A stretch of DNA of 64,000 bases from an uncultured virus (IMG/VR IMGVR_UViG_3300020416_000657) (IMGVR_UViG_3300020416_000657), one strand, 5' to 3'. Shown: positions 1 to 64,000, numbered from the stretch's first letter. Program-made: numbers and translations. Notes: generated from the sequence alone by a model not told the origin.

Positions 1-294
1 AAGTTATTAACAACAAAAAGTAAACCAAAAAATGTACATCTTGGTTCTGGGAATCCAGTTAGTATATCGGAACTAGCAAAGGCATTTGACCACCCTATTG
101 TTTATGAATTTGACAAGAAGGGTGAGGCAGAAGTAACCGAATGTGAAAATCCATATATTGAAACAGAATATAATGTTATTAGTTATGTTAAGAAATGGAA
201 AAGTGATTATGAGGAAGAACGGATTTTAAGAAATGTAAACAAGGATTTGAGGAATGTGGAACGAAAATATGCCAAAATTGATAGTGGACAATGA
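1..294 (+). CDS. C-terminal part of a probable NAD-dependent sugar epimerase/dehydratase (truncated by window edge)
   Basis: Frame 1 is open from base 1 to TGA at 292-294. It reads ...KNVHLGSGNPVSISELAKAFDHPIVYEFDKKGEAEVT..., resembling the C-terminal 'N(L/I)GxGxxxSIxELA' region of extended SDR epimerases. Confidence 0.5.
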   Translation, partial: KLLTTKSKPKNVHLGSGNPVSISELAKAFDHPIVYEFDKKGEAEVTECENPYIETEYNVISYVKKWKSDYEEERILRNVNKDLRNVERKYAKIDSGQ

Positions 295-559
295 CACAGA
301 AAAAGAAGAGAAGGTTAGCGATGTATTCATGGTTACGAAAGAATTTCATACATCCGCTGAGTTCTCTCAACACATAGAAAGAAAAGCTGTTTCTGCTGGT
401 AATTATATCGATGTTTTAGTAGAATACTGTGGCAGGAATGATATAGAAATAGAAAGTGTTAAAAAATTACTTACAGCATCGCTTAAAGAAAAAATCAAAG
501 CAGAAGCAATTGGTCTTAACTTAGTTAAGGGACAGAAGTCTTGTAAGTTACCCATATGA
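269..559 (+). CDS. gp33: late promoter transcription coactivator (T4 gp33-like)
   Basis: YIDVLVEYC...EIESVKKLLTASLKEKIKAEA..LNL motif; directly upstream of gp59. Start may be 254 or 269. Confidence 0.85.
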   Translation: MPKLIVDNDTEKEEKVSDVFMVTKEFHTSAEFSQHIERKAVSAGNYIDVLVEYCGRNDIEIESVKKLLTASLKEKIKAEAIGLNLVKGQKSCKLPI

Positions 560-1134
560 TTGAACCCTATGAAGTTTATAAACTGTACCTAGCTATTAAA
601 CTTCATTTTACTACCAAGTCATATGATGTAGTGAAGTATAAGGGTAAAGTTAGAGTAAAACCAGAGACTTTTCGTAAACGGAAAGACATGGTATCTATAA
701 AGAAACTTGCTAGGGATTATAAACGCGAGGAAATAATAGATTTTTTAGTCGCAAATTTTGTATCTGGAGAACGATGGGGTGGATTGTTTGATATACAAGC
801 ATCCAAGAGATACGAAGATTGGAAGGCAAAAAAGAATCAGAGAGAATATCTCTTTCAAAGGGATGTCTCAAAGATACTACTAGAGATGGAAAAACAAAAA
901 GTTGGCGCTTTTTTTGAAAAAAATGGAAAACAGGGCTTGACTTTTCGTCTGTACTTTGGTAGAATGATCGAAATTGAAACTCTTGTTATATTAGATAAGA
1001 TTTTCGATTTTGTAGAAGAAACGGATGATGTTTTACTAGAAGATGTTGTACTGCTGGTTAAAAAATATCGTCCTTTCATAAAGGTGACCGACTCAATGAA
1101 GGAAGTCGCCAAAACACTTACTCAACCTGTATAA
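556..1134 (+). CDS. gp59: loader of DNA helicase (T4 gp59-like)
   Basis: N-terminal YEVYKLYLAIKLHFTTKSYDVVKY and later IETLVILD motifs; gp33-gp59-gp32 synteny. Confidence 0.9.
   Translation: MIEPYEVYKLYLAIKLHFTTKSYDVVKYKGKVRVKPETFRKRKDMVSIKKLARDYKREEIIDFLVANFVSGERWGGLFDIQASKRYEDWKAKKNQREYLFQRDVSKILLEMEKQKVGAFFEKNGKQGLTFRLYFGRMIEIETLVILDKIFDFVEETDDVLLEDVVLLVKKYRPFIKVTDSMKEVAKTLTQPV
937..965 (+). promoter_or_regulatory. sigma70-type (early) promoter inside gp59
   Basis: TTGACT-N17-TAGAAT with TG at the extended -10 position. The same CTTGACTTTT -35 context recurs at 59789 and 60430. Confidence 0.5.
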
Positions 1135-1137
1135 ATA
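1130..1137 (+). promoter_or_regulatory. T4-type late promoter
   Basis: TATAAATA followed by an AGGAG Shine-Dalgarno and ATG at 1150. Confidence 0.7.
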
Positions 1138-1149
1138 GGAGTGTATATA

Positions 1150-1332
1150 ATGAGTAGGAAACTACGACCTCATGATGATGAGAAGCGTGTGCGGAGAGTA
1201 CCTAGTGAAGATAAAACTAGACTTGACAAATACCGACACATCATGTATAATGAGGATATGTATGAGTCTGAAGAGTTCTTGGACGCTTTAGACAAAAAAA
1301 GTAAAATACAACGCAAACATAAACCAATATAA
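1150..1332 (+). CDS. small basic hypothetical protein
   Basis: ORF between gp59 and gp32 with AGGAG Shine-Dalgarno upstream of ATG 1150. Confidence 0.65.
   Translation: MSRKLRPHDDEKRVRRVPSEDKTRLDKYRHIMYNEDMYESEEFLDALDKKSKIQRKHKPI
1223..1251 (+). promoter_or_regulatory. consensus sigma70 promoter for gp32
   Basis: Perfect TTGACA-N17-TATAAT about 100 nt upstream of the gp32 start. Confidence 0.75.
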
Positions 1333-1349
1333 CGCACAAGGAGAAATAT

Positions 1350-2255
1350 ATGTCGTTTAATACTATAGAAGAGCTACGCAAGTCGCGTGGCAATTTTGAC
1401 ACCCTTCTTAACCAAGTTGAGAAGATGTCTACCACCACTACCGAGTCTAATGACGATGGTAAGGAATGGAAACCAACTGTTGACCAAGCTGGCAATGGGT
1501 ATGCAGTCATCCGATTTTTGCCCCCAGCAAAAGGTGAAGACCAATATTGGGCACGACTCTGGACTCATGGATTCCAAGGCCCTACTGGGAAGTGGTACAT
1601 CGAAAACTCTCTCACAACTCTAGGAAAACAAGACCCTGTTTCAGAATTGAACAGCGAATTGTGGAATAGCGGTGTTGAGTCTAACAAAGACATTGCTCGC
1701 AAACAAAAGCGTAGACAGTCTTTTTACTCCAACATTCTTGTTGTGAAAGACCCATCAAATCCAGACAATGAAGGTAATGTATTCCTTTATCGTTATGGTA
1801 AAAAAATCTTCGACAAAATTCAAGACTTGTTAAAGCCAGAATTTGAAGATGAAACTCCAGTAAATCCTTTTGATTTCTGGGAAGGCAGAAACTTCAAACT
1901 GAAGATTCGTCAAGTTGAGGGATTCCGAAACTATGACAAGTCGGAGTTTGAGTCTGCTCCATCACCAGTTGCCGCTGATGATGAAATTGAGGCAATTTGG
2001 GCGAAACAACACTCTCTTGCAGAGATTGTAGACCCATCTAACTTCAAGTCTTATGAAGACCTTAAATCCAAATTGGATATGGTTCTTCAAGGTGCAAGCA
2101 AGGTTCCTAATGCTTCAACTGTCGCAGCCCAGACAGGCGACATTGAAGATGACTTGTTTGTTAACAAAAACGCTGAAACAAAGGTAGTCTCCAATGGTTC
2201 AGATAGTGATGACGATGCAATGTCGTACTTTGCAAAACTTGCTGACGATAGTTAA
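1350..2255 (+). CDS. gp32: single-stranded DNA-binding protein (T4 gp32-like)
   Basis: GNGYAVIRFLP, WYIENSLTTLG, YGKKIFDKI and NFKLKIR..GFRNYDKSEF motifs; acidic tail ending SYFAKLADDS. Confidence 0.97.
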   Translation: MSFNTIEELRKSRGNFDTLLNQVEKMSTTTTESNDDGKEWKPTVDQAGNGYAVIRFLPPAKGEDQYWARLWTHGFQGPTGKWYIENSLTTLGKQDPVSELNSELWNSGVESNKDIARKQKRRQSFYSNILVVKDPSNPDNEGNVFLYRYGKKIFDKIQDLLKPEFEDETPVNPFDFWEGRNFKLKIRQVEGFRNYDKSEFESAPSPVAADDEIEAIWAKQHSLAEIVDPSNFKSYEDLKSKLDMVLQGASKVPNASTVAAQTGDIEDDLFVNKNAETKVVSNGSDSDDDAMSYFAKLADDS

Positions 2256-2275
2256 TATCTAAGATTAGTTATGCG

Positions 2276-2308
2276 AGGGGCGGCATAAATAGTGTCGCCC
2301 CTTTTTTT
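2276..2308 (+). terminator. Rho-independent terminator after gp32, loop carrying a late-promoter-like CATAAATA
   Basis: GGGGCGGCA-TAAATAG-TGTCGCCCC followed by a T run. Confidence 0.8.
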
Positions 2309-3838
2309 ATGGCGAAAATTATGGATGGAATTATATTTGGTGGACAACTAGAAGACTTTGCTGGGTCAATTCATAAAGAAGATTCAAAAAACATCTCAAT
2401 AAGAAGAAGTTCAGGCGGACACAAGATTGCCACTTTTTTGAGGCAGAACGGTTATAATATAGATGTAATAGATTATGTCCACAGATGGAAAATAGAACAA
2501 CTTAAAAAATATTTAAAACCTAGAGCAGAAAAGTGTAAGTTCTTTGGATTTGGTTCTACATTCTTTTTAGATAGTCCAGTTGTTAAAGAACTGGTTGAAT
2601 GGTTAAAACAAGAATATCCAAATATACCGCGTGTTGCTGGTAGTCAAAATGATAGTATGCGTAGTCTGGACATGGATTGGTATGTCTATGGTTACGGTGA
2701 AAACGCCATGTTGGAATTGATGAAACATTTCGATGGTGGGCCAGAACCGATACACTTCAATAAAGTAATTAACTGTTATGTAAATTACAAATCATTTCCG
2801 AAAGAAGATTTAACAGTATCTTACCAAGAAACAGATTTTATGAACCCAAGGGAAATACTTCTTTTGGAGTTTGCTCGTGGATGTAAGTTCAAATGTAAGT
2901 TCTGTAGTTTCCCGATACTAGGCGTCAAGGGTGATTACTCTCGTACAGCAGAAAGCGTCTATGATGAGATGTTAGAGAATTATGATAAGTGGGGAACAGA
3001 ACATTATATTGTCCTAGATGAAACATTCAATGACAGTCCACAGAAGATTGAGAAGTTTGCTAATGTAATAGAAAAACTTCCATTTCAACCAAAGATGACC
3101 GCGTATATCCGTGGTGATTTAATAGCTTCGCGTCCTAAAGATTGGGATAACCTAATTAAGATGGGAATTACATCTCACTTCTATGGTATTGAAAGTATGA
3201 ACCACAAGGCAGCTAAATCTGTTGGTAAGGGAATGAATACTGGTAGGATACAGGACGGACTATTAGAAGTAAAAGAATACTTTCAGAAAAATGCTGGATT
3301 CTACAAAGGTCATATATCATTAATATCTGGACTTCCATACGAAACCATTGATAGTCTACGCGATACAGTAAAATGGTGTTCTGAATACTGGGCAGACCAG
3401 AGTTATCATATGAATATATTGATGATTAAGTTACTAGGAAAACCATCTCTCAATCATAGTTCAGAATTTGATTTAAATTGGAAAGAATATGGATATAGAG
3501 AGGGTAAATTCCCCGAAGATGATATAAAGTGGGATATGAGTATCAATCCGTTCTATAAAGTCCTCTACGACTATGTGGCGACCTCTGGCGAGTACATTAT
3601 GTGGGAAAATGACTACTCTAGCATGTATGAGTGTTTTAAATTTTGCGTGGAAGAGTTTAGTAAAGCAAAACTAAAAAATGTATTAGACCCATTCATGTAT
3701 GATAAGTTTTTCATTGACCCTAGTGTAACTTGGAATGATTTTCAGACACAAACTCACATGGAAAGAAGAGAAAGTTTTATTCTAGACCATGTTGATGGAT
3801 ATATTCAGAAAAAACTTAATTGTTCTTTTGAACCATAA
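2309..3838 (+). CDS. radical SAM protein with probable N-terminal cobalamin-binding-like domain
   Basis: LEFARGCKFKCKFC (CxxxCxxC), VLDETFN, YGIES and ISGLPYET motifs typical of B12-dependent radical SAM proteins. Confidence 0.85.
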   Translation: MAKIMDGIIFGGQLEDFAGSIHKEDSKNISIRRSSGGHKIATFLRQNGYNIDVIDYVHRWKIEQLKKYLKPRAEKCKFFGFGSTFFLDSPVVKELVEWLKQEYPNIPRVAGSQNDSMRSLDMDWYVYGYGENAMLELMKHFDGGPEPIHFNKVINCYVNYKSFPKEDLTVSYQETDFMNPREILLLEFARGCKFKCKFCSFPILGVKGDYSRTAESVYDEMLENYDKWGTEHYIVLDETFNDSPQKIEKFANVIEKLPFQPKMTAYIRGDLIASRPKDWDNLIKMGITSHFYGIESMNHKAAKSVGKGMNTGRIQDGLLEVKEYFQKNAGFYKGHISLISGLPYETIDSLRDTVKWCSEYWADQSYHMNILMIKLLGKPSLNHSSEFDLNWKEYGYREGKFPEDDIKWDMSINPFYKVLYDYVATSGEYIMWENDYSSMYECFKFCVEEFSKAKLKNVLDPFMYDKFFIDPSVTWNDFQTQTHMERRESFILDHVDGYIQKKLNCSFEP

Positions 3839-5612
3839 GTTTATTAACTTCAGTATCTACAACTGTCTTATCTGTTACTAGGACAGGCAAGTATTCTACT
3901 TTTCCACCAAGACCACCAACTACTTGTTGTAATGATTGCATTGCATCACTTTGTATAGCTGCAACTTGCATTGCCTTTTCTTCACTTGCAGATGCTTGAG
4001 CGTTTGCTACTTGATTGGATGCTGAATCTATTGTTATAGAACCACTTTCTGTTTCTGCTGGAGCGGAGTCTCCAATTAAATCTGTTGGGGTAGTAGATTC
4101 TGCCGCTTGCATTTGCATTTCTGGTGACGGAACTTTTAGACTTCCATCCTCATTGTGAGTTGCACCAAATTTTTCGTCCCATCGTTTTTGTTCGGCAGCC
4201 AATCCTTTATCAGTCTGAAAAAATCCTTTTTCTGTTGGTCTTGCAGATGTTGGTTTTTCCAATTCACCTTTACCAAGATTATCTTTCATTTCTTTAAGTT
4301 TGCCTTTCACATAATCAATTATAGCTCCATACTTTTCAAAGTAATTAGTTTCTATTGGACTCAATACATCACTATCATGTGGAAATTTAAGTGATGCATC
4401 ATCACTATCTGGGTCACCATAAACATCATTGTACATATCTCTAGCAAGAAGACCAGCATCTATTGATACACCACCTAACGGCCCAACTAACGCGACACCA
4501 GCCAGTTCCGCAGCTGCCCCTGCCGAATCTCCTTTGAATAATCGATGTGCTGCCATTCCAAGACCAGCAACTGCACCCACTAAGGGTACTTGTTTAATAC
4601 CATACTTACCAATATTTTTCATCAATGAAGCTGCTAAATCACCAGTTTTGGCCAATGCGCTTGTTTTTGCTTTGGTTGGCCCATCAATTTTAACTTTTAG
4701 TGGTTTCACATTTTCTGGTTTTACCATATTCGTGGTTGGTTTACCATCCGCGCCTTGTACAGTAAAATTACCTTTTTGTGATTGCACTACATTTTTGCCA
4801 TCTGGTGTAGTACCAACTACCTTAGAACTGTCTATCGCGGGCGTCCCAGCTTTATCAAGTGAAGGGGTTGTAACTTTTTTAACTCCACTTGCAATCATTC
4901 CTGCTCCAGCTTTGACGGCAGATTTTGCACCTTGTCCTAAAGTCTGAGCGGCAATTAATTTATTACCTTGTGTTACTAGTGATTGTGTTATTTTTGTTAT
5001 GAAATTATCTGTGCCATCTTCAAGTTTCGTTTGAACTTCTTTGGCTCTTTTTTCAGATGTTTCAGTATCAAACATACCCATAGCACCCAGAGCAGCAAGA
5101 CCACCGACAGCAGTTCCTAATCCAGCACTACCTACTGGTAATGACCTACCACCACCCTTTCCACCAAACATTGCATTTAATTTATTTTCGTCTGGTGACT
5201 CTGCTTTAGGGGCGGCGAATCCAGTTGCTATAGTAGCGGTATCACCCTTTATACTTACTAAGACTTCTCTTATTTCATTTAAAGCATTAACTGTGGGGTT
5301 TGAAGAATCTCCATCCTGTAACGCGGAAGTAGCTTGAGCTGTCGATACTCCGCCTGAACCTCCGCCTCTATTTCCACCACCAGCAGATGTTGGAAACGGA
5401 ATAACATTGTCCATTGATTCATTAGAGGAAGGTACGGCAGTTTGCATACCTTGACCGCCTCCTGCCAAAGCTGCTCCAGCACCAAATCCAAGCGCACCTT
5501 TACCCAAAGAACCCGCCGCTCTTAATCCAGATTTTGCAACCCCAGCAGTTCTAGCTAGAGCCATTCCTCCAAATCTTGCTGCTCCCATCAAAGCGGGTAT
5601 AAAGAATGCCAT
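3816..5612 (-). CDS. probable tape measure / baseplate hub protein (gp29 position)
   Basis: 598 aa, Ala/Gly-rich, with a KQVPLVGAVAGLGMAAHRLFKGD..GAAAELA segment seen in T4-like tape measure proteins; lies downstream of gp26/gp51. Confidence 0.6.
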   Translation of the reverse strand: MAFFIPALMGAARFGGMALARTAGVAKSGLRAAGSLGKGALGFGAGAALAGGGQGMQTAVPSSNESMDNVIPFPTSAGGGNRGGGSGGVSTAQATSALQDGDSSNPTVNALNEIREVLVSIKGDTATIATGFAAPKAESPDENKLNAMFGGKGGGRSLPVGSAGLGTAVGGLAALGAMGMFDTETSEKRAKEVQTKLEDGTDNFITKITQSLVTQGNKLIAAQTLGQGAKSAVKAGAGMIASGVKKVTTPSLDKAGTPAIDSSKVVGTTPDGKNVVQSQKGNFTVQGADGKPTTNMVKPENVKPLKVKIDGPTKAKTSALAKTGDLAASLMKNIGKYGIKQVPLVGAVAGLGMAAHRLFKGDSAGAAAELAGVALVGPLGGVSIDAGLLARDMYNDVYGDPDSDDASLKFPHDSDVLSPIETNYFEKYGAIIDYVKGKLKEMKDNLGKGELEKPTSARPTEKGFFQTDKGLAAEQKRWDEKFGATHNEDGSLKVPSPEMQMQAAESTTPTDLIGDSAPAETESGSITIDSASNQVANAQASASEEKAMQVAAIQSDAMQSLQQVVGGLGGKVEYLPVLVTDKTVVDTEVNKLMVQKNN

Positions 5613-5613
5613 T

Positions 5614-5811
5614 TTATTGTCTCCATTTATTATTTTTGATTGCGTCCGCTTTTTTCTTCAAATGTTGAACCAACATCGAAATGTATACTTGCCTTTCCCA
5701 CGGAACCCAACTTTCTATTTCTGTTAAACTGTATTTATGTTCTTGCATTAGTAGAAAGTTAGTTTTAAAGTAATTTTCTAAATTTTCATGGAAAAGGCTT
5801 ATACGAAAAAA
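5614..5811 (-). CDS. gp51: baseplate hub assembly protein gp51-like segment, in the -1 frame of gp26 (not in the ORF track)
   Basis: Reads ...FRISLFHENLENYFKTNFLLMQEHKYSLTEIESWVPWERQVYISMLVQHLKKKADAIKNNKWRQ*, matching the short gp51 of marine T4-like phages. First in-frame ATG is at 5748, after part of the conserved motif. Confidence 0.8.
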   Translation of the reverse strand, partial: FFRISLFHENLENYFKTNFLLMQEHKYSLTEIESWVPWERQVYISMLVQHLKKKADAIKNNKWRQ

Positions 5812-6500
5812 TCGTAATACCCATTCAAGTAAGCAACATTGTCTTTTTTACACTTGTTGCATTTATATTCGACATGGTTTTCTATTACTGGCATTGTCTC
5901 AAAAAAGTTTTTGATATGTGAGAACTGTTCTGAAGTTAGGTTGTCAATAAAATCACTTCTTTCTTCTTCCCTTAGTTCTTTAAACTCAATGATTGCATCT
6001 CCATAGAAAACAGTTTCTATACAAGTCTCAGCGACTTTATAGATGTCACCTTCTGTCTCTGATTGTCCTAGAGCAGTAAGTTCTTTAGCATTAGGATATT
6101 TCATTTTTACTGATATATCCTCAGCAATCTGAAAGTCCATCGCGTGTCCTTCTGTTTCATGAAGTTTAAAGGTATCCAATTCTATTTGAATATCTATTGG
6201 TGCTTCACAATGTCCACATAGTAACCTTATGTCTACTGTGTCTGATACTGAGACCTTTCTTAATTCTAAAAAGATTTTTTGCATGTCAAATATGGGAAGT
6301 TCATCTCCCTGTACTTTACCAAAAGAACAATTAGTTACCACTTGTTGAGTGGCTCTAATCATTTCGTCTTGGTCTTTAGTTTCATTTGCTAAGACAAGCA
6401 ATTTTTCTTCTTTTACTAGGAAAGGTCTGAATTTAACACTCTTATTAAGAGAGTGTATATGAACATCTATCAGAGGATGTTCAGTTTGTGGTAGTGCCAT
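5799..6500 (-). CDS. gp26: baseplate hub assembly chaperone (gp26-like), copy 1
   Basis: MALP...VKFRPFLVKEEKLL, LPIFD..IFLELR..SV, two CxxC motifs, MKYP, FFETMP, ends ...DFFV. Confidence 0.9.
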   Translation of the reverse strand: MALPQTEHPLIDVHIHSLNKSVKFRPFLVKEEKLLVLANETKDQDEMIRATQQVVTNCSFGKVQGDELPIFDMQKIFLELRKVSVSDTVDIRLLCGHCEAPIDIQIELDTFKLHETEGHAMDFQIAEDISVKMKYPNAKELTALGQSETEGDIYKVAETCIETVFYGDAIIEFKELREEERSDFIDNLTSEQFSHIKNFFETMPVIENHVEYKCNKCKKDNVAYLNGYYDFFV

Positions 6501-6514
6501 ATTATCCTCCAAAC

Positions 6515-7198
6515 CTATTCTGATTCACCGAAAAATCCATTCATTACTGCCTGATTTTCAGTTCCACATTTTCCACATTCAAACTCTATTACATTTTGCA
6601 CCACAGGCATTGATGCAAAAAATAATGTTATCATTTCAAACTCTGAACTTGTCAAAGTTTCTATAAATTCTATTTTTTCTTCTTCTGATATATTCTCTAC
6701 CTTTTCCCCTTTTATTTTAATTGAGTCGATACATGTAGCAGCTATATCATAATACGGTATTTTTTCTTTATCAAATTCAAATAATTCACCAGCGGTAGGA
6801 TATCTCATTTTTACTATCAAATCATCTCTTAGTGGAAGTATGTCGGTGTGATAATCAGTTAGTTTGAATCCAAAGTCATCATAATTTATTGACTGTGTAT
6901 TATACTCTCCACAGTCTCCACACATGAATGCCCAGTCTGGTATTTCTATTTCAGAAATTTTAGATAATTGAATCCATATGTTCTGTAAGTCAAAGATAGG
7001 TAAAGTAGTTCCATCCACTTTACCCAGAGAACAACTAGTGATACAATCTGATATTGATTTTATTAGAACATGTCTGTCCGAGTCTGGGCTCTCAAATAAT
7101 CTTTCTTCTTTTACTAAGAATTGTCTAAACGGAATTTTTTTATCTAACGAATAGACAAAAATGTCTGTCAAAGGATATTTCGCCTTTGGTAGTGTCAT
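6515..7198 (-). CDS. gp26-like paralogue, copy 2
   Basis: MTLP...IPFRQFLVKEE, LPIFD, CGDC, MRYP, FFASMP, CGKC; colinear with the adjacent gp26. Confidence 0.8.
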   Translation of the reverse strand: MTLPKAKYPLTDIFVYSLDKKIPFRQFLVKEERLFESPDSDRHVLIKSISDCITSCSLGKVDGTTLPIFDLQNIWIQLSKISEIEIPDWAFMCGDCGEYNTQSINYDDFGFKLTDYHTDILPLRDDLIVKMRYPTAGELFEFDKEKIPYYDIAATCIDSIKIKGEKVENISEEEKIEFIETLTSSEFEMITLFFASMPVVQNVIEFECGKCGTENQAVMNGFFGESE

Positions 7199-7215
7199 TA
7201 CAAACCTCCAATAAT

Positions 7216-7848
7216 TTAATCAATCCAATCATTAATATTATGAGCAATTTTACTTTTGATAGCGTTTTTAATACCGTTCTTACGGAAATTGAGTATTCCA
7301 AACAACCTTTCTGCATCACCCGCTACAACACCTCTAGAAGTCCACCTTCTAAAAGCAAATGTCACATTAACTCTCACTATACCTTCAGCACTTTGACCCA
7401 TTGGTAGAATGTTCATGAGTCTTGGAAATGCATCATATAGTTTCCATCTTGTTACTATGTTATCTTCTCTGTCAAGAGCATATACTTCTACCTGTCCCAC
7501 ATGTTCGTCTGGAAAACTGACTTCTTTTGAAAGGGGGTCAGCGATAGTGGTCATCCAGTTTTCAAAATATGTTCTTACATCCCAATTATCGTCACAGAAA
7601 AATGTGAACGCGGCTGTGTCTCCAAAGTATTCTATACCATGCGCTCTTTGTTCTGTCCAATGAGATATTTTTGTTGGCGACCATTGAATTTGTAAGCCTG
7701 GTATTTGTGCCTCTTCACACATTAATGATATGTCTCTATCCTCTACAAATCGGCCTGGCGAATTAATAACCACCTCAAACCTATTAGACCTCGCAAGGTC
7801 ATTCTTTCTAACTTTCGCAATGAAATCTTTTGTTTTAAAATATGCCAT
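7216..7848 (-). CDS. gp54: baseplate tail tube initiator / tail-tube-fold protein (gp54-like)
   Basis: LARSNRFEVVI, MCEEAQIPG, YFENWM and KLYDAFP motifs of the gp19/gp54 fold; located between gp2 and gp26. Confidence 0.7.
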   Translation of the reverse strand: MAYFKTKDFIAKVRKNDLARSNRFEVVINSPGRFVEDRDISLMCEEAQIPGLQIQWSPTKISHWTEQRAHGIEYFGDTAAFTFFCDDNWDVRTYFENWMTTIADPLSKEVSFPDEHVGQVEVYALDREDNIVTRWKLYDAFPRLMNILPMGQSAEGIVRVNVTFAFRRWTSRGVVAGDAERLFGILNFRKNGIKNAIKSKIAHNINDWID

Positions 7849-8417
7849 TAAATCATTCTCCTAGACGCTTGGAATACGGTGTTTTTACTAACATTAAAGT
7901 CTTCTACTGGTAAAAATATAGCACCTTTCCAATCTTGTGGATTGATTTCAAAAAATCTAGACCTTATTTGTTTTGTTAAATATCTTTTTACACATGGTTT
8001 TACTTCTGGAAATTGTGCAGAGTTTGACAATAGTTCCCAGTTGTATCTCATTGTAGTTTTATCATCTATCGCTCTATCGTTTGTTGTTTCTATTAATTTG
8101 CCTAATAACTGAGCTCTCATCATATAAGGTAGATAATGCAAATTCAATCCCCAGAATCCATCTTTTGTAGGTTCAAATGGAAGGCAAAGAGGAAACGCAT
8201 CAAAGTATGGTAGTTTATCTTTCCATTTCGCGTCATACCTAAACAAGTACATTGAACCTATATCAAATTGACTTACTGGTTTACCAATGTCATTTGCTAT
8301 GGCACTTGAAGGTGTAGATACGCCACGCATAATCTGCCTTACTTGGTTCATGTACCAATTAAATGACTTTCTTCCAGAGTCAGAGTTAGGTCTTATTTGT
8401 AGAAATGGATTCGCCAT
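7848..8417 (-). CDS. gp2: DNA end protector protein
   Basis: GSMYLFRYDAKWKDKLPYFDAFPL, GFWGLNLHYLP and CVKRYL motifs. Confidence 0.93.
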   Translation of the reverse strand: MANPFLQIRPNSDSGRKSFNWYMNQVRQIMRGVSTPSSAIANDIGKPVSQFDIGSMYLFRYDAKWKDKLPYFDAFPLCLPFEPTKDGFWGLNLHYLPYMMRAQLLGKLIETTNDRAIDDKTTMRYNWELLSNSAQFPEVKPCVKRYLTKQIRSRFFEINPQDWKGAIFLPVEDFNVSKNTVFQASRRMI

Positions 8418-8422
8418 AGCGA

Positions 8423-8863
8423 CTATTTATAATACATTCCCAATTCTTTTTCAGTAATTATTTTAAATTCCCATCCTCTATCAAGACAAAATTCTTTTGC
8501 TGACTTCCACTTTGACTCATTGATACCATACTGGGCAATCTCTTGTAAATACTTTTTTGTTTTCTTTCTTGGTTCTGGTGGTTTTGTAAACCGTTCTGGT
8601 TTGATTTCTATCAGATATGTACCACCAACTGTCTTCAAATAAAAGTCAACAAAGTAACGATGTATTCTTCTATCGATTGGTGACCTATAGGGTATCGCTA
8701 TAGGTTCAGATGCCCACTCTAAAACATCTTGGTTCTTGTCGCACCAATTCATAAATTTTAGTTCATAGGCAGACCTATAAATAACCTCTGAAATGTCTCC
8801 ACGATATTTTTTTGTGTTTTTTGGAATAAATTTTCCTTGGTGGATATCTTTTCGGTACGGCAT
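8423..8863 (-). CDS. gp4: head completion nuclease
   Basis: GKFIPKNTKKYRGD..IYRSAYE, WASE..IPYRSP, HRYFVDF, LIEIKP and FKIITEKEL motifs. Confidence 0.93.
   Translation of the reverse strand: MPYRKDIHQGKFIPKNTKKYRGDISEVIYRSAYELKFMNWCDKNQDVLEWASEPIAIPYRSPIDRRIHRYFVDFYLKTVGGTYLIEIKPERFTKPPEPRKKTKKYLQEIAQYGINESKWKSAKEFCLDRGWEFKIITEKELGMYYK
8424..8431 (-). promoter_or_regulatory. T4-type late promoter for gp2 onward
   Basis: TATAAATA on the minus strand just before the gp2 ATG. Confidence 0.65.
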
Positions 8864-8865
8864 CT

Positions 8866-8873
8866 TATAAATA
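8866..8873 (+). promoter_or_regulatory. T4-type late promoter for gp48 onward
   Basis: TATAAATA in the gp4/gp48 intergenic region; an opposing AATAAATA lies at 8895-8902 on the minus strand. Confidence 0.7.
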
Positions 8874-8914
8874 GTCCATTAATAACATAATTACTATTTA
8901 TTCGGAGTTCTTAC

Positions 8915-10240
8915 ATGAGTGTTTACAATTGGTTAGATGAAAAGCTTGGTGGTTGGTTGCCAGGCGGCATCCCACGCGGAGGCAGTAAACAAGAAGGAAG
9001 TGACCCAACGAACACCGAAGACGCAGTTGCAACAGCAGCTGGTGCCACTCAAGAAGCACGAGGCACCAAAAAAGAAAAACCAACAAAACAAAAAATTACA
9101 TTTCAGTCTTTGTCTTACCCAAATGGATTAGATAATACAGATGAATTCCCCCATCAAATAATGTTCAATGTTTTGATAAGACAGACAGATGCAGAAGCAG
9201 CTGCCAATACTCATCTAGGAAATGCGGGCCGTGGAGAAGACTTAATGAGTAATCTTAGTAATGACCAAGCAAATCAAATAGTTCAAGATACAACAACTGG
9301 TTTAGTTGCGGGCGTTGGTGCAGCTGCGGTTGTAACTGGGAGTGCTACTACTAAGGCAGCGGGCGCTGCTGGTGTTTTACTTTCTGGAGAGGCTGGTAAA
9401 TTAGCAGCTGGATTAGTAGAAACTAAAACTACCAGAAAATGTGTTGCTCGTATTAGAATGGCTATGCCAATGTCTCCAAAAAATGAAATGCAAGCACAAT
9501 GGGATGTTACAGATTTTGGTTCTATTATGGGTGCATTGGTAACCGAAGGTGGAACTAGAGGTGTAACAGATATGTTGAAAAGTGCTGATGGTTCAACTGA
9601 AGCTGGACAAGCATTACTTAGAACTGCAGCTGGTACATTAAACATAACAAAACAATTAGGAGTAAACTTACCACTTCAATCCAGTATAGAGTTAATGTCG
9701 CGTAAAGTACAAAACCCATTTACAGAGACATTGTTTAAAACGATGAACTTTAGGAATTTTCCTTTTACATTTAAATTTGCACCCAAGAATAGACATGAAT
9801 TGTTACAAGCTTTAAAAATAGTTAATGTATTTGAAAGATATATGACACCAGAAAAAAGTGAACACCAGTTATTTTTACAGTATCCTGCTGAGTTTGAGAT
9901 AATCTACCAGTATAAAAACAAAGAAAATGCTTACTTTACTAACTTCTTTAATGATACTGCTTTGGTAAATTTTGTGGTAGACTATGGTCAAGGTGGACAT
10001 TATACTTCATTCCAAGGAACAGAAGGTGCTCCATCAGAAATTACTATGTCTTTAAACTTCAAAGAACTAACACTTCTTCACAGAGATGCTATTGTTGATC
10101 TCACCGACCAAGAAGATGTGATGGGTGGTTTCCAAGGATTAGGCCCAAGTGTATCGGGTGAGGTTCCAGCAGAAGAACCAGAAACACCAGAAACAATAAC
10201 AGAAACTAGTTCCGCACAAGCAGCAGGAGAGAATGGATAA
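8915..10240 (+). CDS. gp48: baseplate tail tube cap
   Basis: LSYP, NPFTETLFKTMNFRNFPFTFKFAPKN..E, LQYPAEFEI and ITMSLNFKEL motifs. Confidence 0.88.
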   Translation: MSVYNWLDEKLGGWLPGGIPRGGSKQEGSDPTNTEDAVATAAGATQEARGTKKEKPTKQKITFQSLSYPNGLDNTDEFPHQIMFNVLIRQTDAEAAANTHLGNAGRGEDLMSNLSNDQANQIVQDTTTGLVAGVGAAAVVTGSATTKAAGAAGVLLSGEAGKLAAGLVETKTTRKCVARIRMAMPMSPKNEMQAQWDVTDFGSIMGALVTEGGTRGVTDMLKSADGSTEAGQALLRTAAGTLNITKQLGVNLPLQSSIELMSRKVQNPFTETLFKTMNFRNFPFTFKFAPKNRHELLQALKIVNVFERYMTPEKSEHQLFLQYPAEFEIIYQYKNKENAYFTNFFNDTALVNFVVDYGQGGHYTSFQGTEGAPSEITMSLNFKELTLLHRDAIVDLTDQEDVMGGFQGLGPSVSGEVPAEEPETPETITETSSAQAAGENG

Positions 10241-10752
10241 TGGCATTTTTTAGACAATTTCCTAGAACCGCGTATGTAATAGATGGAACTCTTGTTAACA
10301 TTCCAGACCTGTTTCGCCGTGTGGGAACAAAAGATATTTTTGATAATCTCACCTATATGGATGAGTATGATGTTCAAGATGGACAAAGACCAGAACATCT
10401 TTCTTATGACTTATATGATACTGTAGACTATTACTGGGTCATATTACTTTGTAATCAAGTTATAGACCCATACCATGATTGGCCTAAATCTAATATTGAT
10501 TTAAACAACTTTGCAAAACAAAGGTATGGTGAACTTAACTTACAAAAAGTACATCATTATGTCGATAGTACAAATGAAAATATTAGAGTTGACTTTGACC
10601 AAACTAAGTTTAATACTGGTGCTATTAAAGCAGTAAGTAATATTGAACATGAAGAAAAAGTTAATGAAGAAAAAAGAAGAATTAAAGTACCAAGAGTAGA
10701 ATTCATTGCAGAAATAGCAGGACAATTTAAACGATTGATAAAAGGAAGATAA
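10240..10752 (+). CDS. gp53: baseplate wedge subunit
   Basis: FFRQFP, YDVQDGQRPEHLSYDLY...YYWVILLCN..IDPYHDWP and NEEKRRIKV motifs. Confidence 0.92.
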   Translation: MAFFRQFPRTAYVIDGTLVNIPDLFRRVGTKDIFDNLTYMDEYDVQDGQRPEHLSYDLYDTVDYYWVILLCNQVIDPYHDWPKSNIDLNNFAKQRYGELNLQKVHHYVDSTNENIRVDFDQTKFNTGAIKAVSNIEHEEKVNEEKRRIKVPRVEFIAEIAGQFKRLIKGR

Positions 10753-10758
10753 TACATC

Positions 10759-12213
10759 ATGGATAGTTCAGTCCCAACAGCAGGTTCTATAAGTATAGAT
10801 GCTATAGACCTTTTAACATCCCCAGAATCGGGAAGTCAGACTATTGACATAAGAAATTATGTTGGTGATGTTGTTATTAAAGAAAGTATATTTACTAACT
10901 ATTTTACGATGGAGATGTCCATAGGTGATAGTAGAAATTTATTAGGTAATCTGCCTATCATGGGTGGAGAGATTATTACAGTAAAATTTGTATCTAGACA
11001 TTTAAATGATACAAATCCATCGCAATGTATAGAACAATCATTTGTTGTTCATTCTATTTCTGAAAGACAATTCAAAGATGATAGGGAACAATTTTATATA
11101 TTACGGTGTATAACACCAGAGGGATATAAAAACAATACGGTTGTTATTAACGAAAGGTTTACTGGTTCACCAAAAGAAATATTTACAGATATTTACACTA
11201 GGTTTTTAAAAGAACCAAAAGTAATTAGTAACAAGGGTGGCACGCGAGATGGGCCCGACCTCAACTTCATGGATGTTGGTGGAAGTCAAGGATTTAAAAA
11301 AGAAAATATATGTTTCATCTCTAATTATTGGACTCCATATAAGTGTCTTAACTTTCTTTCAAATAAATGCGCTCCAACTGCAGCTGGTGGTAAAGAGTTG
11401 ATGCCCAATGTTAGGTATTTTCAATCTGATAAGGGAACTTATGCAGTTAGTCTTTCTAAAATGGCTGCGTTTTATAAAGAACAAAATGCAATATATGATG
11501 AATTCTTTTATATTCCCACAGGTAGTGATGCATTTCAATTGTCTGAAAAAAGAAGAGAAAGAGGTGGTTATAGTTATCTTAGTCCTTTCTTATCAAAGAA
11601 ACAAAATACAATGTCTGGATTAAATATTCCCCATTTTACAAATGACTTAGATGACCAACTTTCTGGGTATCAAGGAAACATGACAATAGGGTTTGATATG
11701 ACTACCAGAATTCCTTATCACATGGAGTTTGATTATACACCACTCCAACCAACAAGAGTAAAACAAAATAAAAGGACAATAGGGGCAGGATACAATGACT
11801 TTTTTCATATAGAAAATAATAGTCCAATAAGAGAAGTGCCATTGACAAATCCGAGGTCTGCATTAAATGTGCAAATAGGTTCCTCGCAAATGTGGACTGA
11901 CCAAAGTTTTGGATATGATTGGAGATTTTTATTAGATACCGCTTATAGAGATACGGCATTAGCAGAATTGCAAAGATTACAAATTGATTTTGAGGTTCCA
12001 GGCCGAACAGACCTTGACTTGGGTATGTTAGTATATCTAAACTTTCCAAACACTTCTGAAAAAGGTAGTGACCCCAAACCAGAAGATTTGTTTGATGAAA
12101 GAATATCTGGAATCTATAGTGTTACATCTATTAGACATCACATATCAGTTGCAACTAATAGTCATCAAATGAAGTTAGAAGTAGTAAGAGATAGTGTAGG
12201 AGATATATCATGA
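10759..12213 (+). CDS. baseplate hub protein (gp27-like)
   Basis: IKESIF, LPIMGGEIITVKF, VPGRTDLDLG and SGIYSVTSIRH motifs; located between gp53 and gp5. Confidence 0.7.
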   Translation: MDSSVPTAGSISIDAIDLLTSPESGSQTIDIRNYVGDVVIKESIFTNYFTMEMSIGDSRNLLGNLPIMGGEIITVKFVSRHLNDTNPSQCIEQSFVVHSISERQFKDDREQFYILRCITPEGYKNNTVVINERFTGSPKEIFTDIYTRFLKEPKVISNKGGTRDGPDLNFMDVGGSQGFKKENICFISNYWTPYKCLNFLSNKCAPTAAGGKELMPNVRYFQSDKGTYAVSLSKMAAFYKEQNAIYDEFFYIPTGSDAFQLSEKRRERGGYSYLSPFLSKKQNTMSGLNIPHFTNDLDDQLSGYQGNMTIGFDMTTRIPYHMEFDYTPLQPTRVKQNKRTIGAGYNDFFHIENNSPIREVPLTNPRSALNVQIGSSQMWTDQSFGYDWRFLLDTAYRDTALAELQRLQIDFEVPGRTDLDLGMLVYLNFPNTSEKGSDPKPEDLFDERISGIYSVTSIRHHISVATNSHQMKLEVVRDSVGDIS

Positions 12214-14318
12214 TGAATAGATACCCCAATTTTGCTTGGTGGCAGGGTGTCGTAGAAGACAGAAATGACCCAGAACAGTTTGGTAGATATCGTGTTCGTA
12301 TAATAGGTTATCACACACTTGATAAGAATATATTACCTACAGAGTCTTTGCCTTGGTCTATTCCTATGCAACCAGTTACCTCAGCAGCGATATCTGGTGT
12401 TGGTTCATCACCTACTGGATTGGTAGAGGGTTCAACTGTAATCGGATTCTTTGTTGATGGTGAAGATGGTCAAATACCAGTTATCATGGGTTCTTTTGGT
12501 GTAGAAGATAATGTACCCACGATAGACGATAAAGATACACCAGAATCACCAGAGTCATTGGCAGAAAGAGGATTCTATGACCCAAATGGAAAATTCCCAC
12601 GCAGAAAAGAATTAAAGATATCAGAAGACGAGAGTCTTGCAGATAAAGTCAAAGGAATGGTTAGTGATGGACTTGGTGGCATATTAGACGCGGAAGGCAA
12701 TAAACTTACTGGTCTCGCAGAAGGTGTTGATGAAGTTGATGTAGGTAAGAATGTTCTGGGAGAAGCATCATCCTCTAGACTTGCTAGGGGTGATATGTCA
12801 GAAAATCACTATTCGTTAAAGGGAAAAAGAGAAACGAGAATAGGAGCTAAAGACGATGGTGTGCCACGAGGATTTGCAACTAAAATATCTGGGTGGAATA
12901 ATACAGAACTACCATACGAACATGATAATGGTGGTGAAGACATTCCAGTATTTCCAGGCCTATACGAACCAACTTTCTGGGAGGAACCCCACCCACAAGG
13001 TTCTGAAATTTCTAAATCTCAGTACCCATACAACCATGTAAGGGAAACAGAGAGTGGACATGTCTTTGAGGTTGATGACACACCAGACGCGGAAAGAATA
13101 CACGAATATCATACTGCTGGAACATTTAGAGAAATTCAACCAGACGGAACCAAAGTAGAAAAAATTGTTGGTGAAGATTATGTCATTGATTTAAAAAGCA
13201 GATACATGTATGTTAGAGGCGACTTCAACCTTATGGTAGAGGGCGATTACAATATTAATGTCAAGGGAAACAAATACGAACATATAAGTGGTCACTCATA
13301 CAATACTGTAATGGGTAATAGGTTAAACAAGATACAAGGACATGAGTTAGTTGATACTCAAAGTTCATATCTATTAATGACTGCTGGTAACTTCAATTGT
13401 CAAGTAGGACAGTCTGATAAAGACCAAAAGAAAATAGGTAATTATCGTTTGCGTGTTTTGGGAGAAATGAACGAAACAGTTCAAGGTAAACATAAAATAA
13501 TGGGTGGTAATGATTTTAAACACATTGTCAAAGGTGACATAGGGTTTACTACCGCGCTTAGAACAGGGCTTGACCCAACTGCAGCTTTAGAAGCTGCTTC
13601 GGCTGGGGCAGCTCCATCTCCAGATGCACTTGTTCAAGGTGGTTCAATCAAATTAGAGGCAATTCAGAAAGTTGACATTGCAGCTGCTCCGACTGATTTA
13701 CCGAAAGTACCTGGCTCGCCTCTTGGTGGTGTTGTTTCCATAGTTTCTGATAGAATTAACACAACCGCGAGAGTTGACTATGTAGAGAGAGTTGGCCCAG
13801 TTTCGGTTCCCTTCCCAGCTCAAATTATCGGAAACAAAAGGACTTATGTTGTGAATCCTAGTGGAGTTGGTGGTATTCAAAATACCTTGATTGGTGCTGG
13901 TGTAATTGAGAATAACATTACAGGGGTTGGTGCTATTAATAATTTCGTAACAGGTGCTGGATTTATTAATAACGCGATTGCTGGTGCTGGTACTATTATT
14001 GATACTACTGGTGCTGCTCTTCCAACAACATTTGGAACACCAAGTGCCATACCTATTGGAACATCAAGTACGATAATGACGAATGCTTCACTCTTGACGG
14101 TTACTCCGATAGTTGATATTACTGCGATTACAAATATTACTGGTGTAACAAGCATAGTGGGTGCAACATCCATTACTGGTGCAACTGGAATTACTGGTAC
14201 TCTTACTGTTACTGGATTGGTTACTGGTGGTAGCACCGTACTTCAGACTCATACTCATAACACACCTGTACCTGGCGGGTCTTCTTCTGGTACATATCAA
14301 ACGACACCACCGCTTTAA
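12210..14318 (+). CDS. gp5: baseplate central spike (gp5-like), no lysozyme domain recognised
   Basis: OB-fold WWQGVVEDRNDP..GRYRVRIIGYH, then YPYNHVRETESGHVFEVDDTP..ERIHEYH..GTF, beta-helix repeats and a terminal HTH motif. Confidence 0.92.
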   Translation: MMNRYPNFAWWQGVVEDRNDPEQFGRYRVRIIGYHTLDKNILPTESLPWSIPMQPVTSAAISGVGSSPTGLVEGSTVIGFFVDGEDGQIPVIMGSFGVEDNVPTIDDKDTPESPESLAERGFYDPNGKFPRRKELKISEDESLADKVKGMVSDGLGGILDAEGNKLTGLAEGVDEVDVGKNVLGEASSSRLARGDMSENHYSLKGKRETRIGAKDDGVPRGFATKISGWNNTELPYEHDNGGEDIPVFPGLYEPTFWEEPHPQGSEISKSQYPYNHVRETESGHVFEVDDTPDAERIHEYHTAGTFREIQPDGTKVEKIVGEDYVIDLKSRYMYVRGDFNLMVEGDYNINVKGNKYEHISGHSYNTVMGNRLNKIQGHELVDTQSSYLLMTAGNFNCQVGQSDKDQKKIGNYRLRVLGEMNETVQGKHKIMGGNDFKHIVKGDIGFTTALRTGLDPTAALEAASAGAAPSPDALVQGGSIKLEAIQKVDIAAAPTDLPKVPGSPLGGVVSIVSDRINTTARVDYVERVGPVSVPFPAQIIGNKRTYVVNPSGVGGIQNTLIGAGVIENNITGVGAINNFVTGAGFINNAIAGAGTIIDTTGAALPTTFGTPSAIPIGTSSTIMTNASLLTVTPIVDITAITNITGVTSIVGATSITGATGITGTLTVTGLVTGGSTVLQTHTHNTPVPGGSSSGTYQTTPPL

Positions 14319-14329
14319 TGGAGAAATAA

Positions 14330-14956
14330 ATGAGTTGTAAAGGTATAGGAAAAGCATTTGGGGAAATCGCGGATAAGATTGACCAACTACAAGACCAAAT
14401 TGACCTAGCAGTTGATACTACTGTTGATGCGATTGCGAGTGAACTGGGTATCAATTTTCTTAAAGCAAAATTTCTTGCTATGCAAGGAGAGTTTGAGGCC
14501 TTGTTCCAAGAAGAATTTGGTAACCTAGAAAACTTTCTTAAACAATTAAGAGATGGTATACCATTCGCGGATGAACTTGGTGATTTGGTGGCATTAGCGG
14601 CACAAACAGAACGGTTTATTGCTAAAGCTAAAGAGATTGAAGAAAAATATGGTGATAAGAACAATACCATAAACAACATCATGAGAGACCCAGTTGGATT
14701 CTTTGATAGTCTTGGTTCAGATTTGGAAAGTCTATGTGAGGCAATGCCAAATTTTGAAAAGGCAAAAAACGGTAAGATTAAAGTAACTTCTGCCAAGTTT
14801 AATCTTGATGCTGGAGAGATAGATGCTGAAGAATTAATAAACGAAGGGGTTTCACCCACGATAGAAAGGTTAAAGGACTTTCTCAAGAATTTAAGATTGG
14901 AAGTTGTACAAAAAGAATCTAAAGTAGATAAAGATACTAAGAACGCATTTGCCTAG
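14330..14956 (+). CDS. hypothetical protein (helical), between gp5 and gp25
   Basis: 208-aa ORF with GGAG Shine-Dalgarno, co-oriented with the baseplate operon. Confidence 0.7.
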   Translation: MSCKGIGKAFGEIADKIDQLQDQIDLAVDTTVDAIASELGINFLKAKFLAMQGEFEALFQEEFGNLENFLKQLRDGIPFADELGDLVALAAQTERFIAKAKEIEEKYGDKNNTINNIMRDPVGFFDSLGSDLESLCEAMPNFEKAKNGKIKVTSAKFNLDAGEIDAEELINEGVSPTIERLKDFLKNLRLEVVQKESKVDKDTKNAFA

Positions 14957-14966
14957 TGCAAAGTAT

Positions 14967-14974
14967 TATAAATA
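14967..14974 (+). promoter_or_regulatory. T4-type late promoter
   Basis: TATAAATA immediately before the gp25 ATG at 14980. Confidence 0.65.
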
Positions 14975-14979
14975 GTCAC

Positions 14980-15375
14980 ATGCTTAAACGACCTACTACA
15001 ATATATAAAGATTTTGATTTGAGTTTTACAAAAAACCCAAATACAAAGGATATTGCTCGGAGAGTAGATGTTCAAGCGGTTAAACAATCGTTGAAGTCAT
15101 TGTTGTTAACTCAATACTATGAAAAACCATTTAAACCGCAATATGGTTCTCCAATAAGAGGACTATTATTTGAACCAGTCGATGTGGCTACTGGTACGAG
15201 TCTTGCGACAGAAATAAAAAGAGCGATTGTTAACTTTGAACCAAGGGTTGTAGTAGAAGAGGTAGAGGTTTACCCAGATCAAAATGAAAATTCATTTTCA
15301 TGTAAAGTGTTCTTTTTCGTAAGAGGGATTAGGGAGTTGCAAGAACTCGGAATAGTTTTAGAGAGGTTGAGATAA
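14980..15375 (+). CDS. gp25: baseplate wedge subunit
   Basis: YKDFDLSF..NP.TKDI, AVKQSLKSLLLT..YEKPFKPQYGS and FEPRV motifs. Confidence 0.93.
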   Translation: MLKRPTTIYKDFDLSFTKNPNTKDIARRVDVQAVKQSLKSLLLTQYYEKPFKPQYGSPIRGLLFEPVDVATGTSLATEIKRAIVNFEPRVVVEEVEVYPDQNENSFSCKVFFFVRGIRELQELGIVLERLR

Positions 15376-17310
15376 ATGGCAGTCAAGAATGTAACAGAAT
15401 TAGATTTCGATACTATAAAAACAAATCTAAAAACACACTTAAAAAATCAAACTGAGTTTGCAGACTACGACTTTGAAGCATCTGGTATTTCGCAACTTAT
15501 AGATTTACTCGCATATAATACACACTACAATGCCGTCCTTGCTCATATGGTATCCAATGAAGCATTTATTGATTCTGCTGTCAAAAGAAATTCAGTTGTA
15601 TCGATTGCAAAAACAATGGGATACACACCAAGGTCTGCCCGTTCTGCTAAGGCTGTTATTGACCTTACAATAGTACCAGACCCAGCTTTTACATCAACGA
15701 GTCTTACTTTAACAAAAGACAGGATATTTACATCTAATGTAAACGGAAGAAACTTTAACTTTTTACCAGATAAAGATTACACCGTAGACAAATCAGTTAT
15801 TAATGGTGTGGCTGCTTTTAGATTTACTAATATAACTTTGGTGGAAGGAACAAGAGTTACCACTTCTGAGGTTATTAATAGTACGAATAGGTCTGGCCCA
15901 GTAATATTACCCAATGATAATGTTGATACAACTACTTTGTCAGTAAGAGTACAGACTTCTAGTACTAACTTAAATGCTACGCCATTCGCGTTGTCAGAAC
16001 AAATTACTGGAGTTACATCTAAGTCTACTGTATTTTACTTAGAAGAAAGAACAGATGGATTTTACCAAGTTGTTTTTGGTGACGGTGTTCTTGGTAAACA
16101 ATTAGATGTAGGAAACATTGTCATATGCGAATACATTCTAGGAAATGCCACAAAAGGAAATGGTGCTAGGAAATTCTCTCCACCATCAAGTATTACAGGT
16201 TCAGCTGAAAACCTTACAGGTAAAACTGTTTCAGCAGCTACAGGTGGATTCGAGTTAGAAAACATAAACAGTATTCGTTTTAATGCACCGCGATTTAATT
16301 CTGCTAAAGGTAGGGTTGTGACATCTACTGACTACGAAACTGCAATCAAACAATCAAATCCAAATATTAAATCTGTAACAGTCTGGGGCGGAGAAGATAA
16401 TGTACCGCCTGTCTATGGAACAGTTTATATATCACTTCAACCTCAAACTGGATTTGTTATAACTGATACAGAAAAAAATGAGATTGCTAATAATGTTATC
16501 AAACCAAAACTTCCAGTATCATTGGTTACTGAATTTGTTGACGCGGAAACTTTATTCATAGGTTTCAATATTGCTGTAACTTATGACCCGAAACTAACTA
16601 CGGAAAGTTCAGATGCTATTAAGACAAAAGTACTAGACCAAGTAACATCTCACTTTGATACTAATGTTAACGAATTAAAGAAAAACTTCTTCTTCTCAAA
16701 ATTAAGTAAAGAATTAGATTCAGTAAGTGATTCTATTTTGGCAAATAATATAGAGATGAGGTTAATGAAAAAATTGACGCCTACTCTTGAAACTCCTACT
16801 AGATATCAATTGAAGTACAATAACAAACTATTAGCTAGTTCTGTTAGAACAAATTATTTTACTGTAAATATAAACGGTTCTCAAGATGAAGTTTATATTA
16901 CAGATAAACCAGATGAGACATTTACTGCCTCACAACAATATAACGGTCAACGATTTAACCTTGCAAAAGGTGACCTTATTTTAAAAACAAAAGAAACAAA
17001 TACAATTATAGGGGGTACTGTAGGGACTATCGATTATGACACAGGGTCATTGGATATAACATCTTTGCGAATAGATGCTATAAGTGGGGCAGGAAATAAT
17101 GATGTTAGGGTTTACATAACACCACATGAAAGTGCTAAAAATATTTCTACAGATGATTTAGTTCGTGCAACCGAAGAACAAAGTTATGCTGTTACTGCTT
17201 TGCCAGCAAGAAACATAATCCTATCCCTTGATGATTCTCAAGTAGATACCACCAATAATGTCAAACAAGGTGTTGCTGTTACTATGATATCAAGGGTAAA
17301 GGATGACTAA
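15376..17310 (+). CDS. gp6: baseplate wedge subunit
   Basis: ELDFDTIKTNLK, FADYDFEASG, LAYNTHYNA, FGDGVLGK, RVVTSTDY and WGGEDN.PP.YG motifs. Confidence 0.95.
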   Translation: MAVKNVTELDFDTIKTNLKTHLKNQTEFADYDFEASGISQLIDLLAYNTHYNAVLAHMVSNEAFIDSAVKRNSVVSIAKTMGYTPRSARSAKAVIDLTIVPDPAFTSTSLTLTKDRIFTSNVNGRNFNFLPDKDYTVDKSVINGVAAFRFTNITLVEGTRVTTSEVINSTNRSGPVILPNDNVDTTTLSVRVQTSSTNLNATPFALSEQITGVTSKSTVFYLEERTDGFYQVVFGDGVLGKQLDVGNIVICEYILGNATKGNGARKFSPPSSITGSAENLTGKTVSAATGGFELENINSIRFNAPRFNSAKGRVVTSTDYETAIKQSNPNIKSVTVWGGEDNVPPVYGTVYISLQPQTGFVITDTEKNEIANNVIKPKLPVSLVTEFVDAETLFIGFNIAVTYDPKLTTESSDAIKTKVLDQVTSHFDTNVNELKKNFFFSKLSKELDSVSDSILANNIEMRLMKKLTPTLETPTRYQLKYNNKLLASSVRTNYFTVNINGSQDEVYITDKPDETFTASQQYNGQRFNLAKGDLILKTKETNTIIGGTVGTIDYDTGSLDITSLRIDAISGAGNNDVRVYITPHESAKNISTDDLVRATEEQSYAVTALPARNIILSLDDSQVDTTNNVKQGVAVTMISRVKDD

Positions 17311-20300
17311 TCGAATACCATCATATCTAGAATATATCAAAACCATCGCTATCACCAGCGCTGGTTCTGGATATACATCGGGAGTCACCCTTTTAATAGA
17401 TGCACCTACTGGTGATAACCCGATACAAGCCGCAGCTACTGCTACGATTGACTTTTCTGGTTCTGGTGATATAACCGCGATTAATATTACTGAGGGTGGT
17501 GATGGATATGTTCTAACTCCTTCAGTAAAAGTATCTGGTGGTGCTACAACTGTTACTAGTACTACTACAAACACAGGACTTGACGCTGGAACATATACTG
17601 GTGTTGAACCTACTTCTACGAGTGGGGTTGGTCAATTTGGTACATTTACTATTGTTATCAATGGCAATGGTGATGTAACTTCTATAACACCAGTTTCAAA
17701 TGGTAATGATTATGTAGAAGGTGATACTGTTTCATTTTTACCTACCGCTCTTGGTGGTACTGGTTCAGAATTAACTGTTGTTGGTACTATTACTCACATC
17801 AATGGTGGGCAGGGGGCAATCCTAACAGCAGAAGTTGACATCATTGCGAAAGCAGATGTATACGCACAACCTAAAATTTCAAAACTTGTTGGTCAACAAT
17901 TACCAGAATTTATTAGAAACGACCACGCTCTTTTTCAAACATTTATTGAAAAGTATTTTGAGTTCATGGAACTCACTAATGAAACTGATTCTTCTAAACA
18001 CGGCCCACTTAAAGTATTACAAGATTTTCTTGCTAAACTAGATGTTGATTTTAACGATGATGGAAGTATCAATACAGACGATAATTTTCTTAAAGAGTTT
18101 TATAAGGACTATGTAAAAGATTTACCTTTAGGTCAGACTGCTAAATTAAGTCTTGTTTTAAAAAATATTAATGACTTCTATACTGCGAAAGGTAGTGGAG
18201 AAGCAATCAAACTTTTATTCAGAATACTTTATAATGAAGAAGTAGAACTATTCAATGCACAGGAGTTTGTACTTAGACCATCTTCAAGTAAATGGCAAGA
18301 AGATTATGTTGTAAAAGTTTATGAAAGAAAAACTTTTATCAACGCGGATACAGAAGATTTCGACCCACAGAATTTTGTTGGTCAACAAGTAGACCTTCAT
18401 TACTATGAATCAACTGGTTCGGTTACAAATGCTTTTACTAAAAGAGCAAGTGTCCAATCTGTCAAAAAAATTGCTTACACTAACCCCCAAGCATATGAAC
18501 TTGTACTATCTGGAATAAACAATACTTTTAGTTTGCCAGGCCCAGGCGCTGGTAGTCTTTCAAATGATGAAATGCTTCAACCAGAAGTAGCAGGAGACAT
18601 AGGTACAATTACAGGAACAGAGGGGGGAGGTTCTTTTAACACACCAGACCCCTCAGTAGTTGATGGTACATATAGTATTACTGATTCAGACTTTACTTCT
18701 TACATTGATATTGACTACGATAATTCTTTAGCAATATCTAAAGGAACATATGTAAAAGCAAATAATAAAATATACCTTGCTACTAACCAAGGAGTTACCA
18801 ATGGTGTTGGAACTGGGCCAAATCATGAGTCGGGTGACGCTATAGATGGTAATGTTAAGTTTAGATTTATTGAAATAACTAGTGCTACAGGACATTATTC
18901 TAGTGGTAGTTCTGGTGCGACATTTACAGTAGTTATTGCTGGCAACGCGGTATCTAGTGTTACGGTGACAGATAATGGTACTGATTATTATCCAAATGAA
19001 ATAATAGAAATTCCTGCTACTGAATTTGGTGGAACAGGAACAGGGGTTAAAATAAAAGTTGCCTCTATTACAAATGGTAAAGTAAAGAAAGTTATTATTA
19101 TTGATGGTGGTACTGGATTTGCTGCTAACCCACAAATTATCGTAAGCGAAAATGCTTCTGATACTATTACTCAAGAAGCGCTAATAGAAACTAGAACCAC
19201 AAATGGTGTTGTAGACCAAATTTTATTTACAAATAACCAACAAGGGGCAGGATATAATAATTTACCAGACCTTAGAATATCAACAGGATTAACTCTTACC
19301 TTTGTTAGTTTAGCGGGAGAAGTATTCCCAGACACCACTAGTGGTGATGTCTTCTCTGCTATGAAAGGTATGGTAACTAGGGTTTTAAATACTGCTAAAT
19401 TTAACTCAATAAAAGATGGGTCAAGCACAACCGCTGGTGGATTTAAAATTGGTGATTCTTATGTTATCAATGAAAGTGGTGGTATTCTGGGTGTCTATGC
19501 TATAGATTATTTTGGAGAGGATTATACACTAACAGGCGTATCTAATAATGCCTATGTAAGAATTACATCATTGAACGATGTTGGATATCCTGCTACATTT
19601 GAAGTTCTCGCGGTAGGACAAGGATTTAACAGACAGGATTTCCAAATAGAATTGGAATCACCTACTGGTCAGATTGCTTTAGTTGACTTTAATACAGGAT
19701 ATAATGCAGTTCTAGGTGGAGTTGCTGGTGACGCTGGTGGATTCCTATCAGATGCAAACAGACTATTCGATAACATAGTTTATCAACCATTCGCCTATCA
19801 GATACAATCAGAATTACAAGCATCTGAATGGAAAGATTATGTCAAACGAGCTGCTCACCCAGCTGGTTTTGCATTATATGGTGACCTACAAATTAAACAG
19901 GATATTGATTTCTCTGCTGGATTTACAGTTGAAACAGATGTTTACATGTTCTTCAAGTATCCAGACATTGAGGAAATTCTTGTTGATGAAAGTGTGGTTA
20001 AGGCAGTTGAGATTGCAGAAGCAGGGCCTGATTCAATTTTCCCAGGCGATGCCATCAATACATTTGATGTCACAACTACTCAAACAGAGAGTGTTGGAAT
20101 TCAATCTGAAGAAGGCCCGTATACATTTGTTGGTACATCCGTAAGAGTTTTCTACGCGACTTCAGATGGAACTGAAACTGGTGACCCATACTTTGAACAA
20201 CACAGTTCTGCATCAGATGACTATGTAGAAAGATTTGGTGTTGGTGACTATTTCTTAAATGACGGTGGCCCGTATGTAGAACTTGGTAATCCACAAAAAC

Positions 20301-21097
20301 TAGTAGAGATGAATTTCAATTCAACGGATACTGGTGAATACGCATTGGATTACTTTGCTAACGATGCTGGTAGATATACGGTTCTTATTGCAGATGATAC
20401 CGAAAGAAGTACAGAATTCTTCTTTGCTAATGATACACTAACATCACTTGAAGTTCAGGCTGTCGCAACGGATAGTGTAGAAATGGGTGAGTCTGTATTG
20501 ATATCATTCGTATTCTTCAGAAATCCGACTGACTCATTTACAATGCAAGATTCAGTAAGTGTAGAAAGAGGTGTTGGTGCTGTTGAGACTCTTCTGTTTG
20601 CTGACGCGATTGATAAATTTGATATCGGAGTTAACCCAACAGATACACCAAATGCGGATGATTCAACAGCATTTGATGTAACCGCTGGTAGAGCTGACAC
20701 ATTTACAAGTGATGATACACTATCAATAGAACCACAATTGATTAGTACTGATACAACACTAACGCAAGACACTCCATCTGTAGAGGCACAACCAAGACCT
20801 ACTGACTCAGTAGCTACCGCAGATAGTGTGAATAAGTTTGATATAGGTGTCAATCCAACTGATACAAGTGCTACTGCTGACAGTATAAATAATTTTGATA
20901 TCACAACTGGCCCAACAGATACTTCAAATACTGCTGATTCAATTACTAAACTTGATATAGAGATAGACCTCACAGGTTCTTCCGTGGACGAAGATGCTGC
21001 TATAAGTGATAGTGGTAGTCTTATCTCACAATCATATACAGTCGATTTAACTTACTTTGCCGAAGATTATGTTGCTGATACGGTAGTGAATTTTTAA
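17303..21097 (+). CDS. gp7: baseplate wedge initiator (gp7-like) with inserted beta-rich modules
   Basis: QLPEFI, FIEKYFEFME, FYTAKGS..AIKLLFRILYNE, YQPFAYQIQS and HPAGF core motifs; follows gp6. Confidence 0.8.
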   Translation: MTNRIPSYLEYIKTIAITSAGSGYTSGVTLLIDAPTGDNPIQAAATATIDFSGSGDITAINITEGGDGYVLTPSVKVSGGATTVTSTTTNTGLDAGTYTGVEPTSTSGVGQFGTFTIVINGNGDVTSITPVSNGNDYVEGDTVSFLPTALGGTGSELTVVGTITHINGGQGAILTAEVDIIAKADVYAQPKISKLVGQQLPEFIRNDHALFQTFIEKYFEFMELTNETDSSKHGPLKVLQDFLAKLDVDFNDDGSINTDDNFLKEFYKDYVKDLPLGQTAKLSLVLKNINDFYTAKGSGEAIKLLFRILYNEEVELFNAQEFVLRPSSSKWQEDYVVKVYERKTFINADTEDFDPQNFVGQQVDLHYYESTGSVTNAFTKRASVQSVKKIAYTNPQAYELVLSGINNTFSLPGPGAGSLSNDEMLQPEVAGDIGTITGTEGGGSFNTPDPSVVDGTYSITDSDFTSYIDIDYDNSLAISKGTYVKANNKIYLATNQGVTNGVGTGPNHESGDAIDGNVKFRFIEITSATGHYSSGSSGATFTVVIAGNAVSSVTVTDNGTDYYPNEIIEIPATEFGGTGTGVKIKVASITNGKVKKVIIIDGGTGFAANPQIIVSENASDTITQEALIETRTTNGVVDQILFTNNQQGAGYNNLPDLRISTGLTLTFVSLAGEVFPDTTSGDVFSAMKGMVTRVLNTAKFNSIKDGSSTTAGGFKIGDSYVINESGGILGVYAIDYFGEDYTLTGVSNNAYVRITSLNDVGYPATFEVLAVGQGFNRQDFQIELESPTGQIALVDFNTGYNAVLGGVAGDAGGFLSDANRLFDNIVYQPFAYQIQSELQASEWKDYVKRAAHPAGFALYGDLQIKQDIDFSAGFTVETDVYMFFKYPDIEEILVDESVVKAVEIAEAGPDSIFPGDAINTFDVTTTQTESVGIQSEEGPYTFVGTSVRVFYATSDGTETGDPYFEQHSSASDDYVERFGVGDYFLNDGGPYVELGNPQKLVEMNFNSTDTGEYALDYFANDAGRYTVLIADDTERSTEFFFANDTLTSLEVQAVATDSVEMGESVLISFVFFRNPTDSFTMQDSVSVERGVGAVETLLFADAIDKFDIGVNPTDTPNADDSTAFDVTAGRADTFTSDDTLSIEPQLISTDTTLTQDTPSVEAQPRPTDSVATADSVNKFDIGVNPTDTSATADSINNFDITTGPTDTSNTADSITKLDIEIDLTGSSVDEDAAISDSGSLISQSYTVDLTYFAEDYVADTVVNF
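20560..20970 (+). repeat. about 19-aa acidic tandem repeats in the gp7 C-terminus
   Basis: DAIDKFDIGVNPTDTPNAD / DSVNKFDIGVNPTDTSATA / DSINNFDITTGPTDTSNTA / DSITKLDIEI. Confidence 0.75.
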
Positions 21098-21114
21098 AAA
21101 CTAATTTTAATTCT

Positions 21115-21122
21115 TATAAATA
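21115..21122 (+). promoter_or_regulatory. T4-type late promoter
   Basis: Intergenic TATAAATA upstream of 21164. Confidence 0.7.
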
Positions 21123-21163
21123 AGGAATAACAAGGCAATAACTAATTTTTAGAGGAGATAACA

Positions 21164-21613
21164 ATGTTGCAAAAAAATGCCTTAGACGCTAAGGGTCGAT
21201 TGACTCTTGAGTTGTTTGATGAGTTTGGGAACTTAAAAGAAACCCAAGAAATAAAAAATGTCGTTGTAAACAACGGTCTTAACTATATCGCATCTCGTAT
21301 GAAAGATGCATCTGCTACCGCGATGTCACATATGGCAATCGGTTCAGATAATACTGCTGCCGCTGCTGGTAATACCGCATTAGGTACAGAACTTGGTAGG
21401 GTTGCTCTTACTTCTACTACTGTCACTTCAAATTCAGTCGCTTATGTTGGGGACTTCCCCGCTGGTACTGGTACAGGTGCGGTTGTTGAGGCAGGAATCT
21501 TAAACGCTAGTTCTGGTGGTACGCTACTGTGTAGAACTGTATTTTCTGTGGTAAACAAAGCCGCTGCTGATACACTAAAGATCACTTGGACGGTTACTGT
21601 ATCTGACTCCTAA
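21164..21613 (+). CDS. virion structural protein (fibre/baseplate attachment domain)
   Basis: KNVVVNNGLNYIASRM..MSHMAIG...TALGTELGR...GAVVEAGILNA..GTLLCRTVFSVVNK motif, like N-terminal tail-fibre/baseplate domains; strong GAGGAG Shine-Dalgarno. Confidence 0.7.
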   Translation: MLQKNALDAKGRLTLELFDEFGNLKETQEIKNVVVNNGLNYIASRMKDASATAMSHMAIGSDNTAAAAGNTALGTELGRVALTSTTVTSNSVAYVGDFPAGTGTGAVVEAGILNASSGGTLLCRTVFSVVNKAAADTLKITWTVTVSDS

Positions 21614-21636
21614 GAGTTAAACTAAGGAGTTAGTGC

Positions 21637-23235
21637 ATGGCCATTCTGTTACTAGAACAGGCAAGGTTTCATCAGGCGAGGTCTTTCTATAGAGACATCT
21701 ATAACGGCAATGATAAATTTTATCTTGCGGCCTCGCGTACTGAAACATGGACGGATGATACTGCGCCTGATACATCGGTAGATAATCGTGTCGATGTGCA
21801 GAACTTCAGAGACAAGATACTTTTTGTAAAAAGAGTACAGTCTGCTGATACGGCTATGTTAGCTCGTAGGATTGATTGGGTAACTGGTACGGTTTATGAT
21901 AGGTATGATGATGCTTATAGTTCCTCAAATCCATCCAATTCTGGTGCTACATCATTACATACTGCAAACTTTTATGCCTTAACAGACGATTTTAATGTTT
22001 ACAAATGTATTGATAATAACAGTAATGGACAAAGTACCGTAAAACCAAACAGTACTGGAACTGAAATATTTACAACCTCAGATGGTTATAAATGGAAATT
22101 TTTATTTCAAATAGGTGCTTCAGATAGAACTAAGTTTTTATCTACAGCATTTATGCCAGTCAGAAAAGTATCTGGTGCTGGTCAACCATCGTTTGATGTA
22201 AACGGTGAGATTGATAGTATTACAGTTAGTAATGGGGGAAGTGGATATACTTCACCACCTACTATTACCATAAACGGAGATGGTGTTGGTGCTACTGCAG
22301 CTGCTACTATAAGTGGTGGAGCAGTAACCGCTATAACCATAACTGGTGCTGGTTCTGGATATACTTTTGCAGACATAGTTATAACTGGTGGTGCTGGTGC
22401 TAACGCGAAAGCAGATGCTGTTCTTGGAAGTACAGACACACCAAGTTTACAAACAAATGTGGAAGGTACTGCTGTAAAAGGAACCATTGATAAAATAGTA
22501 GTTACAAATCAAGGTTCAGATTATACTGCTGGTGATGTAAGTATAAAAATATTAGGTGATGGTGTTGGTGCTACTGCAGCCGCTGTGGTAAATACAAATG
22601 GAAATGTCACAGGGGTAACCATAACAAATCCAGGCTCTGGATATACAAATGCAAGTGTTGAACTTACTCAGGCATCTGGTGGTGGAATTAATGCTGCTTT
22701 TAGAGTTATCATATCACCTATTGACGGACACGGAGCTCACCCACAAAAAGAATTGTTTTGTAAGAGGGTGGGCGTAACAGTTTCTTTTGATAATGATTCT
22801 AGAGATTTAATTACAGGAAACGACTATAGACAAGTTGGGTTGATGAAAAACATTACTAAATATAGTTTAAGTACCTTATTCGATGATGCAACTGGTTCTC
22901 CTCATTTCATCATAGGAATAAGTGACCCCAACAATTATGGCCCAGACGATAAACTAACCGCGACAAGTGGAGGTAGTTTTACAGTAGCACAGTTAAGAGA
23001 TACAACAGGAAATGGAACGGACGATAGTGTTTATTTACAGGAAGATGTGGCAGGAATAGGCATTAGTGACACAATTACAAATTTAACAAAAGGACTCTCT
23101 AGTTTACCTATAAATAGTCTTACAAATCCAGAAATAGACCACAACTCTGGAGACATAGTTTACTTTGATAATAGAAAACCTATTACAAGAGAAGAGGGTC
23201 AAGTAGAGACAGTAAAAATAATATTTACTTTCTAA
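21637..23235 (+). CDS. gp8: baseplate wedge subunit
   Basis: [40 protein letters not shown] and [26 protein letters not shown] motifs. Confidence 0.92.
23109..23116 (+). promoter_or_regulatory. T4-type late promoter inside the gp8 3' end
   Basis: TATAAATA 130 nt upstream of the 2368-aa gene. Confidence 0.5.
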
Positions 23236-23245
23236 GGGAAAAGAA

Positions 23246-26200
23246 ATGGCGATTGATTTAAATGTAACACCTTATTATAACGATTTTTCAGCAGCGAAAA
23301 AGTTTAATCGCGTAGTCTTCAAGCCTGGAGTTGCGGTACAAGCCAGAGAGTTAACCCAGTTACAAGATTATGTGTTAAACACCATAAAAGAATTTGGTGA
23401 TTTTGTATTCACCGATGGTGCTACAGTAAGAGGTGGTTCTGGATATCCTGTCCTTGTCCCTTATATTAAAATTAACGATGTTGATTCTTCTGGTACTGCC
23501 GTATCAAATGACACTCTTGCAAATTATATTGGCGACACAATAACTGGTTCTACGACAGGAATCAAAGCAGAAATTAAAGATTGTAAAACTGGAAGTGACA
23601 CAGATGCAGTTAAAAAGAAAACATTTTATCTTAACTACACCAAAGGTAATGAATTAGAATCTGGTATTATTGAATCTTCAATAAGATTTGAGGCAGGAGA
23701 AACATTAACTGTAACTAGTACTGACTCTGGAAGAAACGGAGATACCTTTGTTGTAGATAATAATACAGACATTGCTAGTTTTACCAAAAACTTTTATGGG
23801 TACGCGATAGACTTTGTTATAGAAGAAGGTATTATATACGCTCAAGGTAAATTTATTGCTCATGATACTCAGACACTAAGACTTGACGATTTCAATATGA
23901 ATGTCAACTTCTTTGTTGGTATCAAAGTAAATGAGTCAATTGTAACTTCAGATGATGATTCAAGTCTTCTAGACCCCGCTACAGGTGCTTTCAACTTTAA
24001 TGCACCAGGCGCCGATAGAACTAAAATAGACACCGTAATTACAAAAGTTCCATACGGAAAAGATTACGCTAACTCAACAATATATGAAATCGGTGAGTTT
24101 ATATCAAACGGTGATAACATTTACGAAGTTACTACCTCTGGTACAACTAATTCAGTTGGTGATGGCCCAACTCATACTACAGGTAACGCGACAGATGGTA
24201 CTGTGGTATTTAAATATTTTGAAATGCCAACTGGGTTTACTGCTCTTTATAAAGTAAAACAAGGACAGATACAAAAGAAATATGATACCAGATTAAATGA
24301 ACTTGCAGAACTCGGTAAAGCTCTTGCTGTAGAGAAAAATGAAACAGATGGTGATTATGTAATTGAACCGTTTACTATAAAAATAGTAGAGCATTTAAAA
24401 ACATTAAAAGGTGTAACTTTTAATACATCAACAAATACCAATTATAGTGTGGGTCAATATGTAAATCACTTAGGTAATCTTTATGAAGTGAATATTGCTG
24501 GAACCTCTAATTCTGGTACTCCACCAGTACATACAAGTGGAGATGTTCTTAGTGGCACAGTAAGTTTTGGTTACAGAGGTGTATCATATAGAATAGATAA
24601 CGAAGGATATAGATTTAGTACAAACGCTACAGACCCAGGCGATGCAAATGCGCTTATGGCACTTGTTTCGCCAGGCATTGCATACGCAAATGGATTCCGA
24701 AGAGAATATTTCAAAAACCAACCAATAAAAATTAGAAAAGGAACATCTACAGAAACCAAAGAATCTAGAGATGTCACATTAGGATATGGTAACTATTTTA
24801 ATGTTAAAGAAGTTGTTGGTACATTTGATATAGAAAATGGTGGGGTATGTAATATTGGATTCTTTGGAAGTATAGGTTCACAGACAGGTGCAGCCGCTCA
24901 CTCAGATGGAACATTTGGTGGACATGCTGCTTTAGGAACAACTATTGGTACATGTAGGGTTCGTGCCTTAAAGAGGGCATCTGGAAACCCAGGCGCTGCT
25001 GCTACACAATACAGACTTTTTGTATATGATGTAAGAATACGAGATGGAAAAATTGGGGACGCGAGATGTATTCAATTCCCAAATTCTACTGATAGTGGTT
25101 TCGCTGACATCATACTCGATGATACAACTGGAAATGGAACTGGTGATACTGCTTTTGTACACGGAACAGATTACAACAAATTAGTTTATCAAGCACCTTG
25201 GCAGTCAACTAAGACCCTTGCAGCTGCTGGTGGTGGAACATATGATACTCAATATTTTTATACAGAAGAATTCAATGTAAGTGTTCCTGCTAATGGTCAG
25301 TTTAGTATCAGTACTGCATCACTTGGTTCAGAAGTAATATTCCCATATAGTGTTGCTGGTTTGACACAGACAATATTAGATAATAAAATTTACATGGTAT
25401 GTAAGACTTCTGGTATCACAGATATTGGTGATGGTACTACTATTTCTGGTTCTGAAGGTCGAGTTATTAGAATTACCCCAAGCATGGTTACAGCTGCTGC
25501 TAACGGTCAAACAATGGAGTTTGATGTTGGTACACCTAGTGGAACATATGACGCTTACTTACAAGTAGAAGTAAAAGTAGTTGATGCTGTTCCAGTACCA
25601 AAAGCACTCAATACTGGTAGATATGTCAAGATTGACACGCGAGATAATGTCGGCGGTGCAAACGGGCCATGGCCTCTTGGTATAGTAGATGTTAAGGAAA
25701 TTGAAGCGATATATGTTTCTTCAGACTTAAACACATACTTAGACGATTCAGATAATAAAATTAACCATAAAAAAGATTTTATTTTAGATACTGGACAGAA
25801 CGATAACTTCTATGGTCACTCAAAAATAGTTAAAAAAGCAACAAGTTCTCTCAACACAACAGACAAACTTTTAACAGTTAAATTGAGTCACTTTACCGCT
25901 AACTATGGTGGTTCAAATGGAACATACTTTGCAAAAGATTCTTATCCAGTAGACGATACTGGTGCTACTGGTATATACACATTTGAAATTCCTTATCACA
26001 ATTCTAAAAAACTAGGTAACTTTAATCTTAGGGATGCGATTGATTTTAGACCAAGAAGTAAACAGACTGCTGTATCTGCTACAACATTAGAAGTTGCTAC
26101 TGAAAATCCATATCCTACAGATGATTTTGATTTACCTTCAAACGGTATTCAATTCCCGACACCTAATAGTAATTTTACAACAGATGTAGAATACTATCTG

Positions 26201-29200
26201 CCTAGAATAGATAAACTTGTTATAAGTAAATCTGGTCAGATGAAGATTGTCGAGGGTATATCTGCTCTGCCTGCTAAAGGGCCATCTATGGATGATGCAA
26301 TGCAGATTGCTGAAATACAAATTCCACCTTTCCCATCATTGGCGCCAGGACTTGCTGCTAGATTTGGACAAGAATTAAATGCTGTCTTTCATAAACTAGA
26401 GGGACAACATAGACGATTCACCATGAGAGACATTGGTGCAATCTCAAAAAGAATTGATAGACTAGAATATTATCTTGCTTTAAGTCTAATGGAAATGCAA
26501 GCAAAAGACCAAGTTATTCTAGACTCAAACGGAAATGATAGATTTAAAAATGGTATCTATGTAAACTCATTTGATGGAGACCTACTAAGTGATTTATCAG
26601 ACCCAAGTTATGCTGCTTCTTATGATTCTCAGAAGAAAAGATTAGGGCCTAACTTTGATGACTATCAAGTAGACTTAAAATTAAATGACACACATGGCAC
26701 TTCTGGGTGGGTTCAACAAGGTAGTTCAATTACAAGACCTTTTGTTTTAGAAGCTGGATTAGAAAATAGATTCGCAACTAAGGTAAGAAACTGTGTAGGT
26801 GAATTGTTGTTTAACTATGACGGTGAAATGGATTTATTCCCTCGTTCAGATTCGGGTGCTACTTTTAAAACTCAACAACAGAAAAATGTAATTACATTAT
26901 CAAATGCTGCCGCTGTTCAAGCTCAAGTTGACTCTTTTAATAATAGTGATAATGCTGTTAGATTTGAAACTAGTTTTGAAGCTGGTTTGTTAAATTCAGA
27001 TGGAAGTTTTGTTGAGGGGGGAACCCGACCAGTTGAAAAAGAAGCGATTACAATTTCTGGTGAAACTGACGCAACTGGAACAATTACTGGTGATGTATCA
27101 CAAAGTATTACAACACTAAATGGCGGTGCAAGAAATGGATGGTTTGAACAAAGAGGAGATGGTTCGGTAACTGGTGATATTGGCGGTACAATTTCTGCGA
27201 GTGCAACTGCTACTCAAACTATGGAGGTTCAAGACATTGTACAGAAAACTACTTCCATAATAACCACCGCGACAGCATCCGCTGTAGACACTCAAGTACA
27301 CCCATTAGGTAACTTTGTTACGGATGTTTCTCTACTACCAAACATGAGAGGAAACAGAATAGGTGTTAGGGTTCGCAGAATGAAACCCAACACAAGATTA
27401 TATTTCTACTTTGATGATATCAGACAAGATGATAGATGTTGTCCTTGTGACCCAGGCGGGTTTGACGCTCTGATTCCAGCATGGAAAGCATCTGGTTCCA
27501 GAACAGGACACATATTCTTAGGTGCAAGATTAAATGCCGCTCCTTTGGGTGGTGTTGAAGATGAAAGTAAAAACTATCTGTTTAGTGCTTCTGCTCCTGC
27601 TGATATAGGTTCACCTATTGTTACTGACTCAAACGGTGACGCTGCTTTTGTTTACTGGTTACCAAGAGGTAATGATGGTTCAGCGGAAGCTGCTGGACTA
27701 CCTACATTTGCCGTAGGTACAAGAAGGATGCGAGTAACAGATGACCCAGAAGATAGATACAATTTTGTAACAACATCAGCAGAAAATATTTACTCTGCTT
27801 TTGCCATGAATGTTTTCCAAAAGGAAACAGATATAGTTTACGAACAACACGCGATGACTACTTCAACTACTGTAGGTGAACCAGTACTTGAAAAGAAAGG
27901 AACAATGGTTACAGATGTAGACCTTCAGCCAGGCGAAATGACTCTCAATGCAGACTTAAACGCCAGACTTGATGTTACCTCACCAACATTTATTCACCAT
28001 CCACCTATAAGAAGGGGAGACCCAATCGCTCAAACATTTGGTATCGGTGATGCACCAAGTGGAGCATTTATAAAGAAAATGAGAGTTTGGTTTAGAGACA
28101 GACCAGGCCAATCTGCTAATGTTGCAAATTCAGCAACTGATACTGGACAGGGTATTACATGTGAGTTAAGAAAAGTACTGAATGGGTTCCCAACCGATGT
28201 AGTTCTTTCTGGTGCTAGGAAGTTCTTAAAAGCATCAGAAGTAAAAACAACTCCAGATATATCTGGTGGTAGACAAACTAACTATCAGTTTACAGCAGAT
28301 GTTGCTACAGACTTTGAGTTTGATGAACCAATTTATGTCGCACCAAATGAAGAATACGCCATGGTTCTTATGCCTCAACGAAATGACCCCAATTACAATG
28401 TTTGGTGTTCTAAGTTAGGTGAAAATAAAATAGGAACAGAAGAAAGGGTAACTGCGGAAGAAACTGATATCGCTGGAATGTTATTTACTTCATCAAACAA
28501 CAGGGCTTGGAGTCCTCACCAAACAGAAGACTTGAAATATGTGGCTTTCTATGAAAGATTTACAGTTGGTTCTGGAACATGCGAGTTTGTAAACGAAGAT
28601 GCAGAATTTATTACTGCTTCAGATTATCTAAACGGTAGACCGATTGATGGACAAGATGTTCATACATTTAAAGTTGGTATCGCTGGTGGTGGTTCTGGTT
28701 ATAGTGTCAATGATATTATTACATTGAACGCAATTAATGTCCAGACTGCTACTGCTTCATCCAGTAATAATCTTTCTGGTTCTGGAGTCAAATTAAAAGT
28801 AACTTCAGTAAGTTCTGGTGTAGTAACTGGAGTAGAAATTCATGATGCTGGTATAGGATTTAAACCACAAAGAGCAAGTGATTTTCCTGCTAATGTTTCT
28901 ATACCAACTACAGGACAGGCTTCTGTTACTCCTACTGGTGGTTCTGGTGCTACATTTACATTAAAGATTAAACACGGACAGATAGACGAAGTAGACCCAC
29001 GAACAGAAAAGATGGAAATCATCTATGATAAAGAAACAATAGATGCTGCTTACGCTGGTGATTCTGACTTCCTTTTTGCTGTAGGTGATGTCTTGGGAAC
29101 AGGTGACCCTGTTACTGCTGACGGAGAACAAGGATTCAATAGGAATACTTCATTTAAGATTGCCAGTATCTTTAACAAGACCTTTAATAGTCTTAGAACT

Positions 29201-30352
29201 AACATGACTGTTAAAGAATTCCCAGAAGCTCAAATTAAATATAAAGCATGTGTAACAAACTCTACTGGTTCAACTGCTGCTGGTTCTACATTTACGGATA
29301 TATTACCAGTTGTCAGACAACCTACTGTTCTAGAGGCTGGTCTGTTCTCCGCGAAGAACGAGTTTGCATTTACTGGTGGTTCTAAAGTAGCTAAGAAGAG
29401 TTATCGACACAGGTATGAATTGAGTACTGATACCACACTTCTTTCTCCAGTTATATCACTATATCGTAATGCTGCTATACTAAGAAAATTTGATATCAAC
29501 AATGATTCTACTGGTGAAGAAACTAATACTGGTAACGCATTATCTAAGTTTATTTCAAGGAGAGTTCGTCTTGCTGATGGACAAGAAGCAGAGGATGTAA
29601 GACTTTCAGTTGCTCTAAGACAACCGCCTGGCTCTTCATTTAAAATTTACTTCAAAGGACAAGCAATAGAAGATGATGGAGATTTTTACGAAGATTTACC
29701 TTGGATAGAAATGGAACTTGACGATACAAATCCGAAAGGAATTGCTATGTCACAAAGTAGGTTTATCGACTTTAACTACAAGTTGCCTAGTACTGCTTTA
29801 GACTCAGATGGAATATTTACACAATCTGTTAAGCGTGTAAACGCTCTAACAATCGGTACTGCTGGAAGTGGTATCGCAAGTGCAAGTTCTGTAAACTTCT
29901 CATTTAGTGGAGGTGGTTCTGCTGTTACTAAACAGGCACAAATTAAATGTACTGCATTGTCTGCTGGTGGTCTCGCAACTTTAGAAATTGTAGACCCAGG
30001 CCGAGGATATACTACCGCACCAACTGTTAAAGTATTCGATGACCACGCGGTAAGTAAATTTTATGCTACAGGAACAATTATAGGTAATTCTGGTAACATA
30101 TATGAAGCAACAGTAGGTGGTACAACTGGTGCAGCTTCTGCTAGTTCTGCGCCTACACACGGTTCTGGTACTGCTACAGATGGAACGGTTACATGGACAT
30201 TTAGAGGAACAAGACCCGCTGTCACATGTACGGTTGCAGACACAGAGTTTAAGAGATTTAAGTATTTCTCAAGTAAATTGGTAATGCTTACATCAAACAC
30301 TTCTCAAGTACCAGAAGCAAAACAATTGAGGATTATCGCCTTACAGGCGTGA
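23246..30352 (+). CDS. large virion structural protein (VrlC/DUF4815-like)
   Basis: N-terminal LNVTPYYNDF...VVFKPGVAVQARELTQLQ, APGADR, RRFTMRDIG..RIDRLEYY, DRFKNG, DPIAQTF; ends LRIIALQA. Confidence 0.85.
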   Translation: MAIDLNVTPYYNDFSAAKKFNRVVFKPGVAVQARELTQLQDYVLNTIKEFGDFVFTDGATVRGGSGYPVLVPYIKINDVDSSGTAVSNDTLANYIGDTITGSTTGIKAEIKDCKTGSDTDAVKKKTFYLNYTKGNELESGIIESSIRFEAGETLTVTSTDSGRNGDTFVVDNNTDIASFTKNFYGYAIDFVIEEGIIYAQGKFIAHDTQTLRLDDFNMNVNFFVGIKVNESIVTSDDDSSLLDPATGAFNFNAPGADRTKIDTVITKVPYGKDYANSTIYEIGEFISNGDNIYEVTTSGTTNSVGDGPTHTTGNATDGTVVFKYFEMPTGFTALYKVKQGQIQKKYDTRLNELAELGKALAVEKNETDGDYVIEPFTIKIVEHLKTLKGVTFNTSTNTNYSVGQYVNHLGNLYEVNIAGTSNSGTPPVHTSGDVLSGTVSFGYRGVSYRIDNEGYRFSTNATDPGDANALMALVSPGIAYANGFRREYFKNQPIKIRKGTSTETKESRDVTLGYGNYFNVKEVVGTFDIENGGVCNIGFFGSIGSQTGAAAHSDGTFGGHAALGTTIGTCRVRALKRASGNPGAAATQYRLFVYDVRIRDGKIGDARCIQFPNSTDSGFADIILDDTTGNGTGDTAFVHGTDYNKLVYQAPWQSTKTLAAAGGGTYDTQYFYTEEFNVSVPANGQFSISTASLGSEVIFPYSVAGLTQTILDNKIYMVCKTSGITDIGDGTTISGSEGRVIRITPSMVTAAANGQTMEFDVGTPSGTYDAYLQVEVKVVDAVPVPKALNTGRYVKIDTRDNVGGANGPWPLGIVDVKEIEAIYVSSDLNTYLDDSDNKINHKKDFILDTGQNDNFYGHSKIVKKATSSLNTTDKLLTVKLSHFTANYGGSNGTYFAKDSYPVDDTGATGIYTFEIPYHNSKKLGNFNLRDAIDFRPRSKQTAVSATTLEVATENPYPTDDFDLPSNGIQFPTPNSNFTTDVEYYLPRIDKLVISKSGQMKIVEGISALPAKGPSMDDAMQIAEIQIPPFPSLAPGLAARFGQELNAVFHKLEGQHRRFTMRDIGAISKRIDRLEYYLALSLMEMQAKDQVILDSNGNDRFKNGIYVNSFDGDLLSDLSDPSYAASYDSQKKRLGPNFDDYQVDLKLNDTHGTSGWVQQGSSITRPFVLEAGLENRFATKVRNCVGELLFNYDGEMDLFPRSDSGATFKTQQQKNVITLSNAAAVQAQVDSFNNSDNAVRFETSFEAGLLNSDGSFVEGGTRPVEKEAITISGETDATGTITGDVSQSITTLNGGARNGWFEQRGDGSVTGDIGGTISASATATQTMEVQDIVQKTTSIITTATASAVDTQVHPLGNFVTDVSLLPNMRGNRIGVRVRRMKPNTRLYFYFDDIRQDDRCCPCDPGGFDALIPAWKASGSRTGHIFLGARLNAAPLGGVEDESKNYLFSASAPADIGSPIVTDSNGDAAFVYWLPRGNDGSAEAAGLPTFAVGTRRMRVTDDPEDRYNFVTTSAENIYSAFAMNVFQKETDIVYEQHAMTTSTTVGEPVLEKKGTMVTDVDLQPGEMTLNADLNARLDVTSPTFIHHPPIRRGDPIAQTFGIGDAPSGAFIKKMRVWFRDRPGQSANVANSATDTGQGITCELRKVLNGFPTDVVLSGARKFLKASEVKTTPDISGGRQTNYQFTADVATDFEFDEPIYVAPNEEYAMVLMPQRNDPNYNVWCSKLGENKIGTEERVTAEETDIAGMLFTSSNNRAWSPHQTEDLKYVAFYERFTVGSGTCEFVNEDAEFITASDYLNGRPIDGQDVHTFKVGIAGGGSGYSVNDIITLNAINVQTATASSSNNLSGSGVKLKVTSVSSGVVTGVEIHDAGIGFKPQRASDFPANVSIPTTGQASVTPTGGSGATFTLKIKHGQIDEVDPRTEKMEIIYDKETIDAAYAGDSDFLFAVGDVLGTGDPVTADGEQGFNRNTSFKIASIFNKTFNSLRTNMTVKEFPEAQIKYKACVTNSTGSTAAGSTFTDILPVVRQPTVLEAGLFSAKNEFAFTGGSKVAKKSYRHRYELSTDTTLLSPVISLYRNAAILRKFDINNDSTGEETNTGNALSKFISRRVRLADGQEAEDVRLSVALRQPPGSSFKIYFKGQAIEDDGDFYEDLPWIEMELDDTNPKGIAMSQSRFIDFNYKLPSTALDSDGIFTQSVKRVNALTIGTAGSGIASASSVNFSFSGGGSAVTKQAQIKCTALSAGGLATLEIVDPGRGYTTAPTVKVFDDHAVSKFYATGTIIGNSGNIYEATVGGTTGAASASSAPTHGSGTATDGTVTWTFRGTRPAVTCTVADTEFKRFKYFSSKLVMLTSNTSQVPEAKQLRIIALQA

Positions 30353-30362
30353 TAAATAGAAT

Positions 30363-30596
30363 ATGGCAAGCGAATTAGGACAAGTATCAAGTTTAGAATA
30401 TAACAGAGATAAAGAATCTGGTGCTTTGGTAAATGTAGACAATTCTGGTTTAGCTGCGTACAAACGAAGAAAATATTTGGCGAATCAAAGAAACAGTCAA
30501 ATAACTGAAATGTCAGATGATATAAATAGTCTGAAAGAAGATTTCCAAGAAATCAAAAGCATTTTAATGCAACTTGTTAATAACATTGATAAATAA
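30363..30596 (+). CDS. conserved small hypothetical protein
   Basis: RDKESGALVNVD..AYKRRK...DDINSLK..EIKSIL pattern, commonly found after VrlC-like genes. Confidence 0.75.
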   Translation: MASELGQVSSLEYNRDKESGALVNVDNSGLAAYKRRKYLANQRNSQITEMSDDINSLKEDFQEIKSILMQLVNNIDK

Positions 30597-30611
30597 AGAT
30601 AGGGAAGAGAC

Positions 30612-31457
30612 ATGTCAACTATAACACTAAGAGCATCTAAGGGTTCACCCCTCACTAATACTGAGGTGGATACTAACTTTAGTAACCTCAACAACGACAA
30701 GTATGAGTCGGGTAATAATGTGTCAGTTGGTACTCTTACTGCGAGTGGCAATGTTACTTTTGGCATCGCTGCCACGGTATCCGCTGCTGGTAGTACACAG
30801 GGTACTGCAACCGCATTAACCAAAACATACAATATTATATCTACTGCATCAGCTAACCAAGGGGTAATTTTACCCTCTGCCGCTGCTGGACTAGTAATCA
30901 ACATATACAATGTAAGTGGTAATACTATTAAAGTATATCCTGCTTCTACAGAAACCATAGATGGTGGTTCTGCAAATGCACCAATCGAAGTAGTAACTTC
31001 AAACGGTGCTGAGTTAGTTGGTGTTAGTACTGGTGGTTGGAGACAAGTTGGTTCTGGTGGTAGTAATTTATCTCAAATAACAGTAAACGATTCCGCAGAA
31101 TTGCTAGGTTCGTTGAAATACGGAGTAACTGCTTCAGTTTCAACTGCTGGTTCTGCTCAAGGTGATGCAACTGCTTTGACTGAAACAATTAATGTAATCG
31201 GTACAGTCGGTGGAGCTGCAGAAGGAGTTGTTTTACCAACCGCTGCTGCTGGACTACATGTAGTTGTCGCTAATATCACTACAACTGATTGTAAATTGTA
31301 TCCCGCTTCATCGGATACTATTGAAAGTGGTTCCGCAAATGCCGCTGTAACGCTGCCTGCGAAAACTACTATTACTTTAACATGTCAAGACGCGACCAAT
31401 TGGGTGAAACACAGAGGACTTGCAGTCTACAATTCATCTGGTTCGTTGCTCAACTAA
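30612..31457 (+). CDS. fibre-like virion protein with an internal duplication
   Basis: N-terminal ITLRASKGSPLTNTEVDTNF attachment motif; two copies of an ~80-aa unit (VSxAGSxQGxATALT...GVxLPxAAAGL...KxYPASxxTIxxGSANA). TATAAATA at 30521-30528 upstream. Confidence 0.7.
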   Translation: MSTITLRASKGSPLTNTEVDTNFSNLNNDKYESGNNVSVGTLTASGNVTFGIAATVSAAGSTQGTATALTKTYNIISTASANQGVILPSAAAGLVINIYNVSGNTIKVYPASTETIDGGSANAPIEVVTSNGAELVGVSTGGWRQVGSGGSNLSQITVNDSAELLGSLKYGVTASVSTAGSAQGDATALTETINVIGTVGGAAEGVVLPTAAAGLHVVVANITTTDCKLYPASSDTIESGSANAAVTLPAKTTITLTCQDATNWVKHRGLAVYNSSGSLLN

Positions 31458-31468
31458 GGAGAAATTGA

Positions 31469-32443
31469 ATGGCAGGGCCAGTTACACTTAAAGCAGGATC
31501 ATATCCGACTCCCGCTGGGGGCCTACAGGGTCTTAGGGAGCTATCTGCTACTGAAATAAAAGACCAAGTAGCAGGAGTTATCACAAAGAAATTCGCTGAT
31601 GATACAGACGGTTCGGGTACTGCTGAGCTAAATGTTGTAATTGGGGGTTCTGCTGGCGGAGATGAAATCGGCACATTCACAAACAGAGAGAGAACTGATG
31701 CTGTAGGTACTCACCCCTCTGGTGGAAGCACTACGGATACTGTACACCGATTCAATCAACCAACTGCTTCTGTTAGTGAGTCTGGACAAATCAATCCCCT
31801 TAGATGGACAGGAACCGCTTTAGAACAAGCAACAGATACAGAATTAGATACTGAAGTATTAGACTTAGTTATAACTGCAATGGCTGCCGAAGATGCAAAT
31901 ACAGTCGGACAATATAAAATTGGAACTGGTGCGCCTTCTGGTGGAACATGGACTGCAAGATATACTATTACAGAAACACAAGTTGACGGTACAGATGTTT
32001 CATACTTTCTTTATCAAAAAACCGCACCAACTACAGACGCTGGAACAGATTCAAACTTGTTACTAAAAGCTGGTGACGATGGCGAACCAAACGAAATGTC
32101 AACTGCAAACTTACATACAATGGTGCCCGCATTTAGAAATAGAATTATTGCTAGTGGAGTAGGAACATATTTACTTCAAACTGGCTCACCATCTGCTACT
32201 GGAACATGGGTACAGATGGGGTCAACGATGACTGACCAATTAAAAGACATCTCAACTGTAGCATACGCTGGAGACTATACTGGGTCATATACTGGGTTTT
32301 ATGACCGATTCTTTGCTGGATTCTTAAATGGTGCATACGCTGGTACATATTCTGGTACATATACTGGATACTATGACGGTAACACCGTACAAACTTCAAG
32401 TTCCACGCAAGAAACAAAACAGCTGTTTATTAGAACCGCTTAA
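31469..32443 (+). CDS. probable virion protein with C-terminal (Y/F)xG repeats
   Basis: Thr/Gly-rich; tail YAGDYTGSYTGFYDRFFAGFLNGAYAGTYSGTYTGYYDG; AGGAG Shine-Dalgarno. Confidence 0.65.
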   Translation: MAGPVTLKAGSYPTPAGGLQGLRELSATEIKDQVAGVITKKFADDTDGSGTAELNVVIGGSAGGDEIGTFTNRERTDAVGTHPSGGSTTDTVHRFNQPTASVSESGQINPLRWTGTALEQATDTELDTEVLDLVITAMAAEDANTVGQYKIGTGAPSGGTWTARYTITETQVDGTDVSYFLYQKTAPTTDAGTDSNLLLKAGDDGEPNEMSTANLHTMVPAFRNRIIASGVGTYLLQTGSPSATGTWVQMGSTMTDQLKDISTVAYAGDYTGSYTGFYDRFFAGFLNGAYAGTYSGTYTGYYDGNTVQTSSSTQETKQLFIRTA

Positions 32444-32446
32444 GAC

Positions 32447-32490
32447 TTGACATATATAGTGGGGTAGGTGTATAATAAACCTACCCATTT
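32447..32490 (+). promoter_or_regulatory. consensus sigma70 promoter embedded in an inverted repeat
   Basis: TTGACA(32447)-N18-TATAAT(32471), with GGGTAGGT...ACCTACCC flanking the -10 box. Confidence 0.7.
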
Positions 32491-32507
32491 AATCATGAGG
32501 AAATATT

Positions 32508-32951
32508 ATGACCGAAGAAAAGGCGAAATATCGCAACCCCCGATGGATAGATAAAGAAAACCGATCGCTATTCTGCGAGATTTTGGTTGGAAAGAATTAT
32601 CGTCCAGCACAAATCAATGTTGGTAATATCAAAGAAGGTCTTGTCAATGAGGACTTTAATGCCATCATGGAAATCTTCACCGAAAAAGATATCGATGAAA
32701 ATACAGAAGCACACAAAGAGGTTGTAGCAGAACAAGAACTAAAAGATGCTGAACAACGCGAGGTTCATAGGAACAGAATACTGCAAGAATCATTATTCAA
32801 TATGAAACTAGAAGCTTTTGAAATCGATGCAATCAAAAACTCTAACAACAAAGAAATCAAAAAACTTATTCGTAAAGCAAAAACCCAGTTAGAAGTACAA
32901 GCATGGGTTACTATATTGATTCAAAAAGAAGCATTACCAACGGAACCGTAA
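32508..32951 (+). CDS. hypothetical protein, possible fibre assembly chaperone
   Basis: N-terminal YRNPRWIDKENRSLFCEI resembles the start of tail-fibre assembly proteins; GAGG Shine-Dalgarno. Confidence 0.5.
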   Translation: MTEEKAKYRNPRWIDKENRSLFCEILVGKNYRPAQINVGNIKEGLVNEDFNAIMEIFTEKDIDENTEAHKEVVAEQELKDAEQREVHRNRILQESLFNMKLEAFEIDAIKNSNNKEIKKLIRKAKTQLEVQAWVTILIQKEALPTEP

Positions 32952-33655
32952 TGAATGGATATCTTTATGTTGCTTCTCGTGATGAAAGATATTTACAAGC
33001 CGCTATTCAATCCGCTGAATCATTATTAGACTTTCATCCCAAAGCAAAGATTACACTTTTTACAGAAGAAAGGTGGGATGGAACATATGATAAAAGTATG
33101 TTTGATAATGTATTTTATTGTGATGACCATGTGAGAGCAAAACTCTGGGCATTATCCAGAACTCCATACGAAAAGACAATGTATATAGATTGTGACACCT
33201 ATATTCAACACGAAGATATAAAAAAGGTCTTTACATTTGTAAAAGATAATGATATAATATTTACTAGAAACAGACCATACAATGCAAAGATAACTAAGTT
33301 AAATGATACGGAGGAAATGATATATCATTGTGGTGTCTTTGTATATAAAAAGAAACCTATTGTACTTGAATTGATGGACGATTGGTTTCAACAATACTGT
33401 GACCAGATTAGACCAGAGTATGACCAATCACCATATCCGAGAGAAGTCTGTAAGTGGGATACATTTAGTATGTGGTATCTTTTAGAAAAGAAATATAAGG
33501 ACAAAATTAAAGTTGGAGACTTCCCATGGCCAGATGCTAGATGGAACTTCTGCATGGGACAACGACCAGAAGAGTTGGCGGGAATGCCTATTATTATAAC
33601 ACACTACACCTTGGATAGAATATATAAAGAACAAGAATCTTTTCAGTTAAAATGA
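32951..33655 (+). CDS. GT-A fold glycosyltransferase
   Basis: GYLYVA, SAESL, TPYEKTMYIDCDT (DxD), HCGVFVY, RWNF and IITHY motifs; TAATG coupling to the upstream ORF. Confidence 0.8.
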   Translation: MNGYLYVASRDERYLQAAIQSAESLLDFHPKAKITLFTEERWDGTYDKSMFDNVFYCDDHVRAKLWALSRTPYEKTMYIDCDTYIQHEDIKKVFTFVKDNDIIFTRNRPYNAKITKLNDTEEMIYHCGVFVYKKKPIVLELMDDWFQQYCDQIRPEYDQSPYPREVCKWDTFSMWYLLEKKYKDKIKVGDFPWPDARWNFCMGQRPEELAGMPIIITHYTLDRIYKEQESFQLK

Positions 33656-34290
33656 AAACAATAAAATTAGTAAATCCAGAGTTAATAGAAATCCTCGACA
33701 AGTGGATGGACTTCTATAATAACAACGCAATACAACCTTTACCTATGGACGAAAGAAGATTTGGTGACAGGGATATGGATTACTATTGTTCGGAAGAATA
33801 TCTTAGAGAGGTTCAGGCAAAGGGTGAAGACCACAAAGGCCCACCAGAGTATGCGAAGGTATGTGATTTTCATTTGACACATGGAGTTGATAAAGAACTT
33901 AGAAGAGAGTCTTTGAAGACTTGTGCTGAATTATCCGCGTGGTTGTGTGCTAAGTTTAACGCGGTACATGTTTACTATCCTGCTGGTGGTTTCATGTCTT
34001 GGCATAATAACTGGGACTGTCCAGGCTATAATATTTTAATGTCTTATAGTGATGGGTGTGGATTCTTTAAACACTTAGATGAAGATGGAAATGTTGTGAC
34101 TATCCATGACCCAGTAGGGTGGAATGTGAAGATAGGATATTATGGTGGTAAAGACGAAACTCCATACTGGCATACTGCTGGAAGTAGAGGCCCGCGTCAA
34201 ACATTTGGTTTTGTTATACCAGATGAATACCTATGGAAACAGATGGTAGCAGATATTGATATGAGTGAATATCCACTATTAGATTTTTAG
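33652..34290 (+). CDS. double-stranded beta-helix (2OG-Fe(II) oxygenase/cupin-like) protein
   Basis: YYPAGGFMSWHNN ... WHTAGS..RQTFGF pattern (HxN...H...R), like 2OG oxygenase cores. Confidence 0.5.
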   Translation: MKTIKLVNPELIEILDKWMDFYNNNAIQPLPMDERRFGDRDMDYYCSEEYLREVQAKGEDHKGPPEYAKVCDFHLTHGVDKELRRESLKTCAELSAWLCAKFNAVHVYYPAGGFMSWHNNWDCPGYNILMSYSDGCGFFKHLDEDGNVVTIHDPVGWNVKIGYYGGKDETPYWHTAGSRGPRQTFGFVIPDEYLWKQMVADIDMSEYPLLDF

Positions 34291-34970
34291 AAGAATCCTT
34301 CCCTCTGTCCTATAATCATAAATCTATCAAACTCCTTTTTACCATCCCAAGAATAATATATTTGTTGTTTGGTTCCTTCATATCCACACTCTTCTATTCC
34401 TATCTGTTCTTTTAGTGCCTCGATTGAGTTCACACAATTGATACCATACATCTCTTCAACTACATTAGAGTTCTGCATCGCGTACACGGCATTGGGATTC
34501 TTACCCACTAGTTCTGTTAGAGGATACATTTGTTCTGTGTGAATACAAATTACTATATCAACATCAATCTTATTTAGATTCTCAAACTCAAACGGTATGT
34601 CTAGATTCCAATGACGAATGTTTACAAACTTCTCTTGGGCATAGTACTTGTGAAATGATTTAGAAAGATTGATACTCTCTTCATCCATGTCCACTAAATG
34701 AATTTGTGCGACATCTAAGTTTTCACATAAAAGAGGAACCATAGGAAGACCTAACCAAGAATTAAGAATTAATATTCTAAGATTACCTTGTTTGGTATAA
34801 TATTCTTCCAAGTACTCTTTCAGTTCTTCAACCAACCAGATTGAAGCATCCATATTATTTTCCTGTAGAGATTGTCTAAAATCTACAAGTTTGTGAGGCA
34901 TTTTGTTTTCTATAACATGTAACGCCTCGCCCCAGTATTTAAAGTTATTTAAAAAATTAAAATTTAACAT
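34287..34970 (-). CDS. class I SAM-dependent methyltransferase-like protein with degenerate motif I
   Basis: RILILNSWLG...IHLVDMD...DIVICIHTEQM...AMQNSN...INCVNS...DRFMIIG; Rossmann-like strand order. Confidence 0.55.
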   Translation of the reverse strand: MLNFNFLNNFKYWGEALHVIENKMPHKLVDFRQSLQENNMDASIWLVEELKEYLEEYYTKQGNLRILILNSWLGLPMVPLLCENLDVAQIHLVDMDEESINLSKSFHKYYAQEKFVNIRHWNLDIPFEFENLNKIDVDIVICIHTEQMYPLTELVGKNPNAVYAMQNSNVVEEMYGINCVNSIEALKEQIGIEECGYEGTKQQIYYSWDGKKEFDRFMIIGQREGFF

Positions 34971-35640
34971 CTTCACCTTTTCCCATTGAGTCAAAAATAC
35001 AAACATAAGGTAGTTCGCGGTATGTGTGTTTATCTATATCGTGTGGGAAGACATAGCCTTGGTTAAAACTATATACCCAACCTATAGGAAACAATTTGAT
35101 TTTGGTTATTCTTCTGTTATAAAAGAAGTTATCAAGACCACGATAGTACCATAGTATTTGTTTCTGATATTTATTAAAGTATTCTGTAATCTCTTCTGTG
35201 TTTAAGTTATCATTCCACCTCAGAACCGAAGAGTTTAGATCTGTATATTTATGTGGAATGTGTCTAGTGTTTTTATATTGAGTTTCTAAATCGTGCCAGT
35301 ATGTCTTTACGAAACAAAGACAATCCTCTGGGTCATAGTTTACGATAGGAGTTATGTCTTTCTGAATGATAGTATCAATATCAAAGAACATCTTTTCACC
35401 TTTCTGCGTGACGATGTTACTGTCAAAGAGGTACATCTTATTCCACCACTTCACTAGTTTGTTTCCGCCAGGCAATGCGAGTGGCGTAATGTTCTTATCT
35501 AACCCCTTTGGATTTTCTGTTAGGCAAAAGAAATCGAAGTGTCCATCTGGGGGTGTATAAAATTCTTTACACGCCTCATATACATTATTGACATGTTGAT
35601 AGTTATACTTGTCACCCCACTTTACTGTGTAGATATTCAA
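34957..35640 (-). CDS. GT-A glycosyltransferase (KWGxKY family)
   Basis: VKWGDKY, FFCLTE, WWNKMYLF, FFDID (DxD) and NSSVLRW motifs. Confidence 0.8.
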   Translation of the reverse strand: MNIYTVKWGDKYNYQHVNNVYEACKEFYTPPDGHFDFFCLTENPKGLDKNITPLALPGGNKLVKWWNKMYLFDSNIVTQKGEKMFFDIDTIIQKDITPIVNYDPEDCLCFVKTYWHDLETQYKNTRHIPHKYTDLNSSVLRWNDNLNTEEITEYFNKYQKQILWYYRGLDNFFYNRRITKIKLFPIGWVYSFNQGYVFPHDIDKHTYRELPYVCIFDSMGKGEDVKF

Positions 35641-36263
35641 AATGGTTCCCTCTCATAAACTACATTACCAGACGCGGTAATCCTTTCACCATCTGAAGTA
35701 TAAAAGGGATAAACCATGTGTGGCAGTTTTGCATCAAACAAAATCATCTTTCCTTCAAACCCTTGGTCAACATTTATTGCCAGTTCTTCTGGTACACCCA
35801 TTGGTGAGTTTACCACAAAACATAACCTTGAAGTTTTTGGGTCTTGTTTTTCTGGGAAGAATTTATCTTCATCTTCCAAGTTATACGGAATATTGATAAA
35901 AATTACAAATGAAAACAATCCGCCATGATTGTGCATAGGATTGAATTCGTGTTTCTTTTGATAGTTAATCCATACGCTTTCTAAACCAATAGGTAATAAC
36001 GGATGACTTGTGTCTTTATGTATCTTCATATACCGTTGTACTTCTTGTCTGTAGAAGTGACTCATAATATCTTCTTTAACCTCCCACGGCATATCCTCAA
36101 TTCTTATTTGTTTATCCAGATGTCCTGCTAAGTTATAATTGTTTGAAGTTTCACCCACAAACTTTCTATAATAATTCAAGGTATCCATAGATACCTCACC
36201 TGTCCAGATACAATTATGTTTTGATATCTGTTCTTCGGCTATAAACCAATTTGGACTCATCAT
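35637..36263 (-). CDS. putative 2OG-Fe(II) oxygenase
   Basis: WINYQKKHEFNPMHNH..FSFVIF...EGKMILF...HMVYPF...RITASGN, the common marine-phage 2OG oxygenase pattern. Confidence 0.8.
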   Translation of the reverse strand: MMSPNWFIAEEQISKHNCIWTGEVSMDTLNYYRKFVGETSNNYNLAGHLDKQIRIEDMPWEVKEDIMSHFYRQEVQRYMKIHKDTSHPLLPIGLESVWINYQKKHEFNPMHNHGGLFSFVIFINIPYNLEDEDKFFPEKQDPKTSRLCFVVNSPMGVPEELAINVDQGFEGKMILFDAKLPHMVYPFYTSDGERITASGNVVYEREPF

Positions 36264-36421
36264 TACCAATGTCTCAATACTCCCGATATAATAAAGAAAC
36301 AGGTGAAGAAGTTTACCAAGACAACTATGGTTCTCATTATTGCAACCATATCAGCCTCGTGTGAATCATCCGATGCCTTTTCTCCTAAAGACATGCACCA
36401 TAGTTTCCAAAGTTTTTTCAT
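36263..36421 (-). CDS. small membrane protein, 52 aa (not in the ORF track)
   Basis: MKKLWKLWCMSLGEKASDDSHEADMVAIMRTIVVLVNFFTCFFIISGVLRHW*; GGAGG Shine-Dalgarno, TAATG coupling to the next gene, one hydrophobic helix. Confidence 0.7.
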   Translation of the reverse strand: MKKLWKLWCMSLGEKASDDSHEADMVAIMRTIVVLVNFFTCFFIISGVLRHW

Positions 36422-36423
36422 TT

Positions 36424-37236
36424 CTACCTCCAATGTTCTAATAGTTTGGGGTCTGCGAGGTCATCTTGTTTAGTGTGTCCTCTGCTTTCATCCTCAAACG
36501 GTAACAAATCTACATTAAATACACACAAAATACAATTGGGTCTGTATATACCCACATTCAAATCATCTTCATCCCATGACCTACCTCTATTATATGAGTA
36601 CGCCATCCATGATGGAAAGTAATCCCATAGTTTAGCACCATACTCACCCCATCTCCAAGAGTGATAGTTATCAGTCCCATCTGTATATGTGAACCATATC
36701 TTTTCTTGGTTTTCTAATACATCTTCCCATATAGGTTCACATTGGTCATCACTCCATACTTGACAACTTCCATTCGTGTACGCACCATGTGCTAGTTTAA
36801 ATTGTCTAGTCTTCATGGGTTTCGGGTCTTGCCACCAAGACCGCATTTTAGTTGGTTGTTCTGTGTTGTAAGTTAGAAGTGGTGTAATATCATTCTGAAT
36901 AATTACATCCAAATCAAAGAAGATGAAGCGTCCTGTCGGCTTATCTGGGCCGAAATTGTGAGTATTAAAAACGAAAGTTTTAGGCCTGTCCCAACAGCGA
37001 GCCATGCCGTACTTAAACTCGTCAGCGCCGAACCAGTATTTAGGATGGATGGTAGGGATATCGGGAAATGGTATAACCTTAATATCTGGTAATAATCCCT
37101 TATCGTTGTCCGTATAACAGTAGAAATGAAAATCCATTGTCGAAGGTGTATTGCGCTTAGACATGTTATAAAGACGGTTAACAAAGTGCGGGCCATATTT
37201 TTCTCCCCATTTACTACAAACTACATTAACTCGCAT
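36424..37236 (-). CDS. GT-A glycosyltransferase (KWGxKY family)
   Basis: SKWGEKY, FYCYTD, CWDRPK, FFDLDVII (DxD), NGSCQVW and YSYNRG motifs. Confidence 0.8.
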   Translation of the reverse strand: MRVNVVCSKWGEKYGPHFVNRLYNMSKRNTPSTMDFHFYCYTDNDKGLLPDIKVIPFPDIPTIHPKYWFGADEFKYGMARCWDRPKTFVFNTHNFGPDKPTGRFIFFDLDVIIQNDITPLLTYNTEQPTKMRSWWQDPKPMKTRQFKLAHGAYTNGSCQVWSDDQCEPIWEDVLENQEKIWFTYTDGTDNYHSWRWGEYGAKLWDYFPSWMAYSYNRGRSWDEDDLNVGIYRPNCILCVFNVDLLPFEDESRGHTKQDDLADPKLLEHWR

Positions 37237-39742
37237 GGCAATCTCCACAATTTCTGGTACAAACGCTGAGGGGTTTCCTCTTCAAGTGTTGACTTATGTT
37301 CTCAAAGTCATGGTTATAAATTATCTCACCGATATTAAATTTCGTCCCATCATTATACTTGAAATTGTATGTATAGTCAATAGGATGATAAGGAAATAAT
37401 TTGTGTTCCATTACATCTCTAGCAATGTACGCACACGGAAAAAGGTTGCCTTGCGAATTCACATAAAAATATTCACTTTTCCTCGCGTCACACCATACTG
37501 GTTCCTTCTCTTTCATCTTAGGTTTCTTGGTTCGTACTTCCTCATCCTTCTTAAACCGTTTCAATGTTTCCAGACTTACTGGAATATCACTAGCAATACT
37601 ATCATTTACCTTTATTTCGTTCTCGGTTGGTTGTGTAGGAAGTACATGTTCAACCCTATCAACAAAAGGTAGGTCTTTTATATATGACTTAAATGTTTGA
37701 ACGGTAACTGTACAGCCTAATTTTTCTTTAAAATACCGACAAATAGACTCAATTTGGTCACAGTTTGTCGGGTCTGTGATTTCACACATAAATGTAACCC
37801 ATTGTAACTTGAAGTTTTCAACTACAGTCTTGAGAGAATCTAGTGTATGTTCTTTTCCATTGACAAAAATATCATTAAATTCATTCCCAGTATCATTTTG
37901 TTTGGTAGATAGTTGTATTAATGCACCTTCTGGATTGCCATCATCATACAATCCTGTGTATAAGTCACTATATTGTTCCCCATGCATTTGAAAATACTTG
38001 ACAAGAGTATCATTATCTTTTACACTATCTTGATTAATGATTGATATGAGTTCTTGTTTGGGCATGATGTTGTATAGTCTTTCAAATACTTTCTCATAAT
38101 CTTCTTTATAAAATAATTCTTTTAGGTTCTGTAAATAGTATTTCTTGTACAGGGATTGAACATCTTCAGCTGACGCATCCCAGAACACCCTTTGCATCCC
38201 ATGTTCTTTGATGTTATCCATGACATCTTTTTTGATTTGTGGTAGTGTGTTTTTATCCCATAGTCTTTTATACAACGCGAAACATTGTAGAAAACTTATG
38301 TTCCAGAAATATCTAACAGCGCCCAGTTCTTTCGCTTCATCAAACGCGGTTAGATGAGACTTATATATGTACCTCTGTTTGTAAAAGTCATATATCTCAT
38401 TTGCATCTTTGTTCCAATACAAAGACTCATCACCCTGTAACAGTACAGGGTCATCTGGATAGTCAGCGAGAAACTTTTTATGCATTGAAATCATATCACC
38501 AGAATCATATAGTTCTTTGATAATATCCTTGTGGTGCGGTTCTATTTGTCGTATAAAAATAAGGTCAGATATCTCTCTTTCTAATTCTGGTACATGTACC
38601 TTCACTTCAGAAATTGTACCTTTAAAATATTCTTCCAACTCTGGGAAGTCATTAATCATTTTTTCTGAAAGGGATTGCAAATCATTTGTTTCAATAAGTT
38701 CTTTTATGTCTGATATTGTATCCTTGTCCATATAGTTTTCTTGTAGCATACTATCTGTTAAAGATTCAAATCCAATCCACTCGCGTAGTGTTTCAAACTC
38801 TTTTGAATATTGTTCCCAATCTTGTTTTAGTTGTGGTAAGTCTTTGAAGAATTTTTCTTCTAGTGTATCGTAGTCTTTAGTACGCAATAACTGAGATATC
38901 TTATTGGTATGTTTATTTTTATCAAAGAAGTTATCTGGAAACTTGGGTAACCACAATCTTTCAAATTCTGTTTTGCCGTGCCAATGTGTGAGTAGATTGT
39001 AATCTCTTAACTCGTGTGGTTTGAGATTGTTTTTGTTTCTACCACCAACGGATGCTTCAAAGATACAGAATTTTGCACTTTCTCTATACAGGTGTTGCGT
39101 GACATCATTGGGATGTTGTCTCCCTCTATTGTAGGAGTATACCCAATCACTAGGTAAGAACGACCAATAGTTATCGCCTACTGCTTGATGTTCTCTGTAT
39201 GGGTAGTAGTTATCGGTTCCTTTCCAAAAGGTTTTAAACACCGTGTCCTTGTGTTTCATTACATCATTGTAAATCTTTTCCCCTTGGTCAGTACACCATA
39301 ACATGACACTAGAGTTGTATAATGTGCCACGCATGTCTGTAAATCTTCTGTCATTGAGAACTTTTGGATTTTCCCAATTGGAATAAATCATGTGCGGAGT
39401 TTTCGATAGTTCAAATATGTCATCGATGTTGTTTTGAATTATGACATCTAAATCCAGATAACAGAAAGGCCCTTTGGTTTTTAACCAATGGTGGGAATTG
39501 AGAACAAGAAACTTTGCTCTATCCCAACAGAAGTTTTCTTGACCAAACCAATGCCGTGGATGGAGAGGGTCTACATTGGGTATAGACCGAATCTTAATAT
39601 CCTTGTGTATATCTTCTGGTTCGTCTGTGTAGCATATGAACTTAAACCTTTTGGTGTAGTTCTGCTGAACCATTCTGTATAGATTATTTACATATTCTGG
39701 AGAGTACTTATTCCCCCATTTCATGCAAAGAAAGTGCATCAT
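37226..39742 (-). CDS. fusion protein: GT-A glycosyltransferase, helical region, degenerate radical SAM/SPASM-like C-terminus
   Basis: N-terminal MKWGNKY, YLDLDVII, NSSVMLW; C-terminal WCDA...YVNSQGNLFPCAY...VCTRNCG. No CxxxCxxC motif present. Confidence 0.7.
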   Translation of the reverse strand: MMHFLCMKWGNKYSPEYVNNLYRMVQQNYTKRFKFICYTDEPEDIHKDIKIRSIPNVDPLHPRHWFGQENFCWDRAKFLVLNSHHWLKTKGPFCYLDLDVIIQNNIDDIFELSKTPHMIYSNWENPKVLNDRRFTDMRGTLYNSSVMLWCTDQGEKIYNDVMKHKDTVFKTFWKGTDNYYPYREHQAVGDNYWSFLPSDWVYSYNRGRQHPNDVTQHLYRESAKFCIFEASVGGRNKNNLKPHELRDYNLLTHWHGKTEFERLWLPKFPDNFFDKNKHTNKISQLLRTKDYDTLEEKFFKDLPQLKQDWEQYSKEFETLREWIGFESLTDSMLQENYMDKDTISDIKELIETNDLQSLSEKMINDFPELEEYFKGTISEVKVHVPELEREISDLIFIRQIEPHHKDIIKELYDSGDMISMHKKFLADYPDDPVLLQGDESLYWNKDANEIYDFYKQRYIYKSHLTAFDEAKELGAVRYFWNISFLQCFALYKRLWDKNTLPQIKKDVMDNIKEHGMQRVFWDASAEDVQSLYKKYYLQNLKELFYKEDYEKVFERLYNIMPKQELISIINQDSVKDNDTLVKYFQMHGEQYSDLYTGLYDDGNPEGALIQLSTKQNDTGNEFNDIFVNGKEHTLDSLKTVVENFKLQWVTFMCEITDPTNCDQIESICRYFKEKLGCTVTVQTFKSYIKDLPFVDRVEHVLPTQPTENEIKVNDSIASDIPVSLETLKRFKKDEEVRTKKPKMKEKEPVWCDARKSEYFYVNSQGNLFPCAYIARDVMEHKLFPYHPIDYTYNFKYNDGTKFNIGEIIYNHDFENISQHLKRKPLSVCTRNCGDCHAS

Positions 39743-40361
39743 AATATTTTTGTCTCAAATTGTAATTGACTTCATTTTGTCCGTTTAACAAGACAATTGG
39801 ATAATCTGGTTTTATTTGATGAGCTCTTGGTGAGGTATCTGTTTCCATGTCTACCCCAGCAAGGAACGAATATATCAATCCTTTTGGGAATGTTCGTTTA
39901 AAGAACCTTCCATCATATAAAAAATTATCATCCTTACCATCGTATTTATGCAAGTTTAAATCAAAGTTTTTGAAAAATGCTTCTGTTATATAGGCGGCAT
40001 TATCACATTTCCATGCCATAACACTAGAGTTCCACGCGCCACCAAAGTCTTTCCAGTATGTTTCGCATATGGTAGGTTCATCGCAAAGGTCAAATAAAGG
40101 GGTAAGGTTACCTTGAACTATAACATCGAGGTCTAAATATATGGTTCGGCCACCAAAATTTTTACCAAGAAGTAAGATTTTTTCCCAGTTGCCTAGACCA
40201 GTATACTTCTGTGTAAGTATTCCTTGTTTTAATCCTTTTGGGTCATCGGTTCGACACCAAAAGTTGCCACCGAATAGATATGGTTTACACATATTATAAA
40301 TAGTGTTTACATCATCGGCAGAGTATTTGTTTCCGTATTTGAGGGTGACAATTGTTCTCAT
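39708..40361 (-). CDS. GT-A glycosyltransferase (KWGxKY family)
   Basis: LKYGNKY, CRTDD, WEKILL, YLDLDVIV (DxD) and WNSSVMAW motifs. Confidence 0.8.
   Translation of the reverse strand: MRTIVTLKYGNKYSADDVNTIYNMCKPYLFGGNFWCRTDDPKGLKQGILTQKYTGLGNWEKILLLGKNFGGRTIYLDLDVIVQGNLTPLFDLCDEPTICETYWKDFGGAWNSSVMAWKCDNAAYITEAFFKNFDLNLHKYDGKDDNFLYDGRFFKRTFPKGLIYSFLAGVDMETDTSPRAHQIKPDYPIVLLNGQNEVNYNLRQKYYDALSLHEMGE
40295..40302 (+). promoter_or_regulatory. T4-type late promoter inside the opposite-strand GT gene
   Basis: TATAAATA about 80 nt upstream of 40381. Confidence 0.55.
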
Positions 40362-40380
40362 AATTTAAAAGGTATTTTCC

Positions 40381-40716
40381 ATGGCAAAAAAAGTAATTAA
40401 AAATATAACGATAGACCAAGGTACTACTTTTAGTGAGACCCTAACAGTAACTACAGATGGGTCAACCGCTAAAAACCTTACAGGCTATACGACAGAATCA
40501 CAGTTCCGAAAAAGCTATGACAGTACTACTTATAATAGTTTTACAACCGCTCAAGTTGATGCTACTGGTGTTATAACTTTGTCTTTGACAGCAACACAAA
40601 CAGCCGCGTTGAAGTCTGGTAGATATGTTTATGATGTTGAAATTACAAACGCACCAGAAGTATTGAGGGTACAGGAAGGCATAATAACGGTAACACCACA
40701 AGTAACTAAATCATAA
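40381..40716 (+). CDS. conserved small virion-associated protein (Ig-like)
   Basis: NITIDQGTTF, NLTGYT..SQFRKSY, GVITLSLT..QT..LKSGRYVYDVEI and RVQEGIITVTPQVT, typical of a T4-like gene upstream of gp13. Confidence 0.75.
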   Translation: MAKKVIKNITIDQGTTFSETLTVTTDGSTAKNLTGYTTESQFRKSYDSTTYNSFTTAQVDATGVITLSLTATQTAALKSGRYVYDVEITNAPEVLRVQEGIITVTPQVTKS

Positions 40717-40727
40717 GGAAATGAAAA

Positions 40728-40898
40728 GTGGCAAAAAATTTTAAAGAAACACAACAAGACCTAACCGAATTGAACGGAGATGGTAACCGTGATAGAGGTA
40801 GGTATGGCGAGGACTACAGCATAGAAGAAAAGAAGTCTTGGAATGATTCTGGAGTTACGGTAGATTTCGAGAAACCGAAAGAAAAAAGGAAAGAGTAA
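40728..40898 (+). CDS. small hypothetical protein, 56 aa, GTG start (not in the ORF track)
   Basis: MAKNFKETQQDLTELNGDGNRDRGRYGEDYSIEEKKSWNDSGVTVDFEKPKEKRKE*; fills the gap and its TAA overlaps the next ATG. Confidence 0.5.
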   Translation: MAKNFKETQQDLTELNGDGNRDRGRYGEDYSIEEKKSWNDSGVTVDFEKPKEKRKE

Positions 40899-42391
40899 TG
40901 GATGAGTTAAAAAAACTCTTTGAGGCAATTGCAAAAGAAAAAACTAGAAACCAGCAACTGCAAAAAGAAGAAATTCTCAAAGAAGTAGAAAAATCTCAGA
41001 AGAAAAAGTCCCACAGTAAAAAAGTCCAAGAGGATTTCTGGGGAGTATTTAAGAGCGAGTTAAAAAAACTTTCGGAAGTTGAAGAACAAAATAAAAACAA
41101 ATTAGAAAAGTTACAAGAAATTAGAGATGAGTTTAAGGATGTAACTCCATTAATATATGAAGAACCAGAAGAAAAGATAGTAAAAGAAACTCCCGATTTC
41201 TTTGCTGGTATCAATCCAGAGAAAATGGCTTCAGAGTTTGACATTCGCCCAGTAAGTCAAATGTCAGAAGATATGGATAAAGAGTGGCCTGAAGAATTAC
41301 CACCCCCAGAACCAAATACAACAGGAAAATTAGACCCAGATATTTCTGCCTTAGAAGCAAAGGTTAATAAGTTAGAAATGAAATATGCTGGTGCGGTACA
41401 AGAAACAGAAGAGATAACAGAAGAAGCGCAACCAGAGTCATTTAATGTAAGTAAAGATGCTTACAGTACTGTCATGGATATTCTTAATCTCAAACCAGTA
41501 GAGAAAAAGAACAAGGATGAAAGACAATTACAAGAACTTGCAGTTCAATATCTCGCGGAAAGAAAAGAATCTGTACAGGAACAGGTTGATGAGACTGCTA
41601 GTGTTCAAAAACAAATAGACTCTATCAATACAAATATCCGACAAATGATTCTTGCTATGCAAGGTATCGGTGGCGGTGGTGAAGTTCGACTAGAATTCTT
41701 AGATGATATTGACCGTTCATCTGCTACAACAGATGGTAGGTTCCTACGATATAGTTCTTCCACTAAGAAGTGGGAAGGAGTTGCAATTGATTCTGGTGAC
41801 CAAGCTGCAATACTGGATAACTCTGGAACTCCAGCACTTGCAACTGGTGTAACCGCAGCTGAGATTAGAACATTAATTGACGCTCAACAATCTGGTAGTT
41901 TTGTGACCCTTAGTGGATTGTCTGTGGGTAGTGAAGCATCTGCATCTGGTGACGGTGGCATTTCATATAATAATTCTACTGGTGTATTTACATACACACC
42001 ACCAGACTTAAGCGCGTATGCAACACTTGCTAGTCCAGCACTTACTGGTAATCCTACTGCGCCAACACAATCTGCGAGTGATAATAGTACAAAGATTGCT
42101 ACAACTGCCTATGTTGAAACAGCTACTGCAAATCTTGTTGACTCTGCGCCATCAACTTTAAACACTTTAAATGAACTTGCAGCTGCTTTGGGAGATGATG
42201 AGAACTTTTCTACTACAGTAACAAATAATATTGCTACCAAGGCACCTCTTGCTAGTGCAGCTTTAACAGGAACACCAACCGCTCCAACAGCGTCAACTGG
42301 GACAAATACAACACAAATTGCCACTACAGCGTTTGTAAAACAAGAGATTGACGCCCTCAAAGCCTTACTATACGCATACGACCAATCCTAA
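40898..42391 (+). CDS. fibre/whisker-like protein: coiled-coil N-terminus and tail-fibre repeats
   Basis: Charged coiled coil, GGGGEVRLEFLDDID motif, two LASxALTGxPTAPT...IATTAxV repeats flanking DSAPSTLNTLNELAAALGDD. Confidence 0.7.
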   Translation: MDELKKLFEAIAKEKTRNQQLQKEEILKEVEKSQKKKSHSKKVQEDFWGVFKSELKKLSEVEEQNKNKLEKLQEIRDEFKDVTPLIYEEPEEKIVKETPDFFAGINPEKMASEFDIRPVSQMSEDMDKEWPEELPPPEPNTTGKLDPDISALEAKVNKLEMKYAGAVQETEEITEEAQPESFNVSKDAYSTVMDILNLKPVEKKNKDERQLQELAVQYLAERKESVQEQVDETASVQKQIDSINTNIRQMILAMQGIGGGGEVRLEFLDDIDRSSATTDGRFLRYSSSTKKWEGVAIDSGDQAAILDNSGTPALATGVTAAEIRTLIDAQQSGSFVTLSGLSVGSEASASGDGGISYNNSTGVFTYTPPDLSAYATLASPALTGNPTAPTQSASDNSTKIATTAYVETATANLVDSAPSTLNTLNELAAALGDDENFSTTVTNNIATKAPLASAALTGTPTAPTASTGTNTTQIATTAFVKQEIDALKALLYAYDQS

Positions 42392-42395
42392 GTCT

Positions 42396-42403
42396 TATAA
42401 ATA
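42396..42403 (+). promoter_or_regulatory. T4-type late promoter
   Basis: Intergenic TATAAATA upstream of gp13. Confidence 0.7.
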
Positions 42404-42437
42404 GTCGAAGAAATTAAAATTATTTTTAGGAGTCCAC

Positions 42438-43394
42438 ATGGCGTTATCCACAAGACAAGGACTCATTGACTATTGTTTGCGAAGATTGGGAGCTCCTGTC
42501 ATCGAAATCAATGTCGATGAAGACCAAATATCAGATAGAATAGATGATGCCTTTCAACATTGGAATGAATACCATTTTGATGGTGTCGAGAGGTCGTTTA
42601 TCAAACACAAGTTAACTGGGTCTACCATAACTTTGACAGGTAGTGCTACATTCACAGCAGGGGAAACATTCATTGGTGGAACATCTGGTGCGAAATCAAC
42701 AATACATGAGTCAAGTTCTGGTACTTCAGTAATATATGAAAAATCAGTTACCGCTTCAGCATTTGAAGTAGGTGAAGTAATTACAGGTTCGGACTCTGGT
42801 ACTACTGCAACTATTCAAAGTATATCGAAGGGTGATATAGAAAATGGATATATCCCTATAGGTAATAATATTTTGAATATAATAAGAGCGTTTAAGTTCG
42901 GTGCTCTCGTGGGTAGTAAATCAGATGGACTGTTTGATGTAGATTATCAGTTTGCATTGAATGACTTATACAATCTACTTTCTGCTGATATCACATACTA
43001 CTCAATGGTTAAGACCCATTTGAATGTATTAGAAAGTATATTCAGTAATGAAAGAGCTATTAGGTTTAACAGAAAAACAAACAGAATGTATCTAGATACG
43101 GACATGGATGCAACTTTTGATATAGATAATTATATTGTCGCGGAAGCATATGCTATAATAGACCCAGATACATTCACAGAGGTTTATGATGATATGTTCT
43201 TGAAAAGATATGCTACTGCTCTTATCAAAAGACAATGGGGTGAGAACATGAAAAAGTTCGGGGGAATCGCGTTGCCAGGCGGAGTAACACTCAATGGTGA
43301 CCAAATATACGGAGAAGCAATTCAAGAAATTTCTATAATAGAAGATGAAATGCAAATGAAGTATGAGTTACCCCCAATGATGATGACAGGGTAA
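42438..43394 (+). CDS. gp13: neck protein
   Basis: LIDYCLRRLGAPVIEINVD.DQ, YHFDG, FLKRYATALIKRQWGEN..KF and LPGGVTLNG motifs. Confidence 0.95.
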   Translation: MALSTRQGLIDYCLRRLGAPVIEINVDEDQISDRIDDAFQHWNEYHFDGVERSFIKHKLTGSTITLTGSATFTAGETFIGGTSGAKSTIHESSSGTSVIYEKSVTASAFEVGEVITGSDSGTTATIQSISKGDIENGYIPIGNNILNIIRAFKFGALVGSKSDGLFDVDYQFALNDLYNLLSADITYYSMVKTHLNVLESIFSNERAIRFNRKTNRMYLDTDMDATFDIDNYIVAEAYAIIDPDTFTEVYDDMFLKRYATALIKRQWGENMKKFGGIALPGGVTLNGDQIYGEAIQEISIIEDEMQMKYELPPMMMTG

Positions 43395-43398
43395 ATAA

Positions 43399-44151
43399 AT
43401 GGCAACCAATGTTTACTTCCAATCTGGCAATACAAGTGGAACTGCTAACGAACAACGATTAGTAGAAGACTTGGTTATTGAAAGTCTAAAGATATATGGA
43501 CATGATGTTCACTATATGCCTAGGACTTTGGTAAACAGGGACACTATCTTTGATGAAGATGAATTGTCTAAGTTCACGCAACAATATCCACTCGAAATGT
43601 ACTTGGAAAATGTAGAAGGGTATGAGGGCGAAGGAGAACTATTCACTAGGTTTGGAATAGAAATTAGAGACCAAGCAACATTTGTTCTTTCCAAGAGAAG
43701 GTGGGAACAGATGGTTGATAGAGAAGAAGATGCTGGTGGTACATTCCAGTTAACGGCAAGACCCGCTGAAGGTGACTTGTTATACTTTCCAAAAACAAAA
43801 TCTTTGTTTGAAATTAAACTGGTAGAGTTTCAGAATCCTTTTTATCAGTTAGGAAAAATTTATACATTCAGACTTCAATGCGAACTCTTTGAGTACAGTT
43901 CAGAAAGACTTGATACTGGTGATAGTGATATCGATGGAATCGAAGACTTGCAAAGTCTTGATATTCTACAGTTCCAGTTCCAGTTGGAGAATGGCGACTT
44001 GTTAAGACTAGAAGACCAATCTACTCTGATACTAGAGAGTTTCCAAACCAGTAGAGGAAATGTTGGCGTGGACAACGAGGACTTTGATTCATTACAATCC
44101 GCATCTAACATATTAGACTTTACAGAGAAGAATCCATTTGGTGAAATATAA
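43399..44151 (+). CDS. gp14: neck protein
   Basis: EQRLVEDLVIESLKIYG.DV.YMPR, RPAEGDLLYFP, PFYQLGK, CELFEYS and NPFG motifs. Confidence 0.95.
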   Translation: MATNVYFQSGNTSGTANEQRLVEDLVIESLKIYGHDVHYMPRTLVNRDTIFDEDELSKFTQQYPLEMYLENVEGYEGEGELFTRFGIEIRDQATFVLSKRRWEQMVDREEDAGGTFQLTARPAEGDLLYFPKTKSLFEIKLVEFQNPFYQLGKIYTFRLQCELFEYSSERLDTGDSDIDGIEDLQSLDILQFQFQLENGDLLRLEDQSTLILESFQTSRGNVGVDNEDFDSLQSASNILDFTEKNPFGEI

Positions 44152-45146
44152 TGTTTAAAAATAAACAATTTTATAATCAACACACACGCAAGGCCATAAT
44201 TGCATTTGGTACTATTTTTAATAATATCCAAATAAACAGGTCAAATGCTGGTGGGGTTACTGAACAAGTGATTCGTGTACCTCTTTCATACTCTACAAAA
44301 CAAAAGTTTTTAACTAGAATTGAGGCGATACCAGACACCGAATCTCGTGGAGAAGTTGCAATTAGTTTGCCTCGCATGGGATTTGAGATTGTTGGGTTTC
44401 AATATGACCCATCAAGAAAGGTTTCGCCTGTACAAAAGAACATAACTACATCTGGTGCGGAAACAAATTCATATAGAACAAGTTTTGTATCTACACCATA
44501 TGATATGAACATATCTTTATATGTGTTTGCAAAAAATCAAGAAGATGCATTGCAGATAGTAGAACAGATTTTCCCATACTTTAACCCAGACTTCAATGTG
44601 ACAATAAATGATTTGCCTGAGTTAGGTATTAAAAGAGATATAAAAATAACTTTGGATAGTGTTAGTTACGAAGATACATTTGAGGGTGCATTTGCAGATA
44701 GACAAAGTATTAACTGGACACTTAACTTTACCATGAAATTAAATTATTATGGTTTTGTAAGTAATCAGTCGTTTATCAAAAAAGCAATAGCAGAAACATA
44801 TGAGAATTCAGAATTTGGTGGGCCGAGAGTCACACAGTCATTTGAAGTACGGAATACACTACCAACCGCAACCGCAACAATAAGTGGTGGTTCGGTTACA
44901 GGATTTACTATAACATACGGTGGAGCAGGATATACTAGTCCACCCAATATTACTCTTACTGGTAACGCGAGAGCACATGCTGAGTTAACGGATGGAGTAG
45001 TAACTAAAATTGTTATAGATGACGCTGGGAGTGGTTATTCAGATGCACCTACCGTAACATTTGAGGAACCACCTAATCATAATGCAAATCCCTATAAGGA
45101 TGACCCCTATAGGTTTGTGGAGGAGTTTGACCAAACTTATGTATAA
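44151..45146 (+). CDS. gp15: tail sheath stabiliser / tail terminator
   Basis: RKAIIAFGTIFNNI, VPLSY..KQKFL, LPRMGFEI and QIVEQIFPYFNP motifs; extra C-terminal GxGY module. Confidence 0.93.
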   Translation: MFKNKQFYNQHTRKAIIAFGTIFNNIQINRSNAGGVTEQVIRVPLSYSTKQKFLTRIEAIPDTESRGEVAISLPRMGFEIVGFQYDPSRKVSPVQKNITTSGAETNSYRTSFVSTPYDMNISLYVFAKNQEDALQIVEQIFPYFNPDFNVTINDLPELGIKRDIKITLDSVSYEDTFEGAFADRQSINWTLNFTMKLNYYGFVSNQSFIKKAIAETYENSEFGGPRVTQSFEVRNTLPTATATISGGSVTGFTITYGGAGYTSPPNITLTGNARAHAELTDGVVTKIVIDDAGSGYSDAPTVTFEEPPNHNANPYKDDPYRFVEEFDQTYV

Positions 45147-45148
45147 TT

Positions 45149-45607
45149 ATGCCAAAAAATAAAGTATTTGATGCACTTGATAAAACATTCAACACCGTAA
45201 CTACAGAACTTGCTGAGAAAAAGGGTGGCGTTCCCGCTGTGCCTGAAAAAGAAGATGAGAAACTAGATAAAGATTTTGAGGAAGCAAGGAATCTTTTGAA
45301 ACGCTCAGCCGAGTACGCGGAGGAAGCCGCTCAAGGTATTTTGAATGTTGCTACAAATAGTGACAATCCTCGTGCTTATGAAGTTGCTGGACAAATCATT
45401 AAGACTATGGGTGAACAAGCCAAGGATATGATGGAAGTCCAAGAGAAGAAACATCGAATTCAAAAGAATTCAGATGAACCAAGAACTATTAGTAAAACAA
45501 CAAACAACCTAGTTTTTACTGGTACAACTTCTGATATGTTGAAAGCACTAAAGAAAGAGAATGAAAAAATTATAGACCATGACCCAGATGACCCAGAATC
45601 CAGCTGA
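45149..45607 (+). CDS. gp16: terminase small subunit
   Basis: DFEEARNLL, PRAYEVAGQIIK and NNLVFTGTTSDMLK motifs. Confidence 0.92.
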   Translation: MPKNKVFDALDKTFNTVTTELAEKKGGVPAVPEKEDEKLDKDFEEARNLLKRSAEYAEEAAQGILNVATNSDNPRAYEVAGQIIKTMGEQAKDMMEVQEKKHRIQKNSDEPRTISKTTNNLVFTGTTSDMLKALKKENEKIIDHDPDDPESS

Positions 45608-46616
45608 ATACTGGTGTATGGAACATTTTAGGAAAGCCCTTACCGTTCCCAAGTTAGAAGAACACCTATCTGAAAACAAGATAAATAGGTTAGTGGTTCA
45701 TAATTTAAAAGAGGAAATATTAAATCCCTTCTTACCCAAGAAAGAACTGATAAAGTTAGATTTGTTTTCAGAGTTCCCTTCTTTAAGTTTTACTGTTATC
45801 GATAGTTCATACATAGACTCTAGTAAATTATTACCAAGAAATGCCGTGCATAAACCATATGGATTATATTTTTTGTGGCAAGTAATTGGACATGGTTCAT
45901 ATTGGGATGACGAACTAAAAAGAACTAATATAAAAAACTACTCTGGTAGTGAAGATACACACTTTTGTTGTTTAAATCATTCTATGAGACCATATAGACA
46001 AAAGTTGTGGGAGTTATTAGAAAAGGATAATTTAATCAATAAGTATTGTTCCAACTTGCGTCAAGGAGTATATACTGATATTAAAAGGAAGTTCATGTTA
46101 GATTGGTCAAAGAATTGGGATTTTTCTTACCAAGCTCATCCTTTGCATAAGAAAGGTGGATGGGCAGTAACACAGAGTCCAGCAGAATTCTATGACAAAA
46201 TACTCATAGATTTGTTTGTTGAGACTAGGACTAGTCACATTAGGTTTACTGAGAAAACTTTTAAACCTCTTTTGCATAGAAAATTATGTATGGGGTTTGG
46301 TGGACAAGGAATGTATAAAGAACTCAAATCAATGGGGTTCATGTTATATGATGGGTTTGTAGACTATCAGTTTGATGATATACAGGATGAAGGGGAAAGA
46401 TTTAAAGAGTTCTACAAACAATTTACAAATTTATTACAGTATCCCTTGAAAGAAATAGTAAGGGGTACAGAGTTAGCGAGAGAACACAATCGCAGAAGAT
46501 GTTTTGAAATGATATTAGAGACAGAAGACATACCCAGATTACCAGATATAGAGGAACCAGACTTCTTTCATTACATCAAACAACAAGCACATGGGGAAGT
46601 AAATGGCTGGAACTGA
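45579..46616 (+). CDS. hypothetical protein, possibly glycosyltransferase-related, inserted between gp16 and gp17
   Basis: FCCLN..RPYR, IDLFVET....FTEKTFKPL...GF.LY...DY.FD.I.D...RF; resembles the 'xTEK' motif of GT10-like proteins. Confidence 0.5.
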   Translation: MTQMTQNPAEYWCMEHFRKALTVPKLEEHLSENKINRLVVHNLKEEILNPFLPKKELIKLDLFSEFPSLSFTVIDSSYIDSSKLLPRNAVHKPYGLYFLWQVIGHGSYWDDELKRTNIKNYSGSEDTHFCCLNHSMRPYRQKLWELLEKDNLINKYCSNLRQGVYTDIKRKFMLDWSKNWDFSYQAHPLHKKGGWAVTQSPAEFYDKILIDLFVETRTSHIRFTEKTFKPLLHRKLCMGFGGQGMYKELKSMGFMLYDGFVDYQFDDIQDEGERFKEFYKQFTNLLQYPLKEIVRGTELAREHNRRRCFEMILETEDIPRLPDIEEPDFFHYIKQQAHGEVNGWN

Positions 46617-48231
46617 AGCATCATATCACGGTAACCCCAATCTAAAATCAATTGGGTATCAACACGATTTTACAAAAACGGAGTTTGAAGAATTTGTAAA
46701 GTGTGAACAAGACCCAATATATTTTATTGAGAATTACTGTCAAATAGTAACCTTGGATAAAGGTCTACAACCTTTCAAGCTATACGACTGTCAGAAAAGG
46801 AAAGTAGATTTCATCATGAATAATCGAAAGACTATTCTAATGGAAGGTAGACAGCAAGGCAAGACGGTGACAGCGGCCGCGTGTATATTACATTACTCTA
46901 TATTCAATGCAGACAAGAACATCGCTATAATGGCTAACAAGACCGCGGCTGCCAGAGAGGTGTTGTCAAGATATCAGACTATGTATGAACATCTTCCTAT
47001 ATGGATGCAACAGGGAGTCAAGACATGGAATAAGGGGGATGTGGACTTAGAGAATGGTTCTCGCGTGTTTACATCTGCAACCACATCATCTGGTATTCGG
47101 GGTAAATCAGTTAACTGGTTGTACATTGATGAGGCTGCAATTATACCAAACAATATAGCAGATGAGTTTTTTGCATCTGTATATCCTACTATCTCTGCTG
47201 GTGAGACCACAAAGATTCTATTGACATCCACGCCTTTGGGATATAATCATTTCTGGAAATTCTGGAATGAGGCAGAGAAAGGTACTAATGGGTTTGAGAA
47301 TATGTTTATACCGCATACTGAAATCCCAGGCCGCGATGACAAGTGGACACAAGAACAGTTTGATTTGTTAGGGGAAGTGAAGTTTAACCAAGAAGTATTG
47401 TGTGATTTCTTGGGGTCAACGAATACTTTGATTAGTGGTAAAGCTCTTTCTAATATGTCATCTACCGACCCAATTTATAGGAAGGATGGACTAGAGATAT
47501 ATGAAGAACCCCAAGACGATAAATACTATGTAATCTCGGCAGATACCGCTAGAGGTATAGGTGGAGATTTTTCGGCTTTCATTGTGGTTGATATCACAGA
47601 AATGCCGTTTAAGGTTGTAGGTAAGTATAGAGATAACAAAGTTTCTCCATTGTTATATCCAGACTTTATAGGAAAAGTAGCAAAGGATTATAATGATGCG
47701 TATGTTTTACTTGAAACAAATGATATAGGACAACAGGTAGTCGATATACTACACCAAGAACTAGAGTATGAGAACATTTTTAGTTGTGTACAGGAAAAAA
47801 ACAAACAATATGTTTCGCCTGGCTTCGGAAAACAAAGTACTCTAGGTGTACGAACATCAAAGGCAGTTAAAAGACAGGGGTGTTTGGCACTAAAAAGTTT
47901 GATTGAAGAACAGAAGTTCTTATTATTTGATGCTGAATGTATAAGTGAACTGTCAACTTTTGTTGAAAGGAGTGGTACATTTGCTGCTGATGAAGGATAC
48001 CACGATGACCTTGCAATGTGTATGGTACTATTTGCTTGGTTATCAACTAATACATTTTTTAAGGATTTGACTAATGTAGATATTCGTGACAATCTATACA
48101 ATTCACAGATGAGAATGATAGAAAATGATTTGACACCGTTTGGGCTTGTTGTAGACGGACATGAACCAGAAGCACAAGTTATGGATGGTGACTATTGGAT
48201 ATGGGCTGATGAGAAAGAAAAATTTTTATAA
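46603..48231 (+). CDS. gp17: terminase large subunit
   Basis: YHGNPNLK, Walker A GRQQGKT, Walker B LYIDEAA, STPLGYNHF, ADTARG.GGD.SA and HDDLAM motifs. Confidence 0.97.
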   Translation: MAGTEASYHGNPNLKSIGYQHDFTKTEFEEFVKCEQDPIYFIENYCQIVTLDKGLQPFKLYDCQKRKVDFIMNNRKTILMEGRQQGKTVTAAACILHYSIFNADKNIAIMANKTAAAREVLSRYQTMYEHLPIWMQQGVKTWNKGDVDLENGSRVFTSATTSSGIRGKSVNWLYIDEAAIIPNNIADEFFASVYPTISAGETTKILLTSTPLGYNHFWKFWNEAEKGTNGFENMFIPHTEIPGRDDKWTQEQFDLLGEVKFNQEVLCDFLGSTNTLISGKALSNMSSTDPIYRKDGLEIYEEPQDDKYYVISADTARGIGGDFSAFIVVDITEMPFKVVGKYRDNKVSPLLYPDFIGKVAKDYNDAYVLLETNDIGQQVVDILHQELEYENIFSCVQEKNKQYVSPGFGKQSTLGVRTSKAVKRQGCLALKSLIEEQKFLLFDAECISELSTFVERSGTFAADEGYHDDLAMCMVLFAWLSTNTFFKDLTNVDIRDNLYNSQMRMIENDLTPFGLVVDGHEPEAQVMDGDYWIWADEKEKFL

Positions 48232-48234
48232 ATA
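48227..48234 (+). promoter_or_regulatory. T4-type late promoter
   Basis: TATAAATA overlapping the gp17 stop, upstream of gp18. Confidence 0.7.
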
Positions 48235-48294
48235 ATTGCTAGGAATAACTATTTAGTCAAGATAGATTAAAAACGAAATACGAAGGAGAACAAA

Positions 48295-50232
48295 ATGGCT
48301 TTCCAATTATCGCCTGGCGTCTTAGTACAAGAAAAAGACCTCACAAATGTTGTCCCCGCTGTTGCCACCACTATTGGTGGAATCGTGGGAGACTTTCAAT
48401 GGGGCCCAGCTCATGAGATAATCTCAGTACAATCTGAGAACAATCTTGTTGAGAGGTTCGGTAAACCCACATTGAGTATATTTTATGACCACATGGTGGC
48501 ATCAAGTTTCCTTTCTTATGGTTCAAACTTATTAACCGTGAGAGAAGTTGGAGCTGCTGCTAGAAACGCAGTCTCAACTGGAACTGCTGTTCAAATTAAA
48601 AATCTAGAGCAATATCAAGAATCATACTCCAACGGAGAAGGTTCTGTAGGGCCATGGGCTGCAAAATACCCAGGCACACGAGGTAATGCTCTTCAAGTAG
48701 AAATCGCTGATATTGCATCTGCATCTGGATTGTCAGTAGGTTCTGCAACAGTAACCGCTGGTGGTTCTGGATACACATCCGCAACAGTCACATTTGCTGA
48801 CCCAACAGGAATTACCCCCGCTCAAGGTGGTATTACTGCTACTGGAACTGCAACTATATCTGGTGGTGCTGTTTCCGCAATCACAATTACACATCCAGGC
48901 TATGGATATTCATCCGCTCCTGCTGTGACTATTGGTGGTGACGGTTCATCTGCAACTGCTACATCTACATTGCAAACTGCATGGACATATGCTAGTCAGT
49001 TTGATTTTACACCAACCACAACTACATGGGCAAAAAACAATGGTGCTTCACGCGACATGGTTCATGTTATTGTCATTGATGAAACTGGAGAAATTACTGG
49101 AACTGCTGGAACAGTCCTAGAAAAATTTGCTGGATTATCTAAGGCATCCGATGCTAAAGATGACATCAACCAAACAAACTTTTACAAGAATGTAATCAAT
49201 GACCGTTCAGAATGGATATACTGGATGGATCATCCTACAAATGGTTCTAACTGGGGAACATCATCTGCTGGCGGAACAGTTTTTGCCTGCTTGAATGGTT
49301 CTTCAGATAGTGATGTTTCAACTTCACTTGCAAGTGGTGTTGATGCTTCTCCTGCTAATTCTGATTTACAGGCAGGATATCAACTATTCGCAAATGACGA
49401 ATTAGTAGATGTAAGTTTAATTCTTACTTCTGCTCACCCAACTGCTGTAGGTGATTATGTTATCGACAATGTTGCTGAAATCCGTAAAGATGCTATGGTA
49501 TTTATTTCTCCACAGAGAAGTGCCGTAGTAAACAACGAAGGTTCAGAATCAACATCAATTATTACAACCTCTGACCTAAATGCATATACTCGTTCATCTT
49601 ATGCAGTATATGATTCTGGTTGGAAATACATGTACGACAAGTACAATGACAGATATGTCTATGTTCCTTTGAACGGAGATGTCGCTGGTACTTGTGTTGT
49701 TACAGATAAATCAGATGACCCTTGGTTCTCGCCTGGCGGTCTTAATAGGGGACAGATTAAAAATGCAATCAAACTCGCATGGTCACCTACCAAGGCACAG
49801 AGGGATACACTTTATGCTAAAGGTGTTAACCCAGTAATTTCAACGCCTGGCTCTGGTATTGTATTGTTTGGAGACAAGACAATGCTTGATTCACCAAGTG
49901 CATTTAACAGGATTAATGTCCGTAGATTGTTTATTGTCCTTGAAAAGGCAATTGCAACTGCTGCTAAATTCCAATTATTCGAGTTCAACGATGCATTTAC
50001 AAGGGCACAGTTTGTTGCTCTAGTAGAACCTTTCTTGCGAGATGTACAAGGAAGAAGGGGTATCTTTGATTTCCGCGTTGTTTGTGACGAAACAAACAAT
50101 ACACCGCAAGTTATAGACGCAAACGAATTTAAGGCTGACATATTTGTCAAACCTGCTAAGTCTATTAACTTCATAACGCTAACATTTGTTGCGACAAGAA
50201 GCGGAATATCTTTTGAAGAACTTGGCGGTTAA
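48295..50232 (+). CDS. gp18: tail sheath protein
   Basis: FQLSPGVLVQEKDLT, FQWGP, AKYPG..GN, PWFSPGG.NRG, FGDKT and RINVRRLF motifs. Confidence 0.97.
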   Translation: MAFQLSPGVLVQEKDLTNVVPAVATTIGGIVGDFQWGPAHEIISVQSENNLVERFGKPTLSIFYDHMVASSFLSYGSNLLTVREVGAAARNAVSTGTAVQIKNLEQYQESYSNGEGSVGPWAAKYPGTRGNALQVEIADIASASGLSVGSATVTAGGSGYTSATVTFADPTGITPAQGGITATGTATISGGAVSAITITHPGYGYSSAPAVTIGGDGSSATATSTLQTAWTYASQFDFTPTTTTWAKNNGASRDMVHVIVIDETGEITGTAGTVLEKFAGLSKASDAKDDINQTNFYKNVINDRSEWIYWMDHPTNGSNWGTSSAGGTVFACLNGSSDSDVSTSLASGVDASPANSDLQAGYQLFANDELVDVSLILTSAHPTAVGDYVIDNVAEIRKDAMVFISPQRSAVVNNEGSESTSIITTSDLNAYTRSSYAVYDSGWKYMYDKYNDRYVYVPLNGDVAGTCVVTDKSDDPWFSPGGLNRGQIKNAIKLAWSPTKAQRDTLYAKGVNPVISTPGSGIVLFGDKTMLDSPSAFNRINVRRLFIVLEKAIATAAKFQLFEFNDAFTRAQFVALVEPFLRDVQGRRGIFDFRVVCDETNNTPQVIDANEFKADIFVKPAKSINFITLTFVATRSGISFEELGG

Positions 50233-50268
50233 TAGAGATAAATAAAATAAAGTTAGGAGAAAAAACAG

Positions 50269-50787
50269 ATGAATATTGAAGAGTTTAAGGCCAGACTAGG
50301 TGCTGGTGGAGCAAGACCTAATCAGTTTAGGGTTAAGCTTGCTTTCCCTTCTTATGTTACTGGTGTTGACCCATCTTACAGTCTGCTCGTAACTGGGGCC
50401 GCCCTTCCCGCTTCCAATGTAAACCCTGCCATTATACAATATAGAGGTAGGGAGATTAAACTTGCAGGCGAAAGGATATTCGACCCTTGGACTATTACAG
50501 TAGTTAATGACTCAGATTTTAGTTTACGAGCGCCGTTTGAAGCATGGATGAATGGTATGAATGACCGTGAATCCAACGAAGCTATCACTTTGACACCTTC
50601 TGGTTACCAGAGTGATATAATTGTAGAACATTTAGATAGGAATGATGCAGTATTACCTAATGGTACATACACTTTAAGAAATGCATTTCCTATTCAGATG
50701 TCAGAAATTGCGTTGAACTATGCACAGAATGACATCTTTGAAGAATTTACTGTGACATGGCAATATACGCATTATGATGTAGAATAA
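50269..50787 (+). CDS. gp19: tail tube protein
   Basis: GGARPNQFRV, YRGREIKLAGER.FDPWTITV.ND, NAFP and EEFTVTWQY motifs. Confidence 0.95.
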   Translation: MNIEEFKARLGAGGARPNQFRVKLAFPSYVTGVDPSYSLLVTGAALPASNVNPAIIQYRGREIKLAGERIFDPWTITVVNDSDFSLRAPFEAWMNGMNDRESNEAITLTPSGYQSDIIVEHLDRNDAVLPNGTYTLRNAFPIQMSEIALNYAQNDIFEEFTVTWQYTHYDVE

Positions 50788-50813
50788 TCTACGAGTTGAA
50801 GAAGGTATAAATT

Positions 50814-52334
50814 ATGGAATTATTTGGATTTGAAATATCAAGATCCAAGTCTAAGACGGAAAAATCATTCGTTCCGCCTCATGACGATGGGTCTTTAGAA
50901 AGTATAAGGGCGGGTGGATACTACGGCACTTACTTCGACATAGAAGGAACTGCTAATAGTGAAACCCAACTTATCAAAAGGTATAGAGATATATCAATGA
51001 TGGGAGATGTTGACGCAGCCATCGAGGATGTTGTCAATGATGCCATCGCAAACTTGGACGATGAGAAACCAGTCAAGTTAAATCTTGACAAGGTTCAACA
51101 ATCTGCCACCGTTAAAAGGGCAATCATCCAAGAGTTTGATGGTGTTCTTAGAATGTTAGACTTTAATGTTCGGGCACAAGATTATTTTAGACGATGGTAC
51201 ATTGATGGAAGAATTTTTTTCCACAAGGTCATCGATACTGAAAAGAAAAAAGAAGGTATAAAAGATGTTCGTTATGTAGACCCAAGGAAAATCCGAAAGG
51301 TCAGAGAGATTAAGAAAGAGAAAGATAAAAAATCTCAAGTAACTCTCGTAAAAGATGTACAAGAATATTTTGTATTTGATGAGAAGGGAATTGCCACTAA
51401 CTCTCAAATGTCATACAAGACAGATGTAGTTAATGATAAGGCAATTAAGGTTAGCAAAGACTCAGTTACATATTGTACATCTGGATTAGTTGACCAAGAT
51501 AGGAATATACCACTATCTTATTTACATAAAGCGATACGCCCTGCTAACCAATTGAGAATGATGGAGAACGCGGTGGTGATTTATCGTATCACACGGGCTC
51601 CCGAAAGAAGAATTTTTTATATAGATGTTGGGAATCTGCCCACAGGAAAAGCAGAACAATATCTAAAAGATGTGATGAGTCGCTACAGAAACAAACTTGT
51701 TTATGATAGTGATACTGGTGAGATAAGAGATGACAAGAAGTTTATGTCAATGCTTGAAGACTTCTGGTTACCACGAAAAGAAGGTGGTAGAGGTACAGAG
51801 ATTCAAACATTGCCAGGCGGTGCGAACTTAGGTGAGATTGAAGATGTAGTTTACTTCCAAAAGAAACTATATCAATCACTTAATGTTCCGATTTCGCGTC
51901 TGGAACAACAGACAGGTCTAAATTTTGGACGGTCTGCTGAGATTACTAGGGATGAACTTAAATTTACAAAGTTCATTTCAAAGTTGAGAAATAGATTTAG
52001 TGGGATATTTGATGACCTACTAAAAACTCAACTAGTTTTAAAAGGGGTCATTAACGAAGAGGAATGGCCAGAGATTAGGAATGACCTACAGTATATGTTT
52101 GCACAAGATGCTTATTATACTGAGTCTAAGGAACAAGAGATTCTTAGAAGTAGGTTAGAAATACTAAACGGTGTAGTACCATTTATAGGTCAGTTGTTTA
52201 GTAAAGAATATGTCCAGAAAAACATTATGCGTTTTTCGGATGAAGAGATTGATATTATGGACGAGCAAATTGCAGCTGGTCAAGAAGAAGGGGGTGAAGA
52301 ACCTCAAATAACTAATGGAGAAGATAATGAGTGA
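50814..52334 (+). CDS. gp20: portal protein
   Basis: LFGFEI, FRRWYIDGR, NQLRMMENAVVIYRITRAPERRIFYIDVGNLP and EDFWLPRKEGGRGTEI motifs. Confidence 0.97.
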   Translation: MELFGFEISRSKSKTEKSFVPPHDDGSLESIRAGGYYGTYFDIEGTANSETQLIKRYRDISMMGDVDAAIEDVVNDAIANLDDEKPVKLNLDKVQQSATVKRAIIQEFDGVLRMLDFNVRAQDYFRRWYIDGRIFFHKVIDTEKKKEGIKDVRYVDPRKIRKVREIKKEKDKKSQVTLVKDVQEYFVFDEKGIATNSQMSYKTDVVNDKAIKVSKDSVTYCTSGLVDQDRNIPLSYLHKAIRPANQLRMMENAVVIYRITRAPERRIFYIDVGNLPTGKAEQYLKDVMSRYRNKLVYDSDTGEIRDDKKFMSMLEDFWLPRKEGGRGTEIQTLPGGANLGEIEDVVYFQKKLYQSLNVPISRLEQQTGLNFGRSAEITRDELKFTKFISKLRNRFSGIFDDLLKTQLVLKGVINEEEWPEIRNDLQYMFAQDAYYTESKEQEILRSRLEILNGVVPFIGQLFSKEYVQKNIMRFSDEEIDIMDEQIAAGQEEGGEEPQITNGEDNE

Positions 52335-52617
52335 AACAGATAATGTAGAAGTAGAAGTTGCCGATGAAGTAACACCACAAGATGCTGTCAGAAATATGAT
52401 GGATAAGTGGGCAGATGGTGACTATACTGGAGCAAACGATGAGTTTGCAAAGGCAATGGGTACAAGGGCGGATGAATTAATTTCCGCGAGGAAGGAAGAA
52501 ATATCTAATGCGATATTTAATGACCCAGAACTACAGAAAATGGGACTTGAGGCTGCACCAGAGGAAGAAATAGAACAAACAGAAACCGATACAGGGGAAA
52601 CAGATGAAGACATTTAA
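52327..52617 (+). CDS. acidic prohead core protein (gp67 position)
   Basis: Small acidic ORF directly after the portal gene. Confidence 0.55.
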   Translation: MSETDNVEVEVADEVTPQDAVRNMMDKWADGDYTGANDEFAKAMGTRADELISARKEEISNAIFNDPELQKMGLEAAPEEEIEQTETDTGETDEDI

Positions 52618-52954
52618 AGAACTACGCGAGGAAGCGCAGGCTGTAGAAAAACCTAAGAAGGAACAACCTACTGCAAATCTGCCTACCGAAGACGGCGCGG
52701 AAGGTCATGTCACTCCCCCAAAACAGGGAAGTTCGGAAGACCCTAAATTAACACATATGTGTGCAACTAAGGTAGTCCATCCCAAATTCGGAGAGGGAAG
52801 CCCCATAGTAGGTGAGCATGCTGAACCAAATAAAGATGGTGAAGTTGCTTGGTATCGGGTTATGTTTGAACACGGAGTTGAAATGTGTGAGACTTATGCT
52901 CTAGAAATTTTAGCAGAAGGCCCACATGGTAACCACTCCAAGAAAAAGAATTAA
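52604..52954 (+). CDS. hypothetical head-associated protein
   Basis: Starts MKTFKELREE, like capsid-targeting leaders cleaved by gp21; lies in the prohead core gene block. Confidence 0.55.
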   Translation: MKTFKELREEAQAVEKPKKEQPTANLPTEDGAEGHVTPPKQGSSEDPKLTHMCATKVVHPKFGEGSPIVGEHAEPNKDGEVAWYRVMFEHGVEMCETYALEILAEGPHGNHSKKKN

Positions 52955-52967
52955 CAGGAGAAACTAA

Positions 52968-53357
52968 ATGGCAGTCGTAGTCGATGTTTTAAAACTTACT
53001 CAAGTCCAAGGAGTTTGTGCCGTTCGTGGGACAGCTGCGACAGGCACCATTGCTCTCGCAACCACTCTGAAGAAGAGTACAGAGACACAGAGTTCACCAA
53101 AGGCAGATATTAAAGCAATTCATTGGACATTATCAAGTGGTGCAAGTGCTAAAATACAAAGGAATAGTGATGTTCTCTATGAATTGATGGAGAGTGGTTC
53201 ACTAGATTTTTATGGGTTCAATGACAATCACCAGAATGACCAAGATATAGATGTCGTTATTGCTGGTGGTGCTGGGGGAACAGTAATAGTAGAGACTGCT
53301 AAGGTTAGTGGATATGGTTCACAACAACACCAAGGCGCAGATGGGAGCTTAGGATAA
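52968..53357 (+). CDS. hypothetical virion protein
   Basis: Beta-rich ORF with AGGAG Shine-Dalgarno between portal and protease genes. Confidence 0.6.
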   Translation: MAVVVDVLKLTQVQGVCAVRGTAATGTIALATTLKKSTETQSSPKADIKAIHWTLSSGASAKIQRNSDVLYELMESGSLDFYGFNDNHQNDQDIDVVIAGGAGGTVIVETAKVSGYGSQQHQGADGSLG

Positions 53358-53358
53358 T

Positions 53359-54012
53359 ATGAAACTTATAACAGAAACAACAGAAGATATTCAATATATC
53401 AAAGAAGAAAGTAACGGTAAGACAAACCTTTTTATTGAAGGTGTCTTTCTCCAATCTGACCTTAAAAACAGGAACGGTAGAGTATACCCACGCGAAATTA
53501 TGCAAAGGGAAGTAAACCGTTATGTTAAAGAAAGCATTAAGAAGAAAAGGGCGATGGGTGAGTTAGGACATCCAGATGGCCCTACAATCAATTTAGATCG
53601 TGTATCGCACATGATAACTTCTTTGAAAGAAGATGGTTCCAATTATATTGGAAAAGCAAAAATTCTTGATACACCTATGGGAAATATCGTAAAGAACCTT
53701 ATTGACGAAGGTGCCTCCCTTGGTGTGAGTTCCAGAGGACTCGGAACTTTAAAAGAAAAGAATGGCATAAACGAGGTTCAAGATGACTTTGTACTTTCAA
53801 CTGCTGCTGATATAGTCGCAGACCCATCCGCTCCAGATGCCTTTGTAAGGGGTATTATGGAACACAAAGAGTGGGTAATGGTTGAAGGAACATGGATGGA
53901 ACAGGACATAGACTTGGCTGTAAGGCGAATTAAGAAGGCTGGTTCTCGTGAACTAGAGGAAGCGAAGATGGAAGTGTTCAGTTCATTCATGGATAAGTTG
54001 TCAAAAATCTAA
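53359..54012 (+). CDS. gp21: prohead core protease
   Basis: MKLITE, IEGVFLQ...NRNGRVYP, GELGHP, GVSSRGLG and DIVADPSAPDAFV motifs. Confidence 0.97.
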   Translation: MKLITETTEDIQYIKEESNGKTNLFIEGVFLQSDLKNRNGRVYPREIMQREVNRYVKESIKKKRAMGELGHPDGPTINLDRVSHMITSLKEDGSNYIGKAKILDTPMGNIVKNLIDEGASLGVSSRGLGTLKEKNGINEVQDDFVLSTAADIVADPSAPDAFVRGIMEHKEWVMVEGTWMEQDIDLAVRRIKKAGSRELEEAKMEVFSSFMDKLSKI

Positions 54013-54017
54013 AGATT

Positions 54018-54025
54018 TATAAATA
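54018..54025 (+). promoter_or_regulatory. T4-type late promoter
   Basis: Intergenic TATAAATA upstream of gp22. Confidence 0.7.
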
Positions 54026-54062
54026 AATACAGTATAACGCAAATCTCAAAGGAGAAATTAAC

Positions 54063-55325
54063 ATGGGCGTAGAAAGCAAAATAAGAGAAATGCTCGCTAA
54101 GGGTAAGGAAGTAGAATCCGCTCTTAACGAGGAGACTCAAGAACTGGACGAGGAGTCTAGGGGTGGAGTTGCTAACAATCTGAGGCCAAATGCAACAGAT
54201 GGGCATAAAGTAAATCCAACTCAAGGGAACTCAAATCCTAATCCAGAAATTCAAGACCTTAGTGGAACTGGAGACAAGCATGGTGGTTTAACATCTGCTA
54301 TTGGCCCCGCTTCCGCATCAAAAATAGGTGATTCACCAAGGCCTGCTAACTCAGGCGCTGGTCAGGCACCAAACTACGAAGGTGGTGAAGACACCGCATC
54401 TGTAGTTGCTCAGAAATCTTCTGAAGGTATTCGTAACCAGAAAGTTTCAGAAGAAGAAGAGATAGAAGAGGATGAAGTAATCGCTGAAGATGAAGTAGAT
54501 AACGAAGAAGAAGTTGTCTCTGAGTCTGAAGTAGAAGAAGTCGAATCAGAAGAAGAGGAGGACACAGAAGTGTCAGAAACAGAAGAACAAGAAGAAACTT
54601 TGTTTGAAAATGACATTCAAAACCTTTTCGCTGATGAGGAACACCTCTCAGAAGAGTTTAAAGTAAAGGCTGCTGAATTATTTGAAACAGTAGTCACCGC
54701 AAGACTCGCTAATGAAATGGAAACCATTCAGAAAGAACTAGAAGAACAGTCTAATATTGAAAGAGAAACTTTCAAGGAAGAGATGGTTGGTAAAATTGAC
54801 CAATATCTTAACTATGTTGCTGAAAACTGGATGAAAGAGAACGAGCTTGCTATTGAGCGTGGTCTTAGGACTGAAATTACAGAAGACTTTATTAAGTCTC
54901 TGAAACAAGTTTTCGCTGAACATTACATCGAAGTTCCACAAGACAAGTACGATGTACTTGGCGAAATGCAAGACGAAATTGAGGAACTCAAAAAGAAACT
55001 CAATGAGTCTGTGGAAGCACAAATTAATCTTACTACTGATAGGGAATCGCTAATGCGTTCTAAAATCATTGGTGAGATTTCCGAAGATTTAACACTTACT
55101 GAACAAGAGAAACTTACATCTCTAGTTGAGGATGTTGACTTTGGAAGTGCGGAGATGTTCGCTGAAAAAGTATCAGTCGTTAAAGAGAATTACTTTCCTA
55201 AACAAGAAACCTTAACTGAAGAGTCACCAGAACCGATGACTGACACAGTTCCAGAGGCAATGCTTGACGAAGGTAGTACAGTTAACAAGTACGCTCAGGC
55301 GATTTCCAGACAACTTAAAAAATAA
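54063..55325 (+). CDS. gp22: prohead scaffold/core protein
   Basis: LSEEFKVKAAELFE, YLNYVAENWMKENELAIERGLRTEITEDF, EHYIEVP and KENYF motifs. Confidence 0.93.
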   Translation: MGVESKIREMLAKGKEVESALNEETQELDEESRGGVANNLRPNATDGHKVNPTQGNSNPNPEIQDLSGTGDKHGGLTSAIGPASASKIGDSPRPANSGAGQAPNYEGGEDTASVVAQKSSEGIRNQKVSEEEEIEEDEVIAEDEVDNEEEVVSESEVEEVESEEEEDTEVSETEEQEETLFENDIQNLFADEEHLSEEFKVKAAELFETVVTARLANEMETIQKELEEQSNIERETFKEEMVGKIDQYLNYVAENWMKENELAIERGLRTEITEDFIKSLKQVFAEHYIEVPQDKYDVLGEMQDEIEELKKKLNESVEAQINLTTDRESLMRSKIIGEISEDLTLTEQEKLTSLVEDVDFGSAEMFAEKVSVVKENYFPKQETLTEESPEPMTDTVPEAMLDEGSTVNKYAQAISRQLKK

Positions 55326-55331
55326 GTTTAT

Positions 55332-55339
55332 TATAAATA
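55332..55339 (+). promoter_or_regulatory. T4-type late promoter
   Basis: Intergenic TATAAATA upstream of gp23. Confidence 0.75.
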
Positions 55340-55381
55340 ATACCAATAGGTAAATAACCAGAAAGAAAATAGGAGACTACA

Positions 55382-56647
55382 ATGTATCTTTCAGAAGAAA
55401 TCCAAAAAAAGTGGAGTCCAGTATTGGATCACCCCGACCTTGGCGAAATCAAGGATAGTTATCGTAAAGCGGTAACTGCTGTAATTCTTGAAAACCAAGA
55501 AAAGGCATTGCAAGAAGAGAAATCAATAATCTCTGAAGCAGTTCACGCAAATAATATGTCATCTGCGATTGACACTTATGACCCCATCCTTATCTCATTA
55601 GTAAGACGAGCTCTTCCTAATTTGATGGCGTATGATGTCTGTGGTGTTCAACCTATGACAGGCCCAACAGGTCTTATCTTTGCCATGAAGTCACACTACA
55701 CCTCTCAAACAGGTACAGAAGCTCTGTACAATGAGGCTGATACTGACTTTGCTGGTACAGGTACTCACGCTGGGTCGAATCCAGTTGACGGTTCATACAC
55801 AACTGGTACTGGTGTAACTAGAGACAATGCAGAATTGTTCGGTGACACAGTTACTTTGAACCAAATGGCATTCTCAATCGAGAAGACAACTGTAACCGCT
55901 AAGTCAAGGGCATTAAAAGCAGAATATACTGTGGAACTTGCTCAAGACCTTAAAGCAGTTCACGGTCTTGACGCTGAGTCAGAATTATCAAACATTCTGT
56001 CACAGGAAATTCTCGCTGAGATTAACCGAGAAGTAATTAGAACTATCTACAAAGTTGCTAAGACAGGTGCTGCTTCGACTGCATCTGCTGGTACTTTCGA
56101 CCTTGATGTTGATTCAAATGGTCGTTGGTCTGTAGAAAGGTTCAAGGGTCTCTTGTTCAACATTGAACGAGATGCTAATGTTATCGCTCAAGATACTCGT
56201 AGAGGAAAAGGTAACTTCATCATCTGTTCTTCAGATGTTGCCTCTGCACTTTCAATGGCTGGTGTATTAGATTACGCTCCTGCTCTTGACACTAATCTTA
56301 ATGTCGATGACACAGGTAACACTTTCGCTGGTGTTCTTAACGGACGCTACAGAGTGTATGTTGACCCTTATTCTGCTAACACAGGTGCTGCTTCTCAGTT
56401 CTATGTTGCCGGTTATAAAGGAACTTCACCTTATGACGCTGGTCTGTTCTACTGTCCGTATGTACCTTTACAAATGGTTCGTGCGATTGACCCATCTACT
56501 TTCCAACCGAAAATCGGTTTCAAAACTAGATATGGTATGATTGCTAACCCATATGTAACACAATCTGACGGTACTACAGATGCAGACACATTTACTGCTG
56601 ATAGAAACCAGTACTACAGGTCTGTTAAAGTTACTAACCTTATGTAA
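55382..56647 (+). CDS. gp23: major capsid protein
   Basis: DPILISLVRRALPNL.AYDVCGVQPMTGPTGLIFAM, SRALKAEYT.ELAQDLKA.HGLDAE and FQPKIGFKTRYG motifs. Confidence 0.98.
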   Translation: MYLSEEIQKKWSPVLDHPDLGEIKDSYRKAVTAVILENQEKALQEEKSIISEAVHANNMSSAIDTYDPILISLVRRALPNLMAYDVCGVQPMTGPTGLIFAMKSHYTSQTGTEALYNEADTDFAGTGTHAGSNPVDGSYTTGTGVTRDNAELFGDTVTLNQMAFSIEKTTVTAKSRALKAEYTVELAQDLKAVHGLDAESELSNILSQEILAEINREVIRTIYKVAKTGAASTASAGTFDLDVDSNGRWSVERFKGLLFNIERDANVIAQDTRRGKGNFIICSSDVASALSMAGVLDYAPALDTNLNVDDTGNTFAGVLNGRYRVYVDPYSANTGAASQFYVAGYKGTSPYDAGLFYCPYVPLQMVRAIDPSTFQPKIGFKTRYGMIANPYVTQSDGTTDADTFTADRNQYYRSVKVTNLM

Positions 56648-56691
56648 CAATAAGAGTTGGGACAACCAACCAGTAAAAACAACAGTTTTAG

Positions 56692-56718
56692 AGGGAGTCG
56701 CAAGACTCCCTTTTTTTT
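56692..56718 (+). terminator. Rho-independent terminator after gp23
   Basis: GGGAGTC-GCAA-GACTCCC (GNRA loop) followed by T8. Confidence 0.9.
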
Positions 56719-56721
56719 CGC

Positions 56722-56750
56722 TTGACATTTGTTATAAATAGCAGTATAAT
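56722..56750 (+). promoter_or_regulatory. nested sigma70 and late promoters
   Basis: TTGACA-N17-TATAAT with TATAAATA (56733-56740) inside the spacer. Confidence 0.75.
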
Positions 56751-56774
56751 ATTAATCATTTTAGGTTTAAAACC

Positions 56775-57362
56775 ATGGCATTTACAGTAACACCAAATGT
56801 ATCAGAAGGTAATTTCGCCGCTCAATCGGGGACGGAACTTGACTATCTTAGACCCAATGGGTTTAAGTTCCAAGTCCATAATCTTCCTAATGTCGCGTTC
56901 TTTTGTCAAGGTGCAAATATTCCAGACATGACTATTGGTTTCCCAGTACAAACTACACCGCTACAGGATATACCATTTCCAGGCGATAAGATTACTTTTG
57001 GTGACCTAAATATAAGATTCCTAATACAAGAAGATATGACAAACTATATCGAACTGTATAACTGGTTAGTTGGACTAGGGTTCCCAGAGAAACATTCTCA
57101 GTTTACTGAGTTTGTTAAGTCTCAACAATGGAGAACTGGTGGACAAAGAACAGCTAAACAAGAATCAATTGGACAAGTTAGTGACGCGAGTTTGTTTGTA
57201 CTCGACTCTAACAATAATCCAAATCAAGAAATTTTATTCAAAGATGCTTTTCCAATTGCATTGAGTGGATTAGACTTTGACATATCTGGTGGAGACTCAC
57301 CATACTTTGTTGGACTTGCATCTTTTAAATATAGGATATTTAATATTAAATCTGTAACTTAA
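56775..57362 (+). CDS. gp3: tail tube terminator / tail completion protein
   Basis: YLRPNGFKF..LPNV.FFCQ.ANIP, PGDKI.FGDL.IRFL..EDM.NY.E.YNW and SDASL motifs. Confidence 0.9.
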   Translation: MAFTVTPNVSEGNFAAQSGTELDYLRPNGFKFQVHNLPNVAFFCQGANIPDMTIGFPVQTTPLQDIPFPGDKITFGDLNIRFLIQEDMTNYIELYNWLVGLGFPEKHSQFTEFVKSQQWRTGGQRTAKQESIGQVSDASLFVLDSNNNPNQEILFKDAFPIALSGLDFDISGGDSPYFVGLASFKYRIFNIKSVT

Positions 57363-57378
57363 CATTGAAGGATATATT

Positions 57379-57822
57379 ATGGCTACATTGAACGAACTTC
57401 AAGATATGTGGGCTGAAGATTGTAAAATCGATGAACTTGACCTTGGTGCCGAATCTATAGGTACACCAAATCTTCACGCAAAATATGTAACTCACCTTGC
57501 TAACTTTAAATTACAATTAAGAAAAGCACAGGCGGACTTGGCAAGACTTGAAAGAGTTAAGTCAGAATACTTTCGTGGAGAATTATCCAAAGAGGAACTT
57601 GACCAACTTGGTTGGGAACCTTGGTATAAAAATTCCGTACTCAAATCTGACATGAGAGCAGTACTAGATGGAGATGGGGATATTATAAAACAACAAGATA
57701 AAATTTGGTACTTAGAAACAACAGTAGATTTTTTGGACAGGGTATTGCGTAGTTTAAATTCGAGGACTTGGGACATCAAAAATGCTGTTGAATGGAACAA
57801 GACACAATCTGGCCTACTATGA
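57379..57822 (+). CDS. uvsY: recombination mediator
   Basis: LQDMWAEDCKID, PNLHAKY, EYFRG and RTWDIKNAVEW motifs. Confidence 0.92.
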   Translation: MATLNELQDMWAEDCKIDELDLGAESIGTPNLHAKYVTHLANFKLQLRKAQADLARLERVKSEYFRGELSKEELDQLGWEPWYKNSVLKSDMRAVLDGDGDIIKQQDKIWYLETTVDFLDRVLRSLNSRTWDIKNAVEWNKTQSGLL

Positions 57823-59303
57823 TATTTGTCAAACAGAAAGACCATGTGCATATGTATGTGGAAGCTTCCGATGAGGGTATAACAAAAGAGATATCAGATT
57901 TCTTTACCTTTGAGGTGCCTGGCGCCTCATTTATGCCTTCATATAGGAACCGACATTGGGATGGGAAGATTCGTTTATACAATCTATCCAGACGAGAACT
58001 ATATGTTGGTCTTTTGCCTTACCTATTAGAATTTGCAAAACAACTTGAGTATGAAGTCAAGTTGGAGATGGGTGAGATTGGCGAGGAGATGTCACGCGAT
58101 GAGGTCAAAGAATTCGCCAGTAAATTAAAACTTCATAGTAACTGGAAACCTATTCAGATAAGAGACTATCAACAAGACGCTGTATTCGATGCAATCAACG
58201 GTGGCAGAACTCTTTTACTTTCCCCTACCGCTAGTGGTAAGTCCCTCATAATATACAATCTGGCGCGATATCATCACGCCTTAGGACGAAAACAACTTAT
58301 TGTAGTCCCTACTACCAGTTTAGTAGAACAAATGTACGGAGACTTCGCTGATTACTCCACACACAATGGTTTTGATGTATCAAAGTACTGTCATAGGATA
58401 TACGGTGGTAAAGAAAAAACAAACAAAGCGGACATTGTTATATCAACATGGCAATCTATCTACAAGTATCCAAAGAAATGGTTTGAAGAATTTGATGTAG
58501 TGTACGGTGACGAGGCACACCTATTCAAAGCAAAGTCTTTGATGACTCTCATGGATAAATGCACGAACGCCAGATTTAGAATAGGTACTACTGGTACATT
58601 AGATGGTACACAAACGCATAGATTAGTCTTAGAGGGTGTGTTTGGTAAGGTATATAAGGTTACTAGTACCAAAAAACTAATGGATAAGAAAGAACTTGCA
58701 GACTTAAAAATTGTCTGTATGTTGTTGGAGTATCCAGATGAGGAAAGAAAACTTGTATCTAAGATGCCTTACAAAGAAGAGATGGATTTTATAGTCGGAC
58801 ACGCGGGCAGAAATAATATTATAAGTAAACTAACTGTAGCACAGAAGGGAAATACTCTTTTATTATATCAGTATGTAGAAAAACATGGTCAGAAACTATA
58901 TGATATAATATCTAAAATGACAGACCGCCCAGTTCATTTTGTATTTGGTGGCACAGAAACAGACCAAAGAGAAAAAATTAGGTCATTAACAGAAAAATCT
59001 GATAATACAATCATCATTGCCAGTTACGGAACCTTTTCTACAGGTATAAATATAAGGAACCTTAATAATATTGTGTTTGCCTCTCCAAGTAAGAGTAGAA
59101 TTAGAAATCTACAGTCGATTGGAAGAGGACTTCGGAAAAGTGAAATAAAAACAAAATGTAATTTGTTTGATATTGGTGATGACCTTTCATGGAAACAGAG
59201 AAAAAATTATACTCTGAACCACCTGTTAGAAAGAATTAAAATGTATAATGAAGAATCCTTTGATTACAAAGTAGTGAAGCTAGACTCACAAGGAAAGATA
59301 TGA
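57819..59303 (+). CDS. uvsW: SF2 DNA helicase
   Basis: WDGKIRL, RDYQ, SPTASGKS, GDEAH, ASYGTFSTGINI and LQSIGRGLR motifs. Confidence 0.96.
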   Translation: MIFVKQKDHVHMYVEASDEGITKEISDFFTFEVPGASFMPSYRNRHWDGKIRLYNLSRRELYVGLLPYLLEFAKQLEYEVKLEMGEIGEEMSRDEVKEFASKLKLHSNWKPIQIRDYQQDAVFDAINGGRTLLLSPTASGKSLIIYNLARYHHALGRKQLIVVPTTSLVEQMYGDFADYSTHNGFDVSKYCHRIYGGKEKTNKADIVISTWQSIYKYPKKWFEEFDVVYGDEAHLFKAKSLMTLMDKCTNARFRIGTTGTLDGTQTHRLVLEGVFGKVYKVTSTKKLMDKKELADLKIVCMLLEYPDEERKLVSKMPYKEEMDFIVGHAGRNNIISKLTVAQKGNTLLLYQYVEKHGQKLYDIISKMTDRPVHFVFGGTETDQREKIRSLTEKSDNTIIIASYGTFSTGINIRNLNNIVFASPSKSRIRNLQSIGRGLRKSEIKTKCNLFDIGDDLSWKQRKNYTLNHLLERIKMYNEESFDYKVVKLDSQGKI

Positions 59304-59710
59304 CAAACGAACCAAAAATAATTGTATTTGATAGTGGGCTACAGATAGTAGCGAGTGTTGAAGAATCCGAAATTTTGGGTAAGATAACATTACACTATCC
59401 TATGGAAATTTTAAGATTGCCAGTATCTATGACAACTGAAGCTTATTCAATAAGACCGTGGATGTCATTTTCTAACGAAACTGTTTTTGAAGTGAATACA
59501 AATAATATAGTCGCAATCGCGCCCCTAAGTGAAGGGTATCACGCTGGATATGAAAATTTAAAAGATGGGTATTTCAACAACCCAATCGACCTCCCGCCAC
59601 CAATTGATGAGGAGTTTGAAAATGATGAGGAAGAAGATATGTTCGACCACGAAACACTTAAAGAAATGGTGGACGAATTGATAGGTAAAAAGAAAAGGAT
59701 ACTACATTAG
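59300..59710 (+). CDS. conserved hypothetical protein between uvsW and gp55
   Basis: ORF with RPWM motif, acidic tail and terminal KRILH, typical of this locus. Confidence 0.7.
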   Translation: MTNEPKIIVFDSGLQIVASVEESEILGKITLHYPMEILRLPVSMTTEAYSIRPWMSFSNETVFEVNTNNIVAIAPLSEGYHAGYENLKDGYFNNPIDLPPPIDEEFENDEEEDMFDHETLKEMVDELIGKKKRILH

Positions 59711-59736
59711 ATATAGCTATCCTTAAACGACAACTC

Positions 59737-59766
59737 ATTATACATGAAACCTTGGGCAGTTGTCAA
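59737..59766 (-). promoter_or_regulatory. consensus sigma70 promoter pointing antisense into the uvsW operon
   Basis: Minus strand TTGACA-N18-TATAAT. Confidence 0.55.
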
Positions 59767-59788
59767 GAAAAATATTTTATTTTTTTGC

Positions 59789-59817
59789 TTGACTTTTGCG
59801 TAACTTTATTATAGAAT
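59789..59817 (+). promoter_or_regulatory. sigma70-type promoter for gp55
   Basis: TTGACT-N17-TAGAAT preceded by an A/T-tract UP-like element. Confidence 0.65.
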
Positions 59818-59827
59818 GGACAACATT

Positions 59828-60433
59828 ATGAATAAGAAATCAGAAACTAATCGACACTATGTGAACAACAAAGAATTCCTTGTTGCTATGACTGCATACC
59901 GAGAATCGGTATTGGAGGCCGCAGAGAAAGGAAAAGATAAACCGCGTGTCACAGAGTATATCGGAGAGTGTTTTGTAAAAATTGCAAACCACCTCGCATA
60001 CAAATCAAATTTCGTAAACTATACATTCAGAGAAGAAATGATTTTGGATGGTATAGAAAACTGTATCACATACATTGATAACTTCAATCCAGAAAAGTCA
60101 AAGAATCCATTTGCGTACTTCACGCAGATTACATACTATGCTTTTCTAAGAAGGATACAAAAAGAAAAGAAACAACTTGACACTAAGTACAAGTACATCC
60201 AGAACATTGACATGCAATCTATCATAGATGGCGAAGAAGGTCATGGGGGTTCTGCTGAATTCGTAGAGTATATGAAAAAACAAATCGATGAAGCGGAAAA
60301 ACATAATGCTCAGTACGCAGAACAAGATAAGAAGGTTCCTAAAAGGCGTCCGAAATATCTGGATGACAAGGAAGCAATGAAGATGGCAAAGGAGAAAATA
60401 CCAGAGTTGAAAGATGCAGAAAAAAGTACTTGA
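59828..60433 (+). CDS. gp55: late transcription sigma factor
   Basis: HYVNNKEFL, YIGECFVKIA, NFVNYTFREEMILDGIENC and NPFAYFTQI.YYAFLRRIQKEKKQ motifs. Confidence 0.96.
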   Translation: MNKKSETNRHYVNNKEFLVAMTAYRESVLEAAEKGKDKPRVTEYIGECFVKIANHLAYKSNFVNYTFREEMILDGIENCITYIDNFNPEKSKNPFAYFTQITYYAFLRRIQKEKKQLDTKYKYIQNIDMQSIIDGEEGHGGSAEFVEYMKKQIDEAEKHNAQYAEQDKKVPKRRPKYLDDKEAMKMAKEKIPELKDAEKST

Positions 60434-60458
60434 CTTTTGCCCGCAGATAGCGTATAAT
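60430..60458 (+). promoter_or_regulatory. sigma70-type promoter
   Basis: TTGACT-N17-TATAAT upstream of 60497. Confidence 0.7.
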
Positions 60459-60496
60459 GTGTAGTTATATAAAGTTTAATTGGAGTTTTCTTTATT

Positions 60497-61036
60497 ATGA
60501 ACATATTTTATTTACATAAAACCCCTACCATATCAGTAAAAATGCATTGCGACAAACATGTCGTGAAGATGGTTATTGAGTATGCTCAGTTATTGTCTAC
60601 CGCCCACAGAATGTTGGATGGTACACAATGGATTGACGCATCTAGTGGTAGGAAAATCAAACGGTGGCGACTAGACAATTCTAATATGGATGGTGTCTTA
60701 TACAAAGCGTCACACATCAATCACCCATCTGCTATATGGGTTCGTGAAAACAATTCTCAGTATCAATACATGTACAACATGTTTACTAATCTTTGTGATG
60801 AGTACACATACAGGTATGGTAGAATACACATGACCGATTCCAAGTTGCGTGAATTGTTATCTGAGTCACCAAAGAATATACCACATGGTTCTTGGAATGA
60901 ACCACCACAATGTATGCCAGATTATTGTAAACAGTCCAACGCTCTTGATGGATACAGAACCTATTACAGAGAAGAGAAAAAAGGTTTCGCTAAATGGACT
61001 AACCGCGATGTACCAGAGTTTATGAATGTCGCATGA
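60497..61036 (+). CDS. pyrimidine dimer DNA glycosylase-like protein (DenV superfamily)
   Basis: MNIFYL...HCDKHVVKM..EYAQLLSTAH, YKASHINHPSAIWVRE, EYTYRYGRIH and PPQCMP motifs. Confidence 0.8.
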   Translation: MNIFYLHKTPTISVKMHCDKHVVKMVIEYAQLLSTAHRMLDGTQWIDASSGRKIKRWRLDNSNMDGVLYKASHINHPSAIWVRENNSQYQYMYNMFTNLCDEYTYRYGRIHMTDSKLRELLSESPKNIPHGSWNEPPQCMPDYCKQSNALDGYRTYYREEKKGFAKWTNRDVPEFMNVA

Positions 61037-62145
61037 TATTATCAAAAGAAGATACCATATATGCTAGCAAGATAGTTGTTGATTACTTTTCAAAGTTTGA
61101 AAGGATTGACGATTACTTTCGTGCGAGAAAAATCGAAAGAGTGAAGGCATTGCCTCCGCCTCTCTTTGGTATGAGTGTAGAGGATGATATGTTTCAGAGT
61201 TGGGATATGCATCCAGAAGAAATGAATTTTTCAGTTGTTCAAATGAACAATGAGGTGTTTGACCAGATGCTAGAGATGACTGCATCTTTTTCACCAGACC
61301 AAGCGCCAGGCAAAGAATTAAAACTGATTGTGAAAGAAACGAATACAAACACAGCAGTTGGTTTTATCAAGTTGGGGTCACCGTTAATAAACTCCAAACC
61401 AAGGAATGATTTTCTTGGTGGTGTCCCCGACTTGCCTATCTTTAACAAGAGGGCAATCATGGGGTTTAATATAGTTCCAGTACAACCATTTGGATTTAAT
61501 TATCTAGGTGGTAAGTTATTGGCTGCCATTTGTTGTTCGCATGAAGTACGAAGGATGTTGAACAAGAAATACAATACAGAGTTTTGTTTGTTTGAAACTA
61601 CATCTTTATATGGTAACATAAAGGGTGCTAGTATGTACGATGGTATGAGACCGTTCCTAAGATATAAAGGAGATACCATGTCATCATTCTTACTAACTAT
61701 GGGTGAAGAAATTTATTTTCATTTACGCGATTGGTTTGAAGAAAAGAATGGTGGTGAAGTTCTTATTCACAAGGGTGCATCTAGTAGAAAACTTAAATAC
61801 CAAACAAAGATGATTCAAGTTCTCAAGGCAAACCTAAAAGAACATGATGTGAAAGCATATGAGTTGTTTGATGATGTAATCAAGAAGTCAACCGATGTGA
61901 CTACACAAAAAAGATTTTATATGTCAGAGTATGGATATAAGAATGTACGCGATGTTCTTCTTGGTAAAACAAATACACTAGAGAAGGCAGAAAACTTTGA
62001 TAGGTTTGAACTAGAAAATGTTATTGATTGGTGGAAAAAGAAAGCCGTCAAAAGATATAGCAACTTGGTCTCAGATGGAAGAATAAGAAAAGATTTGGAA
62101 GTCTGGAATTCTGAAACAATTAACAAAATAGATATAATAAGATGA
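61033..62145 (+). CDS. DUF4338 / Druantia DruA-like protein
   Basis: VGFIKLGSP..N...R, IVPVQPFGFNYLGGKLLAAICCSHEV...KY and ETTSLYG..SMYDG, matching the DruA/DUF4338 core as recalled. Confidence 0.6.
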   Translation: MILSKEDTIYASKIVVDYFSKFERIDDYFRARKIERVKALPPPLFGMSVEDDMFQSWDMHPEEMNFSVVQMNNEVFDQMLEMTASFSPDQAPGKELKLIVKETNTNTAVGFIKLGSPLINSKPRNDFLGGVPDLPIFNKRAIMGFNIVPVQPFGFNYLGGKLLAAICCSHEVRRMLNKKYNTEFCLFETTSLYGNIKGASMYDGMRPFLRYKGDTMSSFLLTMGEEIYFHLRDWFEEKNGGEVLIHKGASSRKLKYQTKMIQVLKANLKEHDVKAYELFDDVIKKSTDVTTQKRFYMSEYGYKNVRDVLLGKTNTLEKAENFDRFELENVIDWWKKKAVKRYSNLVSDGRIRKDLEVWNSETINKIDIIR

Positions 62146-62393
62146 ACATAGAAATTTATTCAAAACCAGATTGCCCCTTCTGTGACAGGGCTGTGCATAT
62201 TGCACAACAAATAGTACAAGAAACAACACATATCAAGTATGAGAAAAAAATGTTAGATGAAGATTTTACATTTGATGAACTGCTTGAAAAATCACCTCAC
62301 GCCAGAACATTCCCACAGATATTTGTGGACGGTGAACTGATTGGTGGTTTCAATGACTTTGAAAAAATGGAGTGGTGGGCTGACAGACAATGA
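62142..62393 (+). CDS. glutaredoxin
   Basis: IYSKPDCPFC, RTFPQIF and LIGGF motifs. Confidence 0.93.
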   Translation: MNIEIYSKPDCPFCDRAVHIAQQIVQETTHIKYEKKMLDEDFTFDELLEKSPHARTFPQIFVDGELIGGFNDFEKMEWWADRQ

Positions 62394-62803
62394 AAAACTC
62401 CCTTGGTTTAGTTGTAGAGGATATAGACGAACCAATACTAGGAAGACCAGAAAACTCTGGTAAGAGACTAGAACTATTGGTTGAAAAGTTTTGTAAGCAA
62501 AACTCTATTGGATATACAAGAGCTAAATCTGGTGCGAGAGAAATTGATTTCATTATTACCAAGGACGAACAAATATTTTATGCTGATTGTACAAATCAAA
62601 ATGTTGGGGGTAGTGTAGAAGAAAAACTACCACATAAAATTTGGAAGTATTATAAACAGTATCAATATGACGAGGTTTATATTATAACAGGCAGTCATAA
62701 AATAAGTAGAAGTGTTTTGAGTCATTGTAAAGAGATTGGTGACATTTATAGTTTCACTCCACACTTTGTTGACTTAGATAATTTTACAAGGATAATAAAA
62801 TGA
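62390..62803 (+). CDS. PD-(D/E)XK-like nuclease family protein
   Basis: SGKRLE..VE, IDFII....ADCTNQNVGGSVEEKLP; the usual ExK position reads DCT. Confidence 0.55.
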   Translation: MKNSLGLVVEDIDEPILGRPENSGKRLELLVEKFCKQNSIGYTRAKSGAREIDFIITKDEQIFYADCTNQNVGGSVEEKLPHKIWKYYKQYQYDEVYIITGSHKISRSVLSHCKEIGDIYSFTPHFVDLDNFTRIIK

Positions 62804-63207
62804 AGGTAGGATTTACTTGTGGTGCATTTGATTTACTACACGCTGGTCATGTAGTTATGCTTGAAGAGGCAAAAGATAATTGTGACTTTCTTATGGTGGG
62901 ATTACAAACAGACCCCACACTAGACAGGTCAAATAAAAACAAACCAGTACAAAGTATATACGAGCGATACATTCAGTTGTATGGTCTCAGATATGTTGAT
63001 GAGGTTATCCCATACGACAGGGAAAGTTGTTTGATGGATATACTCAATACGAAACGAATTGACATAAGATTTGTCGGTGAAGAGTATAAAGATGAGATGT
63101 TTACAGGGAGTCATTTACCCATAGAGGTTTACTATACCAGTAGAGCACACACTTTCTCTTCTACAGATTTAAGAAAACGAGTGAGGAATGCTCCTAAACC
63201 AAAATGA
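62800..63207 (+). CDS. cytidylyltransferase (TagD/glycerol-3-phosphate cytidylyltransferase-like)
   Basis: GFTCGAFDLLHAGH (HxGH), VGLQTD, KPVQSIYER, VDEVIPY and FSSTDLR motifs. Confidence 0.9.
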   Translation: MKVGFTCGAFDLLHAGHVVMLEEAKDNCDFLMVGLQTDPTLDRSNKNKPVQSIYERYIQLYGLRYVDEVIPYDRESCLMDILNTKRIDIRFVGEEYKDEMFTGSHLPIEVYYTSRAHTFSSTDLRKRVRNAPKPK

Positions 63208-63520
63208 CATTGGTGGATATGTTGCTAAGGAAGACGATAGATATATTGTCAAGGATAATCCTTTTGGTAACACATTAGTAATTAGTAGTACGCGATTGCG
63301 TGGTGGACAGGAAACTACTGGACATGAACACGATGGTCAAGAAGAGGTATATTTTTTTATTGAAGGTGAAGGTATCATAGAATTAGATTCGTTATACACC
63401 AATGTTAAGGCTGGCGATATAGTACCAATTCAAGATGGTGTCTTTCACAAAGTTTATAATAGTTCAGATGACAATGATTTATATTTCATTTGTGTGTTTG
63501 ACGGAAAGAGAAAAGTATGA
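63188..63520 (+). CDS. cupin domain protein
   Basis: TTGHEH..QEEVYFFIEGEG and GDIV.I..G.FHKVYN motifs. Confidence 0.85.
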   Translation: MLLNQNDIGGYVAKEDDRYIVKDNPFGNTLVISSTRLRGGQETTGHEHDGQEEVYFFIEGEGIIELDSLYTNVKAGDIVPIQDGVFHKVYNSSDDNDLYFICVFDGKRKV

Positions 63521-64000
63521 AGATAACATGTGCTAGATTGCGGTCTAATGTAAAGTATGAAGGCCCACTACAAACGGTACTAGATAGTTTTTTAGAGAAC
63601 TATGTGAAGTGGATGAGGGCAAACCCCCAACACCAGTACGGAACCTATAACATATCATTTGATGGTACTAGACCCAAGAGAACACCAGAGTCAATAGAAT
63701 GGGCTGACGCGATAGTAATCCCTAGTGATAGTGAGTTTAGATATCATGGTGAGTTACAAATGAATCCAAAAGACTTGGCGAAGTCACAGGCCCACATGGA
63801 TAACATCATACCATTCTTTAAAGACAAACATGTTATTGTCATGAGAAGTGATAGAGGTGATGACGAAAAGTTATACAGAGAAGAAACACTACAGAATGTG
63901 CCAATCAAATCTTACACAGAGATTGATGAGATTGATTTCTCTGGTAACATACACGGAATGAAGTATCACTTTATAAGAAACAAATTTGGCAACCCACTAT
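63517..64000 (+). CDS. N-terminal part of an unknown protein, possibly a DNA glycosyltransferase (truncated by window edge)
   Basis: ATG 63517 overlaps the cupin stop (ATGA) and the frame is open to the window end: MKITCARLRSNVKYEGPLQTVLDSFLENY...ADAIVIPSDSEFRYHG...HVIVMRSDRGD. Function inferred from context and an alpha/beta pattern only. Confidence 0.45.
   Translation, partial: MKITCARLRSNVKYEGPLQTVLDSFLENYVKWMRANPQHQYGTYNISFDGTRPKRTPESIEWADAIVIPSDSEFRYHGELQMNPKDLAKSQAHMDNIIPFFKDKHVIVMRSDRGDDEKLYREETLQNVPIKSYTEIDEIDFSGNIHGMKYHFIRNKFGNPL

Follow-up and report, generated by a model that had tools for sequence, protein, structure and literature searches.

The DNA of a marine T4-like phage of the family Kyanoviridae is probably modified at 5'-GC[C/T]-3', judging from which restriction-type words survive in it; this modification would shield the sites that it overlaps, and the copies that it cannot shield would have been purged by restriction selection. 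About 25 kinds of restriction-enzyme site are purged in this phage, and copies are kept only where the site overlaps GCC or GCT. We analyzed a window of 64,000 nt, meaning the whole stretch of DNA under study, and the contig of 137,116 bp (~137 kb) to which it belongs. The kin of this phage are the Methylophilales phage Melnitz and the pelagimyophages. A closer relative, G001, is essentially complete and 85% identical; it carries an extra segment of about 24 kb that is missing from the source contig, and the two contigs together span the whole circular map. Expected numbers come from 100 synonymous-codon shuffles, with motifs counted on both strands. The features are collected in Table 1.

Table 1. 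Motif copies and genes discussed in the text (window coordinates unless marked otherwise; a hyphen separates a site from its flanking base).
Feature	Position	Strand	Source
TCAGG followed by C, example; GCCTGA on opposite strand	2411..2415	+	motif count
CCWGG, example shielded on a single side, GCCTGGT	7697..7701	.	motif count
CTGCAG retained as CTGCAG-C; GCT context on opposite strand	9624..9629	.	motif count
CCATGG retained as GCCATGGC	25667..25672	.	motif count
CCWGG, example of the rare class GCCAGGD, GCCAGGA	26345..26349	.	motif count
Glycosyltransferase-like protein, phrog_1962, clustered with the oxygenase	34960..35640	-	PHROGs
2OG-Fe(II) oxygenase, PF13759	35640..36269	-	Pfam/PHROGs
Second glycosyltransferase-like protein, phrog_1962, same cluster	39711..40361	-	PHROGs
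CCGG, the only one in the window, reads GCCGGT	56409..56412	.	motif count
DruA-like protein, 370 aa, best candidate writer	61033..62142	+	PF14236, phrog_19197
Mom-family gene (outside the window)	contig 25216-26037		PF25680, phrog_1384

Every CCWGG has a G before it or a C after it, 36 of 36 in the window and 66 of 66 in the contig. Codon shuffles predict about 70 unflanked copies and none is present: HCCWGGD, where H and D denote copies with neither the 5' G nor the 3' C (unflanked), occurs 0 times on both strands of the contig against 140.4 +/- 13.2 in the shuffles, and GCCWGG 99 times against 33.2. The form CCAGGC is enriched about threefold (61 observed, 17.6 expected), which goes beyond mere tolerance; GCCAGGD has 5 copies in the contig. 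In the window TCAGG is followed by C in 8 of 8 cases and CCTGA is preceded by G in 7 of 7, so that all 15 contain GCCTGA on one strand (at 2411, 5353, 20027, 21672, 22668, 41288, 45242, 54351 and seven more positions), and in the contig 28 of 30 are flanked (HCCTGA 2 against 159.8 shuffled, GCCTGA 28 against 27.6). The single CCGG of the window and all 7 of the contig are flanked (HCCGGD 0 against 142.1). The same is true in the window of CTGCAG (6/6), CTTAAG (2/2), CCATGG (6/6), YGCAGG/CCTGCR (3/3) and ACGGG/CCCGT (5/5); for CCATGG in the contig, unflanked copies number 0 against 12.3 and flanked ones 14 against 10.1.

Codon choice bends to the same rule. All 33 Gly codons that precede Pro are GGC or GGG, with GGT and GGA making up 1234 of all 1512 Gly codons, and GGWCC is absent from the contig (171.6 shuffled). 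The Ser codon before Gly is TCA in 3 of 140 cases, compared with 388 of 1377 Ser codons overall. A preliminary description of the window had claimed the flank rule for CCWGG and TCAGG/CCTGA, the lone GCCGG and both codon biases from a manual scan, and the counts bear it out, the rule proving stronger against codon shuffles than first stated; its CCWGG positions 7697, 8960, 11998, 13710, 18536, 24005, 26345 and 56979 are exact, and 48303 should read 48313. Its statement that GC-containing palindromes are common holds for GGCC (278 against 262 shuffled), TGCA (978 against 1080) and CGCG (404 against 202) but not for AGCT, which is depleted to 0.42 of expectation (398 against 942) despite containing GCT.

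Purging also extends to words that the preliminary description did not mention. In the contig ACGT occurs 0 times against 543 in the shuffles, GATC 54 against 802, CASTG 4 against 288 and CGWCG 0 against 146, and nine hexamers are missing altogether (TTCGAA, GGTACC, TGCGCA, GTGCAC, GTCGAC, CTCGAG, ACGCGT, CGTACG and TCGCGA); the window contains no ACGT, GGWCC, CGWCG or CASTG. Sites are depleted equally whichever way they lie with respect to the coding strand, so selection acts on double-stranded DNA and not on RNA. Palindromic 4-6-mers lie far below the codon-preserving null, which identifies restriction-site avoidance. As in the classical avoidance of phages, synonymous changes have strongly purged a large number of palindromes of 4-6 bp; here, however, a single flanking base decides whether a site is avoided, and the tolerated form exceeds expectation, a combination of which we found no description in the searched literature.

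Which flanking context protects? An unbiased scan of every 4-6-mer core, relating survival to the 3' flank, returned CCAGG-C, TCAGG-C, TGCAGG-C, ACGGG-C and GCCGG-C, all of them GG-C, and otherwise only the trivial ACCTG-T. For palindromes showing a 10-fold or greater depletion of unflanked copies, we grouped the survival of G- or C-flanked copies by the initial dinucleotide of the site. Observed and expected numbers were 87/82.6 for sites starting with CC, 10/31.6 for CT, 2/49.4 for CA, 0/24.3 for CG and 13/372 for sites not starting with C, giving survival ratios of 1.05 for GCC, 0.32 for GCT, 0.04 for GCA and 0.00 for GCG. The order is identical in G001 (CC 1.19, CT 0.38, CG 0, non-C 0.04; no CA-start palindrome qualified) and in Melnitz (CC 1.69, CT 0.60, CA 0.21, CG 0.03, non-C 0.06). 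G-flanked CASTG occurs 2 times against 46.2 expected and G-flanked CGWCG 0 against 24.3. The protective context is 5'-GC[C/T]-3': GCC protects strongly, GCT in part, and GCA and GCG not at all. The preliminary description had proposed protection by GpC or GCC: the context made by the flanking base stands, with GCC as its strong form, and GpC in general does not. Of ACCTGC-Y, expected to be shielded, only 3 copies survive against 54 expected for all ACCTGC.

The footprint persists in diverged relatives. Among 61 alignable CCWGG, 16 are not sites in G001, yet neither genome has an unflanked copy, which means that selection is ongoing. Melnitz has the same footprint and, side by side, genes for a C5-methyltransferase (C5-MT) and a Tet_JBP protein. 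The isolates HTVC008M and S-PRM1 also carry the footprint; observed and expected CCGG numbers are 0/111 unflanked and 32/56.9 flanked in S-PRM1, with 31 of the 32 flanked on one side only, and 10/34.3 and 41/27.0 in HTVC008M. GGCC is partly avoided in HTVC008M though it contains GCC (unflanked 21/63.6, flanked 1/15.9). In three contigs whose Mom protein is 80% identical (L025-L027), the CCWGG rule is kept and CCTGA is not avoided, which makes plausible the earlier suggestion that CCTGA is a separate host target. The compared phages are kin, and the footprints that they share represent few independent events.

A reading with no modification at all, in which the flank rule reflects longer true recognition sequences of host enzymes or a compositional artefact, could appeal to the fact that the modification itself is deduced from sequence. 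We consider it extremely improbable: one rule governs at least nine cores (CCWGG, CCTGA, CCGG, CCATGG, CTGCAG, CTTAAG, YGCAGG, ACGGG and, in Melnitz, GGAGG), flanked sites exceed the codon-preserving null threefold, and close relatives avoid different sets of cores under one and the same flank rule. Could the modification be written instead by a methyltransferase of the host population, the phage merely exploiting it? The phage has no canonical writer, and according to PMC9004378 the genes of the Melnitz host, too, include one for a type II DNA methylase. But the footprint occurs in phages from three unrelated hosts (OM43, SAR11 and Synechococcus), and a scan of genomes of 185,579 species, able to detect close relatives only, found none of the Melnitz C5-MT. 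Moreover, a single host strain yielded both HTVC008M and Mosig, and the former is shielded and the latter is not, so that the shield looks phage-encoded and a host origin seems very improbable.

If the phage writes the shield, its genes may point to the enzyme. Phage C5-MT/TET systems act at GpC[C/T], according to Burke et al. 2021 (PMC8256090), a short non-palindromic context like that found here, and share a presumed role in restriction evasion. In Melnitz, which combines this gene pair with the same footprint, the C5-MT matches PF00145 (E=2e-56) and is followed immediately by a TET/JBP match at 5697-6089 (PF12851, E=8e-13); in 14 Melnitz-like loci with the pair, unflanked CCWGG number 0 of 48. 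The source phage and G001 differ in having neither gene: six-frame searches of both contigs gave 0 matches to PF00145 at E<=0.01 (the control matched in 9 of 14 genomes) and none to PF12851 at E<=1, and six-frame HMM searches none to PF01555, PF02086 or PF01702. None of these families appeared in Pfam (160/160 contig ORFs and 30/33 ORFs of the G001 extra segment) or PHROGs (90 contig ORFs), and the preliminary description's suggestion of a C5-MT, TET/JBP or hydroxymethylase elsewhere in the genome is not supported. In HTVC008M and S-PRM1, whose genomes are complete, C5-MT, TET, TGT/DpdA and Mom are likewise all lacking, as are N4/N6 methyltransferases (PF01555, PF02086). As far as such searches indicate, the shield writer in this lineage is not a C5-MT/TET pair.

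We therefore regard as very unlikely a phage-encoded C5-MT/TET/glycosyltransferase pathway that (hydroxy)methylates C in every GpC, for all that such pathways occur in phages with a GpC preference and that the window encodes a 2OG-Fe(II) oxygenase and two glycosyltransferase-like proteins. Its generic-GpC part is largely refuted: GCA and GCG give no protection, and TGCGCA, GTGCAC, TCGCGA and ACGCGT, palindromes with internal GCG or GCA, number 0 in the contig. The oxygenase belongs to PF13759 and is not a TET/JBP member, and as a component of the writer it found no support; its cluster is absent in Melnitz.

The modified base may also be a G on the opposite strand. The footprint fits a changed C in GCY as well as a changed G in RGC, and a 7-deazaguanine inserted at the G of 5'-RGC-3' by a transglycosylase would leave the same mark. 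In phage CAjan preQ0 is found at GA and GGC, GGC being a 7-deazaguanine motif that blocks HaeIII (PMC7544227), and the G001 extra segment has a gene for a QueC-like PP-loop protein. Against this, the QueC-like gene is missing from Melnitz, HTVC008M and Mosig; no match to TGT/DpdA (PF01702) appeared at E<=1 in the source contig, G001, Melnitz, HTVC008M or Mosig (the control matched 14/14); and Pfam scans of the contig ORFs and extra-segment ORFs found no FolE, QueD or QueE. The purging of GATC shows that GA does not protect in this phage. Such a DpdA-type insertion is unlikely.

The only recognised DNA-modification gene of the contig belongs to the Mom family (PF25680, E=2.3e-58, profile positions 2-201 of 202; Mu Mom structure 8BV8, E=4.5e-22), with homologues in G001 (89%) and Melnitz (46%) and none in HTVC008M or Mosig. 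Mu Mom transfers a glycyl group in a tRNA-dependent manner to N6 of adenine in SAS contexts (PMC13219725; 8BV8). Like the proposed shield, this is a post-replicative mark at a three-base degenerate context that protects many unrelated sites; in Mu a single GNAT-fold enzyme writes it. Of the residues essential in Mu (R111, S124, D149 and R151 in the numbering of that paper), S124 and D149 are kept, whereas R111 is replaced by K and R151 by I, as if the substrate differed; the same changes occur in Melnitz, in Edwardsiella and Psychrobacter phages and in contig G003. It might be supposed that this enzyme writes the shield with C or G as its target in place of adenine, but we judge this quite improbable. 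Adenine contexts fail to explain CCGG-C or ACGGG-C, which have no adenine in register, and CCAGG always contains the SAS context C-A-G, yet its unflanked copies are purged. S-PRM1 and HTVC008M are shielded without Mom, and Edwardsiella phage ET-ABTNL-9, whose Mom is 52% identical and falls in the same subfamily, shows no shield (observed/expected CCWGG 0/17.9 unflanked and 0/11.4 flanked, CCGG 0/18.6 and 1/13.7). The Mom-family gene is the weaker candidate writer beside a DruA-like gene.

This DruA-like protein is a possible, still tentative candidate. It matches PF14236 (formerly DUF4338; E=1.7e-7, 31.2 bits against a gathering cut-off of 27 bits) through residues 70-192, corresponding to profile positions 56-181 of 297, only about 125 positions, and phrog_19197 with E=7e-150; the six-frame search of G001 gave 31.7 bits for PF14236. 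The slot 3' of the DNA polymerase gene, filled in Melnitz by the C5-MT/TET pair, contains that pair in 14 related loci and the DruA-like gene in 19, and no locus has both. Among the 17 of these 19 loci with a full gene, unflanked copies number 2/80 for CCWGG, 0/16 for CCGG and 0/14 for CTGCAG, and the completely sequenced HTVC008M and S-PRM1 combine gene and shield. A DruA-like gene with 52% identity to that of the source phage also occurs in contig G009 (92% complete), which lacks the shield (CCGG 7/107 unflanked, 0/55.4 flanked).

A GNAT fold is weakly suggested for this protein by its AF2 model (pLDDT 64): the top 50 VIA matches are all GNAT acyltransferases, with Z of only 6.0-7.1, and include Mu Mom (8bv8_B, Z 6.4 over 151 aligned residues), while Foldseek gave no match at E<=0.001. 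Passing the Pfam cut-off likens it to DruA of type I Druantia, from which it differs in its surroundings, no other Druantia family having appeared in the Pfam scan of 160 ORFs, a scan not aimed at DruB-E. DruA-like proteins of Synechococcus phages, S-PRM1 included, are mentioned in the Phold preprint (10.1101/2025.08.05.668817), and the searched literature yielded no statement of a function for DruA.

Several observations count against the proposed shield at GC[C/T]: the missing known writer gene, the partial effect of GCT, the depletion of AGCT, the rarity of ACCTGC-Y, the unshielded G009 with its DruA-like gene, and the partial avoidance of GGCC in HTVC008M. The context deduced indirectly from flanked-site survival equals the specificity published for phage C5-MT/TET systems. 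Modification would follow replication and fall on 5'-GC[C/T]-3' (5'-[A/G]GC-3' on the opposite strand), strongly at GCC and more weakly at GCT. A site would become immune when its first C, or its last G, falls within this context, even if one strand alone qualifies. Many restriction systems would select against the phage, and because overlapped sites would be immune, only the unshieldable copies, though every one of these, would be removed. Constrained positions would be driven into the shielded form, as with Pro-Gly written CCA-GGC.

The window belongs to a single viral contig of 137,116 bp with a G+C content of 37% and a CheckV completeness of 83%. Pfam and PHROGs scans of 160 ORFs identified a T4-like myophage with gp23, gp20, gp18, gp43, gp32, UvsX/Y/W and baseplate proteins. 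Among named phages, the major capsid proteins of Methylophilales phage Melnitz (69%), the pelagimyophages HTVC008M and Mosig (66-67%) and Synechococcus phage S-PRM1 (64%) come closest to that of the contig. The aligned DNA of G001, a 161-kb IMG/VR relative, is 85% identical to the contig, and about 24 kb of G001 fits exactly between the two contig ends, so the contig is a fragment. Since this extra segment bridges the contig ends, and the ends of G001 abut on the contig map, both sequences together span the whole circular map. The segment codes for ThyX, both ribonucleotide reductase subunits, RNase H, an SNase-like nuclease, a QueC-like PP-loop protein and two small proteins of SAM-methyltransferase fold. 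One 7-kb ORF gave no megablast match among named phages. Near-identical sequence (at least half of sampled words) was detected in 13 public sequencing runs, and the 20 runs holding any part of the contig come from 8 marine-metagenome studies dated 2014-2025.

Several other features deserve mention. The contig has a permuted tmRNA gene with the tag peptide AENNTAYEDYALAA, and a tmRNA is present in Melnitz too. A cluster of about 25 kb, which Melnitz does not have, contains at least nine radical-SAM or SPASM proteins together with sugar-nucleotide epimerases and dehydrogenases, a carbamoyltransferase, and GNAT, hydroxylase-like and desaturase-like proteins. Another region codes for a 2OG-Fe(II) oxygenase, two glycosyltransferase-like proteins and large unannotated proteins (838, 274 and 239 aa) that are 98-99% identical to their G001 counterparts, against the genome average of 85%. 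For the 838-aa protein, an Atlas search yielded nothing beyond viral hypothetical clusters and a weak lead (below 0.8) to radical-SAM proteins.

Positions of the features discussed in the text
Feature	Sequence	Position	Strand	Remark
Window	contig	38368-102367	minus	
DruA-like gene (PF14236)	window	61033-62142		
Oxygenase and glycosyltransferase-like region	window	34290-40361	minus	
838-aa protein	window	37229-39742		
DUF6267 gene (417 aa) and overlapping neighbour	contig	9173-11010		outside window
Mom-family gene	contig	25216-26037		outside window; region 24452-26614
Radical-SAM cluster	contig	~102000-127500		outside window
tmRNA gene	contig	103648-103988	minus (L004)	outside window; L004 3648-3988
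Cluster of exceptions	contig	134105-134169		outside window; L005 ~16105-16169
Extra segment	G001	118720-142454		
C5-methyltransferase gene	Melnitz	4010-5227		
Tet_JBP gene	Melnitz	5208-6194		

Which restriction-type sites have been lost from this genome, and which survive? Counts on both strands were compared with 100 synonymous-codon shuffles inside each ORF, and palindromic 4-6-mers lie far under this codon-preserving null, that is, restriction sites are avoided. We call a site flanked if it has a 5′ G or a 3′ C and unflanked if it has neither (HCCWGGD, HCCGGD; H is not G, D is not C). The preliminary description, made by eye, held that CCWGG occurs only flanked. This is true for 36 of 36 sites in the window and 66 of 66 in the contig, where unflanked CCWGG counts 0 against 140 expected and flanked CCWGG is enriched threefold (99 against 33). 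Its parallel claim for CCTGA/TCAGG is also correct: in the window all eight TCAGG have C after them and all seven CCTGA have G before them, while in the contig 28 of 30 sites are flanked and unflanked CCTGA counts 2 against 160. The sole CCGG of the window is indeed GCCGGT, and all seven CCGG of the contig are flanked (unflanked, 0 against 142). GGWCC is missing from the window as described, and from the contig (0 against 172 expected); Gly before Pro is written GGC or GGG in 33 of 33 cases, as had been noticed, though GGT and GGA make up 1234 of 1512 Gly codons. The description had proposed a codon-shuffle count of 4-6-mers conditioned on the flank, and under this count its figures hold. AGCT, which it took to be common, is depleted in the contig (398 against 942).

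The contig has lost or nearly lost further motifs that had escaped the first description: ACGT (0 against 543), GATC (54 against 802), CASTG (4 against 288), CGWCG (0 against 146), CGTCTC (1 against 26) and ACCTGC (3 against 54). There is no copy of TTCGAA, GGTACC, TGCGCA, GTGCAC, GTCGAC, CTCGAG, ACGCGT, CGTACG or TCGCGA. CGCG is doubled in the contig (404 against 202 expected), with G-CGCG and CGCG-C rare and ACGCGT and TCGCGA absent; it is absent from the stretches counted in Melnitz (100 kb), HTVC008M and Mosig (50 kb each). Both CASTG sites and one of the two unshielded TCAGG sites fall within 65 bp, among small ORFs at 40% G+C. No tRNA was found at this cluster, and the sole Rfam match in the scanned stretch, to PhrS, was below threshold and lay some 600 bp upstream.

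We scanned all 4-6-mer cores for the pattern in which three 3′ flanks are purged and one is retained. Except for the trivial ACCTG|T, only GG|C cases were returned: CCAGG|C, TCAGG|C, TGCAGG|C, GCCGG|C and ACGGG|C, the last with 10 sites against 7.3 expected with 3′ C and 1 against 43 with the remaining flanks. Surviving contig sites of CTGCAG (7 of 7) and CTTAAG (3 of 3) are all flanked, and CCATGG counts 0 against 12.3 unflanked and 14 against 10.1 flanked. Palindromes were selected for a depletion of their unflanked copies by a factor of ten or more and grouped by their first two bases, and their G- or C-flanked copies were counted.

Survival of flanked copies of purged palindromes, by the first bases of the site
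First bases	Contig, observed/expected	Contig, ratio	G001, ratio	Melnitz, ratio
CC	87/82.6	1.05	1.19	1.69
CT	10/31.6	0.32	0.38	0.60
CA	2/49.4	0.04	none qualified	0.21
CG	0/24.3	0.00	0	0.03
not C-initial	13/372	0.03	0.04	0.06

It follows from this grouping that the protecting context (the shield) is 5′-G-C-[C/T]-3′ with the C inside the site, which is equally readable as 5′-[A/G]-G-C-3′ with the G inside the site. The original proposal was protection by GpC, or alternatively by GCC. GpC as such does not protect, since palindromes with internal GCG or GCA (TGCGCA, GTGCAC, TCGCGA, ACGCGT) are absent, and the GCC alternative survives as part of the GC[C/T] context. By contrast, all 12 six-base palindromes containing GCC or GCT occur, with TAGCTA lowest (8 against 27.6 expected). 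The base 3′ of the flanking C has the background distribution, so the protective context ends at this C. A GGCC-type (HaeIII-like) or RGCY-type specificity was rejected, as the base after GGC is at background in sites pooled from three genomes (142, 194 and 159 sites). A one-sided flank is sufficient, because 33 of the 66 contig CCWGG sites are one-sided.

Selection could also act on RNA, for example through mRNA interferases, but depletion is equal on coding and template strands, which rules this out and places the selection on DNA. The consensus of phage Mu Mom (SASNY or SAS) was considered as well. CAGGC fits it, but CCGG|C and ACGGG|C are without adenine, and S-ACGT and GGACC-Y match the consensus, yet are purged. 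The CCWGG sites are asymmetric: when oriented as CCAGG, 61 have 3′ C, and GCCAGGD counts only 5 against 13 expected in the contig. This fits a second, asymmetric target CCTGR, shieldable only as GCCTGR. In support, CCTGA behaves alike, and some close relatives (L025-L027) avoid CCWGG and not CCTGA. The cause of the shield is very probably a DNA modification specific for GC[C/T] (or RGC) that covers overlapping restriction sites.

The same footprint can be traced in relatives, with additional cores GACTGG|C in G001 and GGAGG|C in Melnitz obeying the rule. Sixteen of 61 alignable contig CCWGG sites are non-sites in G001 and neither genome has an unflanked site, so the rule is actively maintained and is no relic. 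The contigs L010-L028, with a Mom protein 80-100% identical to that of the phage studied here, have zero unflanked CCWGG sites and differ in other avoided cores: only some of them avoid CASTG, ACGT or CCTGA, a pattern to be expected if a separate restriction system targets each core. S-PRM1 has the shield on CCGG (0/111 observed/expected unflanked versus 32/56.9 flanked, with 31 of 32 one-sided) and on CTCGAG (0/11 versus 3/5.5). HTVC008M has it on CCGG (10/34.3 versus 41/27.0), CTGCAG (2/25.3 versus 9/16.2) and CTTAAG (1/16.7 versus 4/5.4). Mosig is without such a shield (CTGCAG 0/18.3 unflanked versus 2/14.7 flanked). Since Mosig and HTVC008M share their isolation host strain, this argues that the shield is phage-encoded and not supplied by the host. 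All compared phages are related, so the shared footprints represent few independent events.

HTVC008M (NC_020484) has a second set of flank-dependent sites: GATC (0/197 unflanked versus 83/124.5 flanked), GAWTC (0/140 versus 28/37), GASTC (0/61 versus 15/22) and GTATAC (0/21.7 versus 14/11.8). The TC|C and AC|C contexts suggest an additional modification motif of [A/T]CC type. In Mosig (MT647606) GATC is kept only in GGATCC (GGATC|C 38 versus 13.4 expected, remaining flanks 0 versus 92), and GTATAC is kept only when flanked.

If the DNA is modified, then we can ask: which gene encodes the enzyme? Phage TET-associated C5-methyltransferases recognise mainly GpC[C/T], and TET enzymes turn Gp5mC[C/T] into 5hmC for later tailoring (Burke et al., PMC8256090). 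This context is the one deduced here for the contig. Melnitz has such a gene pair downstream of its DNA polymerase gene, a C5-methyltransferase (PF00145, E=7e-55) directly followed by a Tet_JBP gene (E=4e-11 by hmmscan, 8e-13 in six frames). The Melnitz paper names the methylase, and no TET, Mom or site avoidance occurs in it ("mom" 0 times, "palindrom" 0 times). In fourteen Melnitz-like loci with the pair, 0 of 48 CCWGG, 0 of 12 CCGG and 1 of 22 CTGCAG are unflanked, and in 80 loci fetched with the methyltransferase 3 of 147 CCWGG are unflanked. The TET homologues of isolate phages have diverged too far for such a test.

The contig and G001 contain no such pair. Six-frame HMM searches of both, in which control genomes were matched, detected no C5-methyltransferase (PF00145, E<=0.01), no TET/JBP (PF12851, E<=1), no N4/N6 (PF01555) or D12-class (PF02086) methyltransferase and no TGT/DpdA (PF01702, E<=1). 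Pfam at a permissive threshold (E<=0.1) gave no methyltransferase signal in 21 unannotated proteins. Two proteins of the G001 segment, HemK/MTS-like (223 aa) and Methyltransf_23 (211 aa), were rejected as modifying enzymes, being without an NPPY-type motif and without homologues in Melnitz, HTVC008M or Mosig. The TET pathway, to which the preliminary description had made the link, probably applies to Melnitz; in the phage of the contig its known genes are absent.

The only recognised DNA-modification gene of the contig is a Mom-family member between the clamp-loader and sliding-clamp genes. It overlaps its neighbours, a gene for cytidylyltransferase plus cupin by 4 nt and a peroxiredoxin gene by 38 nt, and this suggests that they were inserted there as a single transcription unit. 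In phage Mu, Mom attaches glycine, taken from Gly-tRNA, to the N6 of adenine in SAS contexts; R111, S124, D149 and R151 are required for its activity (PMC13219725). The contig homologue retains H58, Y59, S124, D149 and Y159, with R111 replaced by K and R151 by I; both replacements are common to the homologues of Melnitz, Edwardsiella phage ET-ABTNL-9, Psychrobacter phage Y8A and another contig, G003. ET-ABTNL-9, whose Mom is 52% identical to that of the contig and which has neither a C5-methyltransferase nor a DruA-like gene, has purged sites whatever the flank (CCWGG 0/17.9 unflanked, 0/11.4 flanked; CCGG 0/18.6 and 1/13.7), and GGCC is avoided too. The presence of Mom does not track the shield: ET-ABTNL-9 has Mom without it, and HTVC008M and S-PRM1 are shielded without Mom. 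Among relatives retrieved with the gp45 sliding-clamp gene no natural close relative lacking Mom was found.

The gene directly downstream of the polymerase gene varies among loci fetched with the Melnitz DNA polymerase.

Unflanked CCWGG in loci grouped by the gene directly after the DNA polymerase gene
Gene in this slot	Loci	Unflanked CCWGG/all CCWGG
Melnitz-type C5-methyltransferase/TET pair	14	0/48
DruA-like protein (PF14236)	19 (17 full gene)	2/80
Another C5-methyltransferase type (38-43% identity)	14	55/87

The pair and the DruA-like gene were never found together in any surveyed locus, and in Mosig the slot holds a putative adenine methyltransferase. The slot looks like a hot spot of DNA-modification genes. 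The surveyed DruA-like proteins share 51-78% identity with their counterpart in the window, and in the 17 full-gene loci 0 of 16 CCGG and 0 of 14 CTGCAG are unflanked. The complete genomes of HTVC008M and S-PRM1 carry DruA-like genes 50% and 49% identical to that of the window, directly after the polymerase gene in HTVC008M, and have no C5-methyltransferase, Mom, PF01555 or PF02086. Mosig has only a distant protein of DruA type (23% identity).

The AlphaFold model of the DruA-like protein (pLDDT 64) gave no Foldseek match at E<=0.001. Its best 50 VIA matches were all GNAT acyltransferases (Z 6.0-7.1), with Mu Mom at Z 6.4 over 151 residues. The alignment contains an invariant Q-P-F-G-x-N-x-L-G-G-K, placed in the model between a strand and a helix, a position that we take to be the acyl-donor binding place of GNAT enzymes. 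Homologues in marine data number 5,749 proteins at E<=1e-5, none of them named. A literature search found no statement of the biochemical function of DruA, and a word search of the YprA preprint matched "Druantia" only. Six Synechococcus phages with DruA-like proteins are listed in the Phold preprint (10.1101/2025.08.05.668817).

The DruA-like gene of the window, whose product has a putative GNAT fold, is the leading, if imperfect, candidate for the modifying enzyme. A counter-example as matters stand is G009, a 150-kb contig (92% complete; L285-L292) with a DruA-like gene 52% identical to that of the window, a weak TET-like match and no shield. Here CCWGG shows the reverse of the shield pattern (flanked 11/45.5, unflanked 107/110), and CCGG counts 7/107 unflanked and 0/55.4 flanked. 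Sequences with GCY on both strands are depleted: AGCT (35/292 unflanked, 14/151 flanked), GGCC (28/99 and 3/34), AGSCT (7/72 and 7/43), and also GAGCTC, CAGCTG, AAGCTT and GCTAGC. As a speculation, G009 could be GCY-modified but attacked by modification-dependent nucleases.

In a phyletic profile of eight genomes, only DUF6267 and its overlapping cytidylyltransferase-like neighbour matched the shield perfectly (8/8). DUF6267 has an invariant K-W-D-G, presumably ligase motif I, and was set aside as a phage ligase with a chance profile match. A phmmer search of the PDB gave nothing.

A broader proposal, which we put forward as doubtful, is that DruA-like proteins of putative GNAT fold, abundant in marine T4-like phages, form a new class of DNA-modifying enzymes marking 5′-GC[C/T]-3′ and interchangeable with the C5-methyltransferase/TET cassette in the post-polymerase slot. 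If this is extended to type I Druantia, its DruA would serve the defence system as a self-marking modification module; type II Druantia has a cytosine methylase instead of DruA-C.

The modification motif of a phage can thus be read from raw sequence as the sole context where purged restriction sites survive, and such flank-dependent survival offers an inexpensive way to screen uncultured viruses for modified DNA. A shield without a known modifying enzyme points to an undiscovered one, for which a concrete and testable candidate gene is available. Very abundant ocean phages, among them relatives of the myophages of SAR11, OM43 and Synechococcus, which occur in public runs of at least 8 studies, appear to be GC[C/T]-modified without a known enzyme. 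Such modification would skew restriction-, methylation- and nanopore-based analyses of marine viromes, and would imply strong restriction pressure in hosts with streamlined genomes.
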